DNA of 64,000 bases from a virus (IMGVR_UViG_2830247124_000001:1-64000); one strand, 5' to 3'; shown: positions 1-64,000, numbered from the stretch's first letter. Notes: generated by a model from the sequence alone, not told the origin. Program-made: numbers and translations.

Positions 1-576
1 ATACTCAATCGACTCTGGAAGTCCCATTTGCTCAGGACTGAGCCCAAAAGCGATGTTCATAAGCACCATACCAATGATCTCCGCTTCTATCTCGTACGTC
101 TTGTTGACGACCTTCGGAATTTTCTCCATCTCCAGCGCCGGTCGCTTCGCGTCCCTGCCAAAACCATTGCCTATGACGTGCCCTAGCTCGTGTGCAAGAA
201 TGAAGGTTTGTGGCGTCACAAGTCCATTGGGATAGACCTCCTTCCGTCCCATGACGTAGGGCCAGGAGGGGGAGTTGACGTTCAGGTCAATGCGGCGAAG
301 GGGCGTTAGATGTATGACCCTCGGGTTTTTGAAAGTAACCCATCCCCTGACAGTGTTTCCCATCCCCGGCGGTGCCCTCTCCACGATGATCTTGTCTGGA
401 CGTGGGAGACTGTGGTCCAGCATACGGAGCAAAAAGCGTTTCTCGCTCCAAGACAAAGCGTCGTCTTTCTCCACCACGGTCACCCCTGCGGTATTTGGGC
501 TTGGCGTTGGCAACTGCGCATTGGCTTCAGCGACGACCAAAGAGAAAGCGATAAGTGCCAATACGAGAGTTCTCAT
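1..576 (-). CDS. Secreted zinc metallopeptidase-like protein (runs off window edge)
   Basis: Manually translated: MRTLVLALIAFSLVVAEANAQ signal peptide, AHELGH (HExxH) and downstream EIEAE. Confidence 0.65.
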   Translation of the reverse strand, partial: MRTLVLALIAFSLVVAEANAQLPTPSPNTAGVTVVEKDDALSWSEKRFLLRMLDHSLPRPDKIIVERAPPGMGNTVRGWVTFKNPRVIHLTPLRRIDLNVNSPSWPYVMGRKEVYPNGLVTPQTFILAHELGHVIGNGFGRDAKRPALEMEKIPKVVNKTYEIEAEIIGMVLMNIAFGLSPEQMGLPESIEY

Positions 577-692
577 GGCGTTGCCATACTGGTCGGGGTA
601 AGGTGTCATGGATTGAAGCACCTGTGGCTGCGCGTATCAAGTCTCCACGCGCAGCCGGTGAGGGCTATCTCTAATGCGGTTCTTGCGCAGCT

Positions 693-3671
693 TTACGCAA
701 GGTCAACAGTGCAGGACTTCCCGGAGCAGAACTTTTCGATGTCCGGTTCGCTGCCGGTTACCGAGGAGAAGTCGATCTCGTCCACGTCTTCTGCGCGGCG
801 CTCGTACTCCTCCTCGTCGATGGGCTCGTAGGGAAGCTGGGCGTAGGCCCCACCTCCGTCGCCGCTCATGTCGAACTTCGGCAGGAAGGAAACTCCCTTG
901 AGTTGGAACTGGAAGTATTCGAGGGCGCGGGCGATCTCATCTGCCACCTCGTCATTGGCACGAGTGGCGTCGAACGAGATGGTGGAGCTTACCTGATTGT
1001 CGGCCCACTCCCGCTGGAGGAAGGCAGCCATCGAAAGCTGCTCCCACATCGACACCTCATCGACGGTGCGCATGTCCTCCTGGATCTGGACCGGGAACTC
1101 GACCACCATCGAGGAGTCGTCTGCCTCATCCGGCTCAACCGGGTAGCCTGCCTCACGGATTGGGGGCAGAAGCTCCGATCCCTTCTGAAGGCGAATGCGC
1201 CGGATGTAGGTCGTGTGCTCGGGCCAGTGCATTCCTGGGGTGGCTCCCGCCAGAATGCTCACTGTGCCAGAGGGCTTGACGCTGGTGGTCTTCACCGAGC
1301 GGGGCACGGCCATCCACTCCGAGTAGATGCGGTCGTACTCCTGGATAACGTCGTATCCCTCGTCGAGCCACTCCTGTAGCTCGCCCAGTCCACGGCTCTC
1401 GGTAAACTGCGTCACTCCAGTCACGGAGGTTCCGATGCGCCGGTTGCGCTGCATGACGCGATTGGACTCGGCCCAGTGGACTTGCCCCAGGGTGACGGTC
1501 TTCGCGTACAGGTAGGCAAACTTGAGCGTGCGGTGGTAGTCTTTCTTCGAGTCGTGGTGGTTGGGGTACGTCTCCACCAGGGTGCAAAGCTCTTTGTCTT
1601 CGAGCGTCTGCTCCAGGCATGGATTTCCGCCTTCCGCACGCCGGTCATCGTTGTTGATCGGGTCCTTCATCCGACCGTACTTCCTCATGTTTTCGAGCCA
1701 TGCGTATCCGGGCTCTCCGTTGGCCGCTGTTCGGGACGCCGGTGCAAAGTAGCCTTGGCCGACCTCCGCGAAGATTGAGTTGTTCGAGGCCCACCCGTAC
1801 TCCTTTCGTTCGGGGTTCTTGTCGTAGTCTTTCAGGTCCAAGAACTCCTCGTTGGAGGGGTCGGCAAATGCAATCTCGGCGGTGCGCCGCACGTTGCCTG
1901 CGATCACGCACTGGCCAATCTGGTTCATGATGTCCACGACCGTGCGCGTCGATACCGTGTCCCCAGCGTTCCGAGACAGCCCATCTCTGATCTGGTTGTG
2001 CAGGCGCTTCAAGGGGTCCGGGCCGCTGGCCGTGCCGCCGAATCCCTTGATTGGCTCTCCACGGGGGCGGATCTCGCTGTAGTCAAAGTCGATCTGCGGG
2101 CCGCCGGTGATGAAGTTCTCGATCAGTTGGCCAATCGACTCGACCCAGCCTTCCCTGGAGTCCGGTACGGTGTGCTGGACGGTCGCGTCCCCAATGCCTT
2201 GAACTCGCCGGGTGCCCACTCCCTTCGTGTCGAACCCGACGCCTACCCCGAGCATCGACATGTCCATCAGGTAGCGGAAGCTCTTCGACGGGTCGTCCGA
2301 CGCAATGTCCTTGGTCGAGGTGAATGCGCAGTTGTGTGTCAGGATATTTCCTGCCAGCGTGAAATTGTTGCTGTCAGGAACCGTAGCGCAGTAGACTTCC
2401 TCGACACGGTCGGTTTCTTCGACTGACACCACGTTCCAGTGGCGTTTGTACTTGTCCGGGTCGAAATTCTCCCGGTGTGCCGAGATGAGAAAGAAAGACT
2501 CGTCTATTGTCTCAGGCACGAGGTTGACACTGTACATCGTATGGTCTTCCCCGGTCAGGTTTGACTCTCGGGTCTCCTCTCGAATATCATAAACCCCAAT
2601 TCCAAGGATCGCGGCCACGTCTCGGAAGCGTTCTATTGCCTGACGGTCGGCACTCTTCATGTAGATTCCGCCATTACGATCCACCGATCCATCAGCAGCA
2701 AAGTATCCTGCCGCCCATCCGTAGAGGTAAGACCTCCCCTCTTCCATTGATGGCAGATCCTTGTAGTATTTCGGGAGATCAGCAACCCTTGTCTGACCCT
2801 CAGTGCCGTTGGTTTTGGGGTTCTGTGGGAAATACTGACTCATTTCCTGATCCTTTTCTCCGCACAACACAGCGACAGCCGAATTTACTTCGATTGTGCC
2901 ATCACCGTAAGTAAACCCATGCTGGATCCCTTGTGGGGAGGGACGAACCTGAGACGTTCCCTGTCCGAACTGATAGCGTAAACGACTACCTTCTTCCAGT
3001 TCATCAGTCTCAACTTCACTGAACCCCTTGCTGTGGTTCACGTCCGACTGCGTCTTTGCGTACCAGACGTGATCTGGTGTTGCGTGTATGGTCTTCTCCA
3101 CACCCTGCCGACGAAGTGTAATCTTCCGAAGGTCCTGTTCCCCAAATGATCTGACTGGCGCATCAACCCATTGGCCGTTCTCGCTGAGGACCGTCACGTC
3201 ACGTCCCGCCAGATCACCGATCTCCTTAATTCCATTTCGAGTGATGATCTCTGTCTCTCGGGCAAAGCAGTTGTTGAGTGCTGCGTACAGCCCCTTGTCT
3301 TCCGTCAGGGGAGTACCCATCGCCCAGAACCCGCGCCCCGGCGGCGTGAACTTGAACTGCCAGATCCGCTCGAACATCTCTTGAGCGGAGCGCTGGGCCT
3401 TGTCGGGGTTCCACCCGAGCCCATTGTCCATGATCCACTTCTTCTGCATCGTGTACGTCCCGTTCACCATGCGCGAGAGCATCTCGAAGAAGCTCTCGTT
3501 AGGCGAACTATTGGGATTCTCCGGGTCCAGTGGGCGGGAGTAGCGGCTCATGAAGGTGAATTTACTGAGCCCTTCCCACCCCCAGTTCGGCTCCCCACCG
3601 GCGTACTTCCGAAGGAAGCTCTCGTTGAGTTCAAACTTATCGATCTTGCTCTGAGTCTTGTGTGCGTACAT
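693..3671 (-). CDS. nrdJ: Class II (B12-dependent, monomeric type) ribonucleotide reductase with intein
   Basis: FTPPGRG, NN|C, GNVRRTAEI, GGNPCLEQ, TSVKPSGT, C-terminal CxxxxC. Confidence 0.95.
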   Translation of the reverse strand: MYAHKTQSKIDKFELNESFLRKYAGGEPNWGWEGLSKFTFMSRYSRPLDPENPNSSPNESFFEMLSRMVNGTYTMQKKWIMDNGLGWNPDKAQRSAQEMFERIWQFKFTPPGRGFWAMGTPLTEDKGLYAALNNCFARETEIITRNGIKEIGDLAGRDVTVLSENGQWVDAPVRSFGEQDLRKITLRRQGVEKTIHATPDHVWYAKTQSDVNHSKGFSEVETDELEEGSRLRYQFGQGTSQVRPSPQGIQHGFTYGDGTIEVNSAVAVLCGEKDQEMSQYFPQNPKTNGTEGQTRVADLPKYYKDLPSMEEGRSYLYGWAAGYFAADGSVDRNGGIYMKSADRQAIERFRDVAAILGIGVYDIREETRESNLTGEDHTMYSVNLVPETIDESFFLISAHRENFDPDKYKRHWNVVSVEETDRVEEVYCATVPDSNNFTLAGNILTHNCAFTSTKDIASDDPSKSFRYLMDMSMLGVGVGFDTKGVGTRRVQGIGDATVQHTVPDSREGWVESIGQLIENFITGGPQIDFDYSEIRPRGEPIKGFGGTASGPDPLKRLHNQIRDGLSRNAGDTVSTRTVVDIMNQIGQCVIAGNVRRTAEIAFADPSNEEFLDLKDYDKNPERKEYGWASNNSIFAEVGQGYFAPASRTAANGEPGYAWLENMRKYGRMKDPINNDDRRAEGGNPCLEQTLEDKELCTLVETYPNHHDSKKDYHRTLKFAYLYAKTVTLGQVHWAESNRVMQRNRRIGTSVTGVTQFTESRGLGELQEWLDEGYDVIQEYDRIYSEWMAVPRSVKTTSVKPSGTVSILAGATPGMHWPEHTTYIRRIRLQKGSELLPPIREAGYPVEPDEADDSSMVVEFPVQIQEDMRTVDEVSMWEQLSMAAFLQREWADNQVSSTISFDATRANDEVADEIARALEYFQFQLKGVSFLPKFDMSGDGGGAYAQLPYEPIDEEEYERRAEDVDEIDFSSVTGSEPDIEKFCSGKSCTVDLA
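2331..3269 (-). mobile_element. Intein with LAGLIDADG homing endonuclease in nrdJ (313 aa)
   Basis: Starts CFARETEII, block B TPDHVW, GFTYGDG and AGYFAADG motifs, ends ILTHN before Cys. Confidence 0.93.
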
Positions 3672-3784
3672 CTACGTTCGCTGATTTGGGATTAGAGAGT
3701 TCAAATAATTATTTGACTTTCGACCCCTTCAGGTCTTTGATTGAAGGTAATGATGGAATTCAAACTAGGAGTATAAGTTCCGAG

Positions 3785-6469
3785 CTATTCCGGACGCTCC
3801 GGGATTTCCGGAGTCTCCACGTCCGTCAGTGGCTTCCGGGCCCGCCGGATCTTGATCTCAATTGGCTCGGGGTCGAACCCGAACATGTCTTCTTCCCCGA
3901 ACACTTGGCGAAACTCATTCTCGTCGAAGAATATCTCGAACTTCGAGGCGAATGTGTCCAGCCGGTCGAGGTAATACTCCGTGTCCTCGTCCTGATCTTC
4001 CTCGTAGTGGCGTACGTGCTTGGCCTTGTCGCCGACGTTGCCATTGCCCTGCGCCACATAATACTTGACGCGGTCGCCAATCTGGTACTCCGCGTGGCCT
4101 GCCTTCTCGTCTCGTATGGCCACCTCGAACCGGGCCTGCCGCGAGTGGTACCCGCTGCCTGAGCCATGCTTTTCAAATTTCTCGACCGTGGCGGTGTACT
4201 CTTCGAAGGTCTCCTTGAGGCTCTTCTTTTTCCAGAAGTCCTCGACGTCCCAGTCCGAGCGCTTGATGCGCTCTCGGTGCTGGAGGTACGTGTCGTGCAT
4301 CTTCTGTACGTCCCGCTCCATGAGGGCCACCAGGATGTCCTCCACGAAGTCCCGCCCGAACTGCTCGGAGGAGCGGCCCATGAGGCTACCCCCCTTGATC
4401 TTCATGTCGGAGGGGTCCTGGTCGTATTTCTTGAGCGCGTAGTTCTTCTTCTTGTACGAGATCATGCGCTCAAATGAGCCGTCGTGGTCGATCTCGATTC
4501 CCTTCGGCAGGCGCTCGGTTAGGTCCCGGACGTACTTAGCCTCGGACTCCTCGTCTCTGGGGATCCTCATGTTGTCCTCCCCAGTCTCCGGATCCACCGG
4601 CGTGAAGATGACCCCGTCGGTGTCGCACTCGATGATCGTCCCGCCATCGGCCTCAATCTCTGCGATCATCATCTTCAGAAGCGTCTGGCCGGTCTCGGCC
4701 ACGCGGTCGGCCTCGCCTATCGCGTTCCAGCTAAATATCTGGAACCCAAGGGAGCCGTAGAACGAGTTAATTAAAATTTTATATGAAGACTGCTTCGCGT
4801 CGAGTACCTCGATCTGAGCGGCGATCTCCTCGATTTTCTCCTCGGAGTATTCTCCCTTCCGTGGAGGCATGGCCGTATCTCTGTCCTGGACGTTGTTCTT
4901 GGCTTTCTTGTACTCGTCCTTCAGGTCGCGCATGTCCCCCTTCACCTCCAGGCGCATTTCGGTAAGCTCATCCAAGGCCCGCTCGAAAAAATGGAGTGGG
5001 TCTTTCGACTCGGGGGGCTGGCAGTTGTACTCTAGCATGATGGAGGGGTAGAGGCTCGACACGTCGGCGTAGATCAGCCGGTCGATGACGCCGGTCATGT
5101 AGATGTCCGTGTACCCGCCGGTGCTCTGTACCCCTTCGTCTGGGGTGGGGATCGACTGCCTCTTGCGCAGGTACTCCCGCACGAACAGGTTCTCGATCAC
5201 GGTGGCCGTCCCCAGGCGCTCGACGTCGTGATAGGGCGCAGGCAGGACCTGTGACAGGTAGAAGGGGCTCTCTGACAGGATCTTCCCCAGGGCCCGCGTC
5301 TCCTTGACGTCGTCTAGGGCGTAGACCACAAGCTCTTCTGGGTCCTCGTCCCAGTAGTCCGCGATCTCTTCTCCCTCGATGTAGGTGCGGTCCTCTGTCT
5401 CTCCAGTCCCGGCGGCGACGCCAAAGTGACGGGCCGACTCTTTCAGCGTGTGGCTCTTCATCTCCCGAGCGAAAACGTCGTAGCCCAGCACCAGGAAGTA
5501 GACGTCGATGACCGACCGGCCAGCAATGTCTACCATCTCGTACTCGACGTCCCGCTCGGCGAAGGTGCGCTGGCTCTCCCACGTAAAGGGCTCGGACCCG
5601 TCCCGCCCCACACCGAAAGGAAGGTCGTGCATCTCACACCGGTCGAGGATGTAGGGCAGGTCGAAGTTGAACCCGTTGAAGGTCTCGATCACGTCGGGGT
5701 CCGTCGCCACAATGCAGTCCTCCAGGCCCACCAGAAGCGTCTCCTCGTCCGGGTAGAGGTGTATTTCTGCGCCGGGAAGCCGGTCCCGCAGGTCGTTGAT
5801 CCTCATGCCCTTGTCCTGCGTGAGGATAATCTCCTCGCCCCTGTTGTCTGTGAGGCTCACCATGATAATCTCGTCTTCCTCCCGGTCTGCGTCGGGGAAC
5901 TGCTCGGTCGAGGAGTAGACCTCGATGTCCAGTTGCATCCGGTGGACGTCCCCCAGGGTCATGTCCAGGAAGAACGTCATCCCCGACTGGATCTGGAATT
6001 GGCGGATGATCGACCCGGCGAGGTAGACCTCTTCGATCTTTCTGTGGTCGTAGTCAAGCTCGCCGGTCTCCGGGTCTGGCTCCGGGGCCTCGTACCCAAA
6101 CTGCGTGTAGAGCCAGTCCAGCGCGTCGGAGTATGCGCCCCACTGCTGAAACGCCACAAGGTACTCGTACCGCCCGTCCCCTCCCAGGCTCTGGAAGCTG
6201 AACTTCTCCCGCCCGAAGTTTTCGAGCATCTCGATGGCCTTCTGGTCCGCGAAGAAGAAGGGGTATAGCTGGTGGTCCTCGTAGGTCACCGCCTCTCCCT
6301 GGCGGATGTAGACGCGGATGTAGACCCCGCTGTCTTCGAACATGGGGGTCATGCCGACGATGTTGGGCGTCGGGTCCTCCCCGTACAGAAAGCTGAGGTC
6401 CGGGTCCGCGAACTTCGGCATCTCATCCGGGCGAGAATCGACGGTCATTTGTGCTGCTTCTGGGGCCAT
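3785..6469 (-). CDS. polB: Family B DNA polymerase with 3'-5' exonuclease
   Basis: LDIEV, FNGFNFDLPY, YADVSSLYPS, KILINSFYG, CDTDG motifs. Confidence 0.93.
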   Translation of the reverse strand: MAPEAAQMTVDSRPDEMPKFADPDLSFLYGEDPTPNIVGMTPMFEDSGVYIRVYIRQGEAVTYEDHQLYPFFFADQKAIEMLENFGREKFSFQSLGGDGRYEYLVAFQQWGAYSDALDWLYTQFGYEAPEPDPETGELDYDHRKIEEVYLAGSIIRQFQIQSGMTFFLDMTLGDVHRMQLDIEVYSSTEQFPDADREEDEIIMVSLTDNRGEEIILTQDKGMRINDLRDRLPGAEIHLYPDEETLLVGLEDCIVATDPDVIETFNGFNFDLPYILDRCEMHDLPFGVGRDGSEPFTWESQRTFAERDVEYEMVDIAGRSVIDVYFLVLGYDVFAREMKSHTLKESARHFGVAAGTGETEDRTYIEGEEIADYWDEDPEELVVYALDDVKETRALGKILSESPFYLSQVLPAPYHDVERLGTATVIENLFVREYLRKRQSIPTPDEGVQSTGGYTDIYMTGVIDRLIYADVSSLYPSIMLEYNCQPPESKDPLHFFERALDELTEMRLEVKGDMRDLKDEYKKAKNNVQDRDTAMPPRKGEYSEEKIEEIAAQIEVLDAKQSSYKILINSFYGSLGFQIFSWNAIGEADRVAETGQTLLKMMIAEIEADGGTIIECDTDGVIFTPVDPETGEDNMRIPRDEESEAKYVRDLTERLPKGIEIDHDGSFERMISYKKKNYALKKYDQDPSDMKIKGGSLMGRSSEQFGRDFVEDILVALMERDVQKMHDTYLQHRERIKRSDWDVEDFWKKKSLKETFEEYTATVEKFEKHGSGSGYHSRQARFEVAIRDEKAGHAEYQIGDRVKYYVAQGNGNVGDKAKHVRHYEEDQDEDTEYYLDRLDTFASKFEIFFDENEFRQVFGEEDMFGFDPEPIEIKIRRARKPLTDVETPEIPERPE

Positions 6470-6481
6470 GTGGTGCTGTTT

Positions 6482-7678
6482 CTACATTGATTCGAGAAAG
6501 CCGAAGGTATCCATCTCCTCTTTCGGGTCTTTTTTCTCTTCTTCTCGGTCGGGCTCCAGCCCCTTTTCGATCCGTTTCATGACGGTCCGCATCTTATCGT
6601 AGACCGGATCGATGCTTTCGCTTACCCCCTCTCCGCTGACCATGCGGCCAGAGCTTTTTTTCCTTTTTGGTTGGCCGCCCTCACGAATCGATTCGACTCG
6701 GGTCGCGGCAAAACGGCTCTTCAGTGTGCTTAGAATCTTCGATTCGAAAGCGGACTTTGTCATGCACTCGTCGCCGTGCTCCTCCGCATTTGCGAACAGC
6801 CGACGCAGCACGTCTCTCGCCACCGACCGTCCCCGAATCCGAAAAAGCTCCACGCCCCATTCTTCAAAGTCCTCTTCGGTGGGCTCATACTGGTTCTTGG
6901 CTACCCCATTTAGAACCTCGTCGTAGGGGTACGTCTTGACCGTCTCGGCAGACCAGCAGTGGTACTCTCGGATTGCGTCACAGACGTTTTCTCCCTCGGC
7001 GATCTCGTCGTTCTTCGGCGGGGCACCCGTTCCAAGTTCGTCGAAGGTCTCGAAGGTCAGGTACTCTGCCTCCGACCACTGCGCCATGAGCGTCAGGTAG
7101 GTCTCCCAGTCCACCACCCGCCGGTCCCGCAGACGGAAGTGCTCTATGTCCGCTTCTTTCAGGTCTTTCGTCCCCGCAATCCCAGACCCTCTCTTTCCTT
7201 TGCTCTTCTTTAGGACGACCTCAATGCCTTTGTCTTCGATGTAGTAGAACCCAGTGACCATCCATTCCTGGCCCCGTAGGTCGATGAACTCATCCCCAAG
7301 CATGAACGGGAACGTCCCGGTGGGGTCGTAGGGAAAAGGCATGATCGTGTCGCCCTCCGCGACCAGTCCGTTCGCGTTTCCCGGCGAAGAACCCATGTCT
7401 TTCAGCGCCACCGGCTCTTGCTCGTGGCGTTTGTCGAGGTGCCTCATCCCGCCTTCGGTTTTCCCATCGTCCCCAACCCAAAAACGCCACCCCTCTACGT
7501 GTGGAATCGACATCGCATGGTCGCCGTCCAACCCAGTCTTCAAGATGAACGGGACTGCCGAGGACACGGTCATCGACAGAAGCCCCTCAGTAACCTGGAT
7601 GGACCTCGCCCCTGCCTTCTTCTGCGTCTTCGGCTTGTGTCTGGGGGCGTATCCAAAATGCTGTCCTGATAGGTACAT
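6482..7678 (-). CDS. Hypothetical protein (start may be downstream)
   Basis: Long acidic ORF tightly packed in the minus-strand operon. Confidence 0.6.
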   Translation of the reverse strand: MYLSGQHFGYAPRHKPKTQKKAGARSIQVTEGLLSMTVSSAVPFILKTGLDGDHAMSIPHVEGWRFWVGDDGKTEGGMRHLDKRHEQEPVALKDMGSSPGNANGLVAEGDTIMPFPYDPTGTFPFMLGDEFIDLRGQEWMVTGFYYIEDKGIEVVLKKSKGKRGSGIAGTKDLKEADIEHFRLRDRRVVDWETYLTLMAQWSEAEYLTFETFDELGTGAPPKNDEIAEGENVCDAIREYHCWSAETVKTYPYDEVLNGVAKNQYEPTEEDFEEWGVELFRIRGRSVARDVLRRLFANAEEHGDECMTKSAFESKILSTLKSRFAATRVESIREGGQPKRKKSSGRMVSGEGVSESIDPVYDKMRTVMKRIEKGLEPDREEEKKDPKEEMDTFGFLESM

Positions 7679-7683
7679 GCGCC

Positions 7684-8148
7684 TTAATCCATGTTGGTGA
7701 GGAAGTGCTCGATCTCTGCCTCTTCGTCTCCAAATACAGGAACCTCCGCTTCCACCGACCCGCTTCCGCTGCTGTGCTCCCCTTGGTACTCGTAGTGCAG
7801 GATCAGTATGCGCGGCTTCCGGGAGATCAGGATCTGGCAGTACACGCCGCTGCCATCAGGCGTCATCCCAACCGGCACGTCCGCCACCTTCTGCGTCGGG
7901 CTGTCTTCGACCTCTAGCTCCAGGGCCGAGGACGCGATCTTGGCCAACTCTTGCCCGAGCACAATTTTCTTGATGATGTAGGCTTCTGGGTCGCCGGTCT
8001 TCTCTTCGACCCCCTCCTGGACTTTTTGAATCTGCCGGTCGGAGAACTCCCGGAGCTTGTCTTGCTTGTACGACGACGAGGGGCTGGAACCCCCAGCCAG
8101 GGAACTTAGAATTTCTGCCCCTCGCTTTGTGGATTCGGAATCTGCCAT
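7684..8148 (-). CDS. Hypothetical protein
   Basis: Acidic ORF in operon; 16-bp palindrome lies directly upstream of its ATG. Confidence 0.65.
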   Translation of the reverse strand: MADSESTKRGAEILSSLAGGSSPSSSYKQDKLREFSDRQIQKVQEGVEEKTGDPEAYIIKKIVLGQELAKIASSALELEVEDSPTQKVADVPVGMTPDGSGVYCQILISRKPRILILHYEYQGEHSSGSGSVEAEVPVFGDEEAEIEHFLTNMD

Positions 8149-8166
8149 GTCTCAAATAATTATTTG

Positions 8167-8203
8167 AAAGAAAAGGCGGCCACCGGTCGCCCGATGGCCG
8201 CCG
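8167..8203 (-). terminator. Intrinsic terminator
   Basis: GGCGGCCA..TGGCCGCC stem followed by a U-rich tract on the minus strand. Confidence 0.6.
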
Positions 8204-8226
8204 AAGAGTGAAGGGAAAGTCTCTGC

Positions 8227-9537
8227 TTACAGGTCCTCGGGAGTCGGAAGCTCCATGTCAAGCCACTGCCCGGTGTAGTGCCGGTGCAGATAGTTCTTAA
8301 CGAGCTTGTCGATTGAGACGTTGTACTCGGACTCGAACCAGTCCTGCCCGTTCTCGTCGAGTTCGTTGTGGTGGGTGCGGGTGAGCGGAATCGTGGACAT
8401 GTCCGAAGCCTTGCTTGCCACTCCCTTCTTGCCGCTTGTGTGCGCCGGGTCGTGAGAAGGCTTCCCGTTGATCGGATCCGGGAAGTCTCGAATGAAGTCC
8501 ATGTAATGGTCCGAGCGGGGCGTGTCCTCGGCGGCCTCGTCTCCGGTCGTGTCGAAGATCCCGCTATCCCGCAGCGACTTCATGACGCGCTCGGCCTTGG
8601 CGGTCAGTCCCTTGGCCTCTTGCCGGTCTTCCTCGCTGGCCTGATCGACCATGCCAACGACTTCTTCCACGCCGTTGAGGGCCTTCTCCGTCTTCCTCAT
8701 CAGCTTGTTCTTGATCTCCTCGTTCTCCTCCTCGGTCTTGTCCTCGGAGGGGACGTCGTCCTGCATCGACTCGACGACCTTGTACCAGGGCTTGATGCCG
8801 TCGTCGGCCTCCCGGAGGAAGTCTTTGAACATCGAAATGTTGTGGTCGAAGTGGTCCACCACTCGCTTCGCTTCCCGCAAAGTATTCGCGTTCACGCCGG
8901 TCGCCTCTTCGAGCTTCTTCATCGTGCCCTCCCCATGCTTGACGGGAGTGGCCGCAGCAATCAGCCCCTGCTTCCAACGGAGCGTCATCACCGACATCTT
9001 GTGATCGGTGATCTCCCCGCCCATCTCCGAAAGCTCGGAGAGCGCCCACTCAATTCCCAGTTCGTCTAGGCTTATGTCCTGGGTCTTGAGGGCGGACTTG
9101 AGGCTCTGGGAAATCTCTGCCCCGTCTTCCTCTTCCTCTGGGCTGAACGTCTCGATGTCGTCGTCCTCCCCCTCGAAGCCGTCGCCGTCTACCCAGTCGG
9201 CCTCCACGTCGTCATCCGCGTCTTCGCCGGTCGTCTCTTCGGAAGTGCTCTCCTCAAGCTCTTCCTCTCGCTTCTTGATAAGCTGGGTGGCAAGGATCTC
9301 TCGGTCTGCGTCCTCGGACGCCTTGATGCCGTACTCCTCCTCCAGTGCCTCGACGATCTCGGCGACGTCCATGCCAGAAAGAATCTCGTCTGGGTTGTCG
9401 TCCACCACCCCGTCTTCAGTGATGTCTCCCAAGACGTCCTCTTCCTCGCCCGCCACGCCGTTGCCCTCGTCAAATTCAGGGAGGTCCTCCTCGTACCCAA
9501 GATCCGGAGAATCGAAGTCAAAGTCGGTGTCAGCCAT
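8227..9537 (-). CDS. Acidic protein with C-terminal DUF968/HNH-like domain
   Basis: YMDFIR..P...GKP.HDPAH..G..KASD..TIPL.R.HHNEL resembles DUF968 but lacks the usual Cys residues. Confidence 0.6.
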   Translation of the reverse strand: MADTDFDFDSPDLGYEEDLPEFDEGNGVAGEEEDVLGDITEDGVVDDNPDEILSGMDVAEIVEALEEEYGIKASEDADREILATQLIKKREEELEESTSEETTGEDADDDVEADWVDGDGFEGEDDDIETFSPEEEEDGAEISQSLKSALKTQDISLDELGIEWALSELSEMGGEITDHKMSVMTLRWKQGLIAAATPVKHGEGTMKKLEEATGVNANTLREAKRVVDHFDHNISMFKDFLREADDGIKPWYKVVESMQDDVPSEDKTEEENEEIKNKLMRKTEKALNGVEEVVGMVDQASEEDRQEAKGLTAKAERVMKSLRDSGIFDTTGDEAAEDTPRSDHYMDFIRDFPDPINGKPSHDPAHTSGKKGVASKASDMSTIPLTRTHHNELDENGQDWFESEYNVSIDKLVKNYLHRHYTGQWLDMELPTPEDL

Positions 9538-9710
9538 ATCGAGTATTTTGTCAGTGCGTGTGAGTTTGTCGCTGTTGGAGTTCAATCAATAGCTTCCAAC
9601 ATCCTGGCGTTCCAACATTAGACTCTTCTTCACACAATCGCCTTTCCCGAGCCTTCAGAAGTTATTATCATGCTGGTCCAGAATCTTCTTCTACAACACT
9701 ATTCTAGCTG

Positions 9711-10484
9711 ATGCACACGCTGGCATTTGCAACGCAGAAGGGAGGCGTCGGAAAGACGAGCACTCTCGTCGGGGTCACCGAGACCCTCGTCGAAAAGGGA
9801 AAGGATGTGCTCGTGGTCGATGCGGACGCCCAGGCCAACGCGAGCAGGTGGCTCATGCAAGAGGGGCCCCACGAGTACGACCCAGAAGCGACCCTGCTAC
9901 ACGCTGCGGACCCGGACGCGCCTGTTTTTGAGGCCGAGTCCCTGGAAGAGACAGACCTGGGGGCCGACCTCATCCCGGCACACCCCCGCCAGAACTCCCG
10001 CCTTCAGAATCTTCACATGGAGAGCTACATCGACAAAGTCCTTGAGGATCTTCTCTCCTCCTCTGAGAAGCGATACGACTTTGCCTTGATAGACACCCCA
10101 CCCTACATCGGATCGCCTGTCTGGGCGGCCATGTCGGCCTCAGACCACATTGTAGTGCCGGTGCAGCTAGAAGGGCTCGCCATTGAGGGCCTAATCTCTC
10201 TCAGGAGGGCGCTCTCGGCGGCCCGCGAGCGGTTCCATACCGACGTCAACGTGCTCGGCATCTTTGCGAATCAGGTGGACGTCCGACGGGGCAGCGCTCA
10301 GGAAGGATGGGACTTCCTGAATGAGGAGTATGGTGACCTCATTTTTGATACGCGCCTTCGCCAACGTGCAGACGTGGCCCACGCCTCGACGATCAAGCAG
10401 CCTCTTCGTGAATGCGGGAGCGACCACGTCATCAACGCCTTCGATAATCTCACTGACGAAATCCTCCACCGGCTCGATGAGTGA
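9711..10484 (+). CDS. parA: ParA/Soj partition ATPase
   Basis: QKGGVGKTS, VVDADAQANAS, LIDTPP. Confidence 0.95.
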   Translation: MHTLAFATQKGGVGKTSTLVGVTETLVEKGKDVLVVDADAQANASRWLMQEGPHEYDPEATLLHAADPDAPVFEAESLEETDLGADLIPAHPRQNSRLQNLHMESYIDKVLEDLLSSSEKRYDFALIDTPPYIGSPVWAAMSASDHIVVPVQLEGLAIEGLISLRRALSAARERFHTDVNVLGIFANQVDVRRGSAQEGWDFLNEEYGDLIFDTRLRQRADVAHASTIKQPLRECGSDHVINAFDNLTDEILHRLDE

Positions 10485-10896
10485 CTACGGATACTTCGAC
10501 ACGTACACAGAAGAAGACAAAGCAGAAGAAAGTTCTGCAACAGAAGAGAAAGACGGAAACGGTTTCGTTCAGGTCCGACGCATCAACGCCGAGGAAGAGG
10601 CACCTTTCGATTGGCGCGAGGTTACCTACCCTGGGTACTTCGAAGACGCGACGTACTGGTCCCCGCCGAAGGGAGCCGAAGAGAAGAAAAAAGTCGGGTA
10701 CTACTTCCGGGAGTCTGTCACCGAGAGGCTCGATGGGTTTTATGCGTACCTCGACGAGGCCACGGAGTTGGACTTTTCGAAGAGCCGAGTCGTGGAGGCG
10801 GCCCTCTGTCTTTTCCTGCGCGAGTGGGAAACGAAGGGAAAGGGAAGCGTATCGATGAAATGGCTCAACTTTCTCATAGAGGACCAAGGCCAATGA
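10477..10896 (+). CDS. Putative ribbon-helix-helix partition partner protein
   Basis: Overlaps parA stop; KKVGYYF-helix-SKSRVVEAAL pattern typical of RHH proteins. Confidence 0.6.
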   Translation: MSDYGYFDTYTEEDKAEESSATEEKDGNGFVQVRRINAEEEAPFDWREVTYPGYFEDATYWSPPKGAEEKKKVGYYFRESVTERLDGFYAYLDEATELDFSKSRVVEAALCLFLREWETKGKGSVSMKWLNFLIEDQGQ

Positions 10897-11792
10897 CTGA
10901 TAACCGGCGCGAAAGCAGCACGATCACTGAAGACTTGCCAGTCCAGTGCGAGATTTTCCCTGACGATACCCACCGGGACCACCAGAAGCTGATGGCCCAC
11001 CCGTTTGCGGCGTTCAGCAAATCCCTTGACGAGATTACGTATCGCCGGAAGTACAGTGATGGCCGCACGGTGAAGCTGGAAGTGAGGGCCTTGTCCCACT
11101 ACGGCATGGCCACCATCCACGATTTTGACGTGGTTCTTTACGTGATTTCTGTGATCCGCGAGGCCATGAACAGGGGGGATGATCCGCCCCGGACGGTGAC
11201 CTTCACGCCGAGGCAATTCCTGAAATGGACCGACCGGTCAACCGGTGGGCGTGCCTACGACAACCTGTACGAGTCTCTGGAGCGACTCGCGTCTACGTCC
11301 GTCAAGACCACCATCGGTGAAGGTGAGAGCCGACGAGAGAACATGGAGCCCTGGCTGGCCTGGAGCATCGAGCTTCGAGAAGACGGGGAGACCCTTCGGC
11401 GCAATGACCAAGTCACTGTCCGGATCAACTCCTGGCTGTGGAAGTCCGTCGCCGAGAACGAGTTCGTCCTGGCTATCGACCAGGAATACTTCGGGCTCCG
11501 CTCATCCTACGAGCGATTCCTGTACCGGGTCTTCCGAAAATCTGTGGGGCAAGACAACTTCTGGGGATGGAAGATGAAAGCCCTGTACGAAAAGGCCGGG
11601 ACGGACGTACGGTACTCGCACTTTGCGTACAAGGTCAGGCAGTGCGCTGAGAAAGATAACCTTCCACGCTACCGGCTCTCCGTGATGGAGGGCGAGGATG
11701 AATGGGTCCGGGCGTACGACAGAGACTACTGGCAGAAGTGCTTGAACGACGAGCTTAGAGCACCGCCGAAGCCTTGGGAGATTGGGCACTGA
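10893..11792 (+). CDS. repA: Plasmid replication initiator (RPA/RepA-type)
   Basis: LMAHPFAAFSK, GMATIHDFDVVLY, GGRAYDNLYESLERL, YFGLRSSYERFLY; ATGA coupling to the previous gene; iterons downstream. Confidence 0.85.
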   Translation: MTDNRRESSTITEDLPVQCEIFPDDTHRDHQKLMAHPFAAFSKSLDEITYRRKYSDGRTVKLEVRALSHYGMATIHDFDVVLYVISVIREAMNRGDDPPRTVTFTPRQFLKWTDRSTGGRAYDNLYESLERLASTSVKTTIGEGESRRENMEPWLAWSIELREDGETLRRNDQVTVRINSWLWKSVAENEFVLAIDQEYFGLRSSYERFLYRVFRKSVGQDNFWGWKMKALYEKAGTDVRYSHFAYKVRQCAEKDNLPRYRLSVMEGEDEWVRAYDRDYWQKCLNDELRAPPKPWEIGH

Positions 11793-11806
11793 GAAAGGTT
11801 TTCAAG

Positions 11807-11995
11807 TTATCCACAGGCCCTGTGTTGTTTCACAGGTTTCTAAGTTTGTACTGTTTATATAAGGTGTGCTCACAGAAATCACGCGGTTGCATCACAGAAA
11901 TCACGCGGTCACGTCACAGAAATCACGCGATTCGATCACGGAAATCACGCGGTCAAAAACGGCGAGTCCACAGGGTTTTGAACCTGTTATCCACA
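11807..11995. other. Iteron-type plasmid replication origin
   Basis: DnaA boxes TTATCCACA at 11807 and 11987, AT-rich stretch ~11837-11862, four iterons between them. Confidence 0.88.
11870..11957 (+). repeat. Four 22-bp iterons (TCACRGAAATCACGCG core)
   Basis: Copies start at 11870, 11892, 11914 and 11936. Confidence 0.92.
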
Positions 11996-12020
11996 ACCGG
12001 ACTCAAATAATTATTTGAGT

Positions 12021-12368
12021 TCAGAACGGAAGCTCCACCAGAAGGCTCGCCGATGGGTACAGGTCCTCGTACATCTCGGAGGGCACCCGTATGATCTTGT
12101 CGCTTCGGCAGACTTTCTCTCCGTTCATGTTCGTCTTTGTCTCGATGAAGTATATGGACAACCTGTGCCGGACCTTGGGCCGCCCGTGGTACTGGTTCAT
12201 CGACGGGTGCAGAAAGAAAGTGAGTTGACTGAATCCCGTGAGTAGCTCATTTTCCTGGTCGTCGCCGGGAAAGAATATCCCTATATCGCTGGGCTCGAAG
12301 TTACGGAGCTTCGGGTGAATGCGGGGAATGACTTCATCGTCTACCATGTCCACTACTGTGTCTGCCAT
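12021..12368 (-). CDS. Hypothetical protein
   Basis: ORF downstream of dnaB on the same strand. Confidence 0.55.
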   Translation of the reverse strand: MADTVVDMVDDEVIPRIHPKLRNFEPSDIGIFFPGDDQENELLTGFSQLTFFLHPSMNQYHGRPKVRHRLSIYFIETKTNMNGEKVCRSDKIIRVPSEMYEDLYPSASLLVELPF

Positions 12369-12398
12369 AGTCTTGAATCTGTTGGTGGAAGTCCGTCG

Positions 12399-14219
12399 CT
12401 AAAATGGCATGTCGTCTTCCTCCATGCCTGTACCCCCGTCTTCCTGCGGTATGTCCAGGGGGTCTTCTTCATCTTCTCCAGAGTCATCTTCCTCAGAACT
12501 TTCTTCTGTATCGTCAAGGGCAGAACCAGAGCCGACCGGCGTCGATGGAATCGGTGCGCTTGGGGCGCTGTCCCCAGACGGTGCGGTGTCCCCAGACGGT
12601 GCGGTATCTCCCGAGGGGTCGTCTCCTTCGTCCATGAGACTCTTCTGAGGGTCGGGGTTACCGGCCACCTCGTGGGTCGCCTGCTCGCCTTGGACGTCCT
12701 CATCGACGAACTCCTCGGCCCAGCTAGGAATCGACGCCTTCGGCGCGGACCCCTCATGCTCGTCGTCTTCTTCGATTTCGGCATTGTCTCCAAATTCTCC
12801 CTTGACGTCCATCGACTCAAATTTTGCGTACTCGTCTATGAAGCGCATGAATACGGTGCCGACCGGTCCGTTGCGCTGCTTGCTCACGATGAAGTCTGCA
12901 AGCCCATCGGAGGGGACCCCCAGCTTGTCGTGCTGCTCGATGCCGAGGCGTTCGGGGCGGTGTATAAAGCCCACCACGTCGGCGTCCTGCTCCAGTGCCC
13001 CCGACTCCCGGAGGTCCGAGAGGCCGGGACGCTTGCCCCCTCCCCTCGACAGGCTCTTTCTGTTAAGCTGAGAGAGGGCAATGACCGGGACTTCCAGGTC
13101 CATTGCCATCACCTTTAGCTGGCGAGAGATGTATGCAACCTCCTGCTCCCGCGTCCCGAATGAGCCGCTCGACCCGACGAGTTGTAGGTAGTCAATGTAG
13201 ATTTGCTCGACCCCCTCCGTCCGGATGAGCCGACGCGCCTTCGCCCGGATGGCGCTGATCGTAATGCCTGGGTCGTCGATCACCCAGAGGGGCAGCTTCT
13301 CAATCTCTTTCGCTGCCTTGTACATCTTCAGAAGCTCCTGGTCAGACCCGTAGCCACGGGCGACTTTTTGCATGTTGACCTCCCCAAGGTACCCGGTCGC
13401 CCGGTCGAGCCATTCCCCCTGTCCCATCTCCAGTGAGAAAATCGCAGTCTTGTGGCCGCTCTTTGCCGACTCCACGGCATCGGCCAGCGCGAAGGCCGAC
13501 TTCCCCATAGATGGCCTCGCTGCCAGTATGATTAGCTCTTCATCCCCCCACCCACCAGTCATATCATTTATCTTGTCGAAGGGGGTGGGTATCCCTGTCA
13601 GTGGGCTCTCCCCCGAGCGGCGTAGGCGAGTGGACTCGACGTGCTGCTCGATGCGGTCCGGGACGCCGGTCTCGATGCGCCCGCCGTCCACCTCGTCCCC
13701 AACGCCAAGAGACAGAATCTCTTCTTGGGAGGTCTCCAGCACCTCGAAGGCGTCGGTGGTTTCGTCCTGGGCCTTCTGGACGACCTCCAGCCCGCTCTCT
13801 ATGATCCGCCTCTTGAGCCACTCCTCGACGACGATGCGCGTGTACTTCTTGACGCTGGAGGAGACCCCTGCCTGGGTGGTAAGCTCGGTGATGTAGTACG
13901 CCCCGCCCGCGTTTTCAAGCTCGCCCATCTTCCGCAGCGCCTCCGTCACGGTCATCATATCGACTGGCTCTCCTTCGCTCAAGAGCCCCATGACTGCGTA
14001 TGCAATGCGCTGGTGACGCCCTGCGTAGAACTTGGTGTACTCCCCCTCGATCACATCGACCATGTCGTGGGCCGCCCCCTCGCCACTGGACTGAATCACC
14101 GCTCCCAGGAGGCGCTTCTCGACCTCTACTGCATTGGGGGGCTCTTCGCTCGTATCGATACTGGCCTCGTCGGAGCCTTCCCCGCCGCCTCTATTTTTCT
14201 CAAGTGGGTAATCTGCCAT
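12399..14219 (-). CDS. dnaB: Replicative DNA helicase DnaB with long acidic C-terminal tail
   Basis: LAARPSMGKS, FSLEM, IDYLQL, ALSQLNR, DLRESGALEQDAD, KQRNGP. Confidence 0.96.
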   Translation of the reverse strand: MADYPLEKNRGGGEGSDEASIDTSEEPPNAVEVEKRLLGAVIQSSGEGAAHDMVDVIEGEYTKFYAGRHQRIAYAVMGLLSEGEPVDMMTVTEALRKMGELENAGGAYYITELTTQAGVSSSVKKYTRIVVEEWLKRRIIESGLEVVQKAQDETTDAFEVLETSQEEILSLGVGDEVDGGRIETGVPDRIEQHVESTRLRRSGESPLTGIPTPFDKINDMTGGWGDEELIILAARPSMGKSAFALADAVESAKSGHKTAIFSLEMGQGEWLDRATGYLGEVNMQKVARGYGSDQELLKMYKAAKEIEKLPLWVIDDPGITISAIRAKARRLIRTEGVEQIYIDYLQLVGSSGSFGTREQEVAYISRQLKVMAMDLEVPVIALSQLNRKSLSRGGGKRPGLSDLRESGALEQDADVVGFIHRPERLGIEQHDKLGVPSDGLADFIVSKQRNGPVGTVFMRFIDEYAKFESMDVKGEFGDNAEIEEDDEHEGSAPKASIPSWAEEFVDEDVQGEQATHEVAGNPDPQKSLMDEGDDPSGDTAPSGDTAPSGDSAPSAPIPSTPVGSGSALDDTEESSEEDDSGEDEEDPLDIPQEDGGTGMEEDDMPF

Positions 14220-14266
14220 TAGTGGCGCATTGGTTGATCGGTCAAATAATTATTTGATTTTGCCTA

Positions 14267-15289
14267 CTACGGCTGGTAGGCGTATAGCTTGCTGCTCCCG
14301 TCTTCCGTCCATCCGCAGGAGAGGAAGTCCTCCATCGACGTCTCGCCGTTGGCCTCGATAATCTTCTCGACCTTCCACTCGGGAACCTCGTCCCCTTCCT
14401 CGGGGAGCGAGTAGTCGTTGCCGGGTCCAGTCCCGGAATCGCTGATGTTCATCTTCACGCGCCACTCTTCGTAGCGGTACTGGCCTTGGTCATTTTTCTT
14501 CTTCAGCTTCGTGGGGGAGATGAGGTTGCCAGAGGATACCCACCACCCTTCCTCCTCGTACATAAAGCGGATCAGGTCCCCCAGGCTCTCCTTGGTCATG
14601 TCCCGACCGACCACCCAATCGAACGCCGACGCCCACTTCTGTAAGATTTGGTCTTTCTTTTGACGCCAGTTGTACCGGATGCGCTCTCCTTCAAGCTCGT
14701 CTTGCCGCTTCCACCAGCGCTTGGCGTACTTCATCTGCCAGTCCCCATCCTCAAAGTACGTATCGTCGTCTGGGTCTTCCTTCTTGCGGCGGCGCTCTTC
14801 CTTGGCCTGGATTTCCTCTTCCCGCTGGTGGTCAGCCTCCTGGGCAGAAAGCATGTCCTGGCGCATCAGGTCGTTCAGCCTATCGACACGCAGACGGTAG
14901 CGCTTGTCGTTGTCTCCATCGGACCGGAAGGGAAAGCCGGTCTCGATCAGGCCCCAGTCTTCCAGCGTGTTGGCCGCCTCCGTGACGTTGCGCTTGTTCA
15001 GCAGGCCAAAGCTGTCGGACACGATCTCTTCTCGGGTGCGGCGCACCCACATCGCTCCGTTAATCTCTTGGAGGTCGTCGTTCCCGTCCTTCGCTTCCTG
15101 GACGTTTTCTCGCCTCCGGATGCCCTGCTCGCGGTGCTCATGTCCGGTCCAGAATTCGAGTATGCTTAGAAGGATGGCCGCCGACTGGTCTCCATCACAG
15201 ATTTCAAGATAGGACTCCCTGAGCGTCAGCGTCCGCTCGCGGGAGGGGCTCGCAACAACAGAATTCCTCATCAGGCTGGGGTTTGACAA
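14267..15289 (-). CDS. Putative phage replication initiator / winged-helix protein
   Basis: Directly upstream of dnaB; AAILLSILEFW..WVRRT..LEDWGLI..YRL resembles wHTH initiators. Confidence 0.55.
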   Translation of the reverse strand: MSNPSLMRNSVVASPSRERTLTLRESYLEICDGDQSAAILLSILEFWTGHEHREQGIRRRENVQEAKDGNDDLQEINGAMWVRRTREEIVSDSFGLLNKRNVTEAANTLEDWGLIETGFPFRSDGDNDKRYRLRVDRLNDLMRQDMLSAQEADHQREEEIQAKEERRRKKEDPDDDTYFEDGDWQMKYAKRWWKRQDELEGERIRYNWRQKKDQILQKWASAFDWVVGRDMTKESLGDLIRFMYEEEGWWVSSGNLISPTKLKKKNDQGQYRYEEWRVKMNISDSGTGPGNDYSLPEEGDEVPEWKVEKIIEANGETSMEDFLSCGWTEDGSSKLYAYQP

Positions 15290-15317
15290 CTTGCTAGAAG
15301 GACAGGCGCAGGCACGA

Positions 15318-16097
15318 TTAGGCGTCTTCCTCGCTGTCTTCCTCGGTCTGCTGCTCCTGGCCTTCGGGATTCTCCTGCCCGTTCTGCTTCTGTCCGTTGG
15401 GGCTCTGCTTCTGGCCGTTCTGCTGCCCGTTCTGCTTGCTCGGGTGCGTTCCCTCCGACTGGATCATGCGACGCACCGAATTGATCTGGTCCGGGTGCAG
15501 TTGTCCAGCATCGGTGATGCCATAGTGCTCTTCCAGAAGATCGTCGAACTGGTCTCTGGGAATCGCAAATTTTTTCGCCCCTGCCAGAATCTTCTTGCGC
15601 TGGCTCTTCCCGATGGTGGGGGGCTCTTCTGGGTCGTCCCCGGCTGGGATCAAGAAGTTCTTGTACAGCAGATACTTGACTGCGCCGGTGACGGCCTTGT
15701 AGATGCCCTTGTCCTGCTCGTCGTAGCCGTGGCCCCGGCTCTTGACTGTGATCGTTGCGCCGGTGTCCCCATCGACGAAGCTGTGCTCGGTGACGACCTT
15801 GGTCATGTCTCCCTGGCTGCCCTTCTCCTCGACGGAGGTGAAGAGCATCACGCCTACCTCGCTCAGGGGCTTCCGGATCTTCTCAGTCAAGTCCCGCTCG
15901 GTGACGTAGGAGTAGCCATGATAATCATTTTCGCCGGTCTTCTCGATGTACTGCACGTCCTTTCGAACGTCACTGAGCTTCTGGGACAGCGCCCCAATGT
16001 CGGCCATCGAGTCGGCAATCGCAAAGGTGTGCTTCCCGAGGTTGATCTGAAGTGGCTGCTCGCCTTCCGGTCGGGTCTGGTGGTCGGTCTGTTCCAT
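15318..16097 (-). CDS. erf: ERF-family ssDNA annealing protein
   Basis: IEKTGEN..HGYSY, DKGIYKAVTGAVKYLL, GDDPE. Confidence 0.88.
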   Translation of the reverse strand: MEQTDHQTRPEGEQPLQINLGKHTFAIADSMADIGALSQKLSDVRKDVQYIEKTGENDYHGYSYVTERDLTEKIRKPLSEVGVMLFTSVEEKGSQGDMTKVVTEHSFVDGDTGATITVKSRGHGYDEQDKGIYKAVTGAVKYLLYKNFLIPAGDDPEEPPTIGKSQRKKILAGAKKFAIPRDQFDDLLEEHYGITDAGQLHPDQINSVRRMIQSEGTHPSKQNGQQNGQKQSPNGQKQNGQENPEGQEQQTEEDSEEDA

Positions 16098-16173
16098 AAG
16101 ATGTTAGATCGGAATGTTAGAATAACATTGAACACAATTACGACCCCGCCAGGACCGGCGGGGCCGCGTCTTT

Positions 16174-16611
16174 CTACGCCGGTTGCTGATCTTCTTCCTG
16201 GTCTTGGCCTTCTCTCTTCTCTTCGGTCACCTGCTTGAGATCACGTACGCGGGGATCCGTCTTCGAGTAGATCGTCCCCAGAAGGACATCTCCATCACGG
16301 ATGAGGTAGACAGGGCAGGTGTAGTATTCTTTCAGGAACTCTCCCTCTACCCACTGTCCCTTCCGGTCTCTCTGCTTTCTCCACTCTCCGTATGCGCGTC
16401 GGAACCCACCGTCCGGGTGTATCTGTGGAATCGGGTCAGCCGCGTACGGATCGAGCGTCCCGTCGTCGTTCTCCGCACAGTCTTCTTTCGAGACAATGAC
16501 TTTGCTATCCTGGGGGATCTGTTCTCCCAGGTAGTTGGTGTCTCCTGGCTGGGCCTCACGGAAGGTAAGATGGTGTGCCCAGCGCATGAGAATTCCGTCG
16601 ATTGTGGGCAT
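16174..16611 (-). CDS. Hypothetical protein
   Basis: ORF in minus-strand run. Confidence 0.6.
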   Translation of the reverse strand: MPTIDGILMRWAHHLTFREAQPGDTNYLGEQIPQDSKVIVSKEDCAENDDGTLDPYAADPIPQIHPDGGFRRAYGEWRKQRDRKGQWVEGEFLKEYYTCPVYLIRDGDVLLGTIYSKTDPRVRDLKQVTEEKREGQDQEEDQQPA

Positions 16612-16707
16612 ACAGGGTCATCAGGTGTGCTTTGAGAAGATGTTGTCCTGGTTCTATCTGAATCGCCTTTGAAGGTTCCGAAACTGAAGAACCTGTATGT
16701 GGAATTA

Positions 16708-17085
16708 TTATTCTTGCGCCCTCTCACTTTCCTGTTCCGCAGGCTCTACTCCGTCCGGGCCCATAACCAGTTCCGCAAGCTCTTCTCCGTCCGGGCCCTC
16801 GAAGCGCACGGTCTGGTCATGCTTTCCGTCGTCGGACCACCTGAACTTTCCCGTCCATCCGAATTTCCTCATTGCGTCGGCTTTTTTGTTTTCGGTTTCT
16901 TCTGATGAAGGGGCCTGACTGTTGCTACGGAACTGATCTACTGCCGCCAAGAGGTTGACCACCTTGCTGCCAATCTCCAAAAAAATGCGTAGGTCCTTCA
17001 AGAACGCATCTATGCGCTCATCTGGGATCTTCATCATGTCCTCCAGGCTCTCAATCTCGTAGGTCTCGCCGGTTGGTTCACTCAT
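16708..17085 (-). CDS. Hypothetical protein
   Basis: Acidic ORF from MSEPTGE, overlapping the stop of the upstream gene. Confidence 0.6.
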   Translation of the reverse strand: MSEPTGETYEIESLEDMMKIPDERIDAFLKDLRIFLEIGSKVVNLLAAVDQFRSNSQAPSSEETENKKADAMRKFGWTGKFRWSDDGKHDQTVRFEGPDGEELAELVMGPDGVEPAEQESERAQE

Positions 17086-17356
17086 TTGAATCGGTGTTGT
17101 CTTGTGTCTGGGAACGAAGCGATTTGAGCCAGCGCTCTTTCTGGGTAAGTCCATCGACTCTTTCTTTCTGGACTGAGCGTACACGGTGTTTGTATCTGTG
17201 CCACTTGCCCCTGTAGTAGGATGGGACCTGCCGGATGGCCTGCCAGACCCCACCGAATACAGCGGCGACCCAGAAAAACGTAAGGGCCGAGTAGTCAGTG
17301 AAGTAGTGTACCTCTCTATCGTCCGTGTCTCTGCTTTCCATTGGGCCGGTTGTCAT
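17078..17356 (-). CDS. Small membrane protein
   Basis: One hydrophobic segment ALTFFWVAAVFGGVW. Confidence 0.55.
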   Translation of the reverse strand: MTTGPMESRDTDDREVHYFTDYSALTFFWVAAVFGGVWQAIRQVPSYYRGKWHRYKHRVRSVQKERVDGLTQKERWLKSLRSQTQDNTDSNE

Positions 17357-17361
17357 TGGAG

Positions 17362-18012
17362 TCAGTTCTCTTGTGCAGACTTGCGCTTCCGGATGCGCTG
17401 AAGGTCGTACATCGACCCGTCGTATCCGTCTTCCTCAAGCTGGGACCAGACCTGGAAGTAAACTTCAAACCGCTCCAGCCGCTGGCCCGTCTTCAGAAGC
17501 TGGCGCTCGGATGGGCTCTCCAGCATCTCGCGTGCGACCTCCACGTACTTGCGCTTCCCAGGGGTTGAGTTTTCCCAGTTGCGCAGCTTGTCGAGGCTGT
17601 CGGTAGTGGCCACGCTTGGGGGCGAGCCCGCACGGATCATCTTCAGGCTCTCGTAGGCGAACTTCTGCCTCCAGGAGTCTACGATCCCGTCCTCGTCGGC
17701 GGCGCGGTTGATGACGTCCGCCGCCCACTGCGGCGTTGACTGGCAGATCACGACACGCTCGCTGGTGCCATGTCCCTCCAAGAGCAGGAAGCTGGCGGCC
17801 AGTCCCGCCTTCTTCTTCATTCCAGGGGGCACCTCACGGCGCATCGGAAGCCGCTTATACGGCTCGTCTCCGGTCGTGAGAGAGTCTTCGCTGAACGTAC
17901 CAGCGTCTCGGTGATTCTGGTACTCTTGAAGCTCTTCTTCAGTCAGAGGCACGTTCCGGGTCTGCACCTTCGCTGCTGTCTTGCTCTGATCCTGTGTCGT
18001 TTGATCGGTCAT
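17362..18012 (-). CDS. Hypothetical protein
   Basis: ORF from MTDQTT in operon. Confidence 0.6.
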   Translation of the reverse strand: MTDQTTQDQSKTAAKVQTRNVPLTEEELQEYQNHRDAGTFSEDSLTTGDEPYKRLPMRREVPPGMKKKAGLAASFLLLEGHGTSERVVICQSTPQWAADVINRAADEDGIVDSWRQKFAYESLKMIRAGSPPSVATTDSLDKLRNWENSTPGKRKYVEVAREMLESPSERQLLKTGQRLERFEVYFQVWSQLEEDGYDGSMYDLQRIRKRKSAQEN

Positions 18013-18316
18013 TGGAATCTTGCTGGGTCTGGAGTGAAGAAACTTCGCTGAGAATCTCATCGAGTGCGTCGTGGGGGCGCTCCTGTGCGACAAGGTTCGT
18101 GGCCCGTGCCGAGAGTTCTACCCCGTCGGTGCGGTCGTCGAGCTTCGGGCCATTGACTGCTATCGAGAGCAGGCTTGTGCCCATGATCGAGAGGCCGGTC
18201 GGGGCCGCGTCCGGGCGCTCGTCGGCCCACTTCACGGCCAAGTCCAAAAATGCCCGCATGTACTTCTCGTCCCTGTCGCTGAAAACGTCGGATTCTTCGG
18301 TGGCTACCTGTGCCAT
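17939..18316 (-). CDS. Hypothetical protein
   Basis: Acidic ORF preceded by the 16-bp palindrome. Confidence 0.55.
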   Translation of the reverse strand: MAQVATEESDVFSDRDEKYMRAFLDLAVKWADERPDAAPTGLSIMGTSLLSIAVNGPKLDDRTDGVELSARATNLVAQERPHDALDEILSEVSSLQTQQDSNDRSNDTGSEQDSSEGADPERASD

Positions 18317-18358
18317 ATCACTTTCAAATAATTATTTGAGTCTGATTATGCGCCTGAT

Positions 18359-19753
18359 CTATGGCCGTATCTTCCTGGACACCCGCTTGAAGGTCTTCTG
18401 GTCAGGCACCTCGAAGTGCTCTCCCTCGAACTGGTACCTGGCTTTCTTCGAACGCGGATTGTCGTCGTCCCACATGTCGGTGGTGTTGTCGAACCAGTAG
18501 ATTTTCGAGTTCTTCGAGTTGTCGATGATCTCCTGGTTTCCGTCCCAGTCCGTGAAGTAGAGAATCACCCTGCCCTCCAGGTCCCACTCGCTCTTCCGGT
18601 TGTCGGTCACAAACCGCATCACGTCGCGGTCGAATTTCGCGTCGATGTGTCCGTTGGGGCAGAGGAAGATGTCGATGTCGTCTCGGAGCATTGCGCCCGA
18701 CGCGATCTTCGAGTAGAAAATCGCCTCGTCTGCGCAGGACGGGGACGTGTCCACAAGCAGGGCCAGCCGGGACTTCTCGTAGTCGTGACGGCACTGGTGC
18801 AGGGGCTTCTTCGTCACCTGTCGTTTCATAATCTCGTGGGTATCCCAGAACCGGTCGCCATCGACCTCCGTGTAGCTCATGTCCTCGGCCACCTTCGCCA
18901 CCAGAAGCGCAAACTGAGTCGCCAGCTTGTGGTCTTCGATCTGCTGGGGAGTCCAGTCTGTACCAACATCGTTTTCGTTGATCTGGTAGGCGAAGTCTTG
19001 GATCTTGTCCTCGATCTTGTCGGCCTGCCGGGTGTAGCCGGTGTCCGTGAAGAATTCTCCGTTGGCGTCTTCGTTGACGCCGGTGGTCACCCGCTCCCCA
19101 GACGCCTGCCTCTGGGCCTCCTCCCATCCGGAGGTGTCCTCGTCCCCGAACGCCTGATCGTTTAGCGCCTGGGCCTGTTCTTCGCGCCGCTTCTGATCCT
19201 CGCTCTTCTCTCCAGAGCCGTCTTCTTCAGAAGCATCTTCTTTAGAGTTACTTTCTTCAGAGTCATCTTCTCCAGAAAGTGACAGATCCCGATTCTCTCG
19301 TAGAGCCTCGGCCTGCTCGTCGCTGATGTCCTGGCCGCTCGGGTTTGCGCTTCCGCTCTGCTTGCCCTGGCCGCTCTGGGGCTGCCCCTCGGACGGCTGC
19401 CCTTCGGACGGCTCACCGTCGGAGGGGTCGCCTTCGGAGGGATCGCCTTCGCCTTCCTGCTGCTCACCTTCGGAAGACTCTCCTTCAGCTTCGCCCTCTT
19501 GCGGGTCTCCTTCGCCTTCCTGCGGGTCGCCTTCACCATCTTTCGGCTCGCCCTCCTGCTGTTCGCCTTCTCCATCTTGAGGGTCACCGTCTTGCGGGTC
19601 GCCGTCGTCAGGCTCTTCCTCTTCCGGGGGCTCTTCCTCGTTTCGCCAGTCCCGCTCGACCTTGCTACGGCGCTCGGGCTCTTCTCCGGCGCTTCGGTTC
19701 GGCCCGTCGGCGCTTGGCTCTCCGGACATCATCTGCTCAATGAGATCATCCAT
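18359..19753 (-). CDS. VWA/MIDAS-like protein with acidic repetitive N-terminus
   Basis: LALLVDTSPS (DxSxS) and YFTD; EGEGDPQ-type repeats; adjacent to MoxR-like ATPase. Confidence 0.7.
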   Translation of the reverse strand: MDDLIEQMMSGEPSADGPNRSAGEEPERRSKVERDWRNEEEPPEEEEPDDGDPQDGDPQDGEGEQQEGEPKDGEGDPQEGEGDPQEGEAEGESSEGEQQEGEGDPSEGDPSDGEPSEGQPSEGQPQSGQGKQSGSANPSGQDISDEQAEALRENRDLSLSGEDDSEESNSKEDASEEDGSGEKSEDQKRREEQAQALNDQAFGDEDTSGWEEAQRQASGERVTTGVNEDANGEFFTDTGYTRQADKIEDKIQDFAYQINENDVGTDWTPQQIEDHKLATQFALLVAKVAEDMSYTEVDGDRFWDTHEIMKRQVTKKPLHQCRHDYEKSRLALLVDTSPSCADEAIFYSKIASGAMLRDDIDIFLCPNGHIDAKFDRDVMRFVTDNRKSEWDLEGRVILYFTDWDGNQEIIDNSKNSKIYWFDNTTDMWDDDNPRSKKARYQFEGEHFEVPDQKTFKRVSRKIRP

Positions 19754-19797
19754 GTCTCTATTCCATCTGTGAGAAGAGTGGAGAGGGCCGCAGTTGC

Positions 19798-21900
19798 CTA
19801 CGTCAGTTCACGGAGGGTCTCCTCAATGCGCTTGGCGATCACCTTCACGCGCTTCGACGTGATTTTTTCGCCGGTCAGTTGCGCACCGACGCGGAGGGAG
19901 CCGTCCTGGTAGACCGACTTGATCCCACCCTTCATGCGGTGCAGCGTGCGGCTCGGGTTCTTTCGCTTCTTCGAGGCCCGTGGGAGGGAGAAGCCATGGT
20001 CTTTCAGGAGAGTCTCCTCACCGAAGGCGCTACCCCGCTTCTTAGCGAGAAACATCTTCGACCCTGGAAGCCAGTCCTGAAGGTACTCGTCCAGATCCGG
20101 GTCGAACGCGCCGGTCACGCTGTAGGCGAAGTGGTCGTTGTCTTCCCCGAGAAAGCCGAGCATAAGCCCATCGAAGTAGACGTACATCGAGTCGCCCACC
20201 ATCTTGACCTCGCCGTTGTCCTCGGCGAACTGGAGGAAGTCGTTGTACCCTGGGATGTCGGTGGCGTCGCAGAAGTCAACGCCGGTGGCCTGCCACTCGT
20301 CAAAGAGGCCAGCGGAGAAGGGTTCGGCGATCTCGTACCCGCGCTCACTTGCCTCGACGGTGCCGACGGATTTCATGCCCATCCGTGCCATCGCTCGTGG
20401 CGGGAGATCGTAGCCCTCGTGAATCGTATCCGCCACCCAGGTGCCGACGAACATGTTGCTAAACTCGTCCGGGGCGTCGGAGCGGACGATGACCTCTGCG
20501 CCCTCCCCTTCAGCCCAGCGGACGTGGACGCTCCCCTTGCGCCCGATGATCTCGTCCTCGGTGTAGGAGGTATAGTTGAGGCCGCGCTCCTGCTGGAGAA
20601 TGCGCATGTCTGCCTTCGTCGCCGACTCGGCCACGAACACCATCTCTCCGGGGTGGCCCCAGAGGTCGTTGGCGTACTGGTCGTGGTCGATCAGGTCGAT
20701 GGGTTCGTCGAAGGTGATCGTCTCTCCCTCGACGGACACCCGGCCAAACTCTTCAGGCTCTTCGCCTGCCTCCTCGACCTTGGTCAGGTCGTTGTAGACC
20801 TCCCGGTTCTTGGTGAAGGCGGCGTAGGAGGAGGCCAGATCAGGGGACCGGTCGTTCTCGGTCTTGCCAGTGTAGCCTTTCATGTCCGCCATGCGTGGCA
20901 TGTCCGAGGGGCCGGATCCCTTGATGTCTCCGTCCAGGTCCACCTCGCCGTAGGCCGAGGGGTCGAGCACGTCCTTGTCGGACATGTCCTCTTCCCAGTC
21001 ACCGATCTCCTTCGACTCTGCCTTGGCTAAGAGATGGTGGTTATTCCGGTCTTTGGTGACGTACTGGTAGACCAGGGAGTCCCAGTCAGCCTCGTCCCCA
21101 AGGCGCGTGGTGGCGTCGAGAAGCTGCTGAAGCTCTTGAATGGTGGCTGGCTTGTCCATCATCGAAAGCTCGACACGGACGTACAGGTTGACCGCCGCCT
21201 CGATGTAGGGGTGCGTCCCGTGCGATCCGATCAGCGCCTTCCGCACGAGCGTCGGGTGAAGCGGGTCGAACTGGAGGAATGGAAGACGCCGGTGCAGCGG
21301 CCCGGACAGGTCCCGCTCTTCGTTGAGCGTGATGCCCACGTAGAGGTTGTCCATGTCCGCCTGCTCGTGGATGTCTCCGTAGTTGATGCGCCCCGTCTGG
21401 AGGAAGTCCAGCAGGAAGGCGTCGGCAGTCGGGCGCGTCTTGTCCCACTCGTCGAGGGTAAGCAAGACTGGGCCGTCCTGGCTGGCCCGCACCGCATCGA
21501 CGAGGACGCCGTGTTGCTTCTTGATTCCGGACGTCTTGTCCTCGTCAGGCAACAGGTCGAGGATGAGGTCCTCCTCGCGGGTCCCTGGGGTCACCTGCCG
21601 GAAGAAGTGCTTCATCTCCAGCACGTCGGCCAGCACCTCGAAGAGCCATGTCTTGCCGGTCCCCGGCGGGCCGAACGCAAACATCCCGCCCAACGGGTCG
21701 GTCTGGAGCGCCGCGTAGATGGCCCGCGCTCGGTCTCGGTCGCAAATGTACCCGGCACCCGAGAGCGCCTCGTGCAGGGAATCGACAGTTAGGATGTCTA
21801 CGGGGTTGGTCTGCTCGACCTCGCCGTTTTCGATTGGGGAGGAGGGCTTCTCGGCCTCTCCGTTGAGGTTGGGGTCGTCGAGGGTGGCTGTGTCAGACAT
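19798..21900 (-). CDS. MoxR-like AAA+ ATPase
   Basis: GPPGTGKT Walker A, LTLDEWDK Walker B, N..RDLSGPLHRR. Confidence 0.85.
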   Translation of the reverse strand: MSDTATLDDPNLNGEAEKPSSPIENGEVEQTNPVDILTVDSLHEALSGAGYICDRDRARAIYAALQTDPLGGMFAFGPPGTGKTWLFEVLADVLEMKHFFRQVTPGTREEDLILDLLPDEDKTSGIKKQHGVLVDAVRASQDGPVLLTLDEWDKTRPTADAFLLDFLQTGRINYGDIHEQADMDNLYVGITLNEERDLSGPLHRRLPFLQFDPLHPTLVRKALIGSHGTHPYIEAAVNLYVRVELSMMDKPATIQELQQLLDATTRLGDEADWDSLVYQYVTKDRNNHHLLAKAESKEIGDWEEDMSDKDVLDPSAYGEVDLDGDIKGSGPSDMPRMADMKGYTGKTENDRSPDLASSYAAFTKNREVYNDLTKVEEAGEEPEEFGRVSVEGETITFDEPIDLIDHDQYANDLWGHPGEMVFVAESATKADMRILQQERGLNYTSYTEDEIIGRKGSVHVRWAEGEGAEVIVRSDAPDEFSNMFVGTWVADTIHEGYDLPPRAMARMGMKSVGTVEASERGYEIAEPFSAGLFDEWQATGVDFCDATDIPGYNDFLQFAEDNGEVKMVGDSMYVYFDGLMLGFLGEDNDHFAYSVTGAFDPDLDEYLQDWLPGSKMFLAKKRGSAFGEETLLKDHGFSLPRASKKRKNPSRTLHRMKGGIKSVYQDGSLRVGAQLTGEKITSKRVKVIAKRIEETLRELT

Positions 21901-21974
21901 TAGAAGTCTGCTTCTCTATTCTTGGAAAGCGGAAATGTTAGAACCTGTATGCAGAATTTTCCTCGCCGAACTTC

Positions 21975-22724
21975 TTAGTTCATCAGCGAGTCCGTCTCGT
22001 CGATCATCGCCTGGAGGTCATCGGAGACGTCTTCTTCCCCGATAGCACTACCGAGCTTCGCGTCTTCTCCAGCACGGTACGCACCGGCCTTCGAGGATTC
22101 GTCCTGAATGTCCTGGAAAACCTGCTCGAAGCGGTCCTTGAGGCCAGAAATATCGACCCCGTGCTCGAATCCCTTCTCCATGTAGGGGCAGTCGCAACTG
22201 GAGAGGACGCCTTGCAGGTAGTGCTCCCAGGCGACCTGCGAGTAGACCCGCCCGTCGTACCCGTCTTCGGTCCTGGCGTAGTCCACCAGTATCGTCCGGA
22301 GCGGTGCCATCGCTTTTTGCATCCCGATCAGGAACGCCGCGAGCCCCTCCAGGTGCTCTTCGGTGACCTCTGGGCCACGCCCGTCCATCCAGGCGATCAC
22401 GTCTTTCCCGTCCAGTGGAAACTCGCTCTCCGGAGAGAGACCGCCCCACATCATGTTGACCTCTTCAGCCATGTCCAAGTACGCTCCTGAGAAAACGCGG
22501 GGCACGTCCCCTCGCTCGATGTCCTGCTCGTATGCCTCGCGGAACGCCTCGAAGGATTCCTTGGCCGTCGCCACTGTTAGCAGGATGGTCTCGGCCAGTT
22601 GGCGACCGGTAATCATCTCAATGTCGGTCATCTCAAGCTCCGTGACTCTGAGCACGTCGAAGCTGGAGAAGAAATTGCGCAGGTTCTGGGCGCTCTCTTG
22701 GTTTGAGTTCGGGGGCATTTCCAT
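21975..22724 (-). CDS. Hypothetical protein
   Basis: 249-aa acidic ORF. Confidence 0.65.
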   Translation of the reverse strand: MEMPPNSNQESAQNLRNFFSSFDVLRVTELEMTDIEMITGRQLAETILLTVATAKESFEAFREAYEQDIERGDVPRVFSGAYLDMAEEVNMMWGGLSPESEFPLDGKDVIAWMDGRGPEVTEEHLEGLAAFLIGMQKAMAPLRTILVDYARTEDGYDGRVYSQVAWEHYLQGVLSSCDCPYMEKGFEHGVDISGLKDRFEQVFQDIQDESSKAGAYRAGEDAKLGSAIGEEDVSDDLQAMIDETDSLMN

Positions 22725-22797
22725 GGGGCAGGTTTTTGCTTTGCTGAAAATAGAACTCGTTTCGAGAATTCAACCTATTCAACACCGCCGCAGAAGG

Positions 22798-22977
22798 TTA
22801 GTTCCGAGGCTCCGATATTTTTCTTCCCTCTGGCTCGGGCGTCGTCTGCTCGATGCCCTCGCTCTGGGCCCGCCGGTAGGGGGCGTGGGGCTGTACGCTG
22901 CGGTCGTCCATCGGCTGGCCGGGACCGGAGACCCAAAACGCGATCATTGCGATAATCATAACGATAAACGGAATCAT
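22798..22977 (-). CDS. Small membrane-anchored protein (59 aa)
   Basis: Manually translated MIPFIVMIIAMIAFWVSG... Confidence 0.45.
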   Translation of the reverse strand: MIPFIVMIIAMIAFWVSGPGQPMDDRSVQPHAPYRRAQSEGIEQTTPEPEGRKISEPRN

Positions 22978-23022
22978 CTGCGAAGAGAATCTTTGTGGTA
23001 GAGAAAGGGGTGTGGGTGATTG

Positions 23023-23607
23023 TTATCCGGTCGTCTTCAGCGCACGCTTCGCGGTCAGGTAGTCCTGGTGGTGCTCTCTGTACTCTTCTTGCAGGTCCTC
23101 CAGGCGTTCTTTCTTCTTTTGAATCCGGTCTGCCTTCCTGGCTTTCTTGTGCCTCCGTTTCGCGTAGATGGCGATCATAGAAAGCCACCGGTAGAAGGGC
23201 ACGTTTTGGTTGACGTGCTGGGTGCAGGCTTTCTTGATTTCTCCAGATAGGTCCCGCTCGTCTGCGTCGGTCACGCCTCTTCTGCTGCCAAGGCGATAGA
23301 ACTCGATGTGGTAGCGCCCGACCCTGGGGTCGGTCCCATTCTGTATCTGCTCGACGCTCGGAGACTGGTGGTAGCTCAGGTCCTCGTTCCAGATCACGCT
23401 GAAGTTTCCGGCGACCTTGTACTGCTTGTCCCGGATCCACAGGCCACTCGTCGGGCCATCGTCCTGGGGGTTGCTTTCGAAGCTGATTTCCTTGGGGCTG
23501 CCTTTTCTGGCATAGACCGCCAAAGATCCGTGCTCTATCGGGGCCAGCTTCCGCAACGTCTTTTCCTTGAGCCAGTCGTTTGTGCTCGTTCTTGAGGTGA
23601 AGTCCAT
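23023..23607 (-). CDS. Hypothetical protein with C-terminal coiled coil
   Basis: ORF in minus-strand run. Confidence 0.6.
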   Translation of the reverse strand: MDFTSRTSTNDWLKEKTLRKLAPIEHGSLAVYARKGSPKEISFESNPQDDGPTSGLWIRDKQYKVAGNFSVIWNEDLSYHQSPSVEQIQNGTDPRVGRYHIEFYRLGSRRGVTDADERDLSGEIKKACTQHVNQNVPFYRWLSMIAIYAKRRHKKARKADRIQKKKERLEDLQEEYREHHQDYLTAKRALKTTG

Positions 23608-23651
23608 GGGGCAAGGTTGCAGTTGGTGGGAGGGCGGGGCGAAGACATGTA

Positions 23652-23981
23652 CTACCCGAGGGGCGGGTGCATAGAAGCAAGCTCGAAGACCACCCGGTGG
23701 AGGTCCTTGCTACACGCAGTGCCCACGTCTCTGGACTGCCATATCTGCTCCCCAGTGTCCTCGCTGGAGGTGCGGAAGATGCGCCCGACGTTCGTGCGCT
23801 TGAACGAGACGGCGACCGAGCGTTCATCCTCGACGATCACGGCCAGCCCGGAGGGCACGTCCCCGTCCTCTGCGGCGGCCTTGCTGCGAGCACTGATGCC
23901 CGTGCCGTACAAGAGAGATTTGATGTAGTCGGTAGGCGTTGTCGTTGTGTCGTTGTCGGAGTTGCTGTTGGAGTTGCTCAT
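23652..23981 (-). CDS. Hypothetical protein
   Basis: Preceded by the CTACCAGACCCC leader motif and the palindrome. Confidence 0.65.
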   Translation of the reverse strand: MSNSNSNSDNDTTTTPTDYIKSLLYGTGISARSKAAAEDGDVPSGLAVIVEDERSVAVSFKRTNVGRIFRTSSEDTGEQIWQSRDVGTACSKDLHRVVFELASMHPPLG

Positions 23982-24066
23982 GGGGTCTGGTAGCTTTCAA
24001 AGAATTATGTGAGAGTGGGCGTCCTGGCCCGAGCCTTCAGGATGAACCTTCAGGATGCTGGGGTTT

Positions 24067-24234
24067 CTATCCGAGTTCGATGTCGGTGATCTCATCGACC
24101 CGGAGGTCCTGCTCGAACTGCGTCTCATCAACTCGGAGCGACTGGGCCCGCCGCCGTGCGTCCTCTTTCGACTCGACGTCGCGGACGAGCACGACTTCAT
24201 CTTTCAGTACGGTGCGTGTGACGAGAGCGTCCAT
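24067..24234 (-). CDS. Small acidic protein (55 aa)
   Basis: Manually translated MDALVTRTVLKDEVVLVRDVES... Confidence 0.5.
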   Translation of the reverse strand: MDALVTRTVLKDEVVLVRDVESKEDARRRAQSLRVDETQFEQDLRVDEITDIELG

Positions 24235-25019
24235 TGATATTGTTGGATGGTGAGTAAAGAATTCAAGTTCGTCGCCAGCTTGTACCGTGCCGGGTTCAGG
24301 TCTGTTCCGAGGCGGGGTCCTCGTAGAGGGGGAGGCCCGTCCCGCTCATGGGCGAGGCTTACCCAAAATGAAATTGCAAAATGAAATGTGTAAGGCTCCG
24401 CGCACGCGGGCGCGGAAAATGAAATACGTAAGGAAGGGGTGAACCCCCTCCAAGGCGCACGCACGCGCCCGATCACACGCCCGCGCTATTTATATATTAT
24501 TTATAATACTACTCAATTAGAATAGTATAGGTTTTAAGAATTGTATCTCCCATGTAAGTAGTCATCAGTAAAAGTAGTCGATACCGGATCTGCCGAAAAT
24601 TGCCCGGTCTTGGGGGCTGTTCGGGCCGAAACGGGATGCGCTGCGCTCGCTTCGCTCCCTTGCTGTAGCGCGTCCGCGCTACGTCGTGTGGATGGGGGAG
24701 GACCCCCTCTGGTAGTGGTGGGACATTAGTATGCCTCTCTTGTAGAGGCGTTGAGTTCAGTAGTCCTCCCACCGACGGGTGGTGAAGTATTGGAAGAATG
24801 AAATCCCATAGTTGACTTCTAACAGGTTTGCAAAAAGGTTGGGGCCGACCCCTGGGCATCACATGAAACCTACAGAGGCCCGCAGTGAGGCCCACCAGTG
24901 GATCCCAGAGGCCCGCCAGCGGATCTCAAAAGAAAAAGGGCAGCCCAGCTTGCGCCAGACTGCCCTTCACTCACTCTCACTCACACGCGAGAGTCTTGAA
25001 ATGTGTTGTACTTAGGGCG

Positions 25020-25769
25020 TCAGTGGGCCTCCGCGTTCTGGTTATCGGCCTGGTCATCGACCCGTCGGCGGGCCTCCTCTTCCGCCTCGTCAGATTCTTT
25101 GATCTGCTGGCGAAATAGGCTCTGAACCTCTTCCTTTGAGAAGCTGACGTCCCCACCGGTGTCGATGCCGAGTTCCTCCTCCACTCGGGCGAGGCGCTCT
25201 TCGACCACCTTCACCTTCCGCTCGATGACCTGATTGGTCACGCTCAGGACGGTGTCAACAAGCGACCCGCCGAGGCGCTCGGAAAAGTCCTCGTAGATGG
25301 CCTCTTTGACCTTCTCCTTGGCCTCCTCCTCGTCGGTGTCACCGGCGTCTGCGAGACTGTCTTGCGCCTGGACGTTAAGCTCCAGAAGAAGGTCCATCAG
25401 GCTCTCGCCCATGTCCCCGGCGTAGGCGCTGCTGGTTGCCTGCGGGCCCGAGTCAGATCGGGGCCAAGAACTGCCAGTGTCTTCGGAGCCTCGGTCTTCT
25501 TTGTGGGTGTCTCTGGGCTGGCGTCCTGCGATGGCCCCCTTTACAAGCTGGTCCTTCGAAGCGTGGGAGATCCACGTCCCTGGGCCGCACTCATCACGCG
25601 CAATGATACGAAGCTCTTTTACGCGAAGACGATTTAAGTGCCGCTCTGTTCGGGGGATTTTTTGGAGGTCTTCCTCGCTGAAGTCGTCGAGGTCCTCGGT
25701 CTTGATGTCGCTGGGCGAGATATCGCTAGGTCCGTCTTCTAGGCCATCACTCCCCTTGGATCGGCTCAT
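25020..25769 (-). CDS. Protein with Rho-N/SAP-like helical motif and coiled coil
   Basis: LRVKELRIIARD..WISHASKDQLV. Confidence 0.55.
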   Translation of the reverse strand: MSRSKGSDGLEDGPSDISPSDIKTEDLDDFSEEDLQKIPRTERHLNRLRVKELRIIARDECGPGTWISHASKDQLVKGAIAGRQPRDTHKEDRGSEDTGSSWPRSDSGPQATSSAYAGDMGESLMDLLLELNVQAQDSLADAGDTDEEEAKEKVKEAIYEDFSERLGGSLVDTVLSVTNQVIERKVKVVEERLARVEEELGIDTGGDVSFSKEEVQSLFRQQIKESDEAEEEARRRVDDQADNQNAEAH

Positions 25770-25911
25770 TTTTTTTGGAATTTGTATGTTCAGGTGTAGT
25801 CGATTCGAGGAAACTGCATCTGCTTGAATTCAACTGAATTCCAGTCGTTCCGTAGTATGTAGAGCCAAAGTGTGAATTCGAAAGAATACAGATTATTTTT
25901 TCTTCCGTACC

Positions 25912-26613
25912 TCAGTTTACGTGAATTAGACGACCGCAGATAATTTTTAGGTTGCCACCGAGGCCGGACCGGTCGATAATTTTTTGCATAAGCTCAGTCG
26001 CCCCAGAAAAAACCATTCCGATTTGGAGAAGAGCCTGCACGACCGCTTCGATTTCTTCTTTCGGAAGCTCTCTGGTATCATTTTCTTCGCAGGAATTATT
26101 GAACCGGCGCATGATCGCACTAAGGGCTTCCTTCTCGGCGCGTTGGACGTACTCTGCGCTTTTGTTTTCCACGTATCTGCGCTGCTCCTCGTCAAATTCA
26201 GAAAGGCGTCCTGTCCCACTAAAATCTTCTGGCGTGACGCTCTCATAAGCAAAGTCCAATTCCTCCTCCTCTTGAGGAATCGCGTATATCACTACCCCGA
26301 GACTGTCCCAGAAGCTAGGAATCGCAAGAAGGCGAAACCGAGCGCCGCTGATGTGATTCCCGACAGCCTCCCCGTCGTTTACGACAGGACAAGTTTCGTA
26401 TGAGCCTTCTCCAAAACCGCCGTCTATGTCAAAAATGTCTGTCATTTTTTCTCCGACCGGCATTTGAAGCAAGCGGTTTGCCCGACGGTTGGCCTGTACT
26501 ACATAGAAATCTTTTACTCGAATGGTGGGGGTCTCAATTCCGTGAAACTTCTCTTCGAATACCTCAGTCCAGTCGGTTTCCTCTGAGGCTTCGGTGGATG
26601 GTGAGATGACCAT
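25912..26613 (-). CDS. Hypothetical protein (lower-GC, moron-like)
   Basis: 233-aa ORF in a visibly AT-richer segment. Confidence 0.55.
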   Translation of the reverse strand: MVISPSTEASEETDWTEVFEEKFHGIETPTIRVKDFYVVQANRRANRLLQMPVGEKMTDIFDIDGGFGEGSYETCPVVNDGEAVGNHISGARFRLLAIPSFWDSLGVVIYAIPQEEEELDFAYESVTPEDFSGTGRLSEFDEEQRRYVENKSAEYVQRAEKEALSAIMRRFNNSCEENDTRELPKEEIEAVVQALLQIGMVFSGATELMQKIIDRSGLGGNLKIICGRLIHVN

Positions 26614-26856
26614 ACTACGTAAGACATAAGAGACAAAAAAGATGAAAGCCCAATCCTTTAGCTGTTGTGTGGCCCCACGGCTCGGAGCAAAGGACGTTTC
26701 ATGAATTCAAACCAGATGTAAAAAAGAACCACGCCAAAAGTAAAAACCCCCTGGCCCGGTTGGACCAGGGGGTGGTGAAGAGCTACCAGACCCAATTCAC
26801 CAATGCCGTGAACGCAGGTCTGGAAGGCCGGTTTCGGTTCGCGGGTCTGGGGCAGT

Positions 26857-27045
26857 TCATGTGCCTGGGGTAAGCTCCACGTCACCTTCCGGGACGGTGT
26901 CCCCTTCGGAGAAATTCTCAAGGTCCTGGTCGGCGCTGGCCTCTCGCCGCACGCGCTTCTCCTCGACGCGGAACCACTTGGCGAATTCGCGGGCGCTGTC
27001 GAACACGGGGTCGTGGGTCGTATTTGCTGGGAAAATGTTTTGCAT
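26857..27045 (-). CDS. Small hypothetical protein
   Basis: Preceded by a tandemly duplicated CTACCAGACCC motif. Confidence 0.55.
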   Translation of the reverse strand: MQNIFPANTTHDPVFDSAREFAKWFRVEEKRVRREASADQDLENFSEGDTVPEGDVELTPGT

Positions 27046-27113
27046 AGAGGGTCTGGTAGATTAGGGTCTGGTAGATTAGGGGTGAAAGTTGGCGTAGTCA
27101 GTTGCCAATGTAG

Positions 27114-27689
27114 TCAGTTGTCACCGCTTCTTCGCTCGCCGTCGGGGCCGACGTGGCGGTAGAGGGTGCTCGTTCCGATGTCGAATCGGTCGCAGATGTC
27201 CTTCGTGGACACCTCGTCATCGCGCATCAGGGCCTGGATCTGCGTGATGTCCTCCTCGCTGAGGGCCGAGGGCCTACCGCCGGTCTTGCCTCGCTCTTTG
27301 GCCGCCTTGAGGCCCGCCATCGTCCTCTCGCGGGTCATGTTGCGCTCGAATTCGGCCATTGCAGCCATGATGTGAAACACCAGCTTGCCCTGGGCGCTGG
27401 TCGTGTCGATGTCCTGCTGAAGGGACACGAAGTCAATGCCCTGATCTCCAAGGGACTCGACCTTCTCGACGAGGTCCTGCATCGAGCGGCCCAGACGGTC
27501 GAGCTTCCACACCACGAGGGTGTCCCCCTCACGGAGGTGCTCCATGCACTCCTGGAGCTTTGGCCTCTCCTTGGCCGCCCCGGAAATCTTCTCCGAGTAA
27601 ATTTTCTCACAGCCCTCGTCTTCGAGGGCATCGATCTGCATGTCGAGCGTCTGCTCTCCGGTCGAAACTCTGGCGTATCCAACTTTCAT
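27114..27689 (-). CDS. Serine resolvase/invertase with C-terminal HTH
   Basis: GYARVST, VWKLDRLGRS, AEFER, GGRP, STLYR. Confidence 0.96.
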   Translation of the reverse strand: MKVGYARVSTGEQTLDMQIDALEDEGCEKIYSEKISGAAKERPKLQECMEHLREGDTLVVWKLDRLGRSMQDLVEKVESLGDQGIDFVSLQQDIDTTSAQGKLVFHIMAAMAEFERNMTRERTMAGLKAAKERGKTGGRPSALSEEDITQIQALMRDDEVSTKDICDRFDIGTSTLYRHVGPDGERRSGDN

Positions 27690-27761
27690 CGGTCGAAGGG
27701 ATTTTGGTGCAGGGAGTCAAAGAATTCTTTGAGTTCTGGGCGTCTTCGGTGCCATTGGTTG

Positions 27762-28199
27762 CTACTCCCGGATCGTGAGTTCCCCGTCGCCAGAGACGTG
27801 GCCGTCGCCCGAGTGAGACGCAGTCTCTCGCTGGCCGACCGCTGGCATGTCTGCGCGGAAGTGATCGCAGGAAACAGGTTCGATCTCGGCATTTACCCAG
27901 GAGATGTCTGCCTTCGTCTCCGTCTGGGCCAATCGGATCAGGTCCTTGAACTCCTCGATTCCGGGGTCCTCCTGGGGGGAGACCACGAACGTGAGCACGG
28001 TGGCCTGCTCGCTGTCCATCGCCGCCGTGTAGGGCGGCTGTCCGTTGCCGTCCTCCCGCCAGATGCCGGTGCCCCCGAGCACGGTAAGGCCGCCTGTGAC
28101 CTCGCTGATAAGCTCACAGGCACGCTCTACGAACGCGGAGATGTCCTGGCTTGAGCCAATTGAGAATGAGTAGCGAACGCGATTGGAAGTAAACTCCAT
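27762..28199 (-). CDS. Hypothetical protein
   Basis: From MEFTSNRV, downstream of the promoter at 28282-28310. Confidence 0.65.
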   Translation of the reverse strand: MEFTSNRVRYSFSIGSSQDISAFVERACELISEVTGGLTVLGGTGIWREDGNGQPPYTAAMDSEQATVLTFVVSPQEDPGIEEFKDLIRLAQTETKADISWVNAEIEPVSCDHFRADMPAVGQRETASHSGDGHVSGDGELTIRE

Positions 28200-28281
28200 G
28201 GGGTCGTGTGTGGGTCTGGTAGATTCGGTAAATTGGGTCTGGTAGAACAGCCGACGACGCCTCCCGTCAACTGTGGAAGTC

Positions 28282-28310
28282 AATGTATGAATTCAACAAT
28301 CGAATGTCAA
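28282..28310 (-). promoter_or_regulatory. Sigma70-type early promoter
   Basis: TTGACA-17 bp-TACATT. Confidence 0.8.
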
Positions 28311-28385
28311 ACTGTCTCCTAACGAGGACTTATCTGCTTGCCTCGTAGACACCGGACGTGCAATCAAGCACGACCGGCGTAGGCT

Positions 28386-28599
28386 CTACTTGGCCTCCTG
28401 GTACTGCTCTTCAAGAGCATCCCGCTCCCGCTTGCTCAGTTCGTTGATGTTGCTCCCGTAGAGGGTGTTCTCGTACCACTGAACCTTCTCTTCTCCCTCA
28501 CTACGAATGTAGTGGGTATCGTAGCCACGGTGGTAGAGAATTTTGAGCCCAAGGGGCTCGGCTTCGGAAGCTGATACTTCTTCGAAGGGTGCGTCCATA
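28386..28599 (-). CDS. Small early protein
   Basis: ORF between repeat elements; alternative start at 28613. Confidence 0.6.
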
Positions 28600-28693
28600 A
28601 TGGGTCTGGTCAAGTGTGAGTTACCACGAACGAGGGCTTATTTGCTTGCCTCGTAGCACCCGATGGTACCTCTCGGCCCATCGGGTGGTCATG

Positions 28694-29053
28694 CTACCGG
28701 GCGGCCTCCCAATCAGGCGAGATGGCCGAGTAGGAAGAGTAGTGTTCCTTCTCGTATCCGTCGAAGAGTTCTTCGAACTGCTCGTAGTTCTTCTGGACGC
28801 CACCCTGGTCGATCCAGTCCGAAACAGCCTCCGGACTTCCGTGGCAACCGGACGGGGCCATGTTGTAGAGCACCTCGTACATCTCTACGAGTTGCTTGGA
28901 ATTTATGTGGTCTGCCTTCCGCATCACGGTCTCGAATTCGTGGCTGAGAAAGGCGTATGTGAACCCACCGGGACGGTGTCCATCGAGGACGTACCGGCGG
29001 ATCGTGTCGAACGTGATCTCGGATACCGGAGAATCGTGCTGGGGAATAGCCAT
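28694..29053 (-). CDS. Small early protein
   Basis: RYVLDGHRPGGF..APSGCHGS..V..W; bounded by a repeat element. Confidence 0.7.
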   Translation of the reverse strand: MAIPQHDSPVSEITFDTIRRYVLDGHRPGGFTYAFLSHEFETVMRKADHINSKQLVEMYEVLYNMAPSGCHGSPEAVSDWIDQGGVQKNYEQFEELFDGYEKEHYSSYSAISPDWEAAR

Positions 29054-29094
29054 AAGGCTGAGGGGTTGGTGAGGGGGTTGGTTGTGTGAGTGAG

Positions 29095-29319
29095 TTACTC
29101 GTTGAGGGCGTCACCGAAATCGTCGGTGAGTCCACGAAGGTTTTCTTTCTGCTCGTCAGAGACGACGCCTTCGGCCTCTTGGGTTTGGAGCTTGACGATA
29201 CTGCCCTTGTACTGCACCCAGGCGCAATCGCAATCTGGGCACGGGTCGTTTACCTCGCCTTGCTCGATCTCGAACTCGGTGCCGCAATCGTCGCAGGTGA
29301 CGGTGGCAAAATCGGCCAT
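29095..29319 (-). CDS. Small zinc-ribbon protein
   Basis: CDDC...CPDC. Confidence 0.65.
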   Translation of the reverse strand: MADFATVTCDDCGTEFEIEQGEVNDPCPDCDCAWVQYKGSIVKLQTQEAEGVVSDEQKENLRGLTDDFGDALNE

Positions 29320-29350
29320 ATCAGGTCAGGAATTTGGTTGTGTGAGTGAA

Positions 29351-29569
29351 TTAGCTCAGGTACTGCTTGTGAATTTCTTCGGGGGTGTGCTCTCTGGTGC
29401 TGAACTCGGCGCTGTGCGTGATGATGCACGCTCCGATCACGTCGCCCTCTTCGGCGTCCGAGTCCTCGCTGGGGAACGCGCAGAGGATCGGCTGTACTTG
29501 CTCAATCGAGAGCGTGTTGACGACGTGGCCGTCGATCATTTCGAAGTGCTTCATGGCTGGGTGGTTCAT
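29351..29569 (-). CDS. Small early protein
   Basis: First ORF after the promoter at 29609-29637. Confidence 0.55.
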   Translation of the reverse strand: MNHPAMKHFEMIDGHVVNTLSIEQVQPILCAFPSEDSDAEEGDVIGACIITHSAEFSTREHTPEEIHKQYLS

Positions 29570-29608
29570 TTGTGTGAATGGGTCTGGTCAGCATCGAATG
29601 TATAACCC

Positions 29609-29637
29609 AATGTAAGAATTCACATCGAGAATGTCAA
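29609..29637 (-). promoter_or_regulatory. Sigma70-type early promoter
   Basis: TTGACA-17 bp-TACATT. Confidence 0.8.
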
Positions 29638-29698
29638 GCTGGGGTCTTATTTGCTTGCCCCGTAGTGCCCACCGGACGAGGCCGGTGGGCGGTCGTGA

Positions 29699-30061
29699 CT
29701 ACGTGCTTTGCGGGCTAATGACCTCGACCGCATAGAAGTCTGGGTTTCCAGACTGGAGCCCAGAGGGTCCCTTCTCGGTGATGTATTCATCTTCATCCAG
29801 GCGGGCGTGGTCTTTCGCCTCTTCCCAGGACTGCGCTGGGCCTCGTACACACCGCTTGTCGTGATACGTCGTGCGGACGTGATTGCCGTCCTCGTCCAAC
29901 TCGACGCCAGACTCGTTGATGACCACTGGGTGGCCGTCTTCCTCCGTGTCGTGGGTCTTCTGGCGATCCCCACGTCCGGTGCCGCGAGAATGGTGGCCGT
30001 CGTGGGCTTCGATCCAGTCGTTGTGACGGTCGGAAAATTGCGTGTGGATTGTATATCTCAT
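29699..30061 (-). CDS. Small early protein
   Basis: From MRYTIHTQF; followed by a repeat element. Confidence 0.6.
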   Translation of the reverse strand: MRYTIHTQFSDRHNDWIEAHDGHHSRGTGRGDRQKTHDTEEDGHPVVINESGVELDEDGNHVRTTYHDKRCVRGPAQSWEEAKDHARLDEDEYITEKGPSGLQSGNPDFYAVEVISPQST

Positions 30062-30098
30062 CGGATCGTTCCGTGTGGTGAGTGAGAGGTTCTTTGAG

Positions 30099-30377
30099 TT
30101 ATCCTTCTGCCAAGGCGTAGCACGAGGAGTAGTCGCCCCCATGCGGCCCGGTCTCGTACTCAAGCTCGATGCCGTGATCCTCCACCCGCTCCGCGAAGTT
30201 GTGGTAGCTGTCCTTGTAGCTGGAAGCATACTTCCATGCCTTGCCCTTCAGGCTAGGGCACGGGTTCGAAAACTCGCCGGTGTTTATCAGGCTTCGGGCA
30301 AACCCTCGCTGTATGCGCCCCTTCACGGCAGCGCGAATTCGAATCTCGTCGGTTTTCTTCAGTTCGTTGTTAGCCAT
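30099..30377 (-). CDS. Small early protein
   Basis: CTACCAGACCC leader upstream. Confidence 0.6.
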   Translation of the reverse strand: MANNELKKTDEIRIRAAVKGRIQRGFARSLINTGEFSNPCPSLKGKAWKYASSYKDSYHNFAERVEDHGIELEYETGPHGGDYSSCYALAEG

Positions 30378-30396
30378 AGGCTCGGGGTCTGGTAGA

Positions 30397-30738
30397 TTAA
30401 AGATCCTTCGGTTCGGTCACGCGAATATGCACCATCGTGTACGGCTTGCGGTGAACAGCCTTGCCCGTGCGGCGGTGCTTGCCAATCTTCTCGGGGTGTA
30501 CGATCCCTCCGTACATCTGGTCGAGATTGACGTTGTCGAAGGGTCGCGTGGCCCGCTTGATTGCGGGGGTGAGGCTGATGAGATTTACCCCGTCTTCGGG
30601 ATGACCGACGACGATCTGAAACGCGCCGTAGTCGTTCCAGTCATCGACGTTGCAGGACACTGGGTCCTTGGCCTCCTGCTCGATCATGTTGGCGATTGAT
30701 CGTGCGATGTTGCGCTGCTTCTTGGTTGCTTTAGGCAT
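30397..30738 (-). CDS. Small early protein
   Basis: Leader motif and palindrome upstream. Confidence 0.6.
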   Translation of the reverse strand: MPKATKKQRNIARSIANMIEQEAKDPVSCNVDDWNDYGAFQIVVGHPEDGVNLISLTPAIKRATRPFDNVNLDQMYGGIVHPEKIGKHRRTGKAVHRKPYTMVHIRVTEPKDL

Positions 30739-30864
30739 GGTCAGGTCTGGTAGCTTTCAAAGAATTATTTGAGTCTCCTACGAGGTCTTATTGGCTTGCC
30801 TCGTTGCACCCGCCAGTCACGCCAGTGCTGGCAGGTGTCACTCACTCACTCACAAAGTGACTCT

Positions 30865-31845
30865 TTAGATCGGGCCGCAGGATTCGCCGTAGGCCCCCTG
30901 GGGTGTGTCCCAATCGCCATCGAGCACGTCAGCGTCGTACGTGTCGCTCATGGCAAGCTCTACGAGGTCCTCGTCCAGGTCGAAGGGCTGTCCCTTCTCG
31001 GCCATCTCGCGGACGCTCTCGTCCCGTGCGATTGTGCAATCGAACTCCTCCTCGTACTGGGCGATCTGCTCGAATCGCTGGGGCGCAACCTCACGGACGG
31101 ACGCCCACTGGTTGTACCGCCCAAAAATACAACTCATGCAGGAGAGTCTGCCCCACCCCAGGTGGTACGCTGGGTGGGGATTGATCTCCCACGAGCGAAT
31201 GATGTCCCACACGTCCTGCTCCGACCAGTCGTGGACCGGACGCCACTGGTCGATGTGTCGCGTGTAGCGGGTCCCGTTGCGGAGGTCGGCCTTGTGGACC
31301 TCGAAGGTGTCGTACTTTGCACGGGAGGCGCTCTCTTCTGCTCGTTCGCCAGTTACCACGAGTGTCCGCGAATCGCGGAAGCGGTCCTGGTTGCGTAGGG
31401 CCATCGACGCAACGTCGATCTTGAGATAGGCGCTGCACCAACGCACCGACAGGTCCCCGCTAACTTGCGGGAATTTTCGCCGGGTGCCAGGGCCGCCGTT
31501 GCCCCCAGTCTCTACGACCTCGCCATCGGGGGTCTCGAAGCATACCGGTGCCGTCGCGTCTCCGTCGCGCAGCATCTCGCGCTCGAAGCCACCCTTCTTC
31601 CAGGAGAAGTACACGTCGATACCGAGCACGTCGCCAATGGACTGGACGTAGTCCGTTGTCACGGGCCAGTCCATGAGGCCCGGACCCTCCCGGCCATCCA
31701 CGTCGTGGTGCCAAAGCTCGATGTTCTCGAAGGGCACGCCCTCTTCGAGCAGGTGCAAAAGCGAAGCGAGAGAGTCCTTGCCCCCGCTAAACGCGACGAC
31801 GTATGTGTCGTAGCTGTGCAGGTCAGGTTCGGTTGTGTCGCTCAT
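30865..31845 (-). CDS. PAPS reductase-family (PP-loop) protein
   Basis: AFSGGKDS, RWCSAYLK, GERAEESASRA, HPAYHLGWGRLSCMSC. Confidence 0.88.
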   Translation of the reverse strand: MSDTTEPDLHSYDTYVVAFSGGKDSLASLLHLLEEGVPFENIELWHHDVDGREGPGLMDWPVTTDYVQSIGDVLGIDVYFSWKKGGFEREMLRDGDATAPVCFETPDGEVVETGGNGGPGTRRKFPQVSGDLSVRWCSAYLKIDVASMALRNQDRFRDSRTLVVTGERAEESASRAKYDTFEVHKADLRNGTRYTRHIDQWRPVHDWSEQDVWDIIRSWEINPHPAYHLGWGRLSCMSCIFGRYNQWASVREVAPQRFEQIAQYEEEFDCTIARDESVREMAEKGQPFDLDEDLVELAMSDTYDADVLDGDWDTPQGAYGESCGPI

Positions 31846-31888
31846 GGGTGTCGGGGTCTGGTAGCTGATAGCATCGAATGTATCACCC

Positions 31889-31917
31889 AATGTAAGAATT
31901 CAAACACTGAGTGTCAA
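31889..31917 (-). promoter_or_regulatory. Sigma70-type early promoter
   Basis: TTGACA-17 bp-TACATT. Confidence 0.8.
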
Positions 31918-31998
31918 ACTGTCATGCTCCACGTAGTGGGGTCTTATTGGCTCGCCCCGTCGGCCCCAGACGTGCCGCTTGGCCGCCTGGGACGTGCT

Positions 31999-32238
31999 CT
32001 ACTGGGCCTCTACGCTGCTGAACTTCTCCCGAGCAATTTCGGCGTACTCTTGAGAGTACCAAGCATCCTCGAACTCCAAGAGAATCTCGTACGTGTTGCC
32101 ATCGCTGGAGAAGTGTATGACCTTGAAATCAGTCCCGATACGATGGTCCACGATCTCTTCGAAAAGGTCGCACGCTTCCTGGCTTCCTTCGGTCGTAAAA
32201 GAGACTCGCGTCGAGTTTGGCTGTCGTGTGATGTCCAT
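31999..32238 (-). CDS. Small early protein
   Basis: Acidic ORF between the palindrome and a repeat element. Confidence 0.6.
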   Translation of the reverse strand: MDITRQPNSTRVSFTTEGSQEACDLFEEIVDHRIGTDFKVIHFSSDGNTYEILLEFEDAWYSQEYAEIAREKFSSVEAQ

Positions 32239-32274
32239 AGCTTCAAAGAATTATTTGAGTTACTACGTAGCAGG

Positions 32275-32568
32275 TTACCGGTTGTAAAACGGAAGCTGTT
32301 TCCAGTCATCTACTCCCTCGGGACACTCCGCGTCGTAGTGCTTGTCCGTGACAGGATCGTACACCCACTGGTGATTACCCCACTTGTCGTGGAGCACGTC
32401 GTGGCCATCGATCTCACATCCGGTCATGCACGCCTTGTCGAAGGATTGCTGGACGCGATGAGCGAACTCCCCGCACATGCCTTGATTGATCTCCCTGGGA
32501 GAGTGATTCCACTCCCAGTTTCTTAGAACGTCCAATACGATTTCTGTGACAGAGTTTGGTCTGCTCAT
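32275..32568 (-). CDS. Small early protein, transglutaminase-like Cys-His-Asp pattern
   Basis: INQGMCGEFA..NHQWV..KHYDAECPEGV. Confidence 0.6.
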   Translation of the reverse strand: MSRPNSVTEIVLDVLRNWEWNHSPREINQGMCGEFAHRVQQSFDKACMTGCEIDGHDVLHDKWGNHQWVYDPVTDKHYDAECPEGVDDWKQLPFYNR

Positions 32569-32679
32569 AGCGTGGTTAGTTTGGGTCTGGTAATGGGGTT
32601 GAATTACCTCATGTGCGGGCTTATTTGCCTGCCGCATCGCACCCGCCGGTCCCGTTAGGGACCCACGGATGTCACTCAC

Positions 32680-32892
32680 TCACGAGTTGGATTCGACCGC
32701 AACGATCAGGGACACGAAGGTCAGCAGGGAAAGCCCCATTAGAGCGGCAAGTCCGGTGCCGCTCTCGAACCCCATCGCGCTGAACGCTTCGTTGAATCCC
32801 CACCCGATCAGGTATATCGCATACAATCCAGTCGGGATGCCGAAAAACGCTTTCAGAAAGGTTTTCATGAATCTCTTGTCTGCTTGAGTCAT
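32680..32892 (-). CDS. Small two-TM membrane protein
   Basis: Two hydrophobic segments; flanked by repeat elements. Confidence 0.6.
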   Translation of the reverse strand: MTQADKRFMKTFLKAFFGIPTGLYAIYLIGWGFNEAFSAMGFESGTGLAALMGLSLLTFVSLIVAVESNS

Positions 32893-33010
32893 GGGTCTGG
32901 GTAATTCTGTCGTAGAGTATCGAAGCGGGGACTTATTTGCGTGCCCCATCGCACCCGGCCCGTGATCGAACACGTTGCCGGGTGTCACTCACTCACGCTC
33001 ACGCTAATCG

Positions 33011-33250
33011 CTACTCGAACGGGGAAACGTGCCCGTGATTGCCTCCACCTGGAAGCAACTCGGGGTCCTCCGCAAAGTTATCATCGTTCTCGGTGGCGAA
33101 GATGACTTCCCTTCGCTGGGCTCGGTAGATCGTGATGTCACGGTACACCTCGGTCGTGAAGTCTGCGAGATAGTCGCGCAATTCGTCCAGCTTGTCTTGC
33201 GCTTCGCCCTCTGTTTCGGCGTCAATTTCGGCAGTCAGAAGAACCTTCAT
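33011..33250 (-). CDS. Small early protein
   Basis: From MKVLLTAEI; flanked by repeat elements. Confidence 0.6.
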   Translation of the reverse strand: MKVLLTAEIDAETEGEAQDKLDELRDYLADFTTEVYRDITIYRAQRREVIFATENDDNFAEDPELLPGGGNHGHVSPFE

Positions 33251-33363
33251 GGTTTGGGTCTGGTGTGGTTCGTAGAACATTGAGACGAGGGCTTATTGGC
33301 TTGCCCCATCGCACCCACCACCCCCGTTAGGGGGTCATGGGTCTCACTCACTCACTCACTCAC

Positions 33364-33819
33364 TCACTCACGGTGATTCCGTCGCATACGCTCGGCCTCC
33401 TCGTATTCACGCTCGAAGGGGCCTGTCGTCCGCTCCCCGTCTACGGACTTCTGAATCAGACCGATCACGCCCTCCACGGTCTGGCGACCGTAGGGCTCTT
33501 GACGGAGGGGCGTGTCGGCCTCGAAGAGACCCGCGCTCCCCATCGTGTACTTCCCACGCTTGAGGCTGATCGAACGCCCGCTCTCGAAGCGGATGAAGGC
33601 GTGCCCGTGAATGTCCCCCACCTCACCGTCGTAACCGACGGAATCAATCTCGGGGATACGGATCGCCCGAAGGGTCTCCACCATCTCCGGAAACGTGAGA
33701 GTAACGCGGGTGCCTTCGCCCAGGCAATTCACGCACTCGCCCTCGTGATTGTCCAGGGACGTTTCGCCGGTGCCTTCGCAATCGCTGCACTGTACCAAGG
33801 TCGTCTTTTCGATGTCCAT
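33364..33819 (-). CDS. Protein with DnaJ-like CxxCxGxG zinc finger
   Basis: CSDCEGTG...CVNCLGEG. Confidence 0.65.
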   Translation of the reverse strand: MDIEKTTLVQCSDCEGTGETSLDNHEGECVNCLGEGTRVTLTFPEMVETLRAIRIPEIDSVGYDGEVGDIHGHAFIRFESGRSISLKRGKYTMGSAGLFEADTPLRQEPYGRQTVEGVIGLIQKSVDGERTTGPFEREYEEAERMRRNHRE

Positions 33820-33928
33820 AGGAATGGGGGTGTTGAATTCAAAGAATTCTGTGAGTTACCTCGTGCGGACTTATTTGCGTGCCGCGTCGTACCCAGGAGG
33901 ACCGTTAGGTCCCCGTGGGTGTCACTGG

Positions 33929-34168
33929 CTATTCGTTCGGGCCGAGAAAGGCGTTGACGTTGTCGTACTTCGGTTGGTTATTCTCCTCCGTGATAATGAG
34001 ATTCTGCTCTTCGTCCACCATCTCGACGCGGAGACGACCGTCGTCTCTATCGAGACTGATGTAGATACTTCTTGGCCCATCTTTGATTTTGATGACCTCT
34101 CCTACGGAGACTTCTACCTCTCGCTCGTGATTTTCGTGCGAGTCAACGAGTGTCACTTGCTTGCTCAT
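33929..34168 (-). CDS. Small early protein
   Basis: Flanked by repeat elements. Confidence 0.6.
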   Translation of the reverse strand: MSKQVTLVDSHENHEREVEVSVGEVIKIKDGPRSIYISLDRDDGRLRVEMVDEEQNLIITEENNQPKYDNVNAFLGPNE

Positions 34169-34281
34169 GTCGGTGTGGGGTTGATACCTGAGTAAGTGAG
34201 TCGCCTACGGCGGACTTATTGGCTTGCCACCATCGCACCCACCGGACCCGTTAGGGTCCAGCAGGTGTCTGTTATTGCAAG

Positions 34282-35025
34282 TTACGCCGCTACCGCTTCG
34301 CGGAGAACCTTCGGGGTACGAGCTATCTTCTGCTCGGCAAATTCGCGCTGATCGATGGGGCGCTCGTCGCCATCGAAGCGTGGAGCCGAGTGCATCCAGG
34401 CGATTTGCGCAATTGCCTCGGTTGCCAGGATGCTCAGTGCGTCGTCGCCGGTGAACATCTGAGCGTGGGCGTTCCAGGTTCTCCATTCACCCTTGAGGGT
34501 GAACGGCGCGTTTTCCGATCCCAGGTGGACGTGACCCAGGATGTCGTGGATCCAGCGAAATATGTCGTTGTGTAGCATCCTCCGTCCGTTGGCATCGGTG
34601 AACCGCGAAGGGTTCGTGAGGGGGTGGTCTGCCGGGAAATCGCCGGTGCCGGTGCTCATGACCGGCAGGTGCTGGTGATTGCGGACGTGAGTTACCATGC
34701 CCTCGGCGCTGTCGAATGGGTCGCGGTCTACGACCTCGGCCTTGTAGCCGAACGCCCGGAGGAGCCGAAACTGCTGCCCCAACTGCTCGGTGAACTCGCC
34801 GTAGGCGTCTACGACCTTGCGCCGATCCACTTCGCTGGGCCGCCGGTCTGCGCCCTCGAACCACCGGGCGAGCGAACGGATTGCGTCCGAGTCTGGAACC
34901 TGATGTTGGAATGAGTAATCCACCGTAGGTGAATCGCCCAGGACGTGGATGCGGTAGTGACGAACGATGTTTTCGAGCCGTTCGGACGTGCCGTGAGCGA
35001 TTCGCGTTTTCGTGAGCGTAGCCAT
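34282..35025 (-). CDS. Phage protein with HDxxGH...E metal-binding/peptidase-like motif
   Basis: NDIFRWIHDILGH..F..KGE..W.AH..MF..ATE..AQ..FAEQK. Confidence 0.65.
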   Translation of the reverse strand: MATLTKTRIAHGTSERLENIVRHYRIHVLGDSPTVDYSFQHQVPDSDAIRSLARWFEGADRRPSEVDRRKVVDAYGEFTEQLGQQFRLLRAFGYKAEVVDRDPFDSAEGMVTHVRNHQHLPVMSTGTGDFPADHPLTNPSRFTDANGRRMLHNDIFRWIHDILGHVHLGSENAPFTLKGEWRTWNAHAQMFTGDDALSILATEAIAQIAWMHSAPRFDGDERPIDQREFAEQKIARTPKVLREAVAA

Positions 35026-35103
35026 GAGTGTTTGCGGGTCTGGTAGTGAGCGAGTGAAAGGGAGCGGGCCAGTGTCGCCCGATCCCCAATGATGCTATAA
35101 GCC

Positions 35104-35132
35104 AATGTAAGAATTCCAGATGAGAATGTCAA
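35104..35132 (-). promoter_or_regulatory. Sigma70-type early promoter
   Basis: TTGACA-17 bp-TACATT. Confidence 0.8.
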
Positions 35133-35761
35133 GCCTCGATCCAATTGCGGGCGGTTGTCCACACGACCGCTTGAGCTTGTGCTGGCTCGATTCCGTGCAG
35201 GGTGGCCAGCATCTCGACCGCACGGCTGATCGAGCGTCGTGCGTTGCCCGTGATGCTCTTGATGTCGAAATCAGCGAGCTTGAACATCCACGAGTCAACC
35301 GTCACCGGCGTGAGATTCCCGTTTAGGTTCTCGGTGAAGGGCTGAACCTTCGCCCCGGAAGGATGCGCCTGATCGTCCCCGTCCAGGTACTTGATCGCCT
35401 GGGTAGCGTTGTTCCGGTACGTAGTGTACCTCGAAGAAACCTCTACCTTCCAGGTGTAGGGGTAATCGTCCCAGACCTCTACGAGCTTGCTCAGACCGGA
35501 CATATTCGCGGTCCAGTTCGTCATGGGCGAGAGGATCGCCGCCGCACCCGCCATTCGCTCGGTGCTCACGCCAATCCTGCGAGCTAACTCGGAGCATCGC
35601 TCGTTGGCCTTCGGGTACCACTCAAGGCCGTTCTCGAAGGGTGTCTCAAGCCTCTCCCCAACCCGCATGATCTTGCGGTAGCGGTTGAAGCACGAGAACG
35701 TGCGTGATCGCTCTTTGCGGTTGATGCAGCTACTGGTGTCGATGATGTCGGAATCGTACAT
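35129..35761 (-). CDS. Phage HhH-GPD/DNA glycosylase-like protein
   Basis: WY..A, AAILSP..W..N, GAKV..F..NL.G, VTVDSWM, PAQAQAVVW. Confidence 0.6.
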   Translation of the reverse strand: MYDSDIIDTSSCINRKERSRTFSCFNRYRKIMRVGERLETPFENGLEWYPKANERCSELARRIGVSTERMAGAAAILSPMTNWTANMSGLSKLVEVWDDYPYTWKVEVSSRYTTYRNNATQAIKYLDGDDQAHPSGAKVQPFTENLNGNLTPVTVDSWMFKLADFDIKSITGNARRSISRAVEMLATLHGIEPAQAQAVVWTTARNWIEA

Positions 35762-35820
35762 GATCGCGTCTGATTTTCGTGAGTGAGAGTAGGGCGCTGT
35801 TGCTTCCAACGCTATAACCC

Positions 35821-35849
35821 AATGTAAGAATTCAACATCGGGATGTCAA
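35821..35849 (-). promoter_or_regulatory. Sigma70-type early promoter
   Basis: TTGACA-17 bp-TACATT. Confidence 0.8.
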
Positions 35850-35925
35850 ACTGGGGGTTATTTGCGTGCCCATAGGCCCCACCGGGCGAATGAACGCCCG
35901 ATGGGACTCAAAGAATTCTGTGAGA

Positions 35926-36186
35926 CTACTTCGAGAAAATGACCTGCTCGTCGAGGGACGGCGTGTCGGGTGGGCCTTGGCCGTGATACGTGCGCTCCCC
36001 AGGCGATTCGCGCTCGTTCAAGGCGTCACGGAAGGCTGTGCGCTTGATGACGGATGCCTTCGCGCCCGAACCCGATCCTGGAGTGTGTGTCTCCATGCGC
36101 TCCAATTCGCGCTCGGCCTCACGAAAGGGCATATCGAACGCTTCGTCCTTGAATTTCTCGTATCGGGGGTCTGTTACTGGTCCCAT
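35926..36186 (-). CDS. Small early protein
   Basis: Flanked by repeat elements. Confidence 0.55.
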   Translation of the reverse strand: MGPVTDPRYEKFKDEAFDMPFREAERELERMETHTPGSGSGAKASVIKRTAFRDALNERESPGERTYHGQGPPDTPSLDEQVIFSK

Positions 36187-36294
36187 AGGGACAGGGGGGT
36201 TTGTGTGAGTGAGTGATTTACTTTCTACGGAGGGCTTATTGGCTTGCCTCCATCGTGCCCGCCAGTCCCGCTAGGGACCGGCAGGCAGGATCCC

Positions 36295-36441
36295 CTACGA
36301 GAACGCCGGTCGCGCCTCGTAGCTTCGTCCGTAGCTGTCAAGAATCTCCGTCAAGCGGGCGAGTGTGTCCGGGTCGCTGGCACGGAACGCTTTCGTGGCC
36401 GTCGTGATCTCGAACGTGTGGTTTGCGCCTCGGTGGTTCAT
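36295..36441 (-). CDS. 48-aa early protein
   Basis: Manually translated MNHRGANHTFEITT...; CTACCAGACCC leader; flanked by repeat elements. Confidence 0.5.
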   Translation of the reverse strand: MNHRGANHTFEITTATKAFRASDPDTLARLTEILDSYGRSYEARPAFS

Positions 36442-36547
36442 AGTGGTTTAGGGTCTGGTAGATTCACTGTAAGTGAAAGTCGTCTACTGGGCACTGGCTG
36501 GCCCGGTCGTGCCCGCCAGCCTCGTTAGAGGCTCACGGGCGGGGGTG

Positions 36548-37132
36548 TTACTCGCTCCAAGCGTCAGCGAGTTGGTCCTTCGTGATGTCGTCGGGGGCGA
36601 ACATGCCACCCACTTCGTGATACCTGCCACCGGCTTTCAGATCCGTGCGGACGTAGAACTCCGCGTGCTCCTGATCGGGACGTGTAATGCGCTTGAACAT
36701 AGCCCCGGTGACACCCTTTACGGTGAATTTCTCAACGGTCTTCGTGCCCTTCCGGTCTATGCTCGGACTTCGCTTGACATCCGGCCACGAGAGATCGAAG
36801 CACACGTCCGGAAAGTGCGGGTTGATCTCGTCTATGAACTCAAAGACTTCGTCCTTGAGAGCGAGGTATGTGTCTTTAGACACCGCACGCATGTACTCAA
36901 CATCTCCGGTGATTTCAGACTCCGGAAATTCACGCACGGCGATCACTTCGACCTCGACGGTGCGACCGTACCGGCCATCGTGTGTCTTGAACTGGATCTC
37001 GGGAAACACCTCGGTGCCGTCGTCGAGGACGACCCCTTCGAGGGTCTGCATCGCAAACCGACCCTCGTTCGTGATGCCATCATGTGCGACGAGACGGCTC
37101 ATCAGGTTCATGCTCAGGTTAGTGTTTTCCAT
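36548..37132 (-). CDS. Early protein
   Basis: From MENTNL; flanked by repeat elements. Confidence 0.65.
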   Translation of the reverse strand: MENTNLSMNLMSRLVAHDGITNEGRFAMQTLEGVVLDDGTEVFPEIQFKTHDGRYGRTVEVEVIAVREFPESEITGDVEYMRAVSKDTYLALKDEVFEFIDEINPHFPDVCFDLSWPDVKRSPSIDRKGTKTVEKFTVKGVTGAMFKRITRPDQEHAEFYVRTDLKAGGRYHEVGGMFAPDDITKDQLADAWSE

Positions 37133-37241
37133 CGTATCGATTACGTAGTAATGGGAGTGAGTGTGAGTTACCTCGTATGAGGGCTTATTGGCTTGCCTCA
37201 TCGTGCCCACTGGTCCCGTTAGGGACCGGCGGGCGGTTGCC

Positions 37242-37523
37242 TTAGTTGATCGAGTCGATGAAATTCATGAACCGCATGGCGTGACGATCACACGAGAACG
37301 TGATTCGCACGTCTCCGCTTTCGAGAATCTCTACGACCGGGGGGTCTATCGGGTCGCCCAGGTCGTGCGATCCTGCACGGAAGTTCAGCGCATTGACCAC
37401 GTCAGTGATGATCGAGGGCCAATCACGCATGTACGTGGTCGTGAGCTTGACTGCGTGATTCGTGCGCCTTGCCGCCGCCTTTTCCAGCGTGCCGAGTGAG
37501 GATGTTGCTTCGGAAGTAGCCAT
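37242..37523 (-). CDS. Small early protein
   Basis: Between a promoter and a repeat element. Confidence 0.6.
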   Translation of the reverse strand: MATSEATSSLGTLEKAAARRTNHAVKLTTTYMRDWPSIITDVVNALNFRAGSHDLGDPIDPPVVEILESGDVRITFSCDRHAMRFMNFIDSIN

Positions 37524-37579
37524 AACGCGAGTGTATGTGTTCGAGTGAGTGAGAACCCCGCCCCGTCAACGTAGAAACC

Positions 37580-37608
37580 AATGTAAGAATTCAAACATCG
37601 GCTGTCAA
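37580..37608 (-). promoter_or_regulatory. Sigma70-type early promoter
   Basis: TTGACA-17 bp-TACATT. Confidence 0.8.
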
Positions 37609-37629
37609 GTCGGCCCGAAGGGCCTGCGC

Positions 37630-37827
37630 CTACTGCGCCCACGGGTCGCTGCGCCGTATGCGAGAGGCTCGGTGCTGGGCATCTTCGCGGATGCGCTTTT
37701 CACGGGCGCTCTCTTCGCGGCATCGCAGGCACAATTCGCCTTCGAGTTGAGCGATGTGAGTCTCTTCGCCGCATTGAACGCAGCGAAGATAATCCATCGA
37801 GTCGAGTTGTTCTTGGGATAGATCCAT
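37630..37827 (-). CDS. Small zinc-finger protein
   Basis: CVQC...CLRC. Confidence 0.6.
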   Translation of the reverse strand: MDLSQEQLDSMDYLRCVQCGEETHIAQLEGELCLRCREESAREKRIREDAQHRASRIRRSDPWAQ

Positions 37828-37872
37828 AGCGTGATGCTTCGTGTGAGCGTTAGTGAGTGGACACTGCTGGTA

Positions 37873-38136
37873 CTAAAGACCACCACGGCCCATAGGGCCG
37901 AATACGTAGTGCGTCGGAATCAGCACCAGCACGTCCTCGCCATCGTAGGTGTACGTGTAGACCTTGTCGCCGCTTCTCCAAGCAAGGCGCGAGTCTGCGT
38001 CCGGGTCGAGGTGCAGGATCTCTTTGTACTTTCGGTCCCATAGGGACCGAACGGTTTCATGAGCCTCCGTAAGCGAATCGCCCGCGACGACTGGTTCTTG
38101 CTTCGGGCCAGTCAGGTTCACCAGATAATACTCCAT
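37873..38136 (-). CDS. Small early protein
   Basis: From MEYYLV. Confidence 0.6.
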   Translation of the reverse strand: MEYYLVNLTGPKQEPVVAGDSLTEAHETVRSLWDRKYKEILHLDPDADSRLAWRSGDKVYTYTYDGEDVLVLIPTHYVFGPMGRGGL

Positions 38137-38261
38137 GACGTGTACGTGTAATGCTTCGTGTGAGTGATAGCGAGTTACCTCCGTGGTGGGCTTATTGGCT
38201 TGCCACCGGCGAACCCAACGGGCGAAGCAACGCCCGATGGGTTTCAAAGAATTCTTTGAGT

Positions 38262-38558
38262 TCAGAGCTTCGTGGGTCCCGTTACGTGGACACCCTTCAC
38301 GCGGAACAGGTACTCATCCCCGTCCCAGCGAACCGTGATCGTGTCGCGGGGATCGAAAATCTCGGAGCACTGGTGCAGACCGTAAAGGTCTGTGTAAAGG
38401 CGCTCCACCGGGCCTTGGTCGTCTACGGCATTGTCCTCGGTGACGTAGAACTGCCAGGATCCGGTGTTGATGTACTCTCCTTCGGAGTCGTGCAGGTGAA
38501 AGCTGCAAAACGGCGGCTCAGGGGTCGTAGCGTCGATTGCTTCGAGGGTGTATCTCAT
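38262..38558 (-). CDS. Small early protein
   Basis: From MRYTLE; CACGAAGCA leader. Confidence 0.6.
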   Translation of the reverse strand: MRYTLEAIDATTPEPPFCSFHLHDSEGEYINTGSWQFYVTEDNAVDDQGPVERLYTDLYGLHQCSEIFDPRDTITVRWDGDEYLFRVKGVHVTGPTKL

Positions 38559-38598
38559 GGCGTGATGCTTCGTGTGTGAGTGAGAGTGAGTTACCTCG

Positions 38599-38946
38599 TT
38601 AGAGGTTGGCCCGCCAGTCCGTAGGGAGACTGGCAATTTCTCGCATCGTCTCTACGAGACGCTCCACAGACACGGGTCCCTCCACGCCGATGTCTTCGCG
38701 GCTGACAACGTCTCCATCGTAGATGATGCTGCCTGATCTATCGATCATGGCGATCTCGTAGTTCGAGTCGTCGGTGTTGTAAGCCATTTCTCCCTGGATG
38801 ATGCTAATGCCGTAGCCATTAGCAAACCAGACTCGCACTTGATCTGGAGCGTGGTCACGCTGGTTGAACTCCGTGTCGATGACCGGTAGGTCATGCAACT
38901 GCTCGGAGAACCAATCTTCGGTGTCTGAAACGACGGAATCTATCAT
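38599..38946 (-). CDS. Small early protein
   Basis: FANGYGISII..YEIAMI, a pattern I associate with phage hypothetical proteins. Confidence 0.65.
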   Translation of the reverse strand: MIDSVVSDTEDWFSEQLHDLPVIDTEFNQRDHAPDQVRVWFANGYGISIIQGEMAYNTDDSNYEIAMIDRSGSIIYDGDVVSREDIGVEGPVSVERLVETMREIASLPTDWRANL

Positions 38947-39059
38947 GGCGCAATTGCTTCGTGTGATGAGGGAGTGAGTGACTGAGGACTTATTGGCTTG
39001 CCTCGTCGCTTCCACCGGGCGAAGCAACGCCCGATGGAAGTCAAAGAATTCTGTGAGAG

Positions 39060-39566
39060 TTACTGCTCGATCAGGTACATCTGCTCGCAATCCCGGACGG
39101 TCTGGTGCGGGAAGAGCGCCTCGGTCTCGTAGTCGGTGCCACGATCCTCGTCGATGACGGCCAGAGGGTAGTAAGCTACCCTTGTGAGGGGCTGTGGCCG
39201 CCCCATCACGCCTGCCTTGTCATCGTAGACCCAGGCCGTCCACTTCGATGTCTCGTTAGAGACCTCGTTGGCAAACCAAGGCGGAAGTGCGAGATCGTAG
39301 TGCCCCTTCGAGATTCCGAGCGTATCTTCCACGACGGCCTCGGCCAGATCACCTACGGTGCGGATCTGCTCCGCGAGCTTGAGTGATCTCGCCCCCGCCT
39401 TGCTCTTGCGGAGGTGCAGTGGACCACGCCCGTCATCCACGTCCAGGGACACGAACCCTGGGATTTCCTTGGACTGCTTGATGGACTTGACGTAGAACAC
39501 TTTCTCGCCGTCGTAGACGATCTCGCCTTCGAAGGACTCGCTAAGGGTGTCGATTAGGTCTTGCAT
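39060..39566 (-). CDS. Early protein
   Basis: Flanked by repeat elements. Confidence 0.65.
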   Translation of the reverse strand: MQDLIDTLSESFEGEIVYDGEKVFYVKSIKQSKEIPGFVSLDVDDGRGPLHLRKSKAGARSLKLAEQIRTVGDLAEAVVEDTLGISKGHYDLALPPWFANEVSNETSKWTAWVYDDKAGVMGRPQPLTRVAYYPLAVIDEDRGTDYETEALFPHQTVRDCEQMYLIEQ

Positions 39567-39665
39567 AGCAACTTTGGCTTCGTGAGTGAGAGTGAGTTAC
39601 CTCGTGGGCACTGGCTGGCCCAAGCGAACCCCACGAGCGAATTAACGCCCGCCGGGTTGACGTGA

Positions 39666-39902
39666 CTACGTGAACAGCGAGTTCAGGACCTTCGCGGCGG
39701 CGGAATCTTCGCCGTTGGCCCACCGCAAGTTTTGGAGATACTCTACGGGGTCCTCGTGCTTGATCGCCTCTGCGATGACCTCTCGCTGGTCGGAATAGTC
39801 GTTGTTCGGGGTGGCATTAGCCACCAACTGCTCCTCCATCGAGCGGAGGACGTTGCGCGTCATCTCGTGCGGATCGTCGAATACCGGTTCGTGGAGTTCC
39901 AT
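39666..39902 (-). CDS. Small early protein
   Basis: From MELHEP. Confidence 0.6.
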   Translation of the reverse strand: MELHEPVFDDPHEMTRNVLRSMEEQLVANATPNNDYSDQREVIAEAIKHEDPVEYLQNLRWANGEDSAAAKVLNSLFT

Positions 39903-39962
39903 GGCTACGTGTGATCGTGTGAGTGTGAGTGAAAGCCGTCGGCCTCTGCCAACGGATGAACC

Positions 39963-39991
39963 AATGTAAGAACCCAACTCTGGAATTCCAA
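39963..39991 (-). promoter_or_regulatory. Early promoter variant
   Basis: TTGGAA-17 bp-TACATT; -35 overlaps the TGGAATTCCA palindrome. Confidence 0.6.
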
Positions 39992-40010
39992 ATCCTCTGG
40001 CCCCGCAGTG

Positions 40011-40253
40011 CTACGCGAGAGAGTCGAGCGTGTCCTCAAGCGTGCAGGTAAGCCGCAACGCGGCATCGCGGGTCCCCTGGTGGTCGGACTCCATCCGAGA
40101 CTCAAGGTACTCCATAGGAGTAAGGCTGGAAGGATCGTCGATGGCCTCCTTCGCCACGCGCTGGATCGTGCCTGCACGGGTGGTTCGCCTGCCGGATTCA
40201 GCGATCTTGTGACGGAAATACCGAAGTATTTTTTCTTGCTTGGATTCACTCAT
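40011..40253 (-). CDS. Small early protein
   Basis: Leader motif upstream. Confidence 0.6.
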   Translation of the reverse strand: MSESKQEKILRYFRHKIAESGRRTTRAGTIQRVAKEAIDDPSSLTPMEYLESRMESDHQGTRDAALRLTCTLEDTLDSLA

Positions 40254-40375
40254 GGCGTGATTGCAATTGCGTGATGAGAGCGATTGAATTCCCTACGGGG
40301 ACTTATTGGCTTGCCCCATCGGCCTCACCACGCGAATCAACGCGCAGTGAGACTCACAGAATTCTGTGAGTTAGC

Positions 40376-40654
40376 TTAGAAGTTAGCGGCATTGAACACC
40401 CAGTCCCCGAGCGATCCTTCGGGCGTGGACTGGGCAAGATGCTGATCGTAGCTGTCCCGAACCTCGTTCAGCCGGTCCCGAGACAGGCGGCCACACATGG
40501 CCATGCCGATGATCTTACGATCATCGTCTCGATCTTCGAGCAGGTTGGCAGTTACCCGAACGTAGCCGGGATTGTCCATGAGTTCGAGTTCCACGTCATA
40601 GACGTGGTCTACTGTCTTGGTACGGAGGTTCTGGAGTGCTGGAGAGATTTCCAT
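40376..40654 (-). CDS. Small early protein
   Basis: Between a promoter-like element and a repeat element. Confidence 0.6.
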   Translation of the reverse strand: MEISPALQNLRTKTVDHVYDVELELMDNPGYVRVTANLLEDRDDDRKIIGMAMCGRLSRDRLNEVRDSYDQHLAQSTPEGSLGDWVFNAANF

Positions 40655-40714
40655 ATCGCGGGATTGCTTCGTGTGAGTGTGAGTGAATCGCTGCCTTCTG
40701 GCAACGGATCAACC

Positions 40715-40743
40715 AAGGTAATGAGCCTAATGTTGGAATTCAA
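40715..40743 (-). promoter_or_regulatory. Early promoter variant
   Basis: TTGAAT-17 bp-TACCTT with a downstream leader similar to that of the 39963 and 41516 promoters. Confidence 0.5.
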
Positions 40744-40762
40744 GCCGGTCCGAAGGACCCGC

Positions 40763-41002
40763 CTACGCTACGTGCCCCTCCGTGGCCGTGATGTAGGGAT
40801 CATCACGGAAGTGATCGAGGAGGTCGGTCCGTGCCTGCGCAGAATGCCCGTTCGTGGCAATCTGCACCCCGTGAGTTGTCTCAGCTACGGGACACATGCC
40901 CGTGATCGACCGGGCGGCTGCACGGATCTGCTCGTTGACGAATTCATCGTTCGTATGAACGATGAGATGCTTGGGACCGTCGATCTCTACGAAAAACTTC
41001 AT
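40763..41002 (-). CDS. Small early protein
   Basis: From MKFFVE. Confidence 0.6.
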   Translation of the reverse strand: MKFFVEIDGPKHLIVHTNDEFVNEQIRAAARSITGMCPVAETTHGVQIATNGHSAQARTDLLDHFRDDPYITATEGHVA

Positions 41003-41111
41003 GGCGTGATGCAATTGGCGTGTGATGAGGTAGCGAGTGATGGGCACTGGCTGGCCCAGTCGATCCCACCACGCGATCCAACGCCCGGTGGGATTCAAAG
41101 AATTCTTTGAG

Positions 41112-41450
41112 TTAGATCACGAAGTGCTTCAGGAGTGCCCATGCAGCCTTCCGGTCTACGTCATCCCCGTGCAACACTGTCTTAGACAGTGTCACGAGCG
41201 GATGAATCCCCTCGGAGCGGAGTCCGTCCAGAGCGAATTTGGCTACGGAGATCATGGTCGCGGCGAACGTGGGATCGGTCACGGCGTGCTCGGTATCCTG
41301 GCCGCCCACGACCCTCTTGGAGAGCTTTTTCAGACGAATCTCGAAGAGGTCCTCGTGAAAGGTGGCGTTATCCACCGCGTCCGATTCGCTCATAGAGCGA
41401 ATGTTCTGAATTACTTCGTTTGCGGTGTCGTTCTTGTCGGAAGCTGTCAT
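41112..41450 (-). CDS. Small early protein
   Basis: From MTASDK. Confidence 0.6.
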   Translation of the reverse strand: MTASDKNDTANEVIQNIRSMSESDAVDNATFHEDLFEIRLKKLSKRVVGGQDTEHAVTDPTFAATMISVAKFALDGLRSEGIHPLVTLSKTVLHGDDVDRKAAWALLKHFVI

Positions 41451-41515
41451 AACGTGCGCGAATTGCTTCGTGTGAGGGAGTGAGAAGTCCGTCGGCCTCT
41501 GCCAACGGATCAACC

Positions 41516-41544
41516 AATGTATGACTCGGATGTTGGAATTCCAA
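41516..41544 (-). promoter_or_regulatory. Early promoter variant
   Basis: TTGGAA-17 bp-TACATT; TTGGAATTCCAA palindrome over -35. Confidence 0.6.
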
Positions 41545-42048
41545 ACGCTCTACCTGCGTAGCACTGCGGGCAAAGAGCGCGTCCCCAACTCGCCGGTGGA
41601 TGGGCGGAGGTCAATTTGAGAATCCCAATGGGAGGTCCATCCCCTACGGGGATGAGTTCGGTATTGGGGTCAATCCACGGGCGTGCGCGTGCGGATCGGC
41701 GTTGGAGCGGGTGGTTTTCGGTGGTTTCCCGTAGGGAGTTGGGTGAAAGGGGTTGTGGGTGGACCCGTAGGGCCGCAGATGGGCGCTGAGGAATATCCAT
41801 CGCTCTGGGGTGACTCTATAGAGTCAAATGAATCAAGGCTTGATTTACCTCTCGTGGGCCGATCTGGGCGCAACGCGAATCCGCCGTAGGCGGCGCTGAA
41901 TAGGCTTTTTTCCGGGGATGTATAAATCCCAGTTCAGCCAAAAAAAAACTCCCCACCACCCCTTTAGGGGTGATGAGGAGCGAGTTACCTCTCGTGATGC
42001 CCAAAAGCCCCACGGCGCGGTGCTTCGCGCCGTGGTGGGCGGGGCTGG

Positions 42049-42867
42049 CTAGACGAGATCGCCCAGGAGGTCCTTGACCTCCTCCCGCACAATCTCGCGG
42101 ATCCGCTCCTCGGTGACCGAGTCGCAGTCGCAGTCGGAGTCATCGACGTTGTCGATGCGTTCGTCGATCCGCTTGTCGATCAACTTCTGCATCATGGCTC
42201 CGACTTCTGCCGTGCCCGTGGACTCCGTGGCGTCTGCGGCGCTGTCAGCGTCGTCAGAATCGGAGTTCTCTGACGTGTCCGAGCCGGTGGACTCCGTGGC
42301 GTCCGTGTCGCTCATGTCAGCTTCGCAGTCGGCGTCATCGGCGGATCGCCAATCCCGTTCGGCGTAGTTTTCGTCATCCTCCTGGCACTCTACGGCGTCT
42401 TTCGCCTGGATAATGCGCAGGAAAGACTCCGTGTGAGAGTGGTAGACGCCGTCCTCAGCGTCGTCGTAGTCACTCTCGGCGGAAGACCCGCAAAACCCTG
42501 TGCGGATCATGTGCGCCGTTTGGCGCTTCTTCAGGTTCAACCCCCAGCTCTGGTTGTCCCGCACCGTGCGGAGCAACTCCGTGAGTTGCTTGGCCTTGAA
42601 CTGGTCCGTCAACTGGTCACGGCTCCAACTGGTCGGATCGAATTCCAGGGATCCTCGGTCCATGCGGTCAAGCACGGGCTGTAGCGCCGCATAATGCACG
42701 AGCGACAGTGCGGCTGCCTGCTCGCTACCGGAGTCGATCCCGTCGAGTGATTGAGTTACCTTGGCGATCTGGTGCTTGGAGTTCTGCGCGGCGTGGCGCG
42801 GGCCTTGGTCGCCGTGGGTCTTGGCTTTGATGGCTTCGTTGAGGTTGCTGATGGCTTGCGTGCTCAT
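42049..42867 (-). CDS. First gene of the early region; acidic linker and C-terminal coiled coil
   Basis: 272-aa ORF with DATESTG repeats; C-terminus IDERID..EERIREIVREEV. Confidence 0.7.
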   Translation of the reverse strand: MSTQAISNLNEAIKAKTHGDQGPRHAAQNSKHQIAKVTQSLDGIDSGSEQAAALSLVHYAALQPVLDRMDRGSLEFDPTSWSRDQLTDQFKAKQLTELLRTVRDNQSWGLNLKKRQTAHMIRTGFCGSSAESDYDDAEDGVYHSHTESFLRIIQAKDAVECQEDDENYAERDWRSADDADCEADMSDTDATESTGSDTSENSDSDDADSAADATESTGTAEVGAMMQKLIDKRIDERIDNVDDSDCDCDSVTEERIREIVREEVKDLLGDLV

Positions 42868-43569
42868 AAGCGCGGTTTCTTTCTGCGTGAGTAGCGAGTG
42901 AGTGATTCGCTGCGTCGTTGCAACGGATTCCCCAATAACGCCGATTCTGGATCCGATTGCAAGAATTCCAGAGAATCCTTTCGTGCAGGGTACCGCGCAT
43001 GAAAAGTTGCGCCCGTCCCTGATCCCACACGCTGTGTCCCAAAACTCGGGATCCAGATCGGGTTTCGGGACGATTGGTTTCGGGAACTGTTTTGGGACGG
43101 ATTTGCCCCCGTTTAGGCCCGGATTTGCCCCCGGATTTGCCCCGTCCCAGAATCGGACGTTTTCGGGAAGGGTCCAAGGCGCGGCTGAATTGCGGGTGCT
43201 GTGCGGGCTGTGTGCGGGTTTCGCGCACCCCTGGGGGTGGGGGGTCGTGCATTATGCGCCATCGCGCCCCCCTATCCGCGCTTGCGACGCGGTCGCGCAC
43301 GCTCGCTCACATATTATTATCTTCATGTGTGATGCTACGAACCTCAATTCTGAGAGGGTCAACCAAACCCCCGGTCACCAAACCACCCCACTCCCCAGAT
43401 AGGCTCCAACCAAACCACCCCACCCCGTTAGGGAACCTACCCAAGATACTGTCTCTCGCTCTCACACAATTATTTGAGAAAGGTCAATCCGCCAACGCTG
43501 GAACCCGTCTGTTGAATTCCAGTACCTGATAACTAACCAGACCCCATTCACTCAACACCCCCCTCTACT

Positions 43570-44148
43570 ATGAACCTATCGAAGCAAGAGCGACGAGACA
43601 ACGCCCAGCAGTTCCTCCAGGCATTCTCGAACCGAAGGGACTGGCTAGTCCTCGACACCGAGACCACCGGCCAAGACCCCGGCGAAGATGAAGTCGTAGA
43701 GATTGCGGTGCTCACTGCACGGGGTGAGGTCCTCGTTGACAAACTGGTCCGACCCAAGACCCAGATCGACGAAGCCGCATCGGAGGTCCACGGCATCTAC
43801 TGGGACGACGTCGAGCGCAAGCCCCATATCACCGGCATCCGGGAGCTTCCGTTCTTGCTTACCGGCCACCCAGTGCTGGTCTACAACAAAGACTTCGACA
43901 TGCCGATCATACGAAACTCGATCTTAAACGCCGGTGGAGAGCCGATGGCTCAGTTCTGGGACCCGAGGTGCGTCATGAAAGCCTACGCGATGGCCTGCGG
44001 AGACTGGAACGAGCAGTACGGCTCCTACTCCTGGGTGAGCCTGGAAGGGGCGTGCATAGACCAAGGGATCGAGATCGGTGAGGACATTGAGCTTCACCGG
44101 GCCCGAGGGGATGCAGAGCTTACCCGACGTCTTGTCCACTCGTTCTAA
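43570..44148 (+). CDS. DEDDh 3'-5' exonuclease (DnaQ-like)
   Basis: LDTETTG, VHGI, YNKDFD, HRARGDA. Confidence 0.9.
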   Translation: MNLSKQERRDNAQQFLQAFSNRRDWLVLDTETTGQDPGEDEVVEIAVLTARGEVLVDKLVRPKTQIDEAASEVHGIYWDDVERKPHITGIRELPFLLTGHPVLVYNKDFDMPIIRNSILNAGGEPMAQFWDPRCVMKAYAMACGDWNEQYGSYSWVSLEGACIDQGIEIGEDIELHRARGDAELTRRLVHSF

Positions 44149-44374
44149 AACTGACGGGGCCCACGCCCGCACAGATAGACGTTCGGCAGCAAGAGGCCCC
44201 AGGACACCTTATATAACAAACGGGCGCACGCGCTCTAATAAACGCTCTGGAGAGAGGCAAATGAAGTGCCCGTAAAGCAGAATGATAATCATTGGAACAT
44301 AACTGTAGAATTCAAGTTTGATAAGTATAGTCGCACGCAAGAAGCCCCACCGTGGTGGCCAATCATGACCGGTT

Positions 44375-44734
44375 GTGAGCCAAGCACAGACTCTTGACAG
44401 CTACGAGTGGGGAGACCCCAGGTGGAACGTCGAGGAGATCGTCGATGCCTGGGCCGTGCGGAAGCTCATCGATGAAGCCAAGGTGGACAACGACGACCTT
44501 GCTCTAATCGACGCCGGAATCAAGAGCGAAGCGGACCTTCCGCCAGAGTGCTTCAAGCGTCTCGTGCTTGCGGTGGCTGCGATTCCCGGCCATGACACTA
44601 AGGGGGTCCCGACCTCCGACAAAGTAAGTGCGGTCATCCGGGTGGACGTCGAGTACATTGCGCCCCTGGTAGACGAGAAGACAGGAGAGCCTCTGCCCAA
44701 CGAAGTCCTTCACTGCGATGTCTACTTAAATTAG
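44375..44734 (+). CDS. Hypothetical protein
   Basis: GTG-start acidic ORF. Confidence 0.55.
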   Translation: MSQAQTLDSYEWGDPRWNVEEIVDAWAVRKLIDEAKVDNDDLALIDAGIKSEADLPPECFKRLVLAVAAIPGHDTKGVPTSDKVSAVIRVDVEYIAPLVDEKTGEPLPNEVLHCDVYLN

Positions 44735-44746
44735 CCAACCCCAAAC

Positions 44747-45133
44747 ATGTCCGATACGCGCTCTTCTCCCGGAGGAAGATTCCTCGGCCTACTGCTCTTG
44801 CTGTTCATCGGCTTGAAGCTGACTGGACACATCGATTGGTCTTGGCTGTGGGTACTTGCTCCTCTATGGGGGCCAATCGCAACGGTGCTTCTAGTCGTAT
44901 TGTGCGGCGTGCTTTTCATAGCAGCGGCTGGAATTACAGACTGGCAATACCAACGCCACTATTGGGAGGCCAAAATTTACCGCTGGTGGCATGGAGAACC
45001 CCAAGATCCAGTCAGTTGGGCCCGGATAGAAAAACCAAATTACCACACGAAGATCACCCTGATTAAAGAGATCCGGGCAGAGTTCGACATGAAGATCAAA
45101 GAGGCCAAGTCTGTGGCCGACAAAGTTTGGTAG
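44747..45133 (+). CDS. Membrane protein with C-terminal L7/L12-like motif
   Basis: LFIGLKLTGHIDWSWLWVLAPLW TM motif; KITLIKEIR..IKEAK..AD. Confidence 0.6.
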   Translation: MSDTRSSPGGRFLGLLLLLFIGLKLTGHIDWSWLWVLAPLWGPIATVLLVVLCGVLFIAAAGITDWQYQRHYWEAKIYRWWHGEPQDPVSWARIEKPNYHTKITLIKEIRAEFDMKIKEAKSVADKVW

Positions 45134-45137
45134 AGAT

Positions 45138-45470
45138 ATGGCACGTACGTGGCGCGATATTCCGAATAGTCCGTACCGGCAGCACAAATTTTTGGGGCGG
45201 GCTGCGCTTCAAGAAAAAAAGCAGGCGGACTACACAAAAAAAGTGCGGGACAAGGATAACAAAGGAATGCACCGGTCCCCGCCCAAAGGGTGGCGAAATG
45301 ACCACCAGCGCCGGTTCCGGTCCAACGCAAACGACCAGCTTCGGAAAATCGAGCAGGCGTACTGGAAAAACCCGACCAAGTACATCGGGAAATCTGCTTT
45401 CTCAATTATGGGGATGGAGGTAGACGTCGTTCTTCCCCTTCCGAAGGAATACAAACCCTACTACTGGTAA
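45138..45470 (+). CDS. Basic hypothetical protein
   Basis: K/R-rich ORF ending YYW. Confidence 0.55.
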   Translation: MARTWRDIPNSPYRQHKFLGRAALQEKKQADYTKKVRDKDNKGMHRSPPKGWRNDHQRRFRSNANDQLRKIEQAYWKNPTKYIGKSAFSIMGMEVDVVLPLPKEYKPYYW

Positions 45471-45474
45471 ACCC

Positions 45475-45654
45475 ATGCAGAGAGACGTCACGCACAAAGG
45501 CACGTTTACGGTCGAGTCCACCAAAAAAGAGGGTGGGCACGAAGAGACCTACATCTACCACCGTGGCCGCCTGATACACAAGCGGTGGCGTCCGGAGAGC
45601 GGAAAGAGCTACAGCCGCACGTTCCCGAAGTACGGCTCCGGGTTCAATAGCTAA
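45475..45654 (+). CDS. Small hypothetical protein (59 aa)
   Basis: Manually translated MQRDVTHKGTFTV... Confidence 0.45.
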   Translation: MQRDVTHKGTFTVESTKKEGGHEETYIYHRGRLIHKRWRPESGKSYSRTFPKYGSGFNS

Positions 45655-45704
45655 CACGAAAGCTGGTTTGTGCTACACATCCAGCAAAATCTGTTACACA
45701 AGCA

Positions 45705-46505
45705 ATGAGCCTACCCAACGTCACTTCCCTTGCCAAGCGTCTCGGATTCGCGGCGGCCCTGATTCTTCTGGGGGCCCTCGCGTTTGCACTCGTCCCGATT
45801 ACGTGGTCTACGTTCGCCGGTGCCTTGTTTAAGGTATCGATTTGCGTGGCCCTGTGGATCGGGTTTGACGAGGTCTTCCTGGACGAGTTCAACACCGCTG
45901 AGGAACTCAAGGGGAGTCCTCTTGCGATTTCGATTACCCTCCTGGCCCTGTCAATCCTTCTGGCCCCGGCCATTGCCTCGGCCCAAAAAACGTGCCCCTC
46001 CCCGGATGGCACCCGGACAGAGCTACCCCAGACAGAGCTACACGAGGTGGCCGCCGAGCACGTCGGTGTTACAGAGACGCCCCCTGGTTCGAATAAGGGC
46101 CGGGAGGTTGAGATGTACATGGAGACTGTTGGGCTCGGCCAAGGGGGATACCCCTGGTGTGCCGGGTTCGTTCACTACGTCATGTTGGAGGCAGGCGTCG
46201 ATCCGCCGGTCCGCAGCGCAGGGGCGACAGACTACATTACCGAAGAGTCTATTTCTGCAAAGAAGGTCATCAGAGGAGAAGCCGAGGTACCAACCAATTC
46301 GCTTGCCGTGTACCGCCGGGGCAACTCCTGGAAAGGTCACATCGGCATTGTACGGGAGTGGGACGGGCACTGTGGGCGCACGGTCTCGGGAAACACCTCC
46401 TCTGGAAGCGGCAGCCAAAGAGAAGGAGACGGGGTTTACGAGAAAGCCCGGTGCGTCAACTATGGCAACTACTTCCGGATCGTGGAATTCACCCCCACCG
46501 AATAG
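45705..46505 (+). CDS. Membrane-anchored CHAP/NlpC-type peptidoglycan hydrolase (putative lysin)
   Basis: Three N-terminal TM segments; PWCAGFV, GHIGIV, TVSGNT. Confidence 0.8.
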   Translation: MSLPNVTSLAKRLGFAAALILLGALAFALVPITWSTFAGALFKVSICVALWIGFDEVFLDEFNTAEELKGSPLAISITLLALSILLAPAIASAQKTCPSPDGTRTELPQTELHEVAAEHVGVTETPPGSNKGREVEMYMETVGLGQGGYPWCAGFVHYVMLEAGVDPPVRSAGATDYITEESISAKKVIRGEAEVPTNSLAVYRRGNSWKGHIGIVREWDGHCGRTVSGNTSSGSGSQREGDGVYEKARCVNYGNYFRIVEFTPTE

Positions 46506-46568
46506 CTATGCTATCTCTCTCACATAATTATTTGAATCCGCCCTACGGGGCACACATGATACTTTCGC

Positions 46569-47180
46569 ATGAGAAACTTCAAAAACATCGAAAACGAAAA
46601 GCGCCGCCGGTACACCTACGACGTCGATGAGGTGTCCAAGCGTGTAGTGGTCATTCAGAACCCGACTGCGCTTCACGTCAAGGACTCGGGGGCCCACGTC
46701 ATTTTAGCTCAAGGGCCGTTTGGCAACTTTACCGAGAAGATAATTGAGCCGGGGTGGGAAAACCAGGACATCGTGTTCAAGGAGGACACCATTCAGGCGA
46801 AGGCCAAATACCCGTTTGAAGAGACCCGCAGCGTTGAAAAGGTTGACAGACTTGACAGAGTTGACGCGAGTGGCGGGGTTGGGCTTGGCGTTGTTGGTTC
46901 GGGTGCCGGGATTGGAAGCGTTGCTTCGGCTGCCGCAGACAAAACTGCGAGGGACGTGATGGACCAAGGGATGGACGAGGACACCTCCATCACCGAGCTT
47001 CCCTGCCTTGAGCACGAAGCGGATGAGGTACCCCCGGAAGACGTGTGCGGCTTCTACCCCTCTTGCGGGTGCAGCACCACCATCAAGAGTTGCTGCCAAG
47101 ACCACCCCGTGGAAAACGGCGGTGACGGCGGCGAAGGAGAGCCCCCGAATCCAGACTTTTCAGAGACCCCTCAGTTTTGA
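46569..47180 (+). CDS. Hypothetical protein with Cys-rich tail
   Basis: ORF downstream of the palindrome. Confidence 0.55.
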   Translation: MRNFKNIENEKRRRYTYDVDEVSKRVVVIQNPTALHVKDSGAHVILAQGPFGNFTEKIIEPGWENQDIVFKEDTIQAKAKYPFEETRSVEKVDRLDRVDASGGVGLGVVGSGAGIGSVASAAADKTARDVMDQGMDEDTSITELPCLEHEADEVPPEDVCGFYPSCGCSTTIKSCCQDHPVENGGDGGEGEPPNPDFSETPQF

Positions 47181-47617
47181 TGCAACGCTCCCTCCTCCCA
47201 TTTACCGGCACGACGGAGTACACCATTGTGGTGGCCGGGTCTCGGACAATTGAGGACCCGGAGGTTACGTACGCGGCCATCGAGCGGTCTGGGTATCCTA
47301 TCTCTGAGGTCGTTTCTGGAACCGCACATGGACCAGACACACACGGAGAAAACTGGGCGATAATGAACGACATCCCGGTAAAGAGAATGAGCGCTGACTG
47401 GGAGTCGAAAGGAAAGAAGGCCGGTATGCTTCGCAACAAGAAAATGGCCGCGTACGCAGACGGAGTTGTTGCGGTGTGGGACGGGGAAAGCGCAGGCACG
47501 AAACAGATGATCGATCACGCTCACGACCAGAAGATGCCGGTTTTCGTTTCTATCCTGGGCGGGGGTGACTACCAAAACCGGTACTACGATCTGTCACTGA
47601 ACAAAATTCCCACCTAA
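47177..47617 (+). CDS. SLOG-family (DUF2493/YspA-like) protein
   Basis: VAGSRT, VVSGTAHGPD, ADW..GKKAG.LRN..M, WDGESAGT..MI. Confidence 0.82.
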   Translation: MMQRSLLPFTGTTEYTIVVAGSRTIEDPEVTYAAIERSGYPISEVVSGTAHGPDTHGENWAIMNDIPVKRMSADWESKGKKAGMLRNKKMAAYADGVVAVWDGESAGTKQMIDHAHDQKMPVFVSILGGGDYQNRYYDLSLNKIPT

Positions 47618-47633
47618 CCCTGACTGTGCAATA

Positions 47634-48038
47634 ATGGAATTCCCACCCCCAAAAGTTGACGTGTACCGCAACCTCAAGACCGGCGGGTTTTCAATCCGGT
47701 CCCGAGACCCGGACCACTTCGATGGGGCCTATGGCCGTGTCGTCGCCCACTGCAAGCAAGCACTGGTCGGGGATGTAGAGTTTGTGGTACAGCAAGGGGC
47801 GAGGGAGCGTGCAGTTGAAGAGGGCCAGAGGAGCGTACATGCGTTCGTTCGCGGCGTCCTGATTGGCAGCGGAGAACTCCCCTCCCTGTCTGAAAAGCAG
47901 GTGCGCCACTGGAATGAGGTTACGTACAATCCGTTCGAGCAATCTGACTTTGTGATGGTGGGGTCCGAAGAGCCTGTCTTTACTGCTCCCCTGGCGCTTC
48001 TGGGGCAGGAGACGGCCTGGATTCCCGACAGTGTTTGA
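47634..48038 (+). CDS. Conserved phage protein
   Basis: VYRNL...GRVVAH...VHAFVRG...VTYNPF. Confidence 0.7.
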   Translation: MEFPPPKVDVYRNLKTGGFSIRSRDPDHFDGAYGRVVAHCKQALVGDVEFVVQQGARERAVEEGQRSVHAFVRGVLIGSGELPSLSEKQVRHWNEVTYNPFEQSDFVMVGSEEPVFTAPLALLGQETAWIPDSV

Positions 48039-48124
48039 ATTCAGGAAACATATTATACATACGCCAGTAAGAGTCTGTGTATCAAACCCCGATATTTTTC
48101 GGGGTGTTGATCTATATACCCCTA

Positions 48125-48967
48125 ATGTCTCAAAAACGGAAAAGCACCGTCCGGTCGAAGTTCAAGAAGTGGCTGGCTATTCCGAAGGGCAAGAGGGAGG
48201 GGAAGACCGGCATTTCTACCCAAACGGAGTTTGCCGAGAAGATGGGGGTAGCGAAAGCGACCCTGTCCCGGTGGAAGAAGGAACCGGGGTTCATGAACGG
48301 GGTCGAGCATACTCGCCGTCTGCACCTGGACGAGGCCCTGTCCGACGTTTACGAGTCGATGATCCAACGGGCCAAGGAAGGAGACCCCCAGGCCATGAAG
48401 ATGGTCATGGAGCAGGCCGGTCGTTGGAAAGAAGACATCCAAGAGGATACCGACGTGTCGGAGGATGACCTGGAGGGGTCCTCCAACGAGAAGCTGGCCG
48501 GGATGATGGCGTCTATGCTGTCCGGGGCGGCTGGAGAAGGAGAGTCTGTGTTGCAGGCCCGCATTCTGAAGTCCCTTGGAGACGACGTCCCCAACGACTT
48601 GAAAAGGCAGATCAGAGAAGAAAGCCAGAGCGGGGAGCCGGTTTCCAGCAGTGGGCAAACCGAAGGGGAGGACGACGAAGATGAGGCCGACGACGAGGTG
48701 GAAACCGAGGAGGCTGGCCCCGAATCTGAGGAGGACGGACCTAAAAACGGCCAGTCTGACCAGGATGAGGAAGTTGCAGATCAGAACGAGGAAGTTGAAG
48801 AAGAGGGCGAAGAGTTCGAGCTAGAGAACCACCTGATGGAGGGCATGGACGAGGGTGGTAGCGACACGTTTGACCCCACCGAGGAAGTTGGAGGTCAGGA
48901 GAAAGAAGAGGATGACCTCGAAGACCTGGACACGACCGAAGACTTTGAAATCCCACTCGACTGGTAA
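48125..48967 (+). CDS. terS: Putative terminase small subunit (HTH plus acidic tail)
   Basis: TQTEFAEKMGVAKATLSRWKKEPGF HTH; immediately upstream of terL. Confidence 0.65.
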   Translation: MSQKRKSTVRSKFKKWLAIPKGKREGKTGISTQTEFAEKMGVAKATLSRWKKEPGFMNGVEHTRRLHLDEALSDVYESMIQRAKEGDPQAMKMVMEQAGRWKEDIQEDTDVSEDDLEGSSNEKLAGMMASMLSGAAGEGESVLQARILKSLGDDVPNDLKRQIREESQSGEPVSSSGQTEGEDDEDEADDEVETEEAGPESEEDGPKNGQSDQDEEVADQNEEVEEEGEEFELENHLMEGMDEGGSDTFDPTEEVGGQEKEEDDLEDLDTTEDFEIPLDW

Positions 48968-49019
48968 CCACCCACCGACCCAATCACCGGCACTTGCCGG
49001 GGCTCCCGAGCCATGGTAA

Positions 49020-51902
49020 ATGTCAAAGCTCACCGGCTCTAAGTACCAACCCGACACCAAGAAGCTGAAGAAGCTCCAGCGGGAGCTTGCTCGGCGGAAG
49101 AAGATGGTGTACTACCGGAAAAACCCCGGTCGGTGGCTCATCGACAAGCTGGGGTTCAGTCCCGAGTCCCTGAAGTGGAGCCTCTACGACGAGTACGAGG
49201 GCCACAACTGGGACGACAAGGACCCAAATCTGATAACCCCCAACCCCCTCCTTCGTGCGCTCAACGCTCTTGCGAAGGGTAAGGACGTGGGGATCGAAGC
49301 AGCTACTGGAACTGGAAAAGCTCAAAGCATGGACACACCAATACTGACACCATCCGGTTGGACTAAAATGAGAGAGATCGAGGTGGGAGATCCTGTGGTC
49401 GGATCCGACGGAACGGCGACAGAGGTCACCGGGGTGTATCCACAAGGCGTAAGAGACCAGTATCGTGTCGAGTTTGATGACGGTTCGTCCACAACCTGTG
49501 ACCCGGAGCATCTGTGGACGGTTCAGTCAGTGGACGACAGAACCCGTGGAAAGCACAGGGTGAAGACAGCCGCACAACTGAAGCATGAACTGGAGACTGG
49601 TAAAGATGGCCGGGGGTGGTGGATACCCATGGTCGATCCGGTTGAGCATCCTGAGAAAGACTTGCCCCTAGATCCATACGTGTTGGGAGTTCTTCTCGGA
49701 GATGGAGGACTAACTTCGGGATCGCCTATTCTAAGCACAGATGACCAATATATCGTAGATGAAGTGAACTCAAGAATACCGTCAGAGATCACAGTCAAAC
49801 ACAGATCCAATTACGATTATGGAATAGTTAGGAAGGGGGGTCGTGATAATGGTGGTATCACAAACCCGGTCACGAAAGCCTTAAGAGAACTTTCGTTGAT
49901 GGGACTAAAGAGTGGCGAGAAGTTTATTCCAGAGACCTACCTAACTGCTTCTATAAGTCAGAGGGTTGCTTTACTAAACGGGTTGATGGACACAGACGCT
50001 TGGTGTCAGCAAGACGGAACTTCCTTCATCTACAGTACAGTCTCCGAAGATTTGGTTGATGGCGTTCGCAAATTGACGCAATCCCTGGGCGGTACGGTAG
50101 GTGTTTCAAATAGAGAAGGTGGTGAGAACGCTCAGAAGTCTTATCGTGTGAGCGTTAGATTGCCAAACCATATCAATCCCTTCCTTCTGCCTCGGAAGGC
50201 GGACATGGTCAAAGACCGGAGCTATGGCAAGCCGAAAAGAAAAATAGTTTCAATCGAGCATGTGGGTCGAGCAGAAGCCCAGTGCATTAGAGTCTCTGCT
50301 GAAGACTCGTTGTACGTGACAGAAGACTACATTGTGACTCACAATACGTTCATGAGCGCGGCCATCGCCTTGTGGTTCGTGGACTGCTGGCCTAAGATAA
50401 CAGACGGGGACAGCGGAGAGGTATTGGACCCAGGGGGGTTGGTTACCACGGTGGCTACGAAGCAGGACCAACTCAGGGAGGTCCTCTGGAAGGAGATCGG
50501 AAACTTCCGCCCGCAGTTCGACCAGATCCACCCCCAGGCCGAATGGCTGGACCTGAAGATACGGATGTCCCCAGACGCGGAGGCAGGGTCGAAAGAGGGG
50601 TGGGGCATTTCGGGGCTCACCGCATCGGTGGGTTCCAACGAGAAGGTCTCGACCAAATTCAGTGGGATACACGGGCCCCACATGCTGTTCATCATGGACG
50701 AGGCTACCGGCATCTCCCCCGCGATTCTGGAGGCGATTGAAAACACCTGCACCGGTAACCACAACCTCCGGTTGGCCCTGGGTAACCCCCGGTCTCAAAA
50801 CGACCCCCTCCACCAGTTTTGCTTGCAGGACGACGTGGAGCACATCCGGGTCTCTGCGCTGGACCACCCCAACGTCGTGCTCGGGGAAGAGGTCATCCCA
50901 GGAGCCGTCACGCGGCGCTCTATCCGGCGCAGGATGAAGAAGTACAAGGACCCGAACCACCGCATTATCCTCTCCAGGGTCCACGGAGTAAGCCCCAGCA
51001 CGTCGGGAATGACCCTGTTCCCGGACGACGCGATTCACAACACAAAACCCCACGCCCACAAGGGCCCAATCAAGCACCTCCGGGTGCGGCCACCTGGGGA
51101 GGGAGACCTCCGGATCTACCGCAAACCCAAGCACGACAAGCTCGACAGGTACGTCATCTTTGCGGACGTCGCCGGTGACCGGTCGAAGACGGGGGACTAC
51201 CACGCCGCTGTTGTTCTGGACCGGGAGACCAGAGAGATCGCGGCGGTCCTGCACATGCGCGGGCCCCGCACAAATTACATTGGAGAGCTTATGAAGCTGG
51301 CAGACGTCTACACGATCAAGTACGGCAAAACCGGAAACCGGGTGTACGACGAGGAGAGCAACCGTTTCGTCCCGGAGAAGAAAGACTTCATGCCCCTTCT
51401 AGCGTATGAGCGCAGCGGGGTCGGGGGGCTTCACATGGACACCCGCATCGAAGAGTACGAGAACGTCTACCACCAGAGAAAGACTGACACGCAGGAGGAT
51501 GCCAACGAGCGAAGCACGATTGGGTGGGACACCAACCGGCAGACGCGCCCGGACATGATCGACGCGCTGGAGGAGTGGGGTCTTGAGCTTATCGACAACC
51601 CCGACCGGCTCACCGACAAGACCCTCTGGAATGAGGCCCGGACTTTCACCTTCGACGAGAACGACGGGAAGAAAGGAAAATGGAAAGCCGAGCAGGGGTG
51701 TCACGATGACGTCATCATGGCCACAGCCGGTGCCCTGGTGGTGGACAGCATCACCAGAGGACACATGGCCGACACCTCAACCTTCGAAGACACCACCAGC
51801 GAAGAGAAGAGCCCAGTTGCCCAGCGTTTCGAGCGGCAGGCCGAGCAGAACGACGGGGGTTGGAACACCGACCTTCCCTCCATTGGCGGGGACCTTCCAT
51901 AA
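49020..51902 (+). CDS. terL: Terminase large subunit with intein
   Basis: AATGTGK|T Walker A, FIMDEA Walker B, ALGNP, IFADVAG, HDDVIMA nuclease motifs. Confidence 0.93.
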   Translation: MSKLTGSKYQPDTKKLKKLQRELARRKKMVYYRKNPGRWLIDKLGFSPESLKWSLYDEYEGHNWDDKDPNLITPNPLLRALNALAKGKDVGIEAATGTGKAQSMDTPILTPSGWTKMREIEVGDPVVGSDGTATEVTGVYPQGVRDQYRVEFDDGSSTTCDPEHLWTVQSVDDRTRGKHRVKTAAQLKHELETGKDGRGWWIPMVDPVEHPEKDLPLDPYVLGVLLGDGGLTSGSPILSTDDQYIVDEVNSRIPSEITVKHRSNYDYGIVRKGGRDNGGITNPVTKALRELSLMGLKSGEKFIPETYLTASISQRVALLNGLMDTDAWCQQDGTSFIYSTVSEDLVDGVRKLTQSLGGTVGVSNREGGENAQKSYRVSVRLPNHINPFLLPRKADMVKDRSYGKPKRKIVSIEHVGRAEAQCIRVSAEDSLYVTEDYIVTHNTFMSAAIALWFVDCWPKITDGDSGEVLDPGGLVTTVATKQDQLREVLWKEIGNFRPQFDQIHPQAEWLDLKIRMSPDAEAGSKEGWGISGLTASVGSNEKVSTKFSGIHGPHMLFIMDEATGISPAILEAIENTCTGNHNLRLALGNPRSQNDPLHQFCLQDDVEHIRVSALDHPNVVLGEEVIPGAVTRRSIRRRMKKYKDPNHRIILSRVHGVSPSTSGMTLFPDDAIHNTKPHAHKGPIKHLRVRPPGEGDLRIYRKPKHDKLDRYVIFADVAGDRSKTGDYHAAVVLDRETREIAAVLHMRGPRTNYIGELMKLADVYTIKYGKTGNRVYDEESNRFVPEKKDFMPLLAYERSGVGGLHMDTRIEEYENVYHQRKTDTQEDANERSTIGWDTNRQTRPDMIDALEEWGLELIDNPDRLTDKTLWNEARTFTFDENDGKKGKWKAEQGCHDDVIMATAGALVVDSITRGHMADTSTFEDTTSEEKSPVAQRFERQAEQNDGGWNTDLPSIGGDLP
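49320..50345 (+). mobile_element. Class 3-like intein (Ala1, WCT triplet) with LAGLIDADG endonuclease (342 aa)
   Basis: Starts AQSMDTPIL, DPEHLWTV, LGVLLGDG and LNGLMDTDA, AQCIRV, IVTHN|T. Confidence 0.9.
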
Positions 51903-51968
51903 CGCTCTTGCTGAACTCAAATAATTATTTGATTCTGCCTCGCTTGCGGGGCTTATTTCACGTTCTAT

Positions 51969-54152
51969 ATGCCTTACGACGCACAAGATTATGCCCTTCT
52001 GGACACGTTTCCGAGCCAGATCGAATCGGATGCGGATCTGGTCCAGAACCGCATGAAGGCTCTAACACAAGACCTTCAGTGGAGAGAAGAGCACACCGAC
52101 ATGGACCGGTGTGCGGAGCTATACCACGGAAACGATGATGGTGAAGAGCAGGACGGCATTCCCCGCGTGAACAAGATCCAATCAGCGGTTGATGAGCACG
52201 TCAGCGTGGCCCTCCAGAACGTGCCGAAGGTCGAGATGAAGGCCGTAAGGGAGACGGCGCGGTTCGAGAACCCCCTGAAGCAAGCGGTCATCAAGCGGGC
52301 GGTTGAGGATTCGGAGCAGACGATCAACGCGATGATGCGGGAAATCTTTCGCAGCAACGGGTTCCGCGACGAATACGAGAAGGCCCTGCGGCAGGCAGGA
52401 ATCTACGGGGTGGGGTACCTAGTCACCGACCTCGACCAGACAATGGACGTCCGCGAGGACTCTCGTCTCCGGAAGCTGATGAAAAAGCCGATGGACCAGT
52501 GGACAAAGCGGGACGCGGAGCTTTACCGGGTACTGTCCCAGCGGGTGAGCATCTACCAAGCAGACGCCCGTGACGTCGTGTTTGAGCACGGCCACCGGTC
52601 CTACGGCGATGGGGACATCCTGCGGGCCTCTGTCATAGAGCGTGCCTCTACCCATGCCCTACGCACGAAGTACCAGAACCAAGACATCAAACCCGGCACC
52701 TTTCCCTACTACGTCGAAGAGGACCCGAGTGCAGATGGTGACATTACCGCCATTGTCACTACCTGGGAACTGGAGCCTGTCTTTGTCGAGAAGACCATCG
52801 AGCGCGGCGGGGAGGAGATCACCACGGAGTTTACGACCTGGAAGATGGTCAAGACGCGGATCGCCGGTGGACAGCTTGTAGAGAAGGACGTGTCGGATCC
52901 GTTCGAGTCGCGGGCCCGCCTTCCGGTCGTGCCGGTCTACCTGCGCGAAAGCGAGGACCATCCCTACGGCGACGCGCTCCCGCTTCGAAAAGAGCAGAGC
53001 GAGCGGTTCATTAACCTCATGAGAGTCATCATGTACAAGAGCGCCAAGAACAGCGTCTCCAACCAGGGGGCCCTGGTGGACACCACCAAGCTCTCCCCCG
53101 ACGACCGGCAGCGGGTGGAGCGCGTGTTCGATCAAGGCGGGGCGGCGGCCCTGGATAACATCCCCCAGAACTCCAGTCTGGAGGACATTGTCATGCCGCT
53201 GAAGATGAACTCCAGCCTGTCGAGCGCACCGGTCGAGGCGATGCAGAACGAGGAGCGCAGCTTTCAGGAAGACACCAATACTCTGGACATGCAGGCCCTC
53301 AACCGGTCGGAGTCCGGTGCAGCGAAGCGGGCCCAGGTCCAGGCGTCGGACCGCACCAAGAGCGTAGCGAACCACAACATCAAGGTCTCCAAGAAGCGGG
53401 TCTACGACAACGTCTACGAGCTTGTCCAACTGACCTATGGAGACGAGGAGCTTCCGGCCATGGTCCGGTCCCCGGACGGCGGGCGCAACCAGACCAGTCT
53501 CAACCAAGAGGCAGAGGCCGAGGTCCCGAAGGTGTCCTCCGACGGAAAAACCCTTGCCTCCCCCGAGCGGATGAGCAAAAAGAACCCCCTGGGTATCATC
53601 AAGGAGAGCTTCAAGTTCAAGATCAACGACGCAACCCTTCCGATGGCCGCTGAGACGAAGGCCGGTGGTGACCTCCCCGGCGACCCGGTCAACCGGTTCA
53701 ACCTGCTTCTGATGTACCTCCAGAGTGGGCTCATCACCAAGGAGTACATGCGGGAGCTTCAGTTATCGGACGAACTGAAGATTGGGGACGATGCCTACCG
53801 TACCCAGGCGAAGCAGCGCCAGAAGGCCCTACAGCGAAAAAAGAAGCAGCAGATGGCCGCCCAGCAAGCCGCCGCCTCTGGCAACCAGGAGGCCGCCGGT
53901 CGGATTGCCAGCCAGCAGATACCGGGAGAAGGGCAGCCCGGAGACCCGGCCACAGAAGGCCGTCAGCAAGGCCCTACTCCCCAACCGCAAGGACAGAACG
54001 TACCGGGGTCCGTAGGTGGTGAAGGGGACGGCGACGGCGGTGACCGGGCAGGAGAAGGTCTTCTTGCCCTGCAAAGCATGGAGGGAGCAAACGGACCGGG
54101 CGCTGAATCTGGCGGACCGACTCCGCAAGAACAGGCCCGCGACCAGCGATAA
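51969..54152 (+). CDS. Portal protein (podovirus/P22-like)
   Basis: 727 aa directly after terL; PRVNKIQ..V, A.IYGVGY, LPVVPVY; Gln-rich tail. Confidence 0.8.
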   Translation: MPYDAQDYALLDTFPSQIESDADLVQNRMKALTQDLQWREEHTDMDRCAELYHGNDDGEEQDGIPRVNKIQSAVDEHVSVALQNVPKVEMKAVRETARFENPLKQAVIKRAVEDSEQTINAMMREIFRSNGFRDEYEKALRQAGIYGVGYLVTDLDQTMDVREDSRLRKLMKKPMDQWTKRDAELYRVLSQRVSIYQADARDVVFEHGHRSYGDGDILRASVIERASTHALRTKYQNQDIKPGTFPYYVEEDPSADGDITAIVTTWELEPVFVEKTIERGGEEITTEFTTWKMVKTRIAGGQLVEKDVSDPFESRARLPVVPVYLRESEDHPYGDALPLRKEQSERFINLMRVIMYKSAKNSVSNQGALVDTTKLSPDDRQRVERVFDQGGAAALDNIPQNSSLEDIVMPLKMNSSLSSAPVEAMQNEERSFQEDTNTLDMQALNRSESGAAKRAQVQASDRTKSVANHNIKVSKKRVYDNVYELVQLTYGDEELPAMVRSPDGGRNQTSLNQEAEAEVPKVSSDGKTLASPERMSKKNPLGIIKESFKFKINDATLPMAAETKAGGDLPGDPVNRFNLLLMYLQSGLITKEYMRELQLSDELKIGDDAYRTQAKQRQKALQRKKKQQMAAQQAAASGNQEAAGRIASQQIPGEGQPGDPATEGRQQGPTPQPQGQNVPGSVGGEGDGDGGDRAGEGLLALQSMEGANGPGAESGGPTPQEQARDQR

Positions 54153-54237
54153 TTGAATTCTCGAAACACTTTATGTAGTCATTGGTTTAACGTATTGTAT
54201 GACCCGTCAATAAGACGGGTTCAATTTCACATACACG

Positions 54238-55470
54238 ATGCCTAACACTACCAACCCCGAGACCCAGCAGCAGACTGAACCCTCCCCTTCCGAACCTACC
54301 AGCGGCTCCACCAGTGGCGGGGCTTCCCAGCTTTTCGACGAGCCGGAAGAGATTGGAGAGGAGCAGTCCGATTCTGCAATTACGGATCCGGAAGCGGATT
54401 CGGCTGAAACGACCAGTTCAGAGAACGAAGACCCGCAGTTCACCGAAGACGGTTCCACAGAGCCTGACGGTGAGCCTCGATCTGAGGAGAGCGATTCCTC
54501 CCCAGATCCAGGTGCTGACGCTGAGGATGCCACCACAAGTGAGCAGTCCGACGCCGAGGCCGGAGAAGACGCGGAGGAGTCTGCCGAGTCAGAGGAAGAA
54601 GAGACGACTGACTCTCCCTATTACGAGGGTGAGGAGTCTACCTATCTGACGGAGGACGACGCCCGCGAAGGAATCGAAGAGAAGGACCGCTACATCACCG
54701 ACCTCGAAGACCGTCTGGACGAAACCGAGTCCCAGGCAGAGGAAAAGGTGCAGAACCTCCAGAGCGAACTGGAAAGCACCCAACAGGAGTTGGAGCGGAT
54801 TCGCAGCGCGGTCGATGAAGAGACCCGCGAAAACTTCGCCATTCAAGACTACCTTCCAGAGCGCTTCCAGGGCAAAACGGAAGCGGACTTTGCCGACAAT
54901 AGCGAGTTGGCCGAGTTCAAGGAAGCGAAGCTCGACGCAAAGGCTGAGATGAAGCACGAGCGGAAGCAAGAGGAGCGCCGCAAAGAGCAGATGCAGGAAG
55001 ACATTGCAGAGGCTCACCGCGAGGCTCAAGAGTTTGTCGAGGAGCAGGTTGACGCTGAATCCTTCGGTGCCACAAGCCCGGAGAGGCAGGCCAAGCTGCG
55101 CAGCTTCCTGGAAGACACTCCCGAAAACGCGGAGTACAGCAACGTCGAGAAGGCCCAGTTTATCGTGGCTGCCTTCGGCGAAGAGGATGGCGAACGATTT
55201 CTTTCTGGCCTACAGGCCGAGTTCGGCGGATCGTCTGCACGGAGCACTTCCACGACCAACGGTGCCAGCCAAGACTCCTCCACCCAGAACCCGGAGGATG
55301 AGAAGGCAACCGAGGACGAGGAGGTCGCCGAGCAGATTAAGAAGTCCCAGACGTCTCCTGGTGCCCCGGAAACCAAGCCGCGCACCGATTCAAACGAGAT
55401 GTCCCGCCGAGAGGAGATGGACCACGCCTTCCGCAAGAGCGCCAAAGAACAGGGGCTCTTCCAGCGGTAA
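54238..55470 (+). CDS. Capsid scaffolding protein
   Basis: Very acidic coiled-coil protein between portal and capsid. Confidence 0.7.
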   Translation: MPNTTNPETQQQTEPSPSEPTSGSTSGGASQLFDEPEEIGEEQSDSAITDPEADSAETTSSENEDPQFTEDGSTEPDGEPRSEESDSSPDPGADAEDATTSEQSDAEAGEDAEESAESEEEETTDSPYYEGEESTYLTEDDAREGIEEKDRYITDLEDRLDETESQAEEKVQNLQSELESTQQELERIRSAVDEETRENFAIQDYLPERFQGKTEADFADNSELAEFKEAKLDAKAEMKHERKQEERRKEQMQEDIAEAHREAQEFVEEQVDAESFGATSPERQAKLRSFLEDTPENAEYSNVEKAQFIVAAFGEEDGERFLSGLQAEFGGSSARSTSTTNGASQDSSTQNPEDEKATEDEEVAEQIKKSQTSPGAPETKPRTDSNEMSRREEMDHAFRKSAKEQGLFQR

Positions 55471-55640
55471 GGCACCCCAACAACGCGCCCCGACCAGCCA
55501 CCGAGGCTGGCGGGACACTTTCATTCTTTTAGGGCCTGAAAAGCTCTACTGCGCGGCGTTGGACAATTGCTCTGGAGGCTATGCCTCCACTACTTGCAGC
55601 CTTCTGACGGCTGTCAGGTAGGCATTCTACTTAGTCAGCT

Positions 55641-56837
55641 ATGGCACAGCTTAGTGCAGGAACGCTTGAAGAGCAGGCCGACCTGCTTACGAACCCGTCA
55701 CTTCAGCGGTCGATGATCCGGACGATCAAGGATCGTGGAGCGCGTGAACTGATGGCGCAACTTCCATTTAAGTCGTTCGTCGGTAAGTCGTACGACTTCA
55801 CTATTGAAGACGAGATTGGCACGGGCAACAGTGCTCAGGATCCTTATGGTGACACGATTCCGAGCGGTGGTGGGAAGAACCAGCGCGTGTCGGTCGGCGT
55901 CACGATGATGATCCGCAACGCGGTCACCCCCAAGATCGACGTGGTCGGGAAGAGTGACTTCTTCCAGCAGCGTGAGGACGACTTCGAGAAGGAAGCTAAG
56001 AAGCTCGGGCGCGACTTCTTCCAGCAGTTCCTCAATGGGCTCCAGGACGACACTGGCACCCACGAGTCGTACAACCTCAAGGGTCTGGAGTATTGGTTCA
56101 AGAAGCACGACGTGAACTCCCAGACGTTCTACGCGACCGATGACGCTACGCTCACCGGCAACGCGGAGAACCTGTCCTACACCCACATCGACGAGCTTCT
56201 CAGCCGTCAGAAGGGTGAGCCCTTCCAGGTCATGTACATGAACCGTGAGACCAGCATTGCCTTCCGTGGTCTCCTCAACAACATGCCGGGAAATGTCGCG
56301 GGCATGATGATGGAGGATACCTTCGGTCGCCAGATGTTGCATTACGACGGGACGCCCATCGTCGTCAATGATTCGGTTGCCATGGACAAGCCCTTCGCTG
56401 AGGCTACGGTCAGCGGGACCACGGTTACGGTCACGGACCCCGGCTTCCTTGGGTTCAGTGAGCTTGTTGTCGGCGAAAGCATCACGGTCGGCGGAAGCTC
56501 CACGACCGTCGCTTCGGTGACGGACACCCACACGGTGGAAGTCAGCGACGGTACTGCTCTTTCTGACGGTTCCGGCCAGTCCGGTGTCGTCGAGCAGCAG
56601 AACGTCATCTATGCGGGACGCATGGACCCGACCGATGGAATCGCTGCGGTGTACCACGAGAACCGTGGGGTTCCGGCAGATGCGGGCGAGCACTACGGCG
56701 CAATCGCCGGTTTCGATGCTCAGGACCAGGGCCTTCTGGAGTCGGCTCCGCGCTACCAGTCGCGGCTTGACTTCTACGGCCAGACGGTCGTCCACGACCC
56801 GGAGGCGCAGGCTCGCGTTCTCGGCTTCTCCATTTAA
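55641..56837 (+). CDS. Major capsid protein (HK97 fold) with Thr/Val-rich insertion
   Basis: Position after scaffold; LMAQLPFKSFVG.SY, LKGL, FGRQ..YDGTPI, RLDFY..ARV.G. Confidence 0.85.
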   Translation: MAQLSAGTLEEQADLLTNPSLQRSMIRTIKDRGARELMAQLPFKSFVGKSYDFTIEDEIGTGNSAQDPYGDTIPSGGGKNQRVSVGVTMMIRNAVTPKIDVVGKSDFFQQREDDFEKEAKKLGRDFFQQFLNGLQDDTGTHESYNLKGLEYWFKKHDVNSQTFYATDDATLTGNAENLSYTHIDELLSRQKGEPFQVMYMNRETSIAFRGLLNNMPGNVAGMMMEDTFGRQMLHYDGTPIVVNDSVAMDKPFAEATVSGTTVTVTDPGFLGFSELVVGESITVGGSSTTVASVTDTHTVEVSDGTALSDGSGQSGVVEQQNVIYAGRMDPTDGIAAVYHENRGVPADAGEHYGAIAGFDAQDQGLLESAPRYQSRLDFYGQTVVHDPEAQARVLGFSI

Positions 56838-56902
56838 TTCTAGCATCGCGTTCTTTGAAGACTGAGCCGAAGAGCGCGGTGGTAGGGAAATCTTGGCCAC
56901 TG

Positions 56903-56954
56903 TGGCCCCACCTACAGTTGAAACCTGGGGTGGGGCCATTAGGGCCATTTTTTT
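56903..56954 (+). terminator. Putative terminator after the capsid gene
   Basis: TGGCCCCACC..GGTGGGGCCA stem followed shortly by a T run. Confidence 0.5.
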
Positions 56955-57003
56955 CACCGGCGCATTTTTGCGCCATAGACACCCCTAACCAGGGAATCAC
57001 ACA

Positions 57004-57684
57004 ATGGCTCAACGACAAGTAAGCATTCCCGGCGAATCGACGTCGAATATGTACTTCGTGTACACCCGTCGGCGCGACTCCGAGGGACGACTGATTGAAG
57101 GCCAGTGGATGGGAATCCGTGGCTGGCGACAGGGCCTCAAGGGGCCCCTTACAAAAAGCGAAGCACAGAACATCCAGGCGCAGATCGGCGCGGAGATTAT
57201 CCCAGTCGAGGTTGAAGACTTTGATGGGCTAATCCTGAAGGCATTTGAGAAGGTCGGAATCGACCCGCCCGAAGACCTGATCGAGGAGTTTGCCTCGGAG
57301 GAATCCGGCAGTGAGGCGGCTGACACTGTAAGCGAAGAGACCCGCCAGAAGGAAGAGGAGATCCGAGAGCTTCTGGATGAGCACGATGAAGAGGAGGCGA
57401 CCCAGGCTCTTGAACATGCGATAGAGCTTCTTTCTGAGGAGCCCACGGAGGCGTCTAAGGTCGGCTCTCCCGAGCAGGAGGAATCCCTCGAAGACACGAT
57501 CCAACCGGAGAAGGCCGCCGCTGAAGACAGAGAGGAGGACGGTCCTGGACCGGAGTGGCCCGGTTACAACGAGGCCATCGAGATCATGAATGACCACGGC
57601 TTCGACTGGATGGAAGCTGGTGGCGGGCGAAAGACCGCCAACGTCAAGGACGCCTGGGAAGAGTTTGGTTCTCAGTTCAAGTAA
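57004..57684 (+). CDS. Hypothetical virion-module protein
   Basis: Acidic ORF after the capsid gene. Confidence 0.65.
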   Translation: MAQRQVSIPGESTSNMYFVYTRRRDSEGRLIEGQWMGIRGWRQGLKGPLTKSEAQNIQAQIGAEIIPVEVEDFDGLILKAFEKVGIDPPEDLIEEFASEESGSEAADTVSEETRQKEEEIRELLDEHDEEEATQALEHAIELLSEEPTEASKVGSPEQEESLEDTIQPEKAAAEDREEDGPGPEWPGYNEAIEIMNDHGFDWMEAGGGRKTANVKDAWEEFGSQFK

Positions 57685-57725
57685 CCCTCCTCCCCGCCAT
57701 TTGGCGGGCTCAATAGCCAATACAG

Positions 57726-58415
57726 ATGCAAGCCTCAGTTAGCGATCTCGTCGAACAGGTGCGGCACGAGCTTGACGAGGTGACCCTTTCTGGAGAGATG
57801 GTCCTGACGGACTCTTCTCTTGAGGACCGGGCATCGTCGAACTTCAGCAACGCCTCGATCAAGGACCGTCTGATGGATGCCACCCGGCACATCGCCGCTC
57901 GCGTCCGGGCGACGTACCTGAAGCCTTTCGTAATCACGGTTACCCCCGCCGACTTCGACCCTCCGTACGACACGACCACGCCGAAAATTTTGCGACTGGT
58001 CGGGACCCAGGTTACCGCCGAGGATTCCGGAGCCAGCAAGATTGATGCAACCCGTCGCACAATGGCCGCCCATCTCAAGCTCGAAAACGGGCGTGGACTA
58101 AACGCGAGGGAAGACTACCCGGTCTTTGTTTTCGAGGACTTCGAGCTTCTCGTTCAAAACGGGATTGACTCGGTGAAAGAAGCGAAGGCCGTGCGCGTAC
58201 CGGGACAGGAACCGGCGCAGAAGTACAGCGACGTTGTCGCCCTTCCGGACGCCTTCGAGGGAGCGGTCGTGGCCCACGCGGTGTCCAGTTGCTTCGAGAC
58301 GCTTCGGATGGCAGAAAACGCGACTCAGTCCAAGAAGCGCCTCGCCGAAGAGCTTCGTGAATACCGGCTTCCCTTCCGCTCCGCAAACGAACAGCGAGAG
58401 CAAAGCGAAGAGTGA
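57726..58415 (+). CDS. Putative head-tail adaptor/ring protein
   Basis: N-terminal helices VSDLVEQVRHELD..NFSN..IKDRL..A; paralog of the next gene. Confidence 0.65.
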   Translation: MQASVSDLVEQVRHELDEVTLSGEMVLTDSSLEDRASSNFSNASIKDRLMDATRHIAARVRATYLKPFVITVTPADFDPPYDTTTPKILRLVGTQVTAEDSGASKIDATRRTMAAHLKLENGRGLNAREDYPVFVFEDFELLVQNGIDSVKEAKAVRVPGQEPAQKYSDVVALPDAFEGAVVAHAVSSCFETLRMAENATQSKKRLAEELREYRLPFRSANEQREQSEE

Positions 58416-58471
58416 ACCTGCTCTCGGCACTATTCTCTCGGCACTAGGCCGAGTTCTACCTTCAATACCTC

Positions 58472-59143
58472 ATGACCGCTGATACGGTAATTACACGAAT
58501 CAGGCGACGCCTCGACCAAGTCCCCCTCAACGTAGAGTCTGTAGACAAAGACTCCGACGTGCTCGGGTCCGTTTCGACAAACTTCTCGAACGAGGATCTT
58601 CTCGACCGCATCAACAAAGCGACCCGTGCGATCATCTCGAAGGTCAAGGCCCAGCACGTCCCGATGGCCATCGAGAAGAAGACGTCGGTCAATGGGATTG
58701 AGCAGTCCGCAGTCCGCCTCCTGCCCCGCCGAGTGTTCGGCAGTGACGATGGAGGCACGACCTACGTGCGAGCTTTCGAGAGGAGCGTCGATACGCAGCG
58801 CCGACTCGAATCCAGGATTTCGAACCCTGGCCGAGAGGCAACGGCACAGTATCCGGTTTTCGTCTACGAGGATGGCCGCTTTCAGATTTTTCCGGAGACG
58901 CTCGGGGTGAAGGCGTTTGTCGTGGAGGCCCCTTCCGGGGCGACCTCTACAAGCGACACGCTGGTTCTGGACGAACGCTTTGAGCGTGCGATCACGGACT
59001 ACGTCTCGGCCAATTGCTACCAGACAATGCGCCGCACGAACCTCGCGGAGTTCTTCATGAACCTCTACAACCGGGATCTTCAGCCCTATTCGCTGGACCT
59101 TCGTTACGGGTCTCTCGACGACCAGGAAATCGACGTGGAGTAA
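58472..59143 (+). CDS. Putative head-tail adaptor/ring protein (paralog)
   Basis: Shares NFSN..DR..ATR.I..V.A, YPVFV.ED and FE.A..V..C..T.R with 57726..58415. Confidence 0.65.
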   Translation: MTADTVITRIRRRLDQVPLNVESVDKDSDVLGSVSTNFSNEDLLDRINKATRAIISKVKAQHVPMAIEKKTSVNGIEQSAVRLLPRRVFGSDDGGTTYVRAFERSVDTQRRLESRISNPGREATAQYPVFVYEDGRFQIFPETLGVKAFVVEAPSGATSTSDTLVLDERFERAITDYVSANCYQTMRRTNLAEFFMNLYNRDLQPYSLDLRYGSLDDQEIDVE

Positions 59144-59184
59144 TCCTGGCAAGAATCGCAGCGTACCCCCAATAAAAATTCCCT

Positions 59185-59769
59185 ATGGCCAATACCAACG
59201 GACTATATAATGTAGATCAGCTTCGGAGCGAGATCGGTAGCCCGACTGCCGACCCCCGAGAACCAGGGGCCGTGCTTGACAGCGAGCTTCAGGGGATCAT
59301 CGACCGGGAGGAGAGCACCCTCGACAGCATGATCCTCTCCCGTCTGGAGAAGCGCTCTCTTGAGTCGGTACCGACGACCGACCAAAAGGCACACGAAGAG
59401 ACGACCGTCTCCCTCGTAAATGAGACGAGTCATGCGGAGGGTACTGTAGACGACAAGTTCTACGCGATCACGTTCTTCGAGGGGGAGGGCCCGAACGACA
59501 ACTTCTTCGAGTACGACCCGAACCTGCAAGTCGAGTCGGTCGGTTTTTTCGAGCGCCGCCGGTTCACGTTCGTCTCGAACAAAGCGTTGGTCATTCCGGC
59601 AGACACCTCGACCATCGACCTGTACCTTCCGGTAAAGACGAAGGTGAGAAGCCGCATGGGCGGCCTCATTGCGAAGGCGAACAGCAAGATCCTCGAACTG
59701 GCCCAGTCGATGGCCCAAAGCAAGGCCCAGCAGGGCGAGCGCCTCGAACGGTCGGACCTGGACCAGTAA
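59185..59769 (+). CDS. Putative virion structural protein
   Basis: Position in the structural operon. Confidence 0.55.
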   Translation: MANTNGLYNVDQLRSEIGSPTADPREPGAVLDSELQGIIDREESTLDSMILSRLEKRSLESVPTTDQKAHEETTVSLVNETSHAEGTVDDKFYAITFFEGEGPNDNFFEYDPNLQVESVGFFERRRFTFVSNKALVIPADTSTIDLYLPVKTKVRSRMGGLIAKANSKILELAQSMAQSKAQQGERLERSDLDQ

Positions 59770-59847
59770 ACGTGCATCTTTGAGAACCGACTCTCAAATA
59801 ATTATTTGACTTCGGTGGCCTTCCAGCCACACAACCTCTGACTCACC

Positions 59848-60231
59848 ATGGCCTCCTTTCCAAAATCAGAAGTCGCGGGAATTGCGATGCAACAGATCCT
59901 TAGCCAGTCCAATGAGGAGGGGGAGTCGATGTCGGTTCGGTCCGACCGCAAGAGCGAAGCAGAGTATTACGTCGGTCTCGCGCTGGAGGAGATGAAAGAC
60001 GAGTACGGCTACGACCCCGCAGAGAAGAAGACGACCCGCGCCAAGCCTGCGGTCATCCGGTACGTGAAGGTGTCTCTGATCGGTCGGGCCGCCTCTGTAG
60101 ACCAGCAGTTCACCATGCTGGCGGACAAATGGGCACAAGCGGTCAACCGCAAGGCCAACCAGGAAGACCGAAACTCCAAAGACGACGAGTACGACTCGCG
60201 CCGCATCGACCTGTACGATACCCAGGAATAA
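59848..60231 (+). CDS. Putative virion structural protein
   Basis: Position in the structural operon; palindrome upstream. Confidence 0.55.
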   Translation: MASFPKSEVAGIAMQQILSQSNEEGESMSVRSDRKSEAEYYVGLALEEMKDEYGYDPAEKKTTRAKPAVIRYVKVSLIGRAASVDQQFTMLADKWAQAVNRKANQEDRNSKDDEYDSRRIDLYDTQE

Positions 60232-60298
60232 CTAGAGCAAACGCCCGAACCTCCTCGGGTCACGGGAGTCTTGACTCCCTTTTCTACCAACCCCTTAC

Positions 60299-63200
60299 AT
60301 GCCACTCGGACCTTCTCGCCCCAGCAGCAACGAGGGCTCTTTCGAAAACAACACGAGAGGCGACGCCCGCAAAGCGGGGTACGCCCCAGAGGAAGGGCCC
60401 ACTGACTTTGAAGACACCACCAGAAACGCCTACGTCAGCGAGTACCCGTTTCAGATCGGCACAGAGGCGATCCTTTCCCTGTCGGCCTACCTTGAAAAAG
60501 AGGGAGACGTGTCCATCTCAGTCTTCTTTGCTGACGCGAGTGCCCGTCTGGCCCGCTACTCAGCAAGCACAAGCGAGTGGTCCTACGTGCCCTCTCCTGG
60601 GTCGGACCAGTACATTCAAATCAGCGAGGACGGCGGCCTTACCTGGAACCGTTACCCGATAACAACCCCCACCTCTTCTGACAACGCCAAGTCCATTCGT
60701 TTTCAGCGGTCTGCGGACCAGCCTGAAGTAGATGCCACGTCTGTCACAGGGGGTACTGGGTGGAACGACACCCCCTCCTACCCCTCCCCGCAGGTTCAGC
60801 GCCGAAACACGCTTTGGGCGACTGTCGGGAGAGTAGACACCAACAACGGGAATGTCGTTGAGGAGTGGTCTACCCCCTTCCCGGTGATTGGCGTTCACTC
60901 TTCCCACGGGGTTGTAGCGCAGTATTCCGGCGGGTCTGGAAACTGGTCCGACGACTACGACTCGCTAAACCACAGCCAGATTCGCTTTAGCGCAGACCAC
61001 GGGGGGAGTTGGACATCGGCGTTTACCTTCTCAAATGGAAGCGTAAAGTTTCAAAGTGGCTACCGCCCACCGGGATACGACAAGAACAAAACCGACCCCG
61101 GAATAGCCTGGACAAACAGCCCGACGACTGACACTCTTGAAGAGAACGGAACGCTATGGGCCCTTCGGAAGAACCCCAGCACCGACGGACCTACGTGGCT
61201 TGAGCCGGTCCAGGTTGTTACCGGCTCCACGCCGTGGCAGGATAGAATCGTCAGCAAGCAAAACGATTCCGGCAAGAAGAAGACGTTTGAGACCCGGTCG
61301 GACTTTCTCTCGCTTCCGCTATCGAATCAGGAGCTTACCTACTACTGGCGCTTGACGGGCGGTTTGCTTGAAAGCCCAATTGTCGGGTACCACACGTTCG
61401 ACCGAAACCGGGAGCCGGAATTCGACGGAAACCTCACCGTCGAGGGACAAGACCTTATCTTGCGTCTGACCGGAGATGAGGACGTGCGGTCCTACGACAT
61501 AGCAGTCAACATCGGAGGGTCGGAGATCCCAGAGCCTTCAAGCGGAGAGCACTTCGAGAGACAAAACTTCGAATACGGCCTCAATCTCGGCCCGATTGAA
61601 GACGGCCAGACCGCTCTTGTAAGCGTAGCTGCATACATTTCTCTTGGGGGAGTGGGAGGGCTTGAACGATACACAGACGGCGACACTGGCACGCGCAAGA
61701 CCTTTGTCCTCGAAAACGATGGGGATGGGTACGTCATGCAGGGGAGGTTCTCCAGCGCGAAGGACGGGCCGATTTCCTCACAGGCATCCGGTGGGGATAG
61801 CTTCGTCCAGATAAGCAACAACGGCGGGGTCCGGTGGAGCAAGAGTCTCGACACGGCGGGGTTTGCCAACACCGGCATACAGGAAAACATCTACTTTCAG
61901 AGGGGGCTGGGAGCACCAGAGATCGACACGTACGGCACAGGAGGGCCAGGGCCGGATTGGAGCAACACGCCGCCAAGTGGCAGCCTCACCCTTTGGATGA
62001 CCCGTGGCCCAGTGGACGAGAACGGAGACCTTCAGCCGTGGGGCCGGTGGACGACGCCAGTTGTTTTTCTTTCGGAGGTGGCCGGAAGAACGATGCCACC
62101 GGACAAGGCAATCGCGCAGTTCTCCGACCAGCCCGATGGCCCGTGGTACGATAAGTATTCGAACACCACCGTCGGTGACAACGCCGGGTACGTCCGGGTA
62201 AGCTGGGATGACGGCGCAACATGGCAGGTGTCTGACATGGACACGCCCGATGATAACCCGATCAACCCGGTTGTCAAGCAAAACGTCGTCAACCGGTTTC
62301 AGCGGTCCTCTTCAGAGCCGAGCGTAAACAACGGCAGCTACTCTAAACCGGGGACCGGTTGGACAGACTTTCCAAGCACATCTAGCAGCGAGGACCTTTG
62401 GATGATCTCGGGGCTGGCGGACCTGGACAAAAACGAGCTAATAGACCCGTGGAGCGATCCAATACGTCTCGTTGAACCGGCCACGAGGCCCTCGTTTATC
62501 GAGTTTGGTGAGACGGCAAGCGGCCCGTGGAATTCGATTTACGAATCTGCGGGGGAGACGGCCAATACGTTTGATCCGGCAGACGGGTATTTCCACATCT
62601 CACGCGACAACACTGCAACCTGGACCCAGTCTCGACCGCTGAGTGAGGCATACTTCAAAAAGCAAACTGCCGAGCCCTCCTCGACTACCGACCCGTCTGC
62701 GGACGGGTGGGACGAGACGCCCCCAGAGGGTTACCCCAATACAGAGGTAAATCTCTGGATCACTATGAAAGACGGGGTTTCTTGGACCGACCCTGAAAAG
62801 GTAAAGCAAGACGTAAGCCCGAAGGGACCGCAAGAAACGGAGGTCTACATCCAGTATTCCAACGACAAAACCTCCTGGCACGACGACATCCGAGAGTCAG
62901 ACAAGTGGATGCGCCAGCGGATCGGAAATGGCCTATGGCGAGGTCCTTTCCGGATAAAGGGAGAATCCGGAGACGATGGCCGGTACCGAAACTTCCTCTT
63001 CAAGGCCAGCCGGTTCCCCAACGACGGGCCCGCCATCGACTCCACAATTCCGGATTGGGACAGCAGCGTAAGCTACGCTGAAGGGGACCGGGTGTTTTAC
63101 GATGGAGACGGCACCTACGAGTATTGGGTGGCCCAGTCTGCACACAGTGGAACGGCCCCCTCTACATCTGCAAGCCAGTGGGGCAACGTCTCGGAGAACA

Positions 63201-64000
63201 CCTTCGACGCGGACTCCGGGTGGGTAGACGGCCCGTTCGGGGCCCTGCAAAATGGAGACAGCGAGGAGATTTACGTCTGGTCGATCAACGCGGATTTCGA
63301 GCCGGACCCGTCCTCCACCACCGACACCCGCCTGGAGAAGTGGGACGGGCCTGGGCGGTTCAACGGGATCGACGCGCAGGACTACTACATCAAGCCGGAA
63401 AACGGGCGGTCGATCAAAAACAGCAACCCCGACGCCAGCCTTCCCTTCCAGGTAGTCGAGATTCAGGGAGGAGAGCAGGATGTGATCGCGGATTCCGGCA
63501 CTGGCCCTGAGCTTTACTGGAAGGACCCGTCGGTAGACTACTCTTCGGTCAGCCGCGACTACGACCTGATCGACACGATCACCGGCATCTCCAGCACGCG
63601 GGAACCGGCCTTTGGGGCGTCGGAGATTGAGGGGAACCTGACCCTTTTCCTGCGGGCAGGCAGCGCGGAGTCGGACGCGAGCTACGACACGATCAACATG
63701 TTTGACGTAACCGATGGGCTCTCGGGTATTTACATCGAGACCCCGAGCGGCGTGCTCATGACGCATTATGCGGCCCGAGAAATCGATGCGGTCTCCCCCT
63801 CCTCCCTATCCTTTACTGCACGGTTTACCGACACACAGGGCACACAGCACTCCAAGGACGTCGCGTTTACCGGATCGGAGGACTCCAATGGCGACTTCAT
63901 CGTTGACGTCTCGATTGGGTCCGTCCTAAACGACGCTGCCATCAGCGAGGTGCGGGTGAAAGAAAATGGGACCGTCGCCTCTGCGTCGTCTGGCAACACG
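60299..64000 (+). CDS. Large tail/receptor-binding protein (at least 1234 aa, runs off window)
   Basis: Open frame from MPLGPSRP to the window end (absent from the ORF track); Asp-box-like SxDGGxTW repeats and a CBM5/12-like PDWDSSVSYAEGDRVFY module. Confidence 0.78.
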   Translation, partial: MPLGPSRPSSNEGSFENNTRGDARKAGYAPEEGPTDFEDTTRNAYVSEYPFQIGTEAILSLSAYLEKEGDVSISVFFADASARLARYSASTSEWSYVPSPGSDQYIQISEDGGLTWNRYPITTPTSSDNAKSIRFQRSADQPEVDATSVTGGTGWNDTPSYPSPQVQRRNTLWATVGRVDTNNGNVVEEWSTPFPVIGVHSSHGVVAQYSGGSGNWSDDYDSLNHSQIRFSADHGGSWTSAFTFSNGSVKFQSGYRPPGYDKNKTDPGIAWTNSPTTDTLEENGTLWALRKNPSTDGPTWLEPVQVVTGSTPWQDRIVSKQNDSGKKKTFETRSDFLSLPLSNQELTYYWRLTGGLLESPIVGYHTFDRNREPEFDGNLTVEGQDLILRLTGDEDVRSYDIAVNIGGSEIPEPSSGEHFERQNFEYGLNLGPIEDGQTALVSVAAYISLGGVGGLERYTDGDTGTRKTFVLENDGDGYVMQGRFSSAKDGPISSQASGGDSFVQISNNGGVRWSKSLDTAGFANTGIQENIYFQRGLGAPEIDTYGTGGPGPDWSNTPPSGSLTLWMTRGPVDENGDLQPWGRWTTPVVFLSEVAGRTMPPDKAIAQFSDQPDGPWYDKYSNTTVGDNAGYVRVSWDDGATWQVSDMDTPDDNPINPVVKQNVVNRFQRSSSEPSVNNGSYSKPGTGWTDFPSTSSSEDLWMISGLADLDKNELIDPWSDPIRLVEPATRPSFIEFGETASGPWNSIYESAGETANTFDPADGYFHISRDNTATWTQSRPLSEAYFKKQTAEPSSTTDPSADGWDETPPEGYPNTEVNLWITMKDGVSWTDPEKVKQDVSPKGPQETEVYIQYSNDKTSWHDDIRESDKWMRQRIGNGLWRGPFRIKGESGDDGRYRNFLFKASRFPNDGPAIDSTIPDWDSSVSYAEGDRVFYDGDGTYEYWVAQSAHSGTAPSTSASQWGNVSENTFDADSGWVDGPFGALQNGDSEEIYVWSINADFEPDPSSTTDTRLEKWDGPGRFNGIDAQDYYIKPENGRSIKNSNPDASLPFQVVEIQGGEQDVIADSGTGPELYWKDPSVDYSSVSRDYDLIDTITGISSTREPAFGASEIEGNLTLFLRAGSAESDASYDTINMFDVTDGLSGIYIETPSGVLMTHYAAREIDAVSPSSLSFTARFTDTQGTQHSKDVAFTGSEDSNGDFIVDVSIGSVLNDAAISEVRVKENGTVASASSGNT

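Follow-up and report, generated by a model that had tools for sequence, protein, structure and literature searches.

A 19-copy two-hairpin RNA that follows small early genes of a phage with a 108,994-bp (~109-kb) genome is a previously undescribed element. It closes 19 members of an array of about 30 small ORFs, every copy lying on the minus (mRNA-sense) strand between positions 28323 and 41098 of the window, the 64,000-nt stretch of DNA that was analysed (IMGVR_UViG_2830247124_000001:1-64000). A first-pass annotation had proposed such an element at 28322-41095 and suggested checking it against Rfam, by covariation and by breakpoints in relatives. We confirmed that the element exists as described there; the array itself stood, with its ends shifted to 28323-41098.

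Identification of the element

The motif GCMRATAAG occurs 15 times against 1.02 expected, always on the minus strand (28329-40310), a number that none of 100 shuffles reached. Together with one AAUAAC variant (35857-35865) and three short-form copies this makes 19, from which we built the covariance model R1. Searched at E<=1 over the whole genome, R1 returned exactly these copies, the same 19 that had been annotated, and no others. Unfiltered on the window, it gave the 19 (48.9-73.9 bits) and three partial, hairpin-only matches with E values of 0.11-0.15. An independent repeat finder yielded the same element families.

The annotation had not recognised a known family, and congruently Rfam gave no match at gathering scores and three unrelated weak ones at E<=5, with no likeness to its CRISPR repeat or toxin-antitoxin RNA families. 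Four candidate identities, attC, REP, nut/put and the intrinsic terminator, were set aside; we read the element as none of these.

Structure and folding strand

The stem of hairpin 1 is GC-rich, spans 12-14 bp and often contains a single central mismatch; hairpin 2 has a 4-5-bp stem with a nearly invariant 13-nt loop, C-A-N-G-C-M-A-R-U-A-A-G-N. Hairpin 1 had been called variable; its sequence does vary, but the stem is semi-conserved at the base and forms sub-families higher up. The three short-loop copies first reported are E1 (41041-41098, 3' of gene 41450-41112, 50.5 bits under R1), with an 8-nt loop and preceded by the palindrome CAAAGAATTCTTTG, E3 (39605-39661, 3' of gene 39902-39666, 49.7 bits) and E7 (36488-36540, 3' of gene 37132-36548, 48.9 bits). 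Long-form copies include E4 (38983-39044, 3' of gene 39566-39060, 73.9 bits), E8 (36229-36291, 3' of gene 36441-36295, 67.8 bits), E11 (33864-33920, 3' of gene 34168-33929, 67.1 bits), E12 (33286-33342, 3' of gene 33819-33364 and after a (TGAG)n run, 67.9 bits), E13 (32926-32987, 3' of gene 33250-33011, 57.6 bits), E14 (32614-32674, 3' of gene 32892-32680, 70.0 bits) and E18 (28631-28687, 3' of gene 29053-28694, 63.5 bits).

When the 19 copies were aligned by fitting them to the proposed structure, 93.3% of 328 cells paired, compared with 70.5 +/- 1.7 in shuffles (0 of 500 reached the observed value), and sliding the partners by 1-3 columns lowered pairing to 39-52%. The same fitted alignment showed changes on both sides at 14 of 18 pairs, with both hairpins covarying; this is covariation among paralogues in one genome, to which the copies of Kairosalinivirus phages supply one more version. 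Run on a plain MAFFT alignment, RNAalifold predicted hairpin 1 independently, with double changes at 11 of its 12 pairs. The second pair of the small stem is GC in nine copies, AU in five, CG in two and GU in two, in concordance with the small-stem covariation noted initially.

Hairpin 1 contains 201 Watson-Crick, 25 G.U, 1 A.C and 9 other pairs, and eight of its 10 non-standard cells fall at three adjacent mid-stem pairs. The 25 G.U against 1 A.C identify the sense strand as the folding strand, although they are not a strict test of RNA against minus-strand ssDNA, since G.T pairs are tolerated in ssDNA too. The sense strand was the more stable in 16 of the 19 copies (mean -30.1 vs. -26.6 kcal/mol, Wilcoxon p=0.0008), with a mean folding z of -3.95 relative to dinucleotide shuffles. 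The long-form copy E10 (34209-34267, 3' of gene 35025-34282, 66.5 bits), singled out before for three irregular pairs, has three G.U in hairpin 1. The structured element is real and is selected on the minus (sense) strand, as the annotation had held.

Placement and read-through

Hairpin 1 begins 5-27 nt after the stop codon (median 8, 19 copies), within the 5-30 nt originally given. The element amounts to a ~57-nt insert that separates the stop codon from a leader that is otherwise normal (32-48 nt), and it is tied to gene 3' ends, as had been proposed. Where no promoter intervenes (15 copies), the next ATG follows the element at an almost fixed distance of 32-48 nt, a regularity that the annotation overlooked. 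Seven junctions with neither element nor promoter have leaders of 19-45 nt; overall, the element is missing at 11 of the 30 array junctions.

The array holds nine minus-strand promoters of the TTGnnn-N17-TACATT type. A promoter scan found six that are exactly TTGACA-N17-TACATT (span 28282-37608), and these delimit the transcription units containing the elements. Four of them directly follow a long-form copy, in agreement with the four initially reported: E9 (35851-35907, loop end AAUAAC, 3' of gene 36186-35926, 57.3 bits; promoter 35849-35821), E15 (31937-31993, 3' of gene 32238-31999, 58.4 bits; promoter 31917-31889), E17 (29640-29690, with a short hairpin 1, 3' of gene 30061-29699, 55.1 bits; promoter 29637-29609) and E19 (28323-28380, 3' of gene 28598-28386, 53.7 bits; promoter 28310-28282). 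The remaining two exact promoters lie at 37608-37580 and 35132-35104. Three variants (TTGGAA or TTGAAT, N17, TACATT or TACCTT; span 39963-41544) at 41544-41516, 40743-40715 and 39991-39963, found by eye and as repeat family D11, score under the scanner's 9-of-12 threshold; downstream of each lies a 5' leader hairpin that covaries.

Fifteen of the 19 copies precede a gene without a recognisable promoter of its own, and the unit driven by promoter 35132-35104 contains five elements. As had been stated, no copy (0 of 19) carries a U-tract after hairpin 2; a canonical hairpin-plus-U terminator is present in the genome at 41981-41948. The position of the 15 copies ahead of promoter-less genes, together with the missing U-tract, points to read-through by RNA polymerase. 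Two promoters without a preceding element have plain UUCG-tetraloop hairpins upstream, consistent with a 3' hairpin being generally required.

The phage, its host and cultured relatives

The closest relatives of the phage PolB are those of S. ruber phages, which together with the TTGnnn-N17-TACATT-type promoters indicates a bacterial host, probably Salinibacter. Pieces of the stretch are present in hypersaline-lake and brine metagenome runs, in line with the hypersaline habitat guessed at first; the sequencing-run search placed it in no RNA run. Pfam gave no RNA-binding or RNase family match among 31 proteins (30 array genes and the next downstream gene, 28199-27762). Scanning part of the proteome revealed neither a phage RNA polymerase nor an N-like protein, and two giant proteins have no RNA polymerase domain. 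Among the phage gene products are an ERF-type single-strand annealing protein and, encoded one gene past the last element, a Resolvase plus HTH_7 recombinase (27689-27114, 162 bits); the genome has no tyrosine recombinase and no HUH Y1 or RAYT-type transposase.

Among cultured Salinibacter phages, whose copies the annotation does not mention, the Kairosalinivirus phages M31CR41-2, M31CR41-3 and SRUTV-1 each carry one copy (67, 67 and 63.5 bits). The element was absent from both Kryptosalinivirus phages, and the three Holosalinivirus phages gave no real match. In M31CR41-2 and SRUTV-1 the copy lies 14 nt after the stop of the homologue of window gene 28199-27762, and in M31CR41-2 the next two genes have ordinary hairpin-plus-U terminators at the equivalent position. 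The two Kairosalinivirus copies that were read are identical over the element, and their 13-nt loop differs by one base from that of this phage. Judged by these sequences, the loop is kept across phage genera even though the neighbouring proteins are only 34-43% identical (28199-27762 homologue 34%, DUF7178 protein 43%) and PolB 33%. Two genes are common only to this phage and the element-bearing Kairosalinivirus, and neither resembles an RNA binder: the DUF7178 protein has a glycosylase-like fold, and the second yielded a low-confidence structural model that was uninformative. The listed part (2000-51889 of 51889) of a Kairosalinivirus record shows no annotated recombinase.

Cassette variation in brine metagenomes

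Compared with this genome, brine metagenome contigs show gene-sized gains, losses and swaps. Among contigs of four hypersaline-lake or brine runs, which are short, of depth 3-15 and placed at a likeness of at least 80%, 10 of 20 visible joints touch an element. Eleven of the 40 joint ends fall inside one or no more than 2 nt away (3.1 expected, P=2e-4), a clustering to be read with the caveat that homology must end at conserved motifs under any mechanism. Coding sequence, 74% of the region, holds only 8 of the 40. Breakpoints cluster in intergenic motifs, namely elements, promoters and leaders, and are as many in element-free promoters and leaders as at elements, which fits homologous recombination between any repeated intergenic patch. 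The breakpoints looked for in relatives were found at elements, promoters and leaders, and the resemblance to PeSL cassettes first suggested holds in behaviour.

Several joint ends coincide exactly with the 3' edge of hairpin 2 (40297/40298 three times, 38184, 38984 and 30782). Among long-form copies, the 3' edge of E2 (40296-40353, 3' of gene 40654-40376, 70.5 bits) is the breakpoint of joints 38589>40297, 37592>40298 and 31902>40298, and that of E5 (38185-38243, 3' of gene 38558-38262, 65.2 bits) of joint 37833>38184. At the 3' edge of E16 (30781-30840, 3' of the PAPS-reductase-like gene 31845-30865, 66.7 bits) run X6 has a 398-nt insertion, and at the 5' edge of E17 runs X3 and X4 share joint 29690>30090. 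The interior of hairpin 1 of E6 (37178-37234, 3' of gene 37523-37242, 71.2 bits) contains joints 34242>37216 and 37210>37605; one joint fuses hairpin 1 of E10 with that of E6.

Discussion

Our preferred explanation, held tentatively and with slightly less than even confidence, is that the element is a bipartite, cis-acting, read-through intercistronic RNA module in early-gene sense transcripts, whose copies double as DNA homology patches. RNA polymerase would pass through it; hairpin 1 would be a 3' barrier shielding the upstream cistron from 3'-to-5' decay, and the loop of hairpin 2 would be a recognition site for a trans-acting factor, the candidates being an endoribonuclease or an RNA-binding protein of host or phage. 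Such a factor may determine the cleavage positions in the polycistronic early RNA or the lifetime of its segments. Structure, folding strand, placement, conservation between phage genera and cassette-like variation with breakpoints at the motifs are observed, whereas we infer every step of this RNA mechanism: protection, recognition and cleavage. Cleavage at an A/U-rich loop would not cover the three short-loop copies, since these lack the AAUAA part, and the model alone does not explain the 11 element-free junctions, as a hairpin alone would be enough as an exonuclease barrier. Each early RNase III site of T7 is one long, irregular hairpin that extends over about two helical turns and contains an internal loop; such sites let RNA polymerase pass, and cleavage leaves a protective 3' hairpin on the upstream mRNA. 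They are likewise repeated, mutually related hairpins between early cistrons, but hairpin 1 of our element is limited to 12-14 bp, and conservation lies in the loop of a second, small hairpin.

Alternatively, the copies could be transcriptional signals that create an early-gene expression gradient, either as a factor-dependent attenuator or pause site, where hairpin 1 pauses RNA polymerase and the hairpin-2 loop recruits a host or phage elongation factor, or through a put-/nut-like processive antiterminator that is reloaded. We regard this as unlikely. HK022 put and lambda nut occur as two copies just downstream of early promoters, in sense-strand phage early RNA, as one or two small hairpins whose conserved loop or box is recognised by a protein or by RNA polymerase, and our two-hairpin layout is reminiscent of HK022 put. 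However, the nut/put-like role listed among the first options is improbable because the 19 copies are sited at gene ends, not 3' of promoters and often far from one, whereas put and nut are few and do not stand behind every gene; no boxA-like sequence was identified. A signal of this kind would agree with the sense strand, with the usual terminator place immediately 3' of stop codons, with the four copies just before promoters, at transcription-unit ends, with the terminators at the equivalent position in M31CR41-2 and, as excerpts of one report describe, with the attenuation of transcription by PeSL stem-loops (PMC2839356). It agrees poorly with the missing U-tracts, with the read-through that 15 promoter-less genes require and with the lack of a phage RNA polymerase or N-like protein in the scanned part of the proteome.

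A decoy or sponge RNA, whose loops titrate a host RNA-binding protein early (a nuclease, defence sensor or global regulator), is improbable. Nineteen copies in the earliest, most strongly promoted transcripts would suit it, as would the phage's lack of an apparent reader protein and a near-invariant loop across genera that probably share a host, that of this phage being inferred. Against it, a single copy in each Kairosalinivirus phage is poor for titration, the fixed post-stop position and hairpin 1 are left unexplained, and the Rfam CRISPR repeat and toxin-antitoxin RNA families are unlike the element.

Slim chances attach to a DNA-level site, at which minus-strand ssDNA folds in the manner of attC, or the neighbouring small serine recombinase (27689-27114) binds the duplex, and each ORF plus element is a cassette. 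Like integron attC arrays, about 30 small ORFs of cassette-like variable content are involved, 19 of them closed by a strand-specific, imperfectly palindromic fold, and joint ends gather at elements, several exactly at the 3' edge of hairpin 2. Yet the attC option of the annotation fails on the absence of an IntI-type or other tyrosine recombinase, of the R''/R' core-site consensus, which the base of hairpin 1 does not resemble, and of conserved extrahelical (bulged) bases; internal promoters occur here, and conservation falls on a loop instead of the stem base. Nor is there an HUH Y1 transposase. Serine recombinases need a fixed-sequence duplex, but hairpin 1 varies and the symmetry of hairpin 2 is confined to its short stem. 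Element-free promoters and leaders hold equally many breakpoints, an ERF annealing protein is present, and the Kairosalinivirus copy is a singleton in a record whose listed part has no annotated recombinase.

Slimmer still is the prospect of a selfish or neutral REP- or MITE-like hairpin repeat that has spread through the intergenic spaces of the lineage without benefit to the phage. REP/BIME sequences of enterobacteria are chromosomal, spread by a RAYT (Y1) transposase and stabilise upstream mRNA; they too are many-copy intergenic imperfect palindromes behind genes, but they have no second conserved-loop hairpin, and their transposase is absent here. The hairpin 1 sub-families resemble recent duplications, and the element is missing at 11 of 30 array junctions and from the Kryptosalinivirus and Holosalinivirus phages searched. 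Opposed to this are compensatory changes that preserve both helices, G.U mispairs on one strand only, a single orientation in all 19 copies at a narrow distance from the stop codon, and a loop kept between phages with 33-43% identical proteins.

Last, a middle-gene promoter formed by the hairpin-2 sequence ~40-55 nt before the ATG and read by a phage-modified or phage-encoded RNA polymerase is very hard to credit: the near-constant distance to the ATG, the four copies in tandem with host-type promoters and the promoter-plus-inverted-repeat motifs before ORFs in HGTV-1 and T4-type phages (excerpts of PMC3950731 and PMC2839356) favour it, but helix covariation with one-sided G.U is unexpected for a duplex promoter, G.U would become A.C mismatches on the template strand of an N4-type hairpin promoter, similar 19-45-nt leaders stand at element-free junctions, and the two giant proteins have no RNA polymerase domain. 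The HGTV-1 motif, compared by description only in the excerpted account, where it is itself compared with PeSLs, is also a repeated intergenic inverted repeat in a small-gene region (before left-arm ORFs) of a hypersaline-habitat virus, but it includes a TATA-like box and the host is archaeal (PMC3950731).

A close parallel in behaviour to the element is offered by the PeSL (promoter-early stem-loop) cassettes of T4-type phages (Arbiol et al. 2010, PMC2839356; Comeau et al. 2014, PMC4122927). As far as the excerpts of these papers go, PeSLs are repeated, conserved intergenic modules with a GC-rich stem-loop, set between small non-essential early ORFs of a plastic region, with indel and replacement breakpoints inside the modules and even within the stem-loop. 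Their defining feature is the fusion of the stem-loop to a strong sigma70-like promoter (PMC2839356), whereas a promoter adjoins only 4 of our 19 copies and the promoters form a separate repeat family; the second hairpin with its conserved 13-nt loop and the strong strand asymmetry also set the element apart from PeSLs as described there. Homology for recombination among related phages would come from the 19 near-identical patches and also from the repeated promoters and leaders, and recombination at these repeats may add, remove and swap gene cassettes in a PeSL-like manner.

Structure and strand of the repeated element

The virus record, of which the first 64 kb form the window, comprises 108,994 bp (95-bp direct terminal repeats, 57.7% G+C), and on its minus strand between 28000 and 42500 lie about 30 small genes in one orientation, many of them with the two-hairpin element behind them. 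The loop motif GCMRATAAG occurs 15 times, exclusively on the minus strand, against 1.02 expected; a further AAUAAC variant and three copies with a short loop bring the total to 19 (E1 to E19). We split the copies into hairpin 1, linker and hairpin 2, aligned them (A1) and built a covariance model, R1, which at E ≤ 1 recovered precisely these 19 copies from the whole 108,994-bp genome. Motif scan and model both bear out the many-copy element that the first-pass annotation had placed after the array genes. With filters off, R1 added three partial hairpin-only matches in the window (E 0.11–0.15), and an independent repeat finder found the same families again. All 19 copies consist of a 12–14-bp hairpin, a 3–5-nt linker and a 4–5-bp hairpin with the loop CANGCMARUAAGN, on the sense strand and shortly 3′ of a stop codon.

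On A3, an alignment fitted to the proposed structure, 93.3% of 328 cells were paired; column shuffles gave 70.5 ± 1.7 (none of 500 reached the observed value), and pairing fell to 39–52% when the partners were slid by 1–3 columns. Of the 18 pairs of this alignment, 14 show double-sided changes; hairpin 1 contributes 12 (of its 13 pairs) and hairpin 2 two (of its five). The second pair of hairpin 2 occurs as G-C, A-U, C-G and G-U, congruently with the small-stem covariation noticed earlier. Since A3 is fitted to the structure, we also ran RNAalifold on a plain MAFFT alignment; it predicted hairpin 1 unaided (12 pairs, 11 with double changes) and missed hairpin 2 because MAFFT shifts the register there.

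The pairs of hairpin 1 comprise 201 Watson-Crick, 25 G·U and just 1 A·C. In 16 of the 19 copies the more stable fold is that of the sense strand (mean −30.1 vs −26.6 kcal/mol, Wilcoxon p = 0.0008), with a mean z of −3.95 for fold stability against dinucleotide shuffles. Given the G·U/A·C asymmetry and the greater stability of the sense strand, the mRNA-sense (minus) strand is therefore the strand selected to fold, as had been proposed. Eight of the 10 non-standard cells in hairpin 1 fall at three adjacent mid-stem pairs, and the mispairs are symmetric 1×1 without bulges. This hairpin, described earlier as variable, is not free in sequence: semi-conserved at its base (approximately CACCC...GGGTG, then CGAY), it divides into sub-families in its upper part.

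Rfam 15 gave no match at or above the gathering threshold in the 64-kb window, and at E ≤ 5 only three unrelated weak matches in 28000–42200, none recurring at the copies, in line with the earlier statement that no known family was recognized. A literature search, supplementary files aside, returned no description of the element, and the main text of the S. ruber phage paper is silent on elements of this kind (Villamor et al. 2017, PMC5776456). By these results the two-hairpin element is real, specific to one strand and supported by covariation, and it belongs to no described family.

Placement relative to genes and promoters

We called the genes and measured the spacers over 30 junctions, 19 of which carry the element. 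In all 19 copies hairpin 1 begins 5–27 nt after the stop codon (median 8). Hairpin 2 ends 32–48 nt ahead of the next ATG in the 15 copies with no promoter between and 70–123 nt ahead of it in the four with a promoter, and the element-free junctions measure 19–45 nt (seven without a promoter) or 103–108 nt (four with one). The element therefore behaves as an optional insert of ~57 nt between the stop codon and an ordinary leader, and its placement links it to the gene upstream.

Six promoters of the form TTGACA-N17-TACATT lie in the array, and three further ones were read from the sequence (TTGGAA or TTGAAT, N17, TACATT or TACCTT). They form a separate repeat family that adjoins the element in just 4 of the 19 copies, which together with the spacers upholds the earlier view that four copies sit upstream of the next promoter and that the element belongs to gene 3′ ends. 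A promoter-less gene follows the element in 15 of the 19 copies, and no copy separates a promoter from the first gene of its unit. Two observations speak against the element itself being a promoter: its helices covary with one-sided G·U pairs, and the same leaders are present at element-free junctions. The suggestion of a nut/put-like site fails on the same map: lambda nut and HK022 put occur in few copies just 3′ of early promoters, whereas all 19 copies here follow stop codons by 5–27 nt.

No U-tract follows any of the 19 copies, as had been reported, and a terminator scan called none of them; the sole canonical minus-strand site near the array is at 41981–41948. With promoter-less genes downstream and no U-tract, RNA polymerase must read through, which excludes an intrinsic terminator.

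Other sequences share these spacers. Short GC hairpins with a UUCG tetraloop lie directly after the stop and before two element-less promoters (40762–40744 and 37629–37609, minus strand). At 41516–41470, 40715–40670 and 39963–39920 (minus strand), a conserved 5′ hairpin (repeat family D11) would begin the transcripts of three upstream promoters; its arms covary (CCGTTGGC/GCCGACGG vs CGTTGCC/GGCAGCG), a CACTCACACGAAGCA-type leader follows, and it may be a 5′ stabiliser. A (TGAG)n run at 33343–33372 follows the stop of gene 33819–33364, with shorter runs before several elements; one metagenome contig is longer by a TCAC unit at 32671, and the runs therefore behave like microsatellites prone to slippage.

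The start codons inspected in the array have no Shine-Dalgarno sequence ahead of them. The motif CTACCAGACC occurs 20 times in the window at ≤1 mismatch against 3.4 expected, with minus-strand examples at 28213–28222, 28236–28245, 30386–30395, 30744–30753, 31855–31864, 35037–35046, 36452–36461, 27050–27074 and 23984–23993. Within the array, minus-strand copies without a mismatch precede start codons by a few to about 30 nt; the sequence is start-associated. An analogue, CCCCCTACAG, is found in phage M8CRM-1 2–4 nt before the ATGs of its small-gene array.

Host and relatives

The DNA polymerase PolB is nearest to those of Salinibacter ruber phages (M8CRM-1, 38% identity, E 2e-140; M31CR41-2, 33%). 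This affinity, the promoter geometry, the lack of Shine-Dalgarno sequences, the acidity of the proteins and the presence of parts of the region in runs from hypersaline lakes and brines point to Salinibacter or a close halophilic relative as the probable host. An archaeal host was considered for the acidic proteins, the DUF7xxx matches and the HGTV-1 precedent; it was rejected on the TTG-N17 spacing of all nine promoters and the nearest PolB relatives.

Megablast of 30000–38000 against the phage collection gave no match, cultured phages included, and blastn of one copy gave none, a query of 57 nt being too short. R1 detected a single strong copy in every one of the three Kairosalinivirus records tested: M31CR41-2 (67 bits; MF580961.1, 49417–49474), M31CR41-3 (67 bits) and SRUTV-1 (63.5 bits); the recorded host of the first two is S. 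ruber M31. It found no copy in two Kryptosalinivirus records and just a 14-bit match in three Holosalinivirus records, which in M8CR30-2 lies inside a structural gene and, judging from its equivalent position, presumably does so in the other two. In both M31CR41-2 and SRUTV-1, 14 nt separate a gene's stop from the copy. The gene before it in M31CR41-2 is 34% identical to window gene 28199–27762 and is itself preceded by a DUF7178 gene, 43% identical to window gene 35761–35129. The 13-nt loop of the Kairosalinivirus copies differs by one base, and the irregular pairs of hairpin 1 are again U-G on the sense strand. An element kept this closely while the proteins fell to 33–43% identity is either under selection or was transferred horizontally in one piece.

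No further genuine copy came out of strict pattern scans of IMG/VR, JGI metagenomes and GTDB genomes. The loop 14-mer is present in at least 117 IMG/VR stretches, with one match in each of the 80 listed, and a pattern scan with inspection of the flanks revealed no upstream hairpin at any of five matches; two longer patterns were found in 0 IMG/VR stretches. One genome-contig match in a Bacteroidota MAG was set down to chance (R1 26 bits, hairpin 2 alone, AT-rich sequence). The hypersaline setting hinted at earlier fits, as brine and hypersaline-lake runs contain parts of the region; none of the runs listed for it is an RNA run. Two pattern scans of metagenome contigs gave 0 matches. IMG/VR offers one close relative by PolB, a 9.9-kb fragment that ends short of the array; gene 35025–34282 has a single homologue (62%) on a 1.3-kb contig; and the relatives of the PAPS reductase, for which 80 of 179 loci were kept, are unrelated phages.

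M8CRM-1 (MF580959.1) has, at 200–7000 on the minus strand, its own different conserved module after the stops of small early genes; it begins CTAATCATACCGGAAACCCG, and R1 gives no match to it. Early arrays of Salinibacter phages thus seem often to carry repeated linkers between their genes.

Gene content in brine relatives

We compared contigs from four hypersaline-lake or brine runs (short, depth 3–15) with 27500–42500 at ≥80% likeness and found 24 joints between separate positions; the figures below come from 20 of the 24. Whole genes are missing at 29319–29095 (two runs), 30061–29699 (two runs), 30377–30099 and 38136–37873 (two runs). Elsewhere, 404 other letters stand in place of one gene and the upper part of E6 hairpin 1, the 3′ edge of E16 carries an insertion of 398 letters, a fusion of E10 to E6 within hairpin 1 removes five genes, and the 3′ edge of E2 is followed by three different partners among the contigs. 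One brine contig (depth 3.5) joins 28296 to 35125 between two promoters, which removes genes 35025–28386 and puts the DUF7178 gene beside gene 28199–27762, the order of M31CR41-2. With the block absent there and its flanking genes adjacent in M31CR41-2, the 15 genes of 28386–35025 look like an accessory expansion.

Ten of the 20 joints touch an element, and 11 of 40 joint ends lie in or ≤2 nt from one against 3.1 expected (P = 2e-4), although any model would have homology break off at conserved motifs. Breakpoints of gene gain and loss thus gather at the element as anticipated; promoters and leaders take as many ends, and only 8 of 40 fall in coding sequence though it makes up 74% of the region. 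We read the joints as probable homologous recombination between repeated intergenic patches, a process that an ERF annealing protein fits and that was proposed for promoter-early stem-loops (PeSLs) in PMC2839356. An ERF-family single-strand annealing protein is encoded at 15318–16097 (minus strand; 51% identity over 134 residues to that of M8CRM-1) and is a plausible engine for recombination between short intergenic repeats.

The element shares with PeSLs an intergenic stem-loop in a plastic region with indels by recombination between copies, seen here in the 10 of 20 joints and in the E10–E6 fusion. That much of the original comparison stands; a sigma70-like early promoter is, however, integral to the PeSL motif and adjoins the element in just 4 of 19 copies. 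In genome evolution the element works at least partly like a PeSL, yet it is not one.

A second repeated intergenic motif is the 14-bp palindrome CAAAGAATTCTTTG/CAMAGAATTCTKTG, with 10 copies against 0.03 expected (41096–41109, 40355–40368, 39042–39055, 38245–38258, 35909–35922, 33840–33853, 32244–32257, 30758–30771, 27718–27731 and 23998–24011). Five of the copies immediately precede hairpin 1 of an element, two come after other elements and three stand by themselves at junctions. In two of the runs (X3 and X4) the absence of gene 30061–29699 restores a complete palindrome right before E17, so this gene interrupts the palindrome at its centre. As for function, the palindrome may be an operator or the site of a recombinase. 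One gene beyond the last element, just after a palindrome copy, lies the gene of a 191-aa small serine recombinase (27114–27689, minus strand; Resolvase, 162 bits, and HTH_7), which may serve inversion, resolution or cassette exchange.

Three large genes lie further on. The terminase large subunit (49020–51902, plus strand) is unusually long at 960 aa, with additional matches of its N-terminal part to P-loop PHROGs of the primase and helicase-loader types, and may contain an insertion or be a fusion. A giant ORF at 60299–69931 (plus strand, 3210 aa) has a weak PKD match only; another at 76872–91319 (plus strand, 4815 aa) has ART-PolyVal and LPD38 domains, which mark its product as a polyvalent protein. 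An N4-like virion RNA polymerase was sought and rejected, as Pfam gives nothing else for these two ORFs.

Discussion

The evidence fits best a sense-strand RNA module. Hairpin 1 would serve as a 3′ barrier for the upstream cistron, and hairpin 2 would be the specific recognition hairpin for a factor governing processing or stability; gene shuffling would then be a DNA-level by-product. Hairpin 1, at 12–14 bp, is shorter than the ~20-bp hairpin with internal loop of a T7-type RNase III site. No reader protein emerged among the 31 proteins scanned (30 array genes and gene 28199–27762), of which only the DUF7178 protein reaches a curated Pfam cut-off, six other matches remaining below theirs; the PAPS-reductase-like gene was named from phage annotations. 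The DUF7178 protein (35129–35761, minus strand) belongs to a large family with 1544 cluster representatives at E ≤ 0.001. Its predicted model is an all-helical domain (pLDDT 94.4) that looks glycosylase-like, the best PDB matches being HhH-GPD DNA glycosylases (Ogg, endonuclease III), albeit weak (TM 0.57, E 0.03). The model of gene 28199–27762 is unreliable (pLDDT 58.9) and matches generic ferredoxin-like folds. Neither model indicates RNA binding.

Among readings at the DNA level, site-specific recombination is kept alive by the serine recombinase near the last element, and we give it a low probability. Sites of the res and hix type are fixed-sequence duplexes with dyad symmetry, whereas the element has no fixed dyad, and the palindrome CAAAGAATTCTTTG would be the better candidate site. 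It is very improbable that the array is a phage gene-cassette system free of an integron integrase, in which a two-hairpin tag would be read both as RNA, setting the fate of the cistron's message, and as DNA, as a preferred crossover, with the ERF protein or the serine recombinase excising, capturing and exchanging cassettes among Salinibacter phages and the hairpin-2 loop as their common address.

The suggestion of an attC-like single-stranded site did not survive. The core sites of attC, R″/L″-L′/R′ (RYYYAAC ... GTTRRRY), are accompanied by conserved extrahelical bases; the base of hairpin 1 departs from this consensus and its mispairs are 1×1 without bulges, and the 108,994-bp genome has no match to the tyrosine recombinase family PF00589, which all control genomes match. 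REP/RAYT is rejected likewise, with no match in the genome to PF01797 (Y1, IS200/IS605-like transposase) and unfitting sequence features. Kissing or a pseudoknot through the hairpin-2 loop found no complementary partner on either genome strand, the hairpin-1 loops varying and the hairpin-2 loop being constant, and a switch between hairpin 2 and a downstream GAGG shows no covariation.

The element adds a covariation-supported motif absent from Rfam to the few structured RNAs from phages of halophiles or Bacteroidota-type hosts, whose Shine-Dalgarno usage and mRNA processing are, to our knowledge, still little understood. A loop that hardly varies between phages with 33–43% protein identity points to a specific reader, and the presence of the element in the cultured phages M31CR41-2, M31CR41-3 and SRUTV-1 makes its function directly testable, for example with M31CR41-2 and S. 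ruber M31. The brine relatives that differ by whole genes at the motifs provide a second, independent, non-T4-type case in which modular gene shuffling is organised by conserved regulatory linkers. Should the reader prove to be a host factor, the element could also give access to RNA metabolism in Salinibacter.
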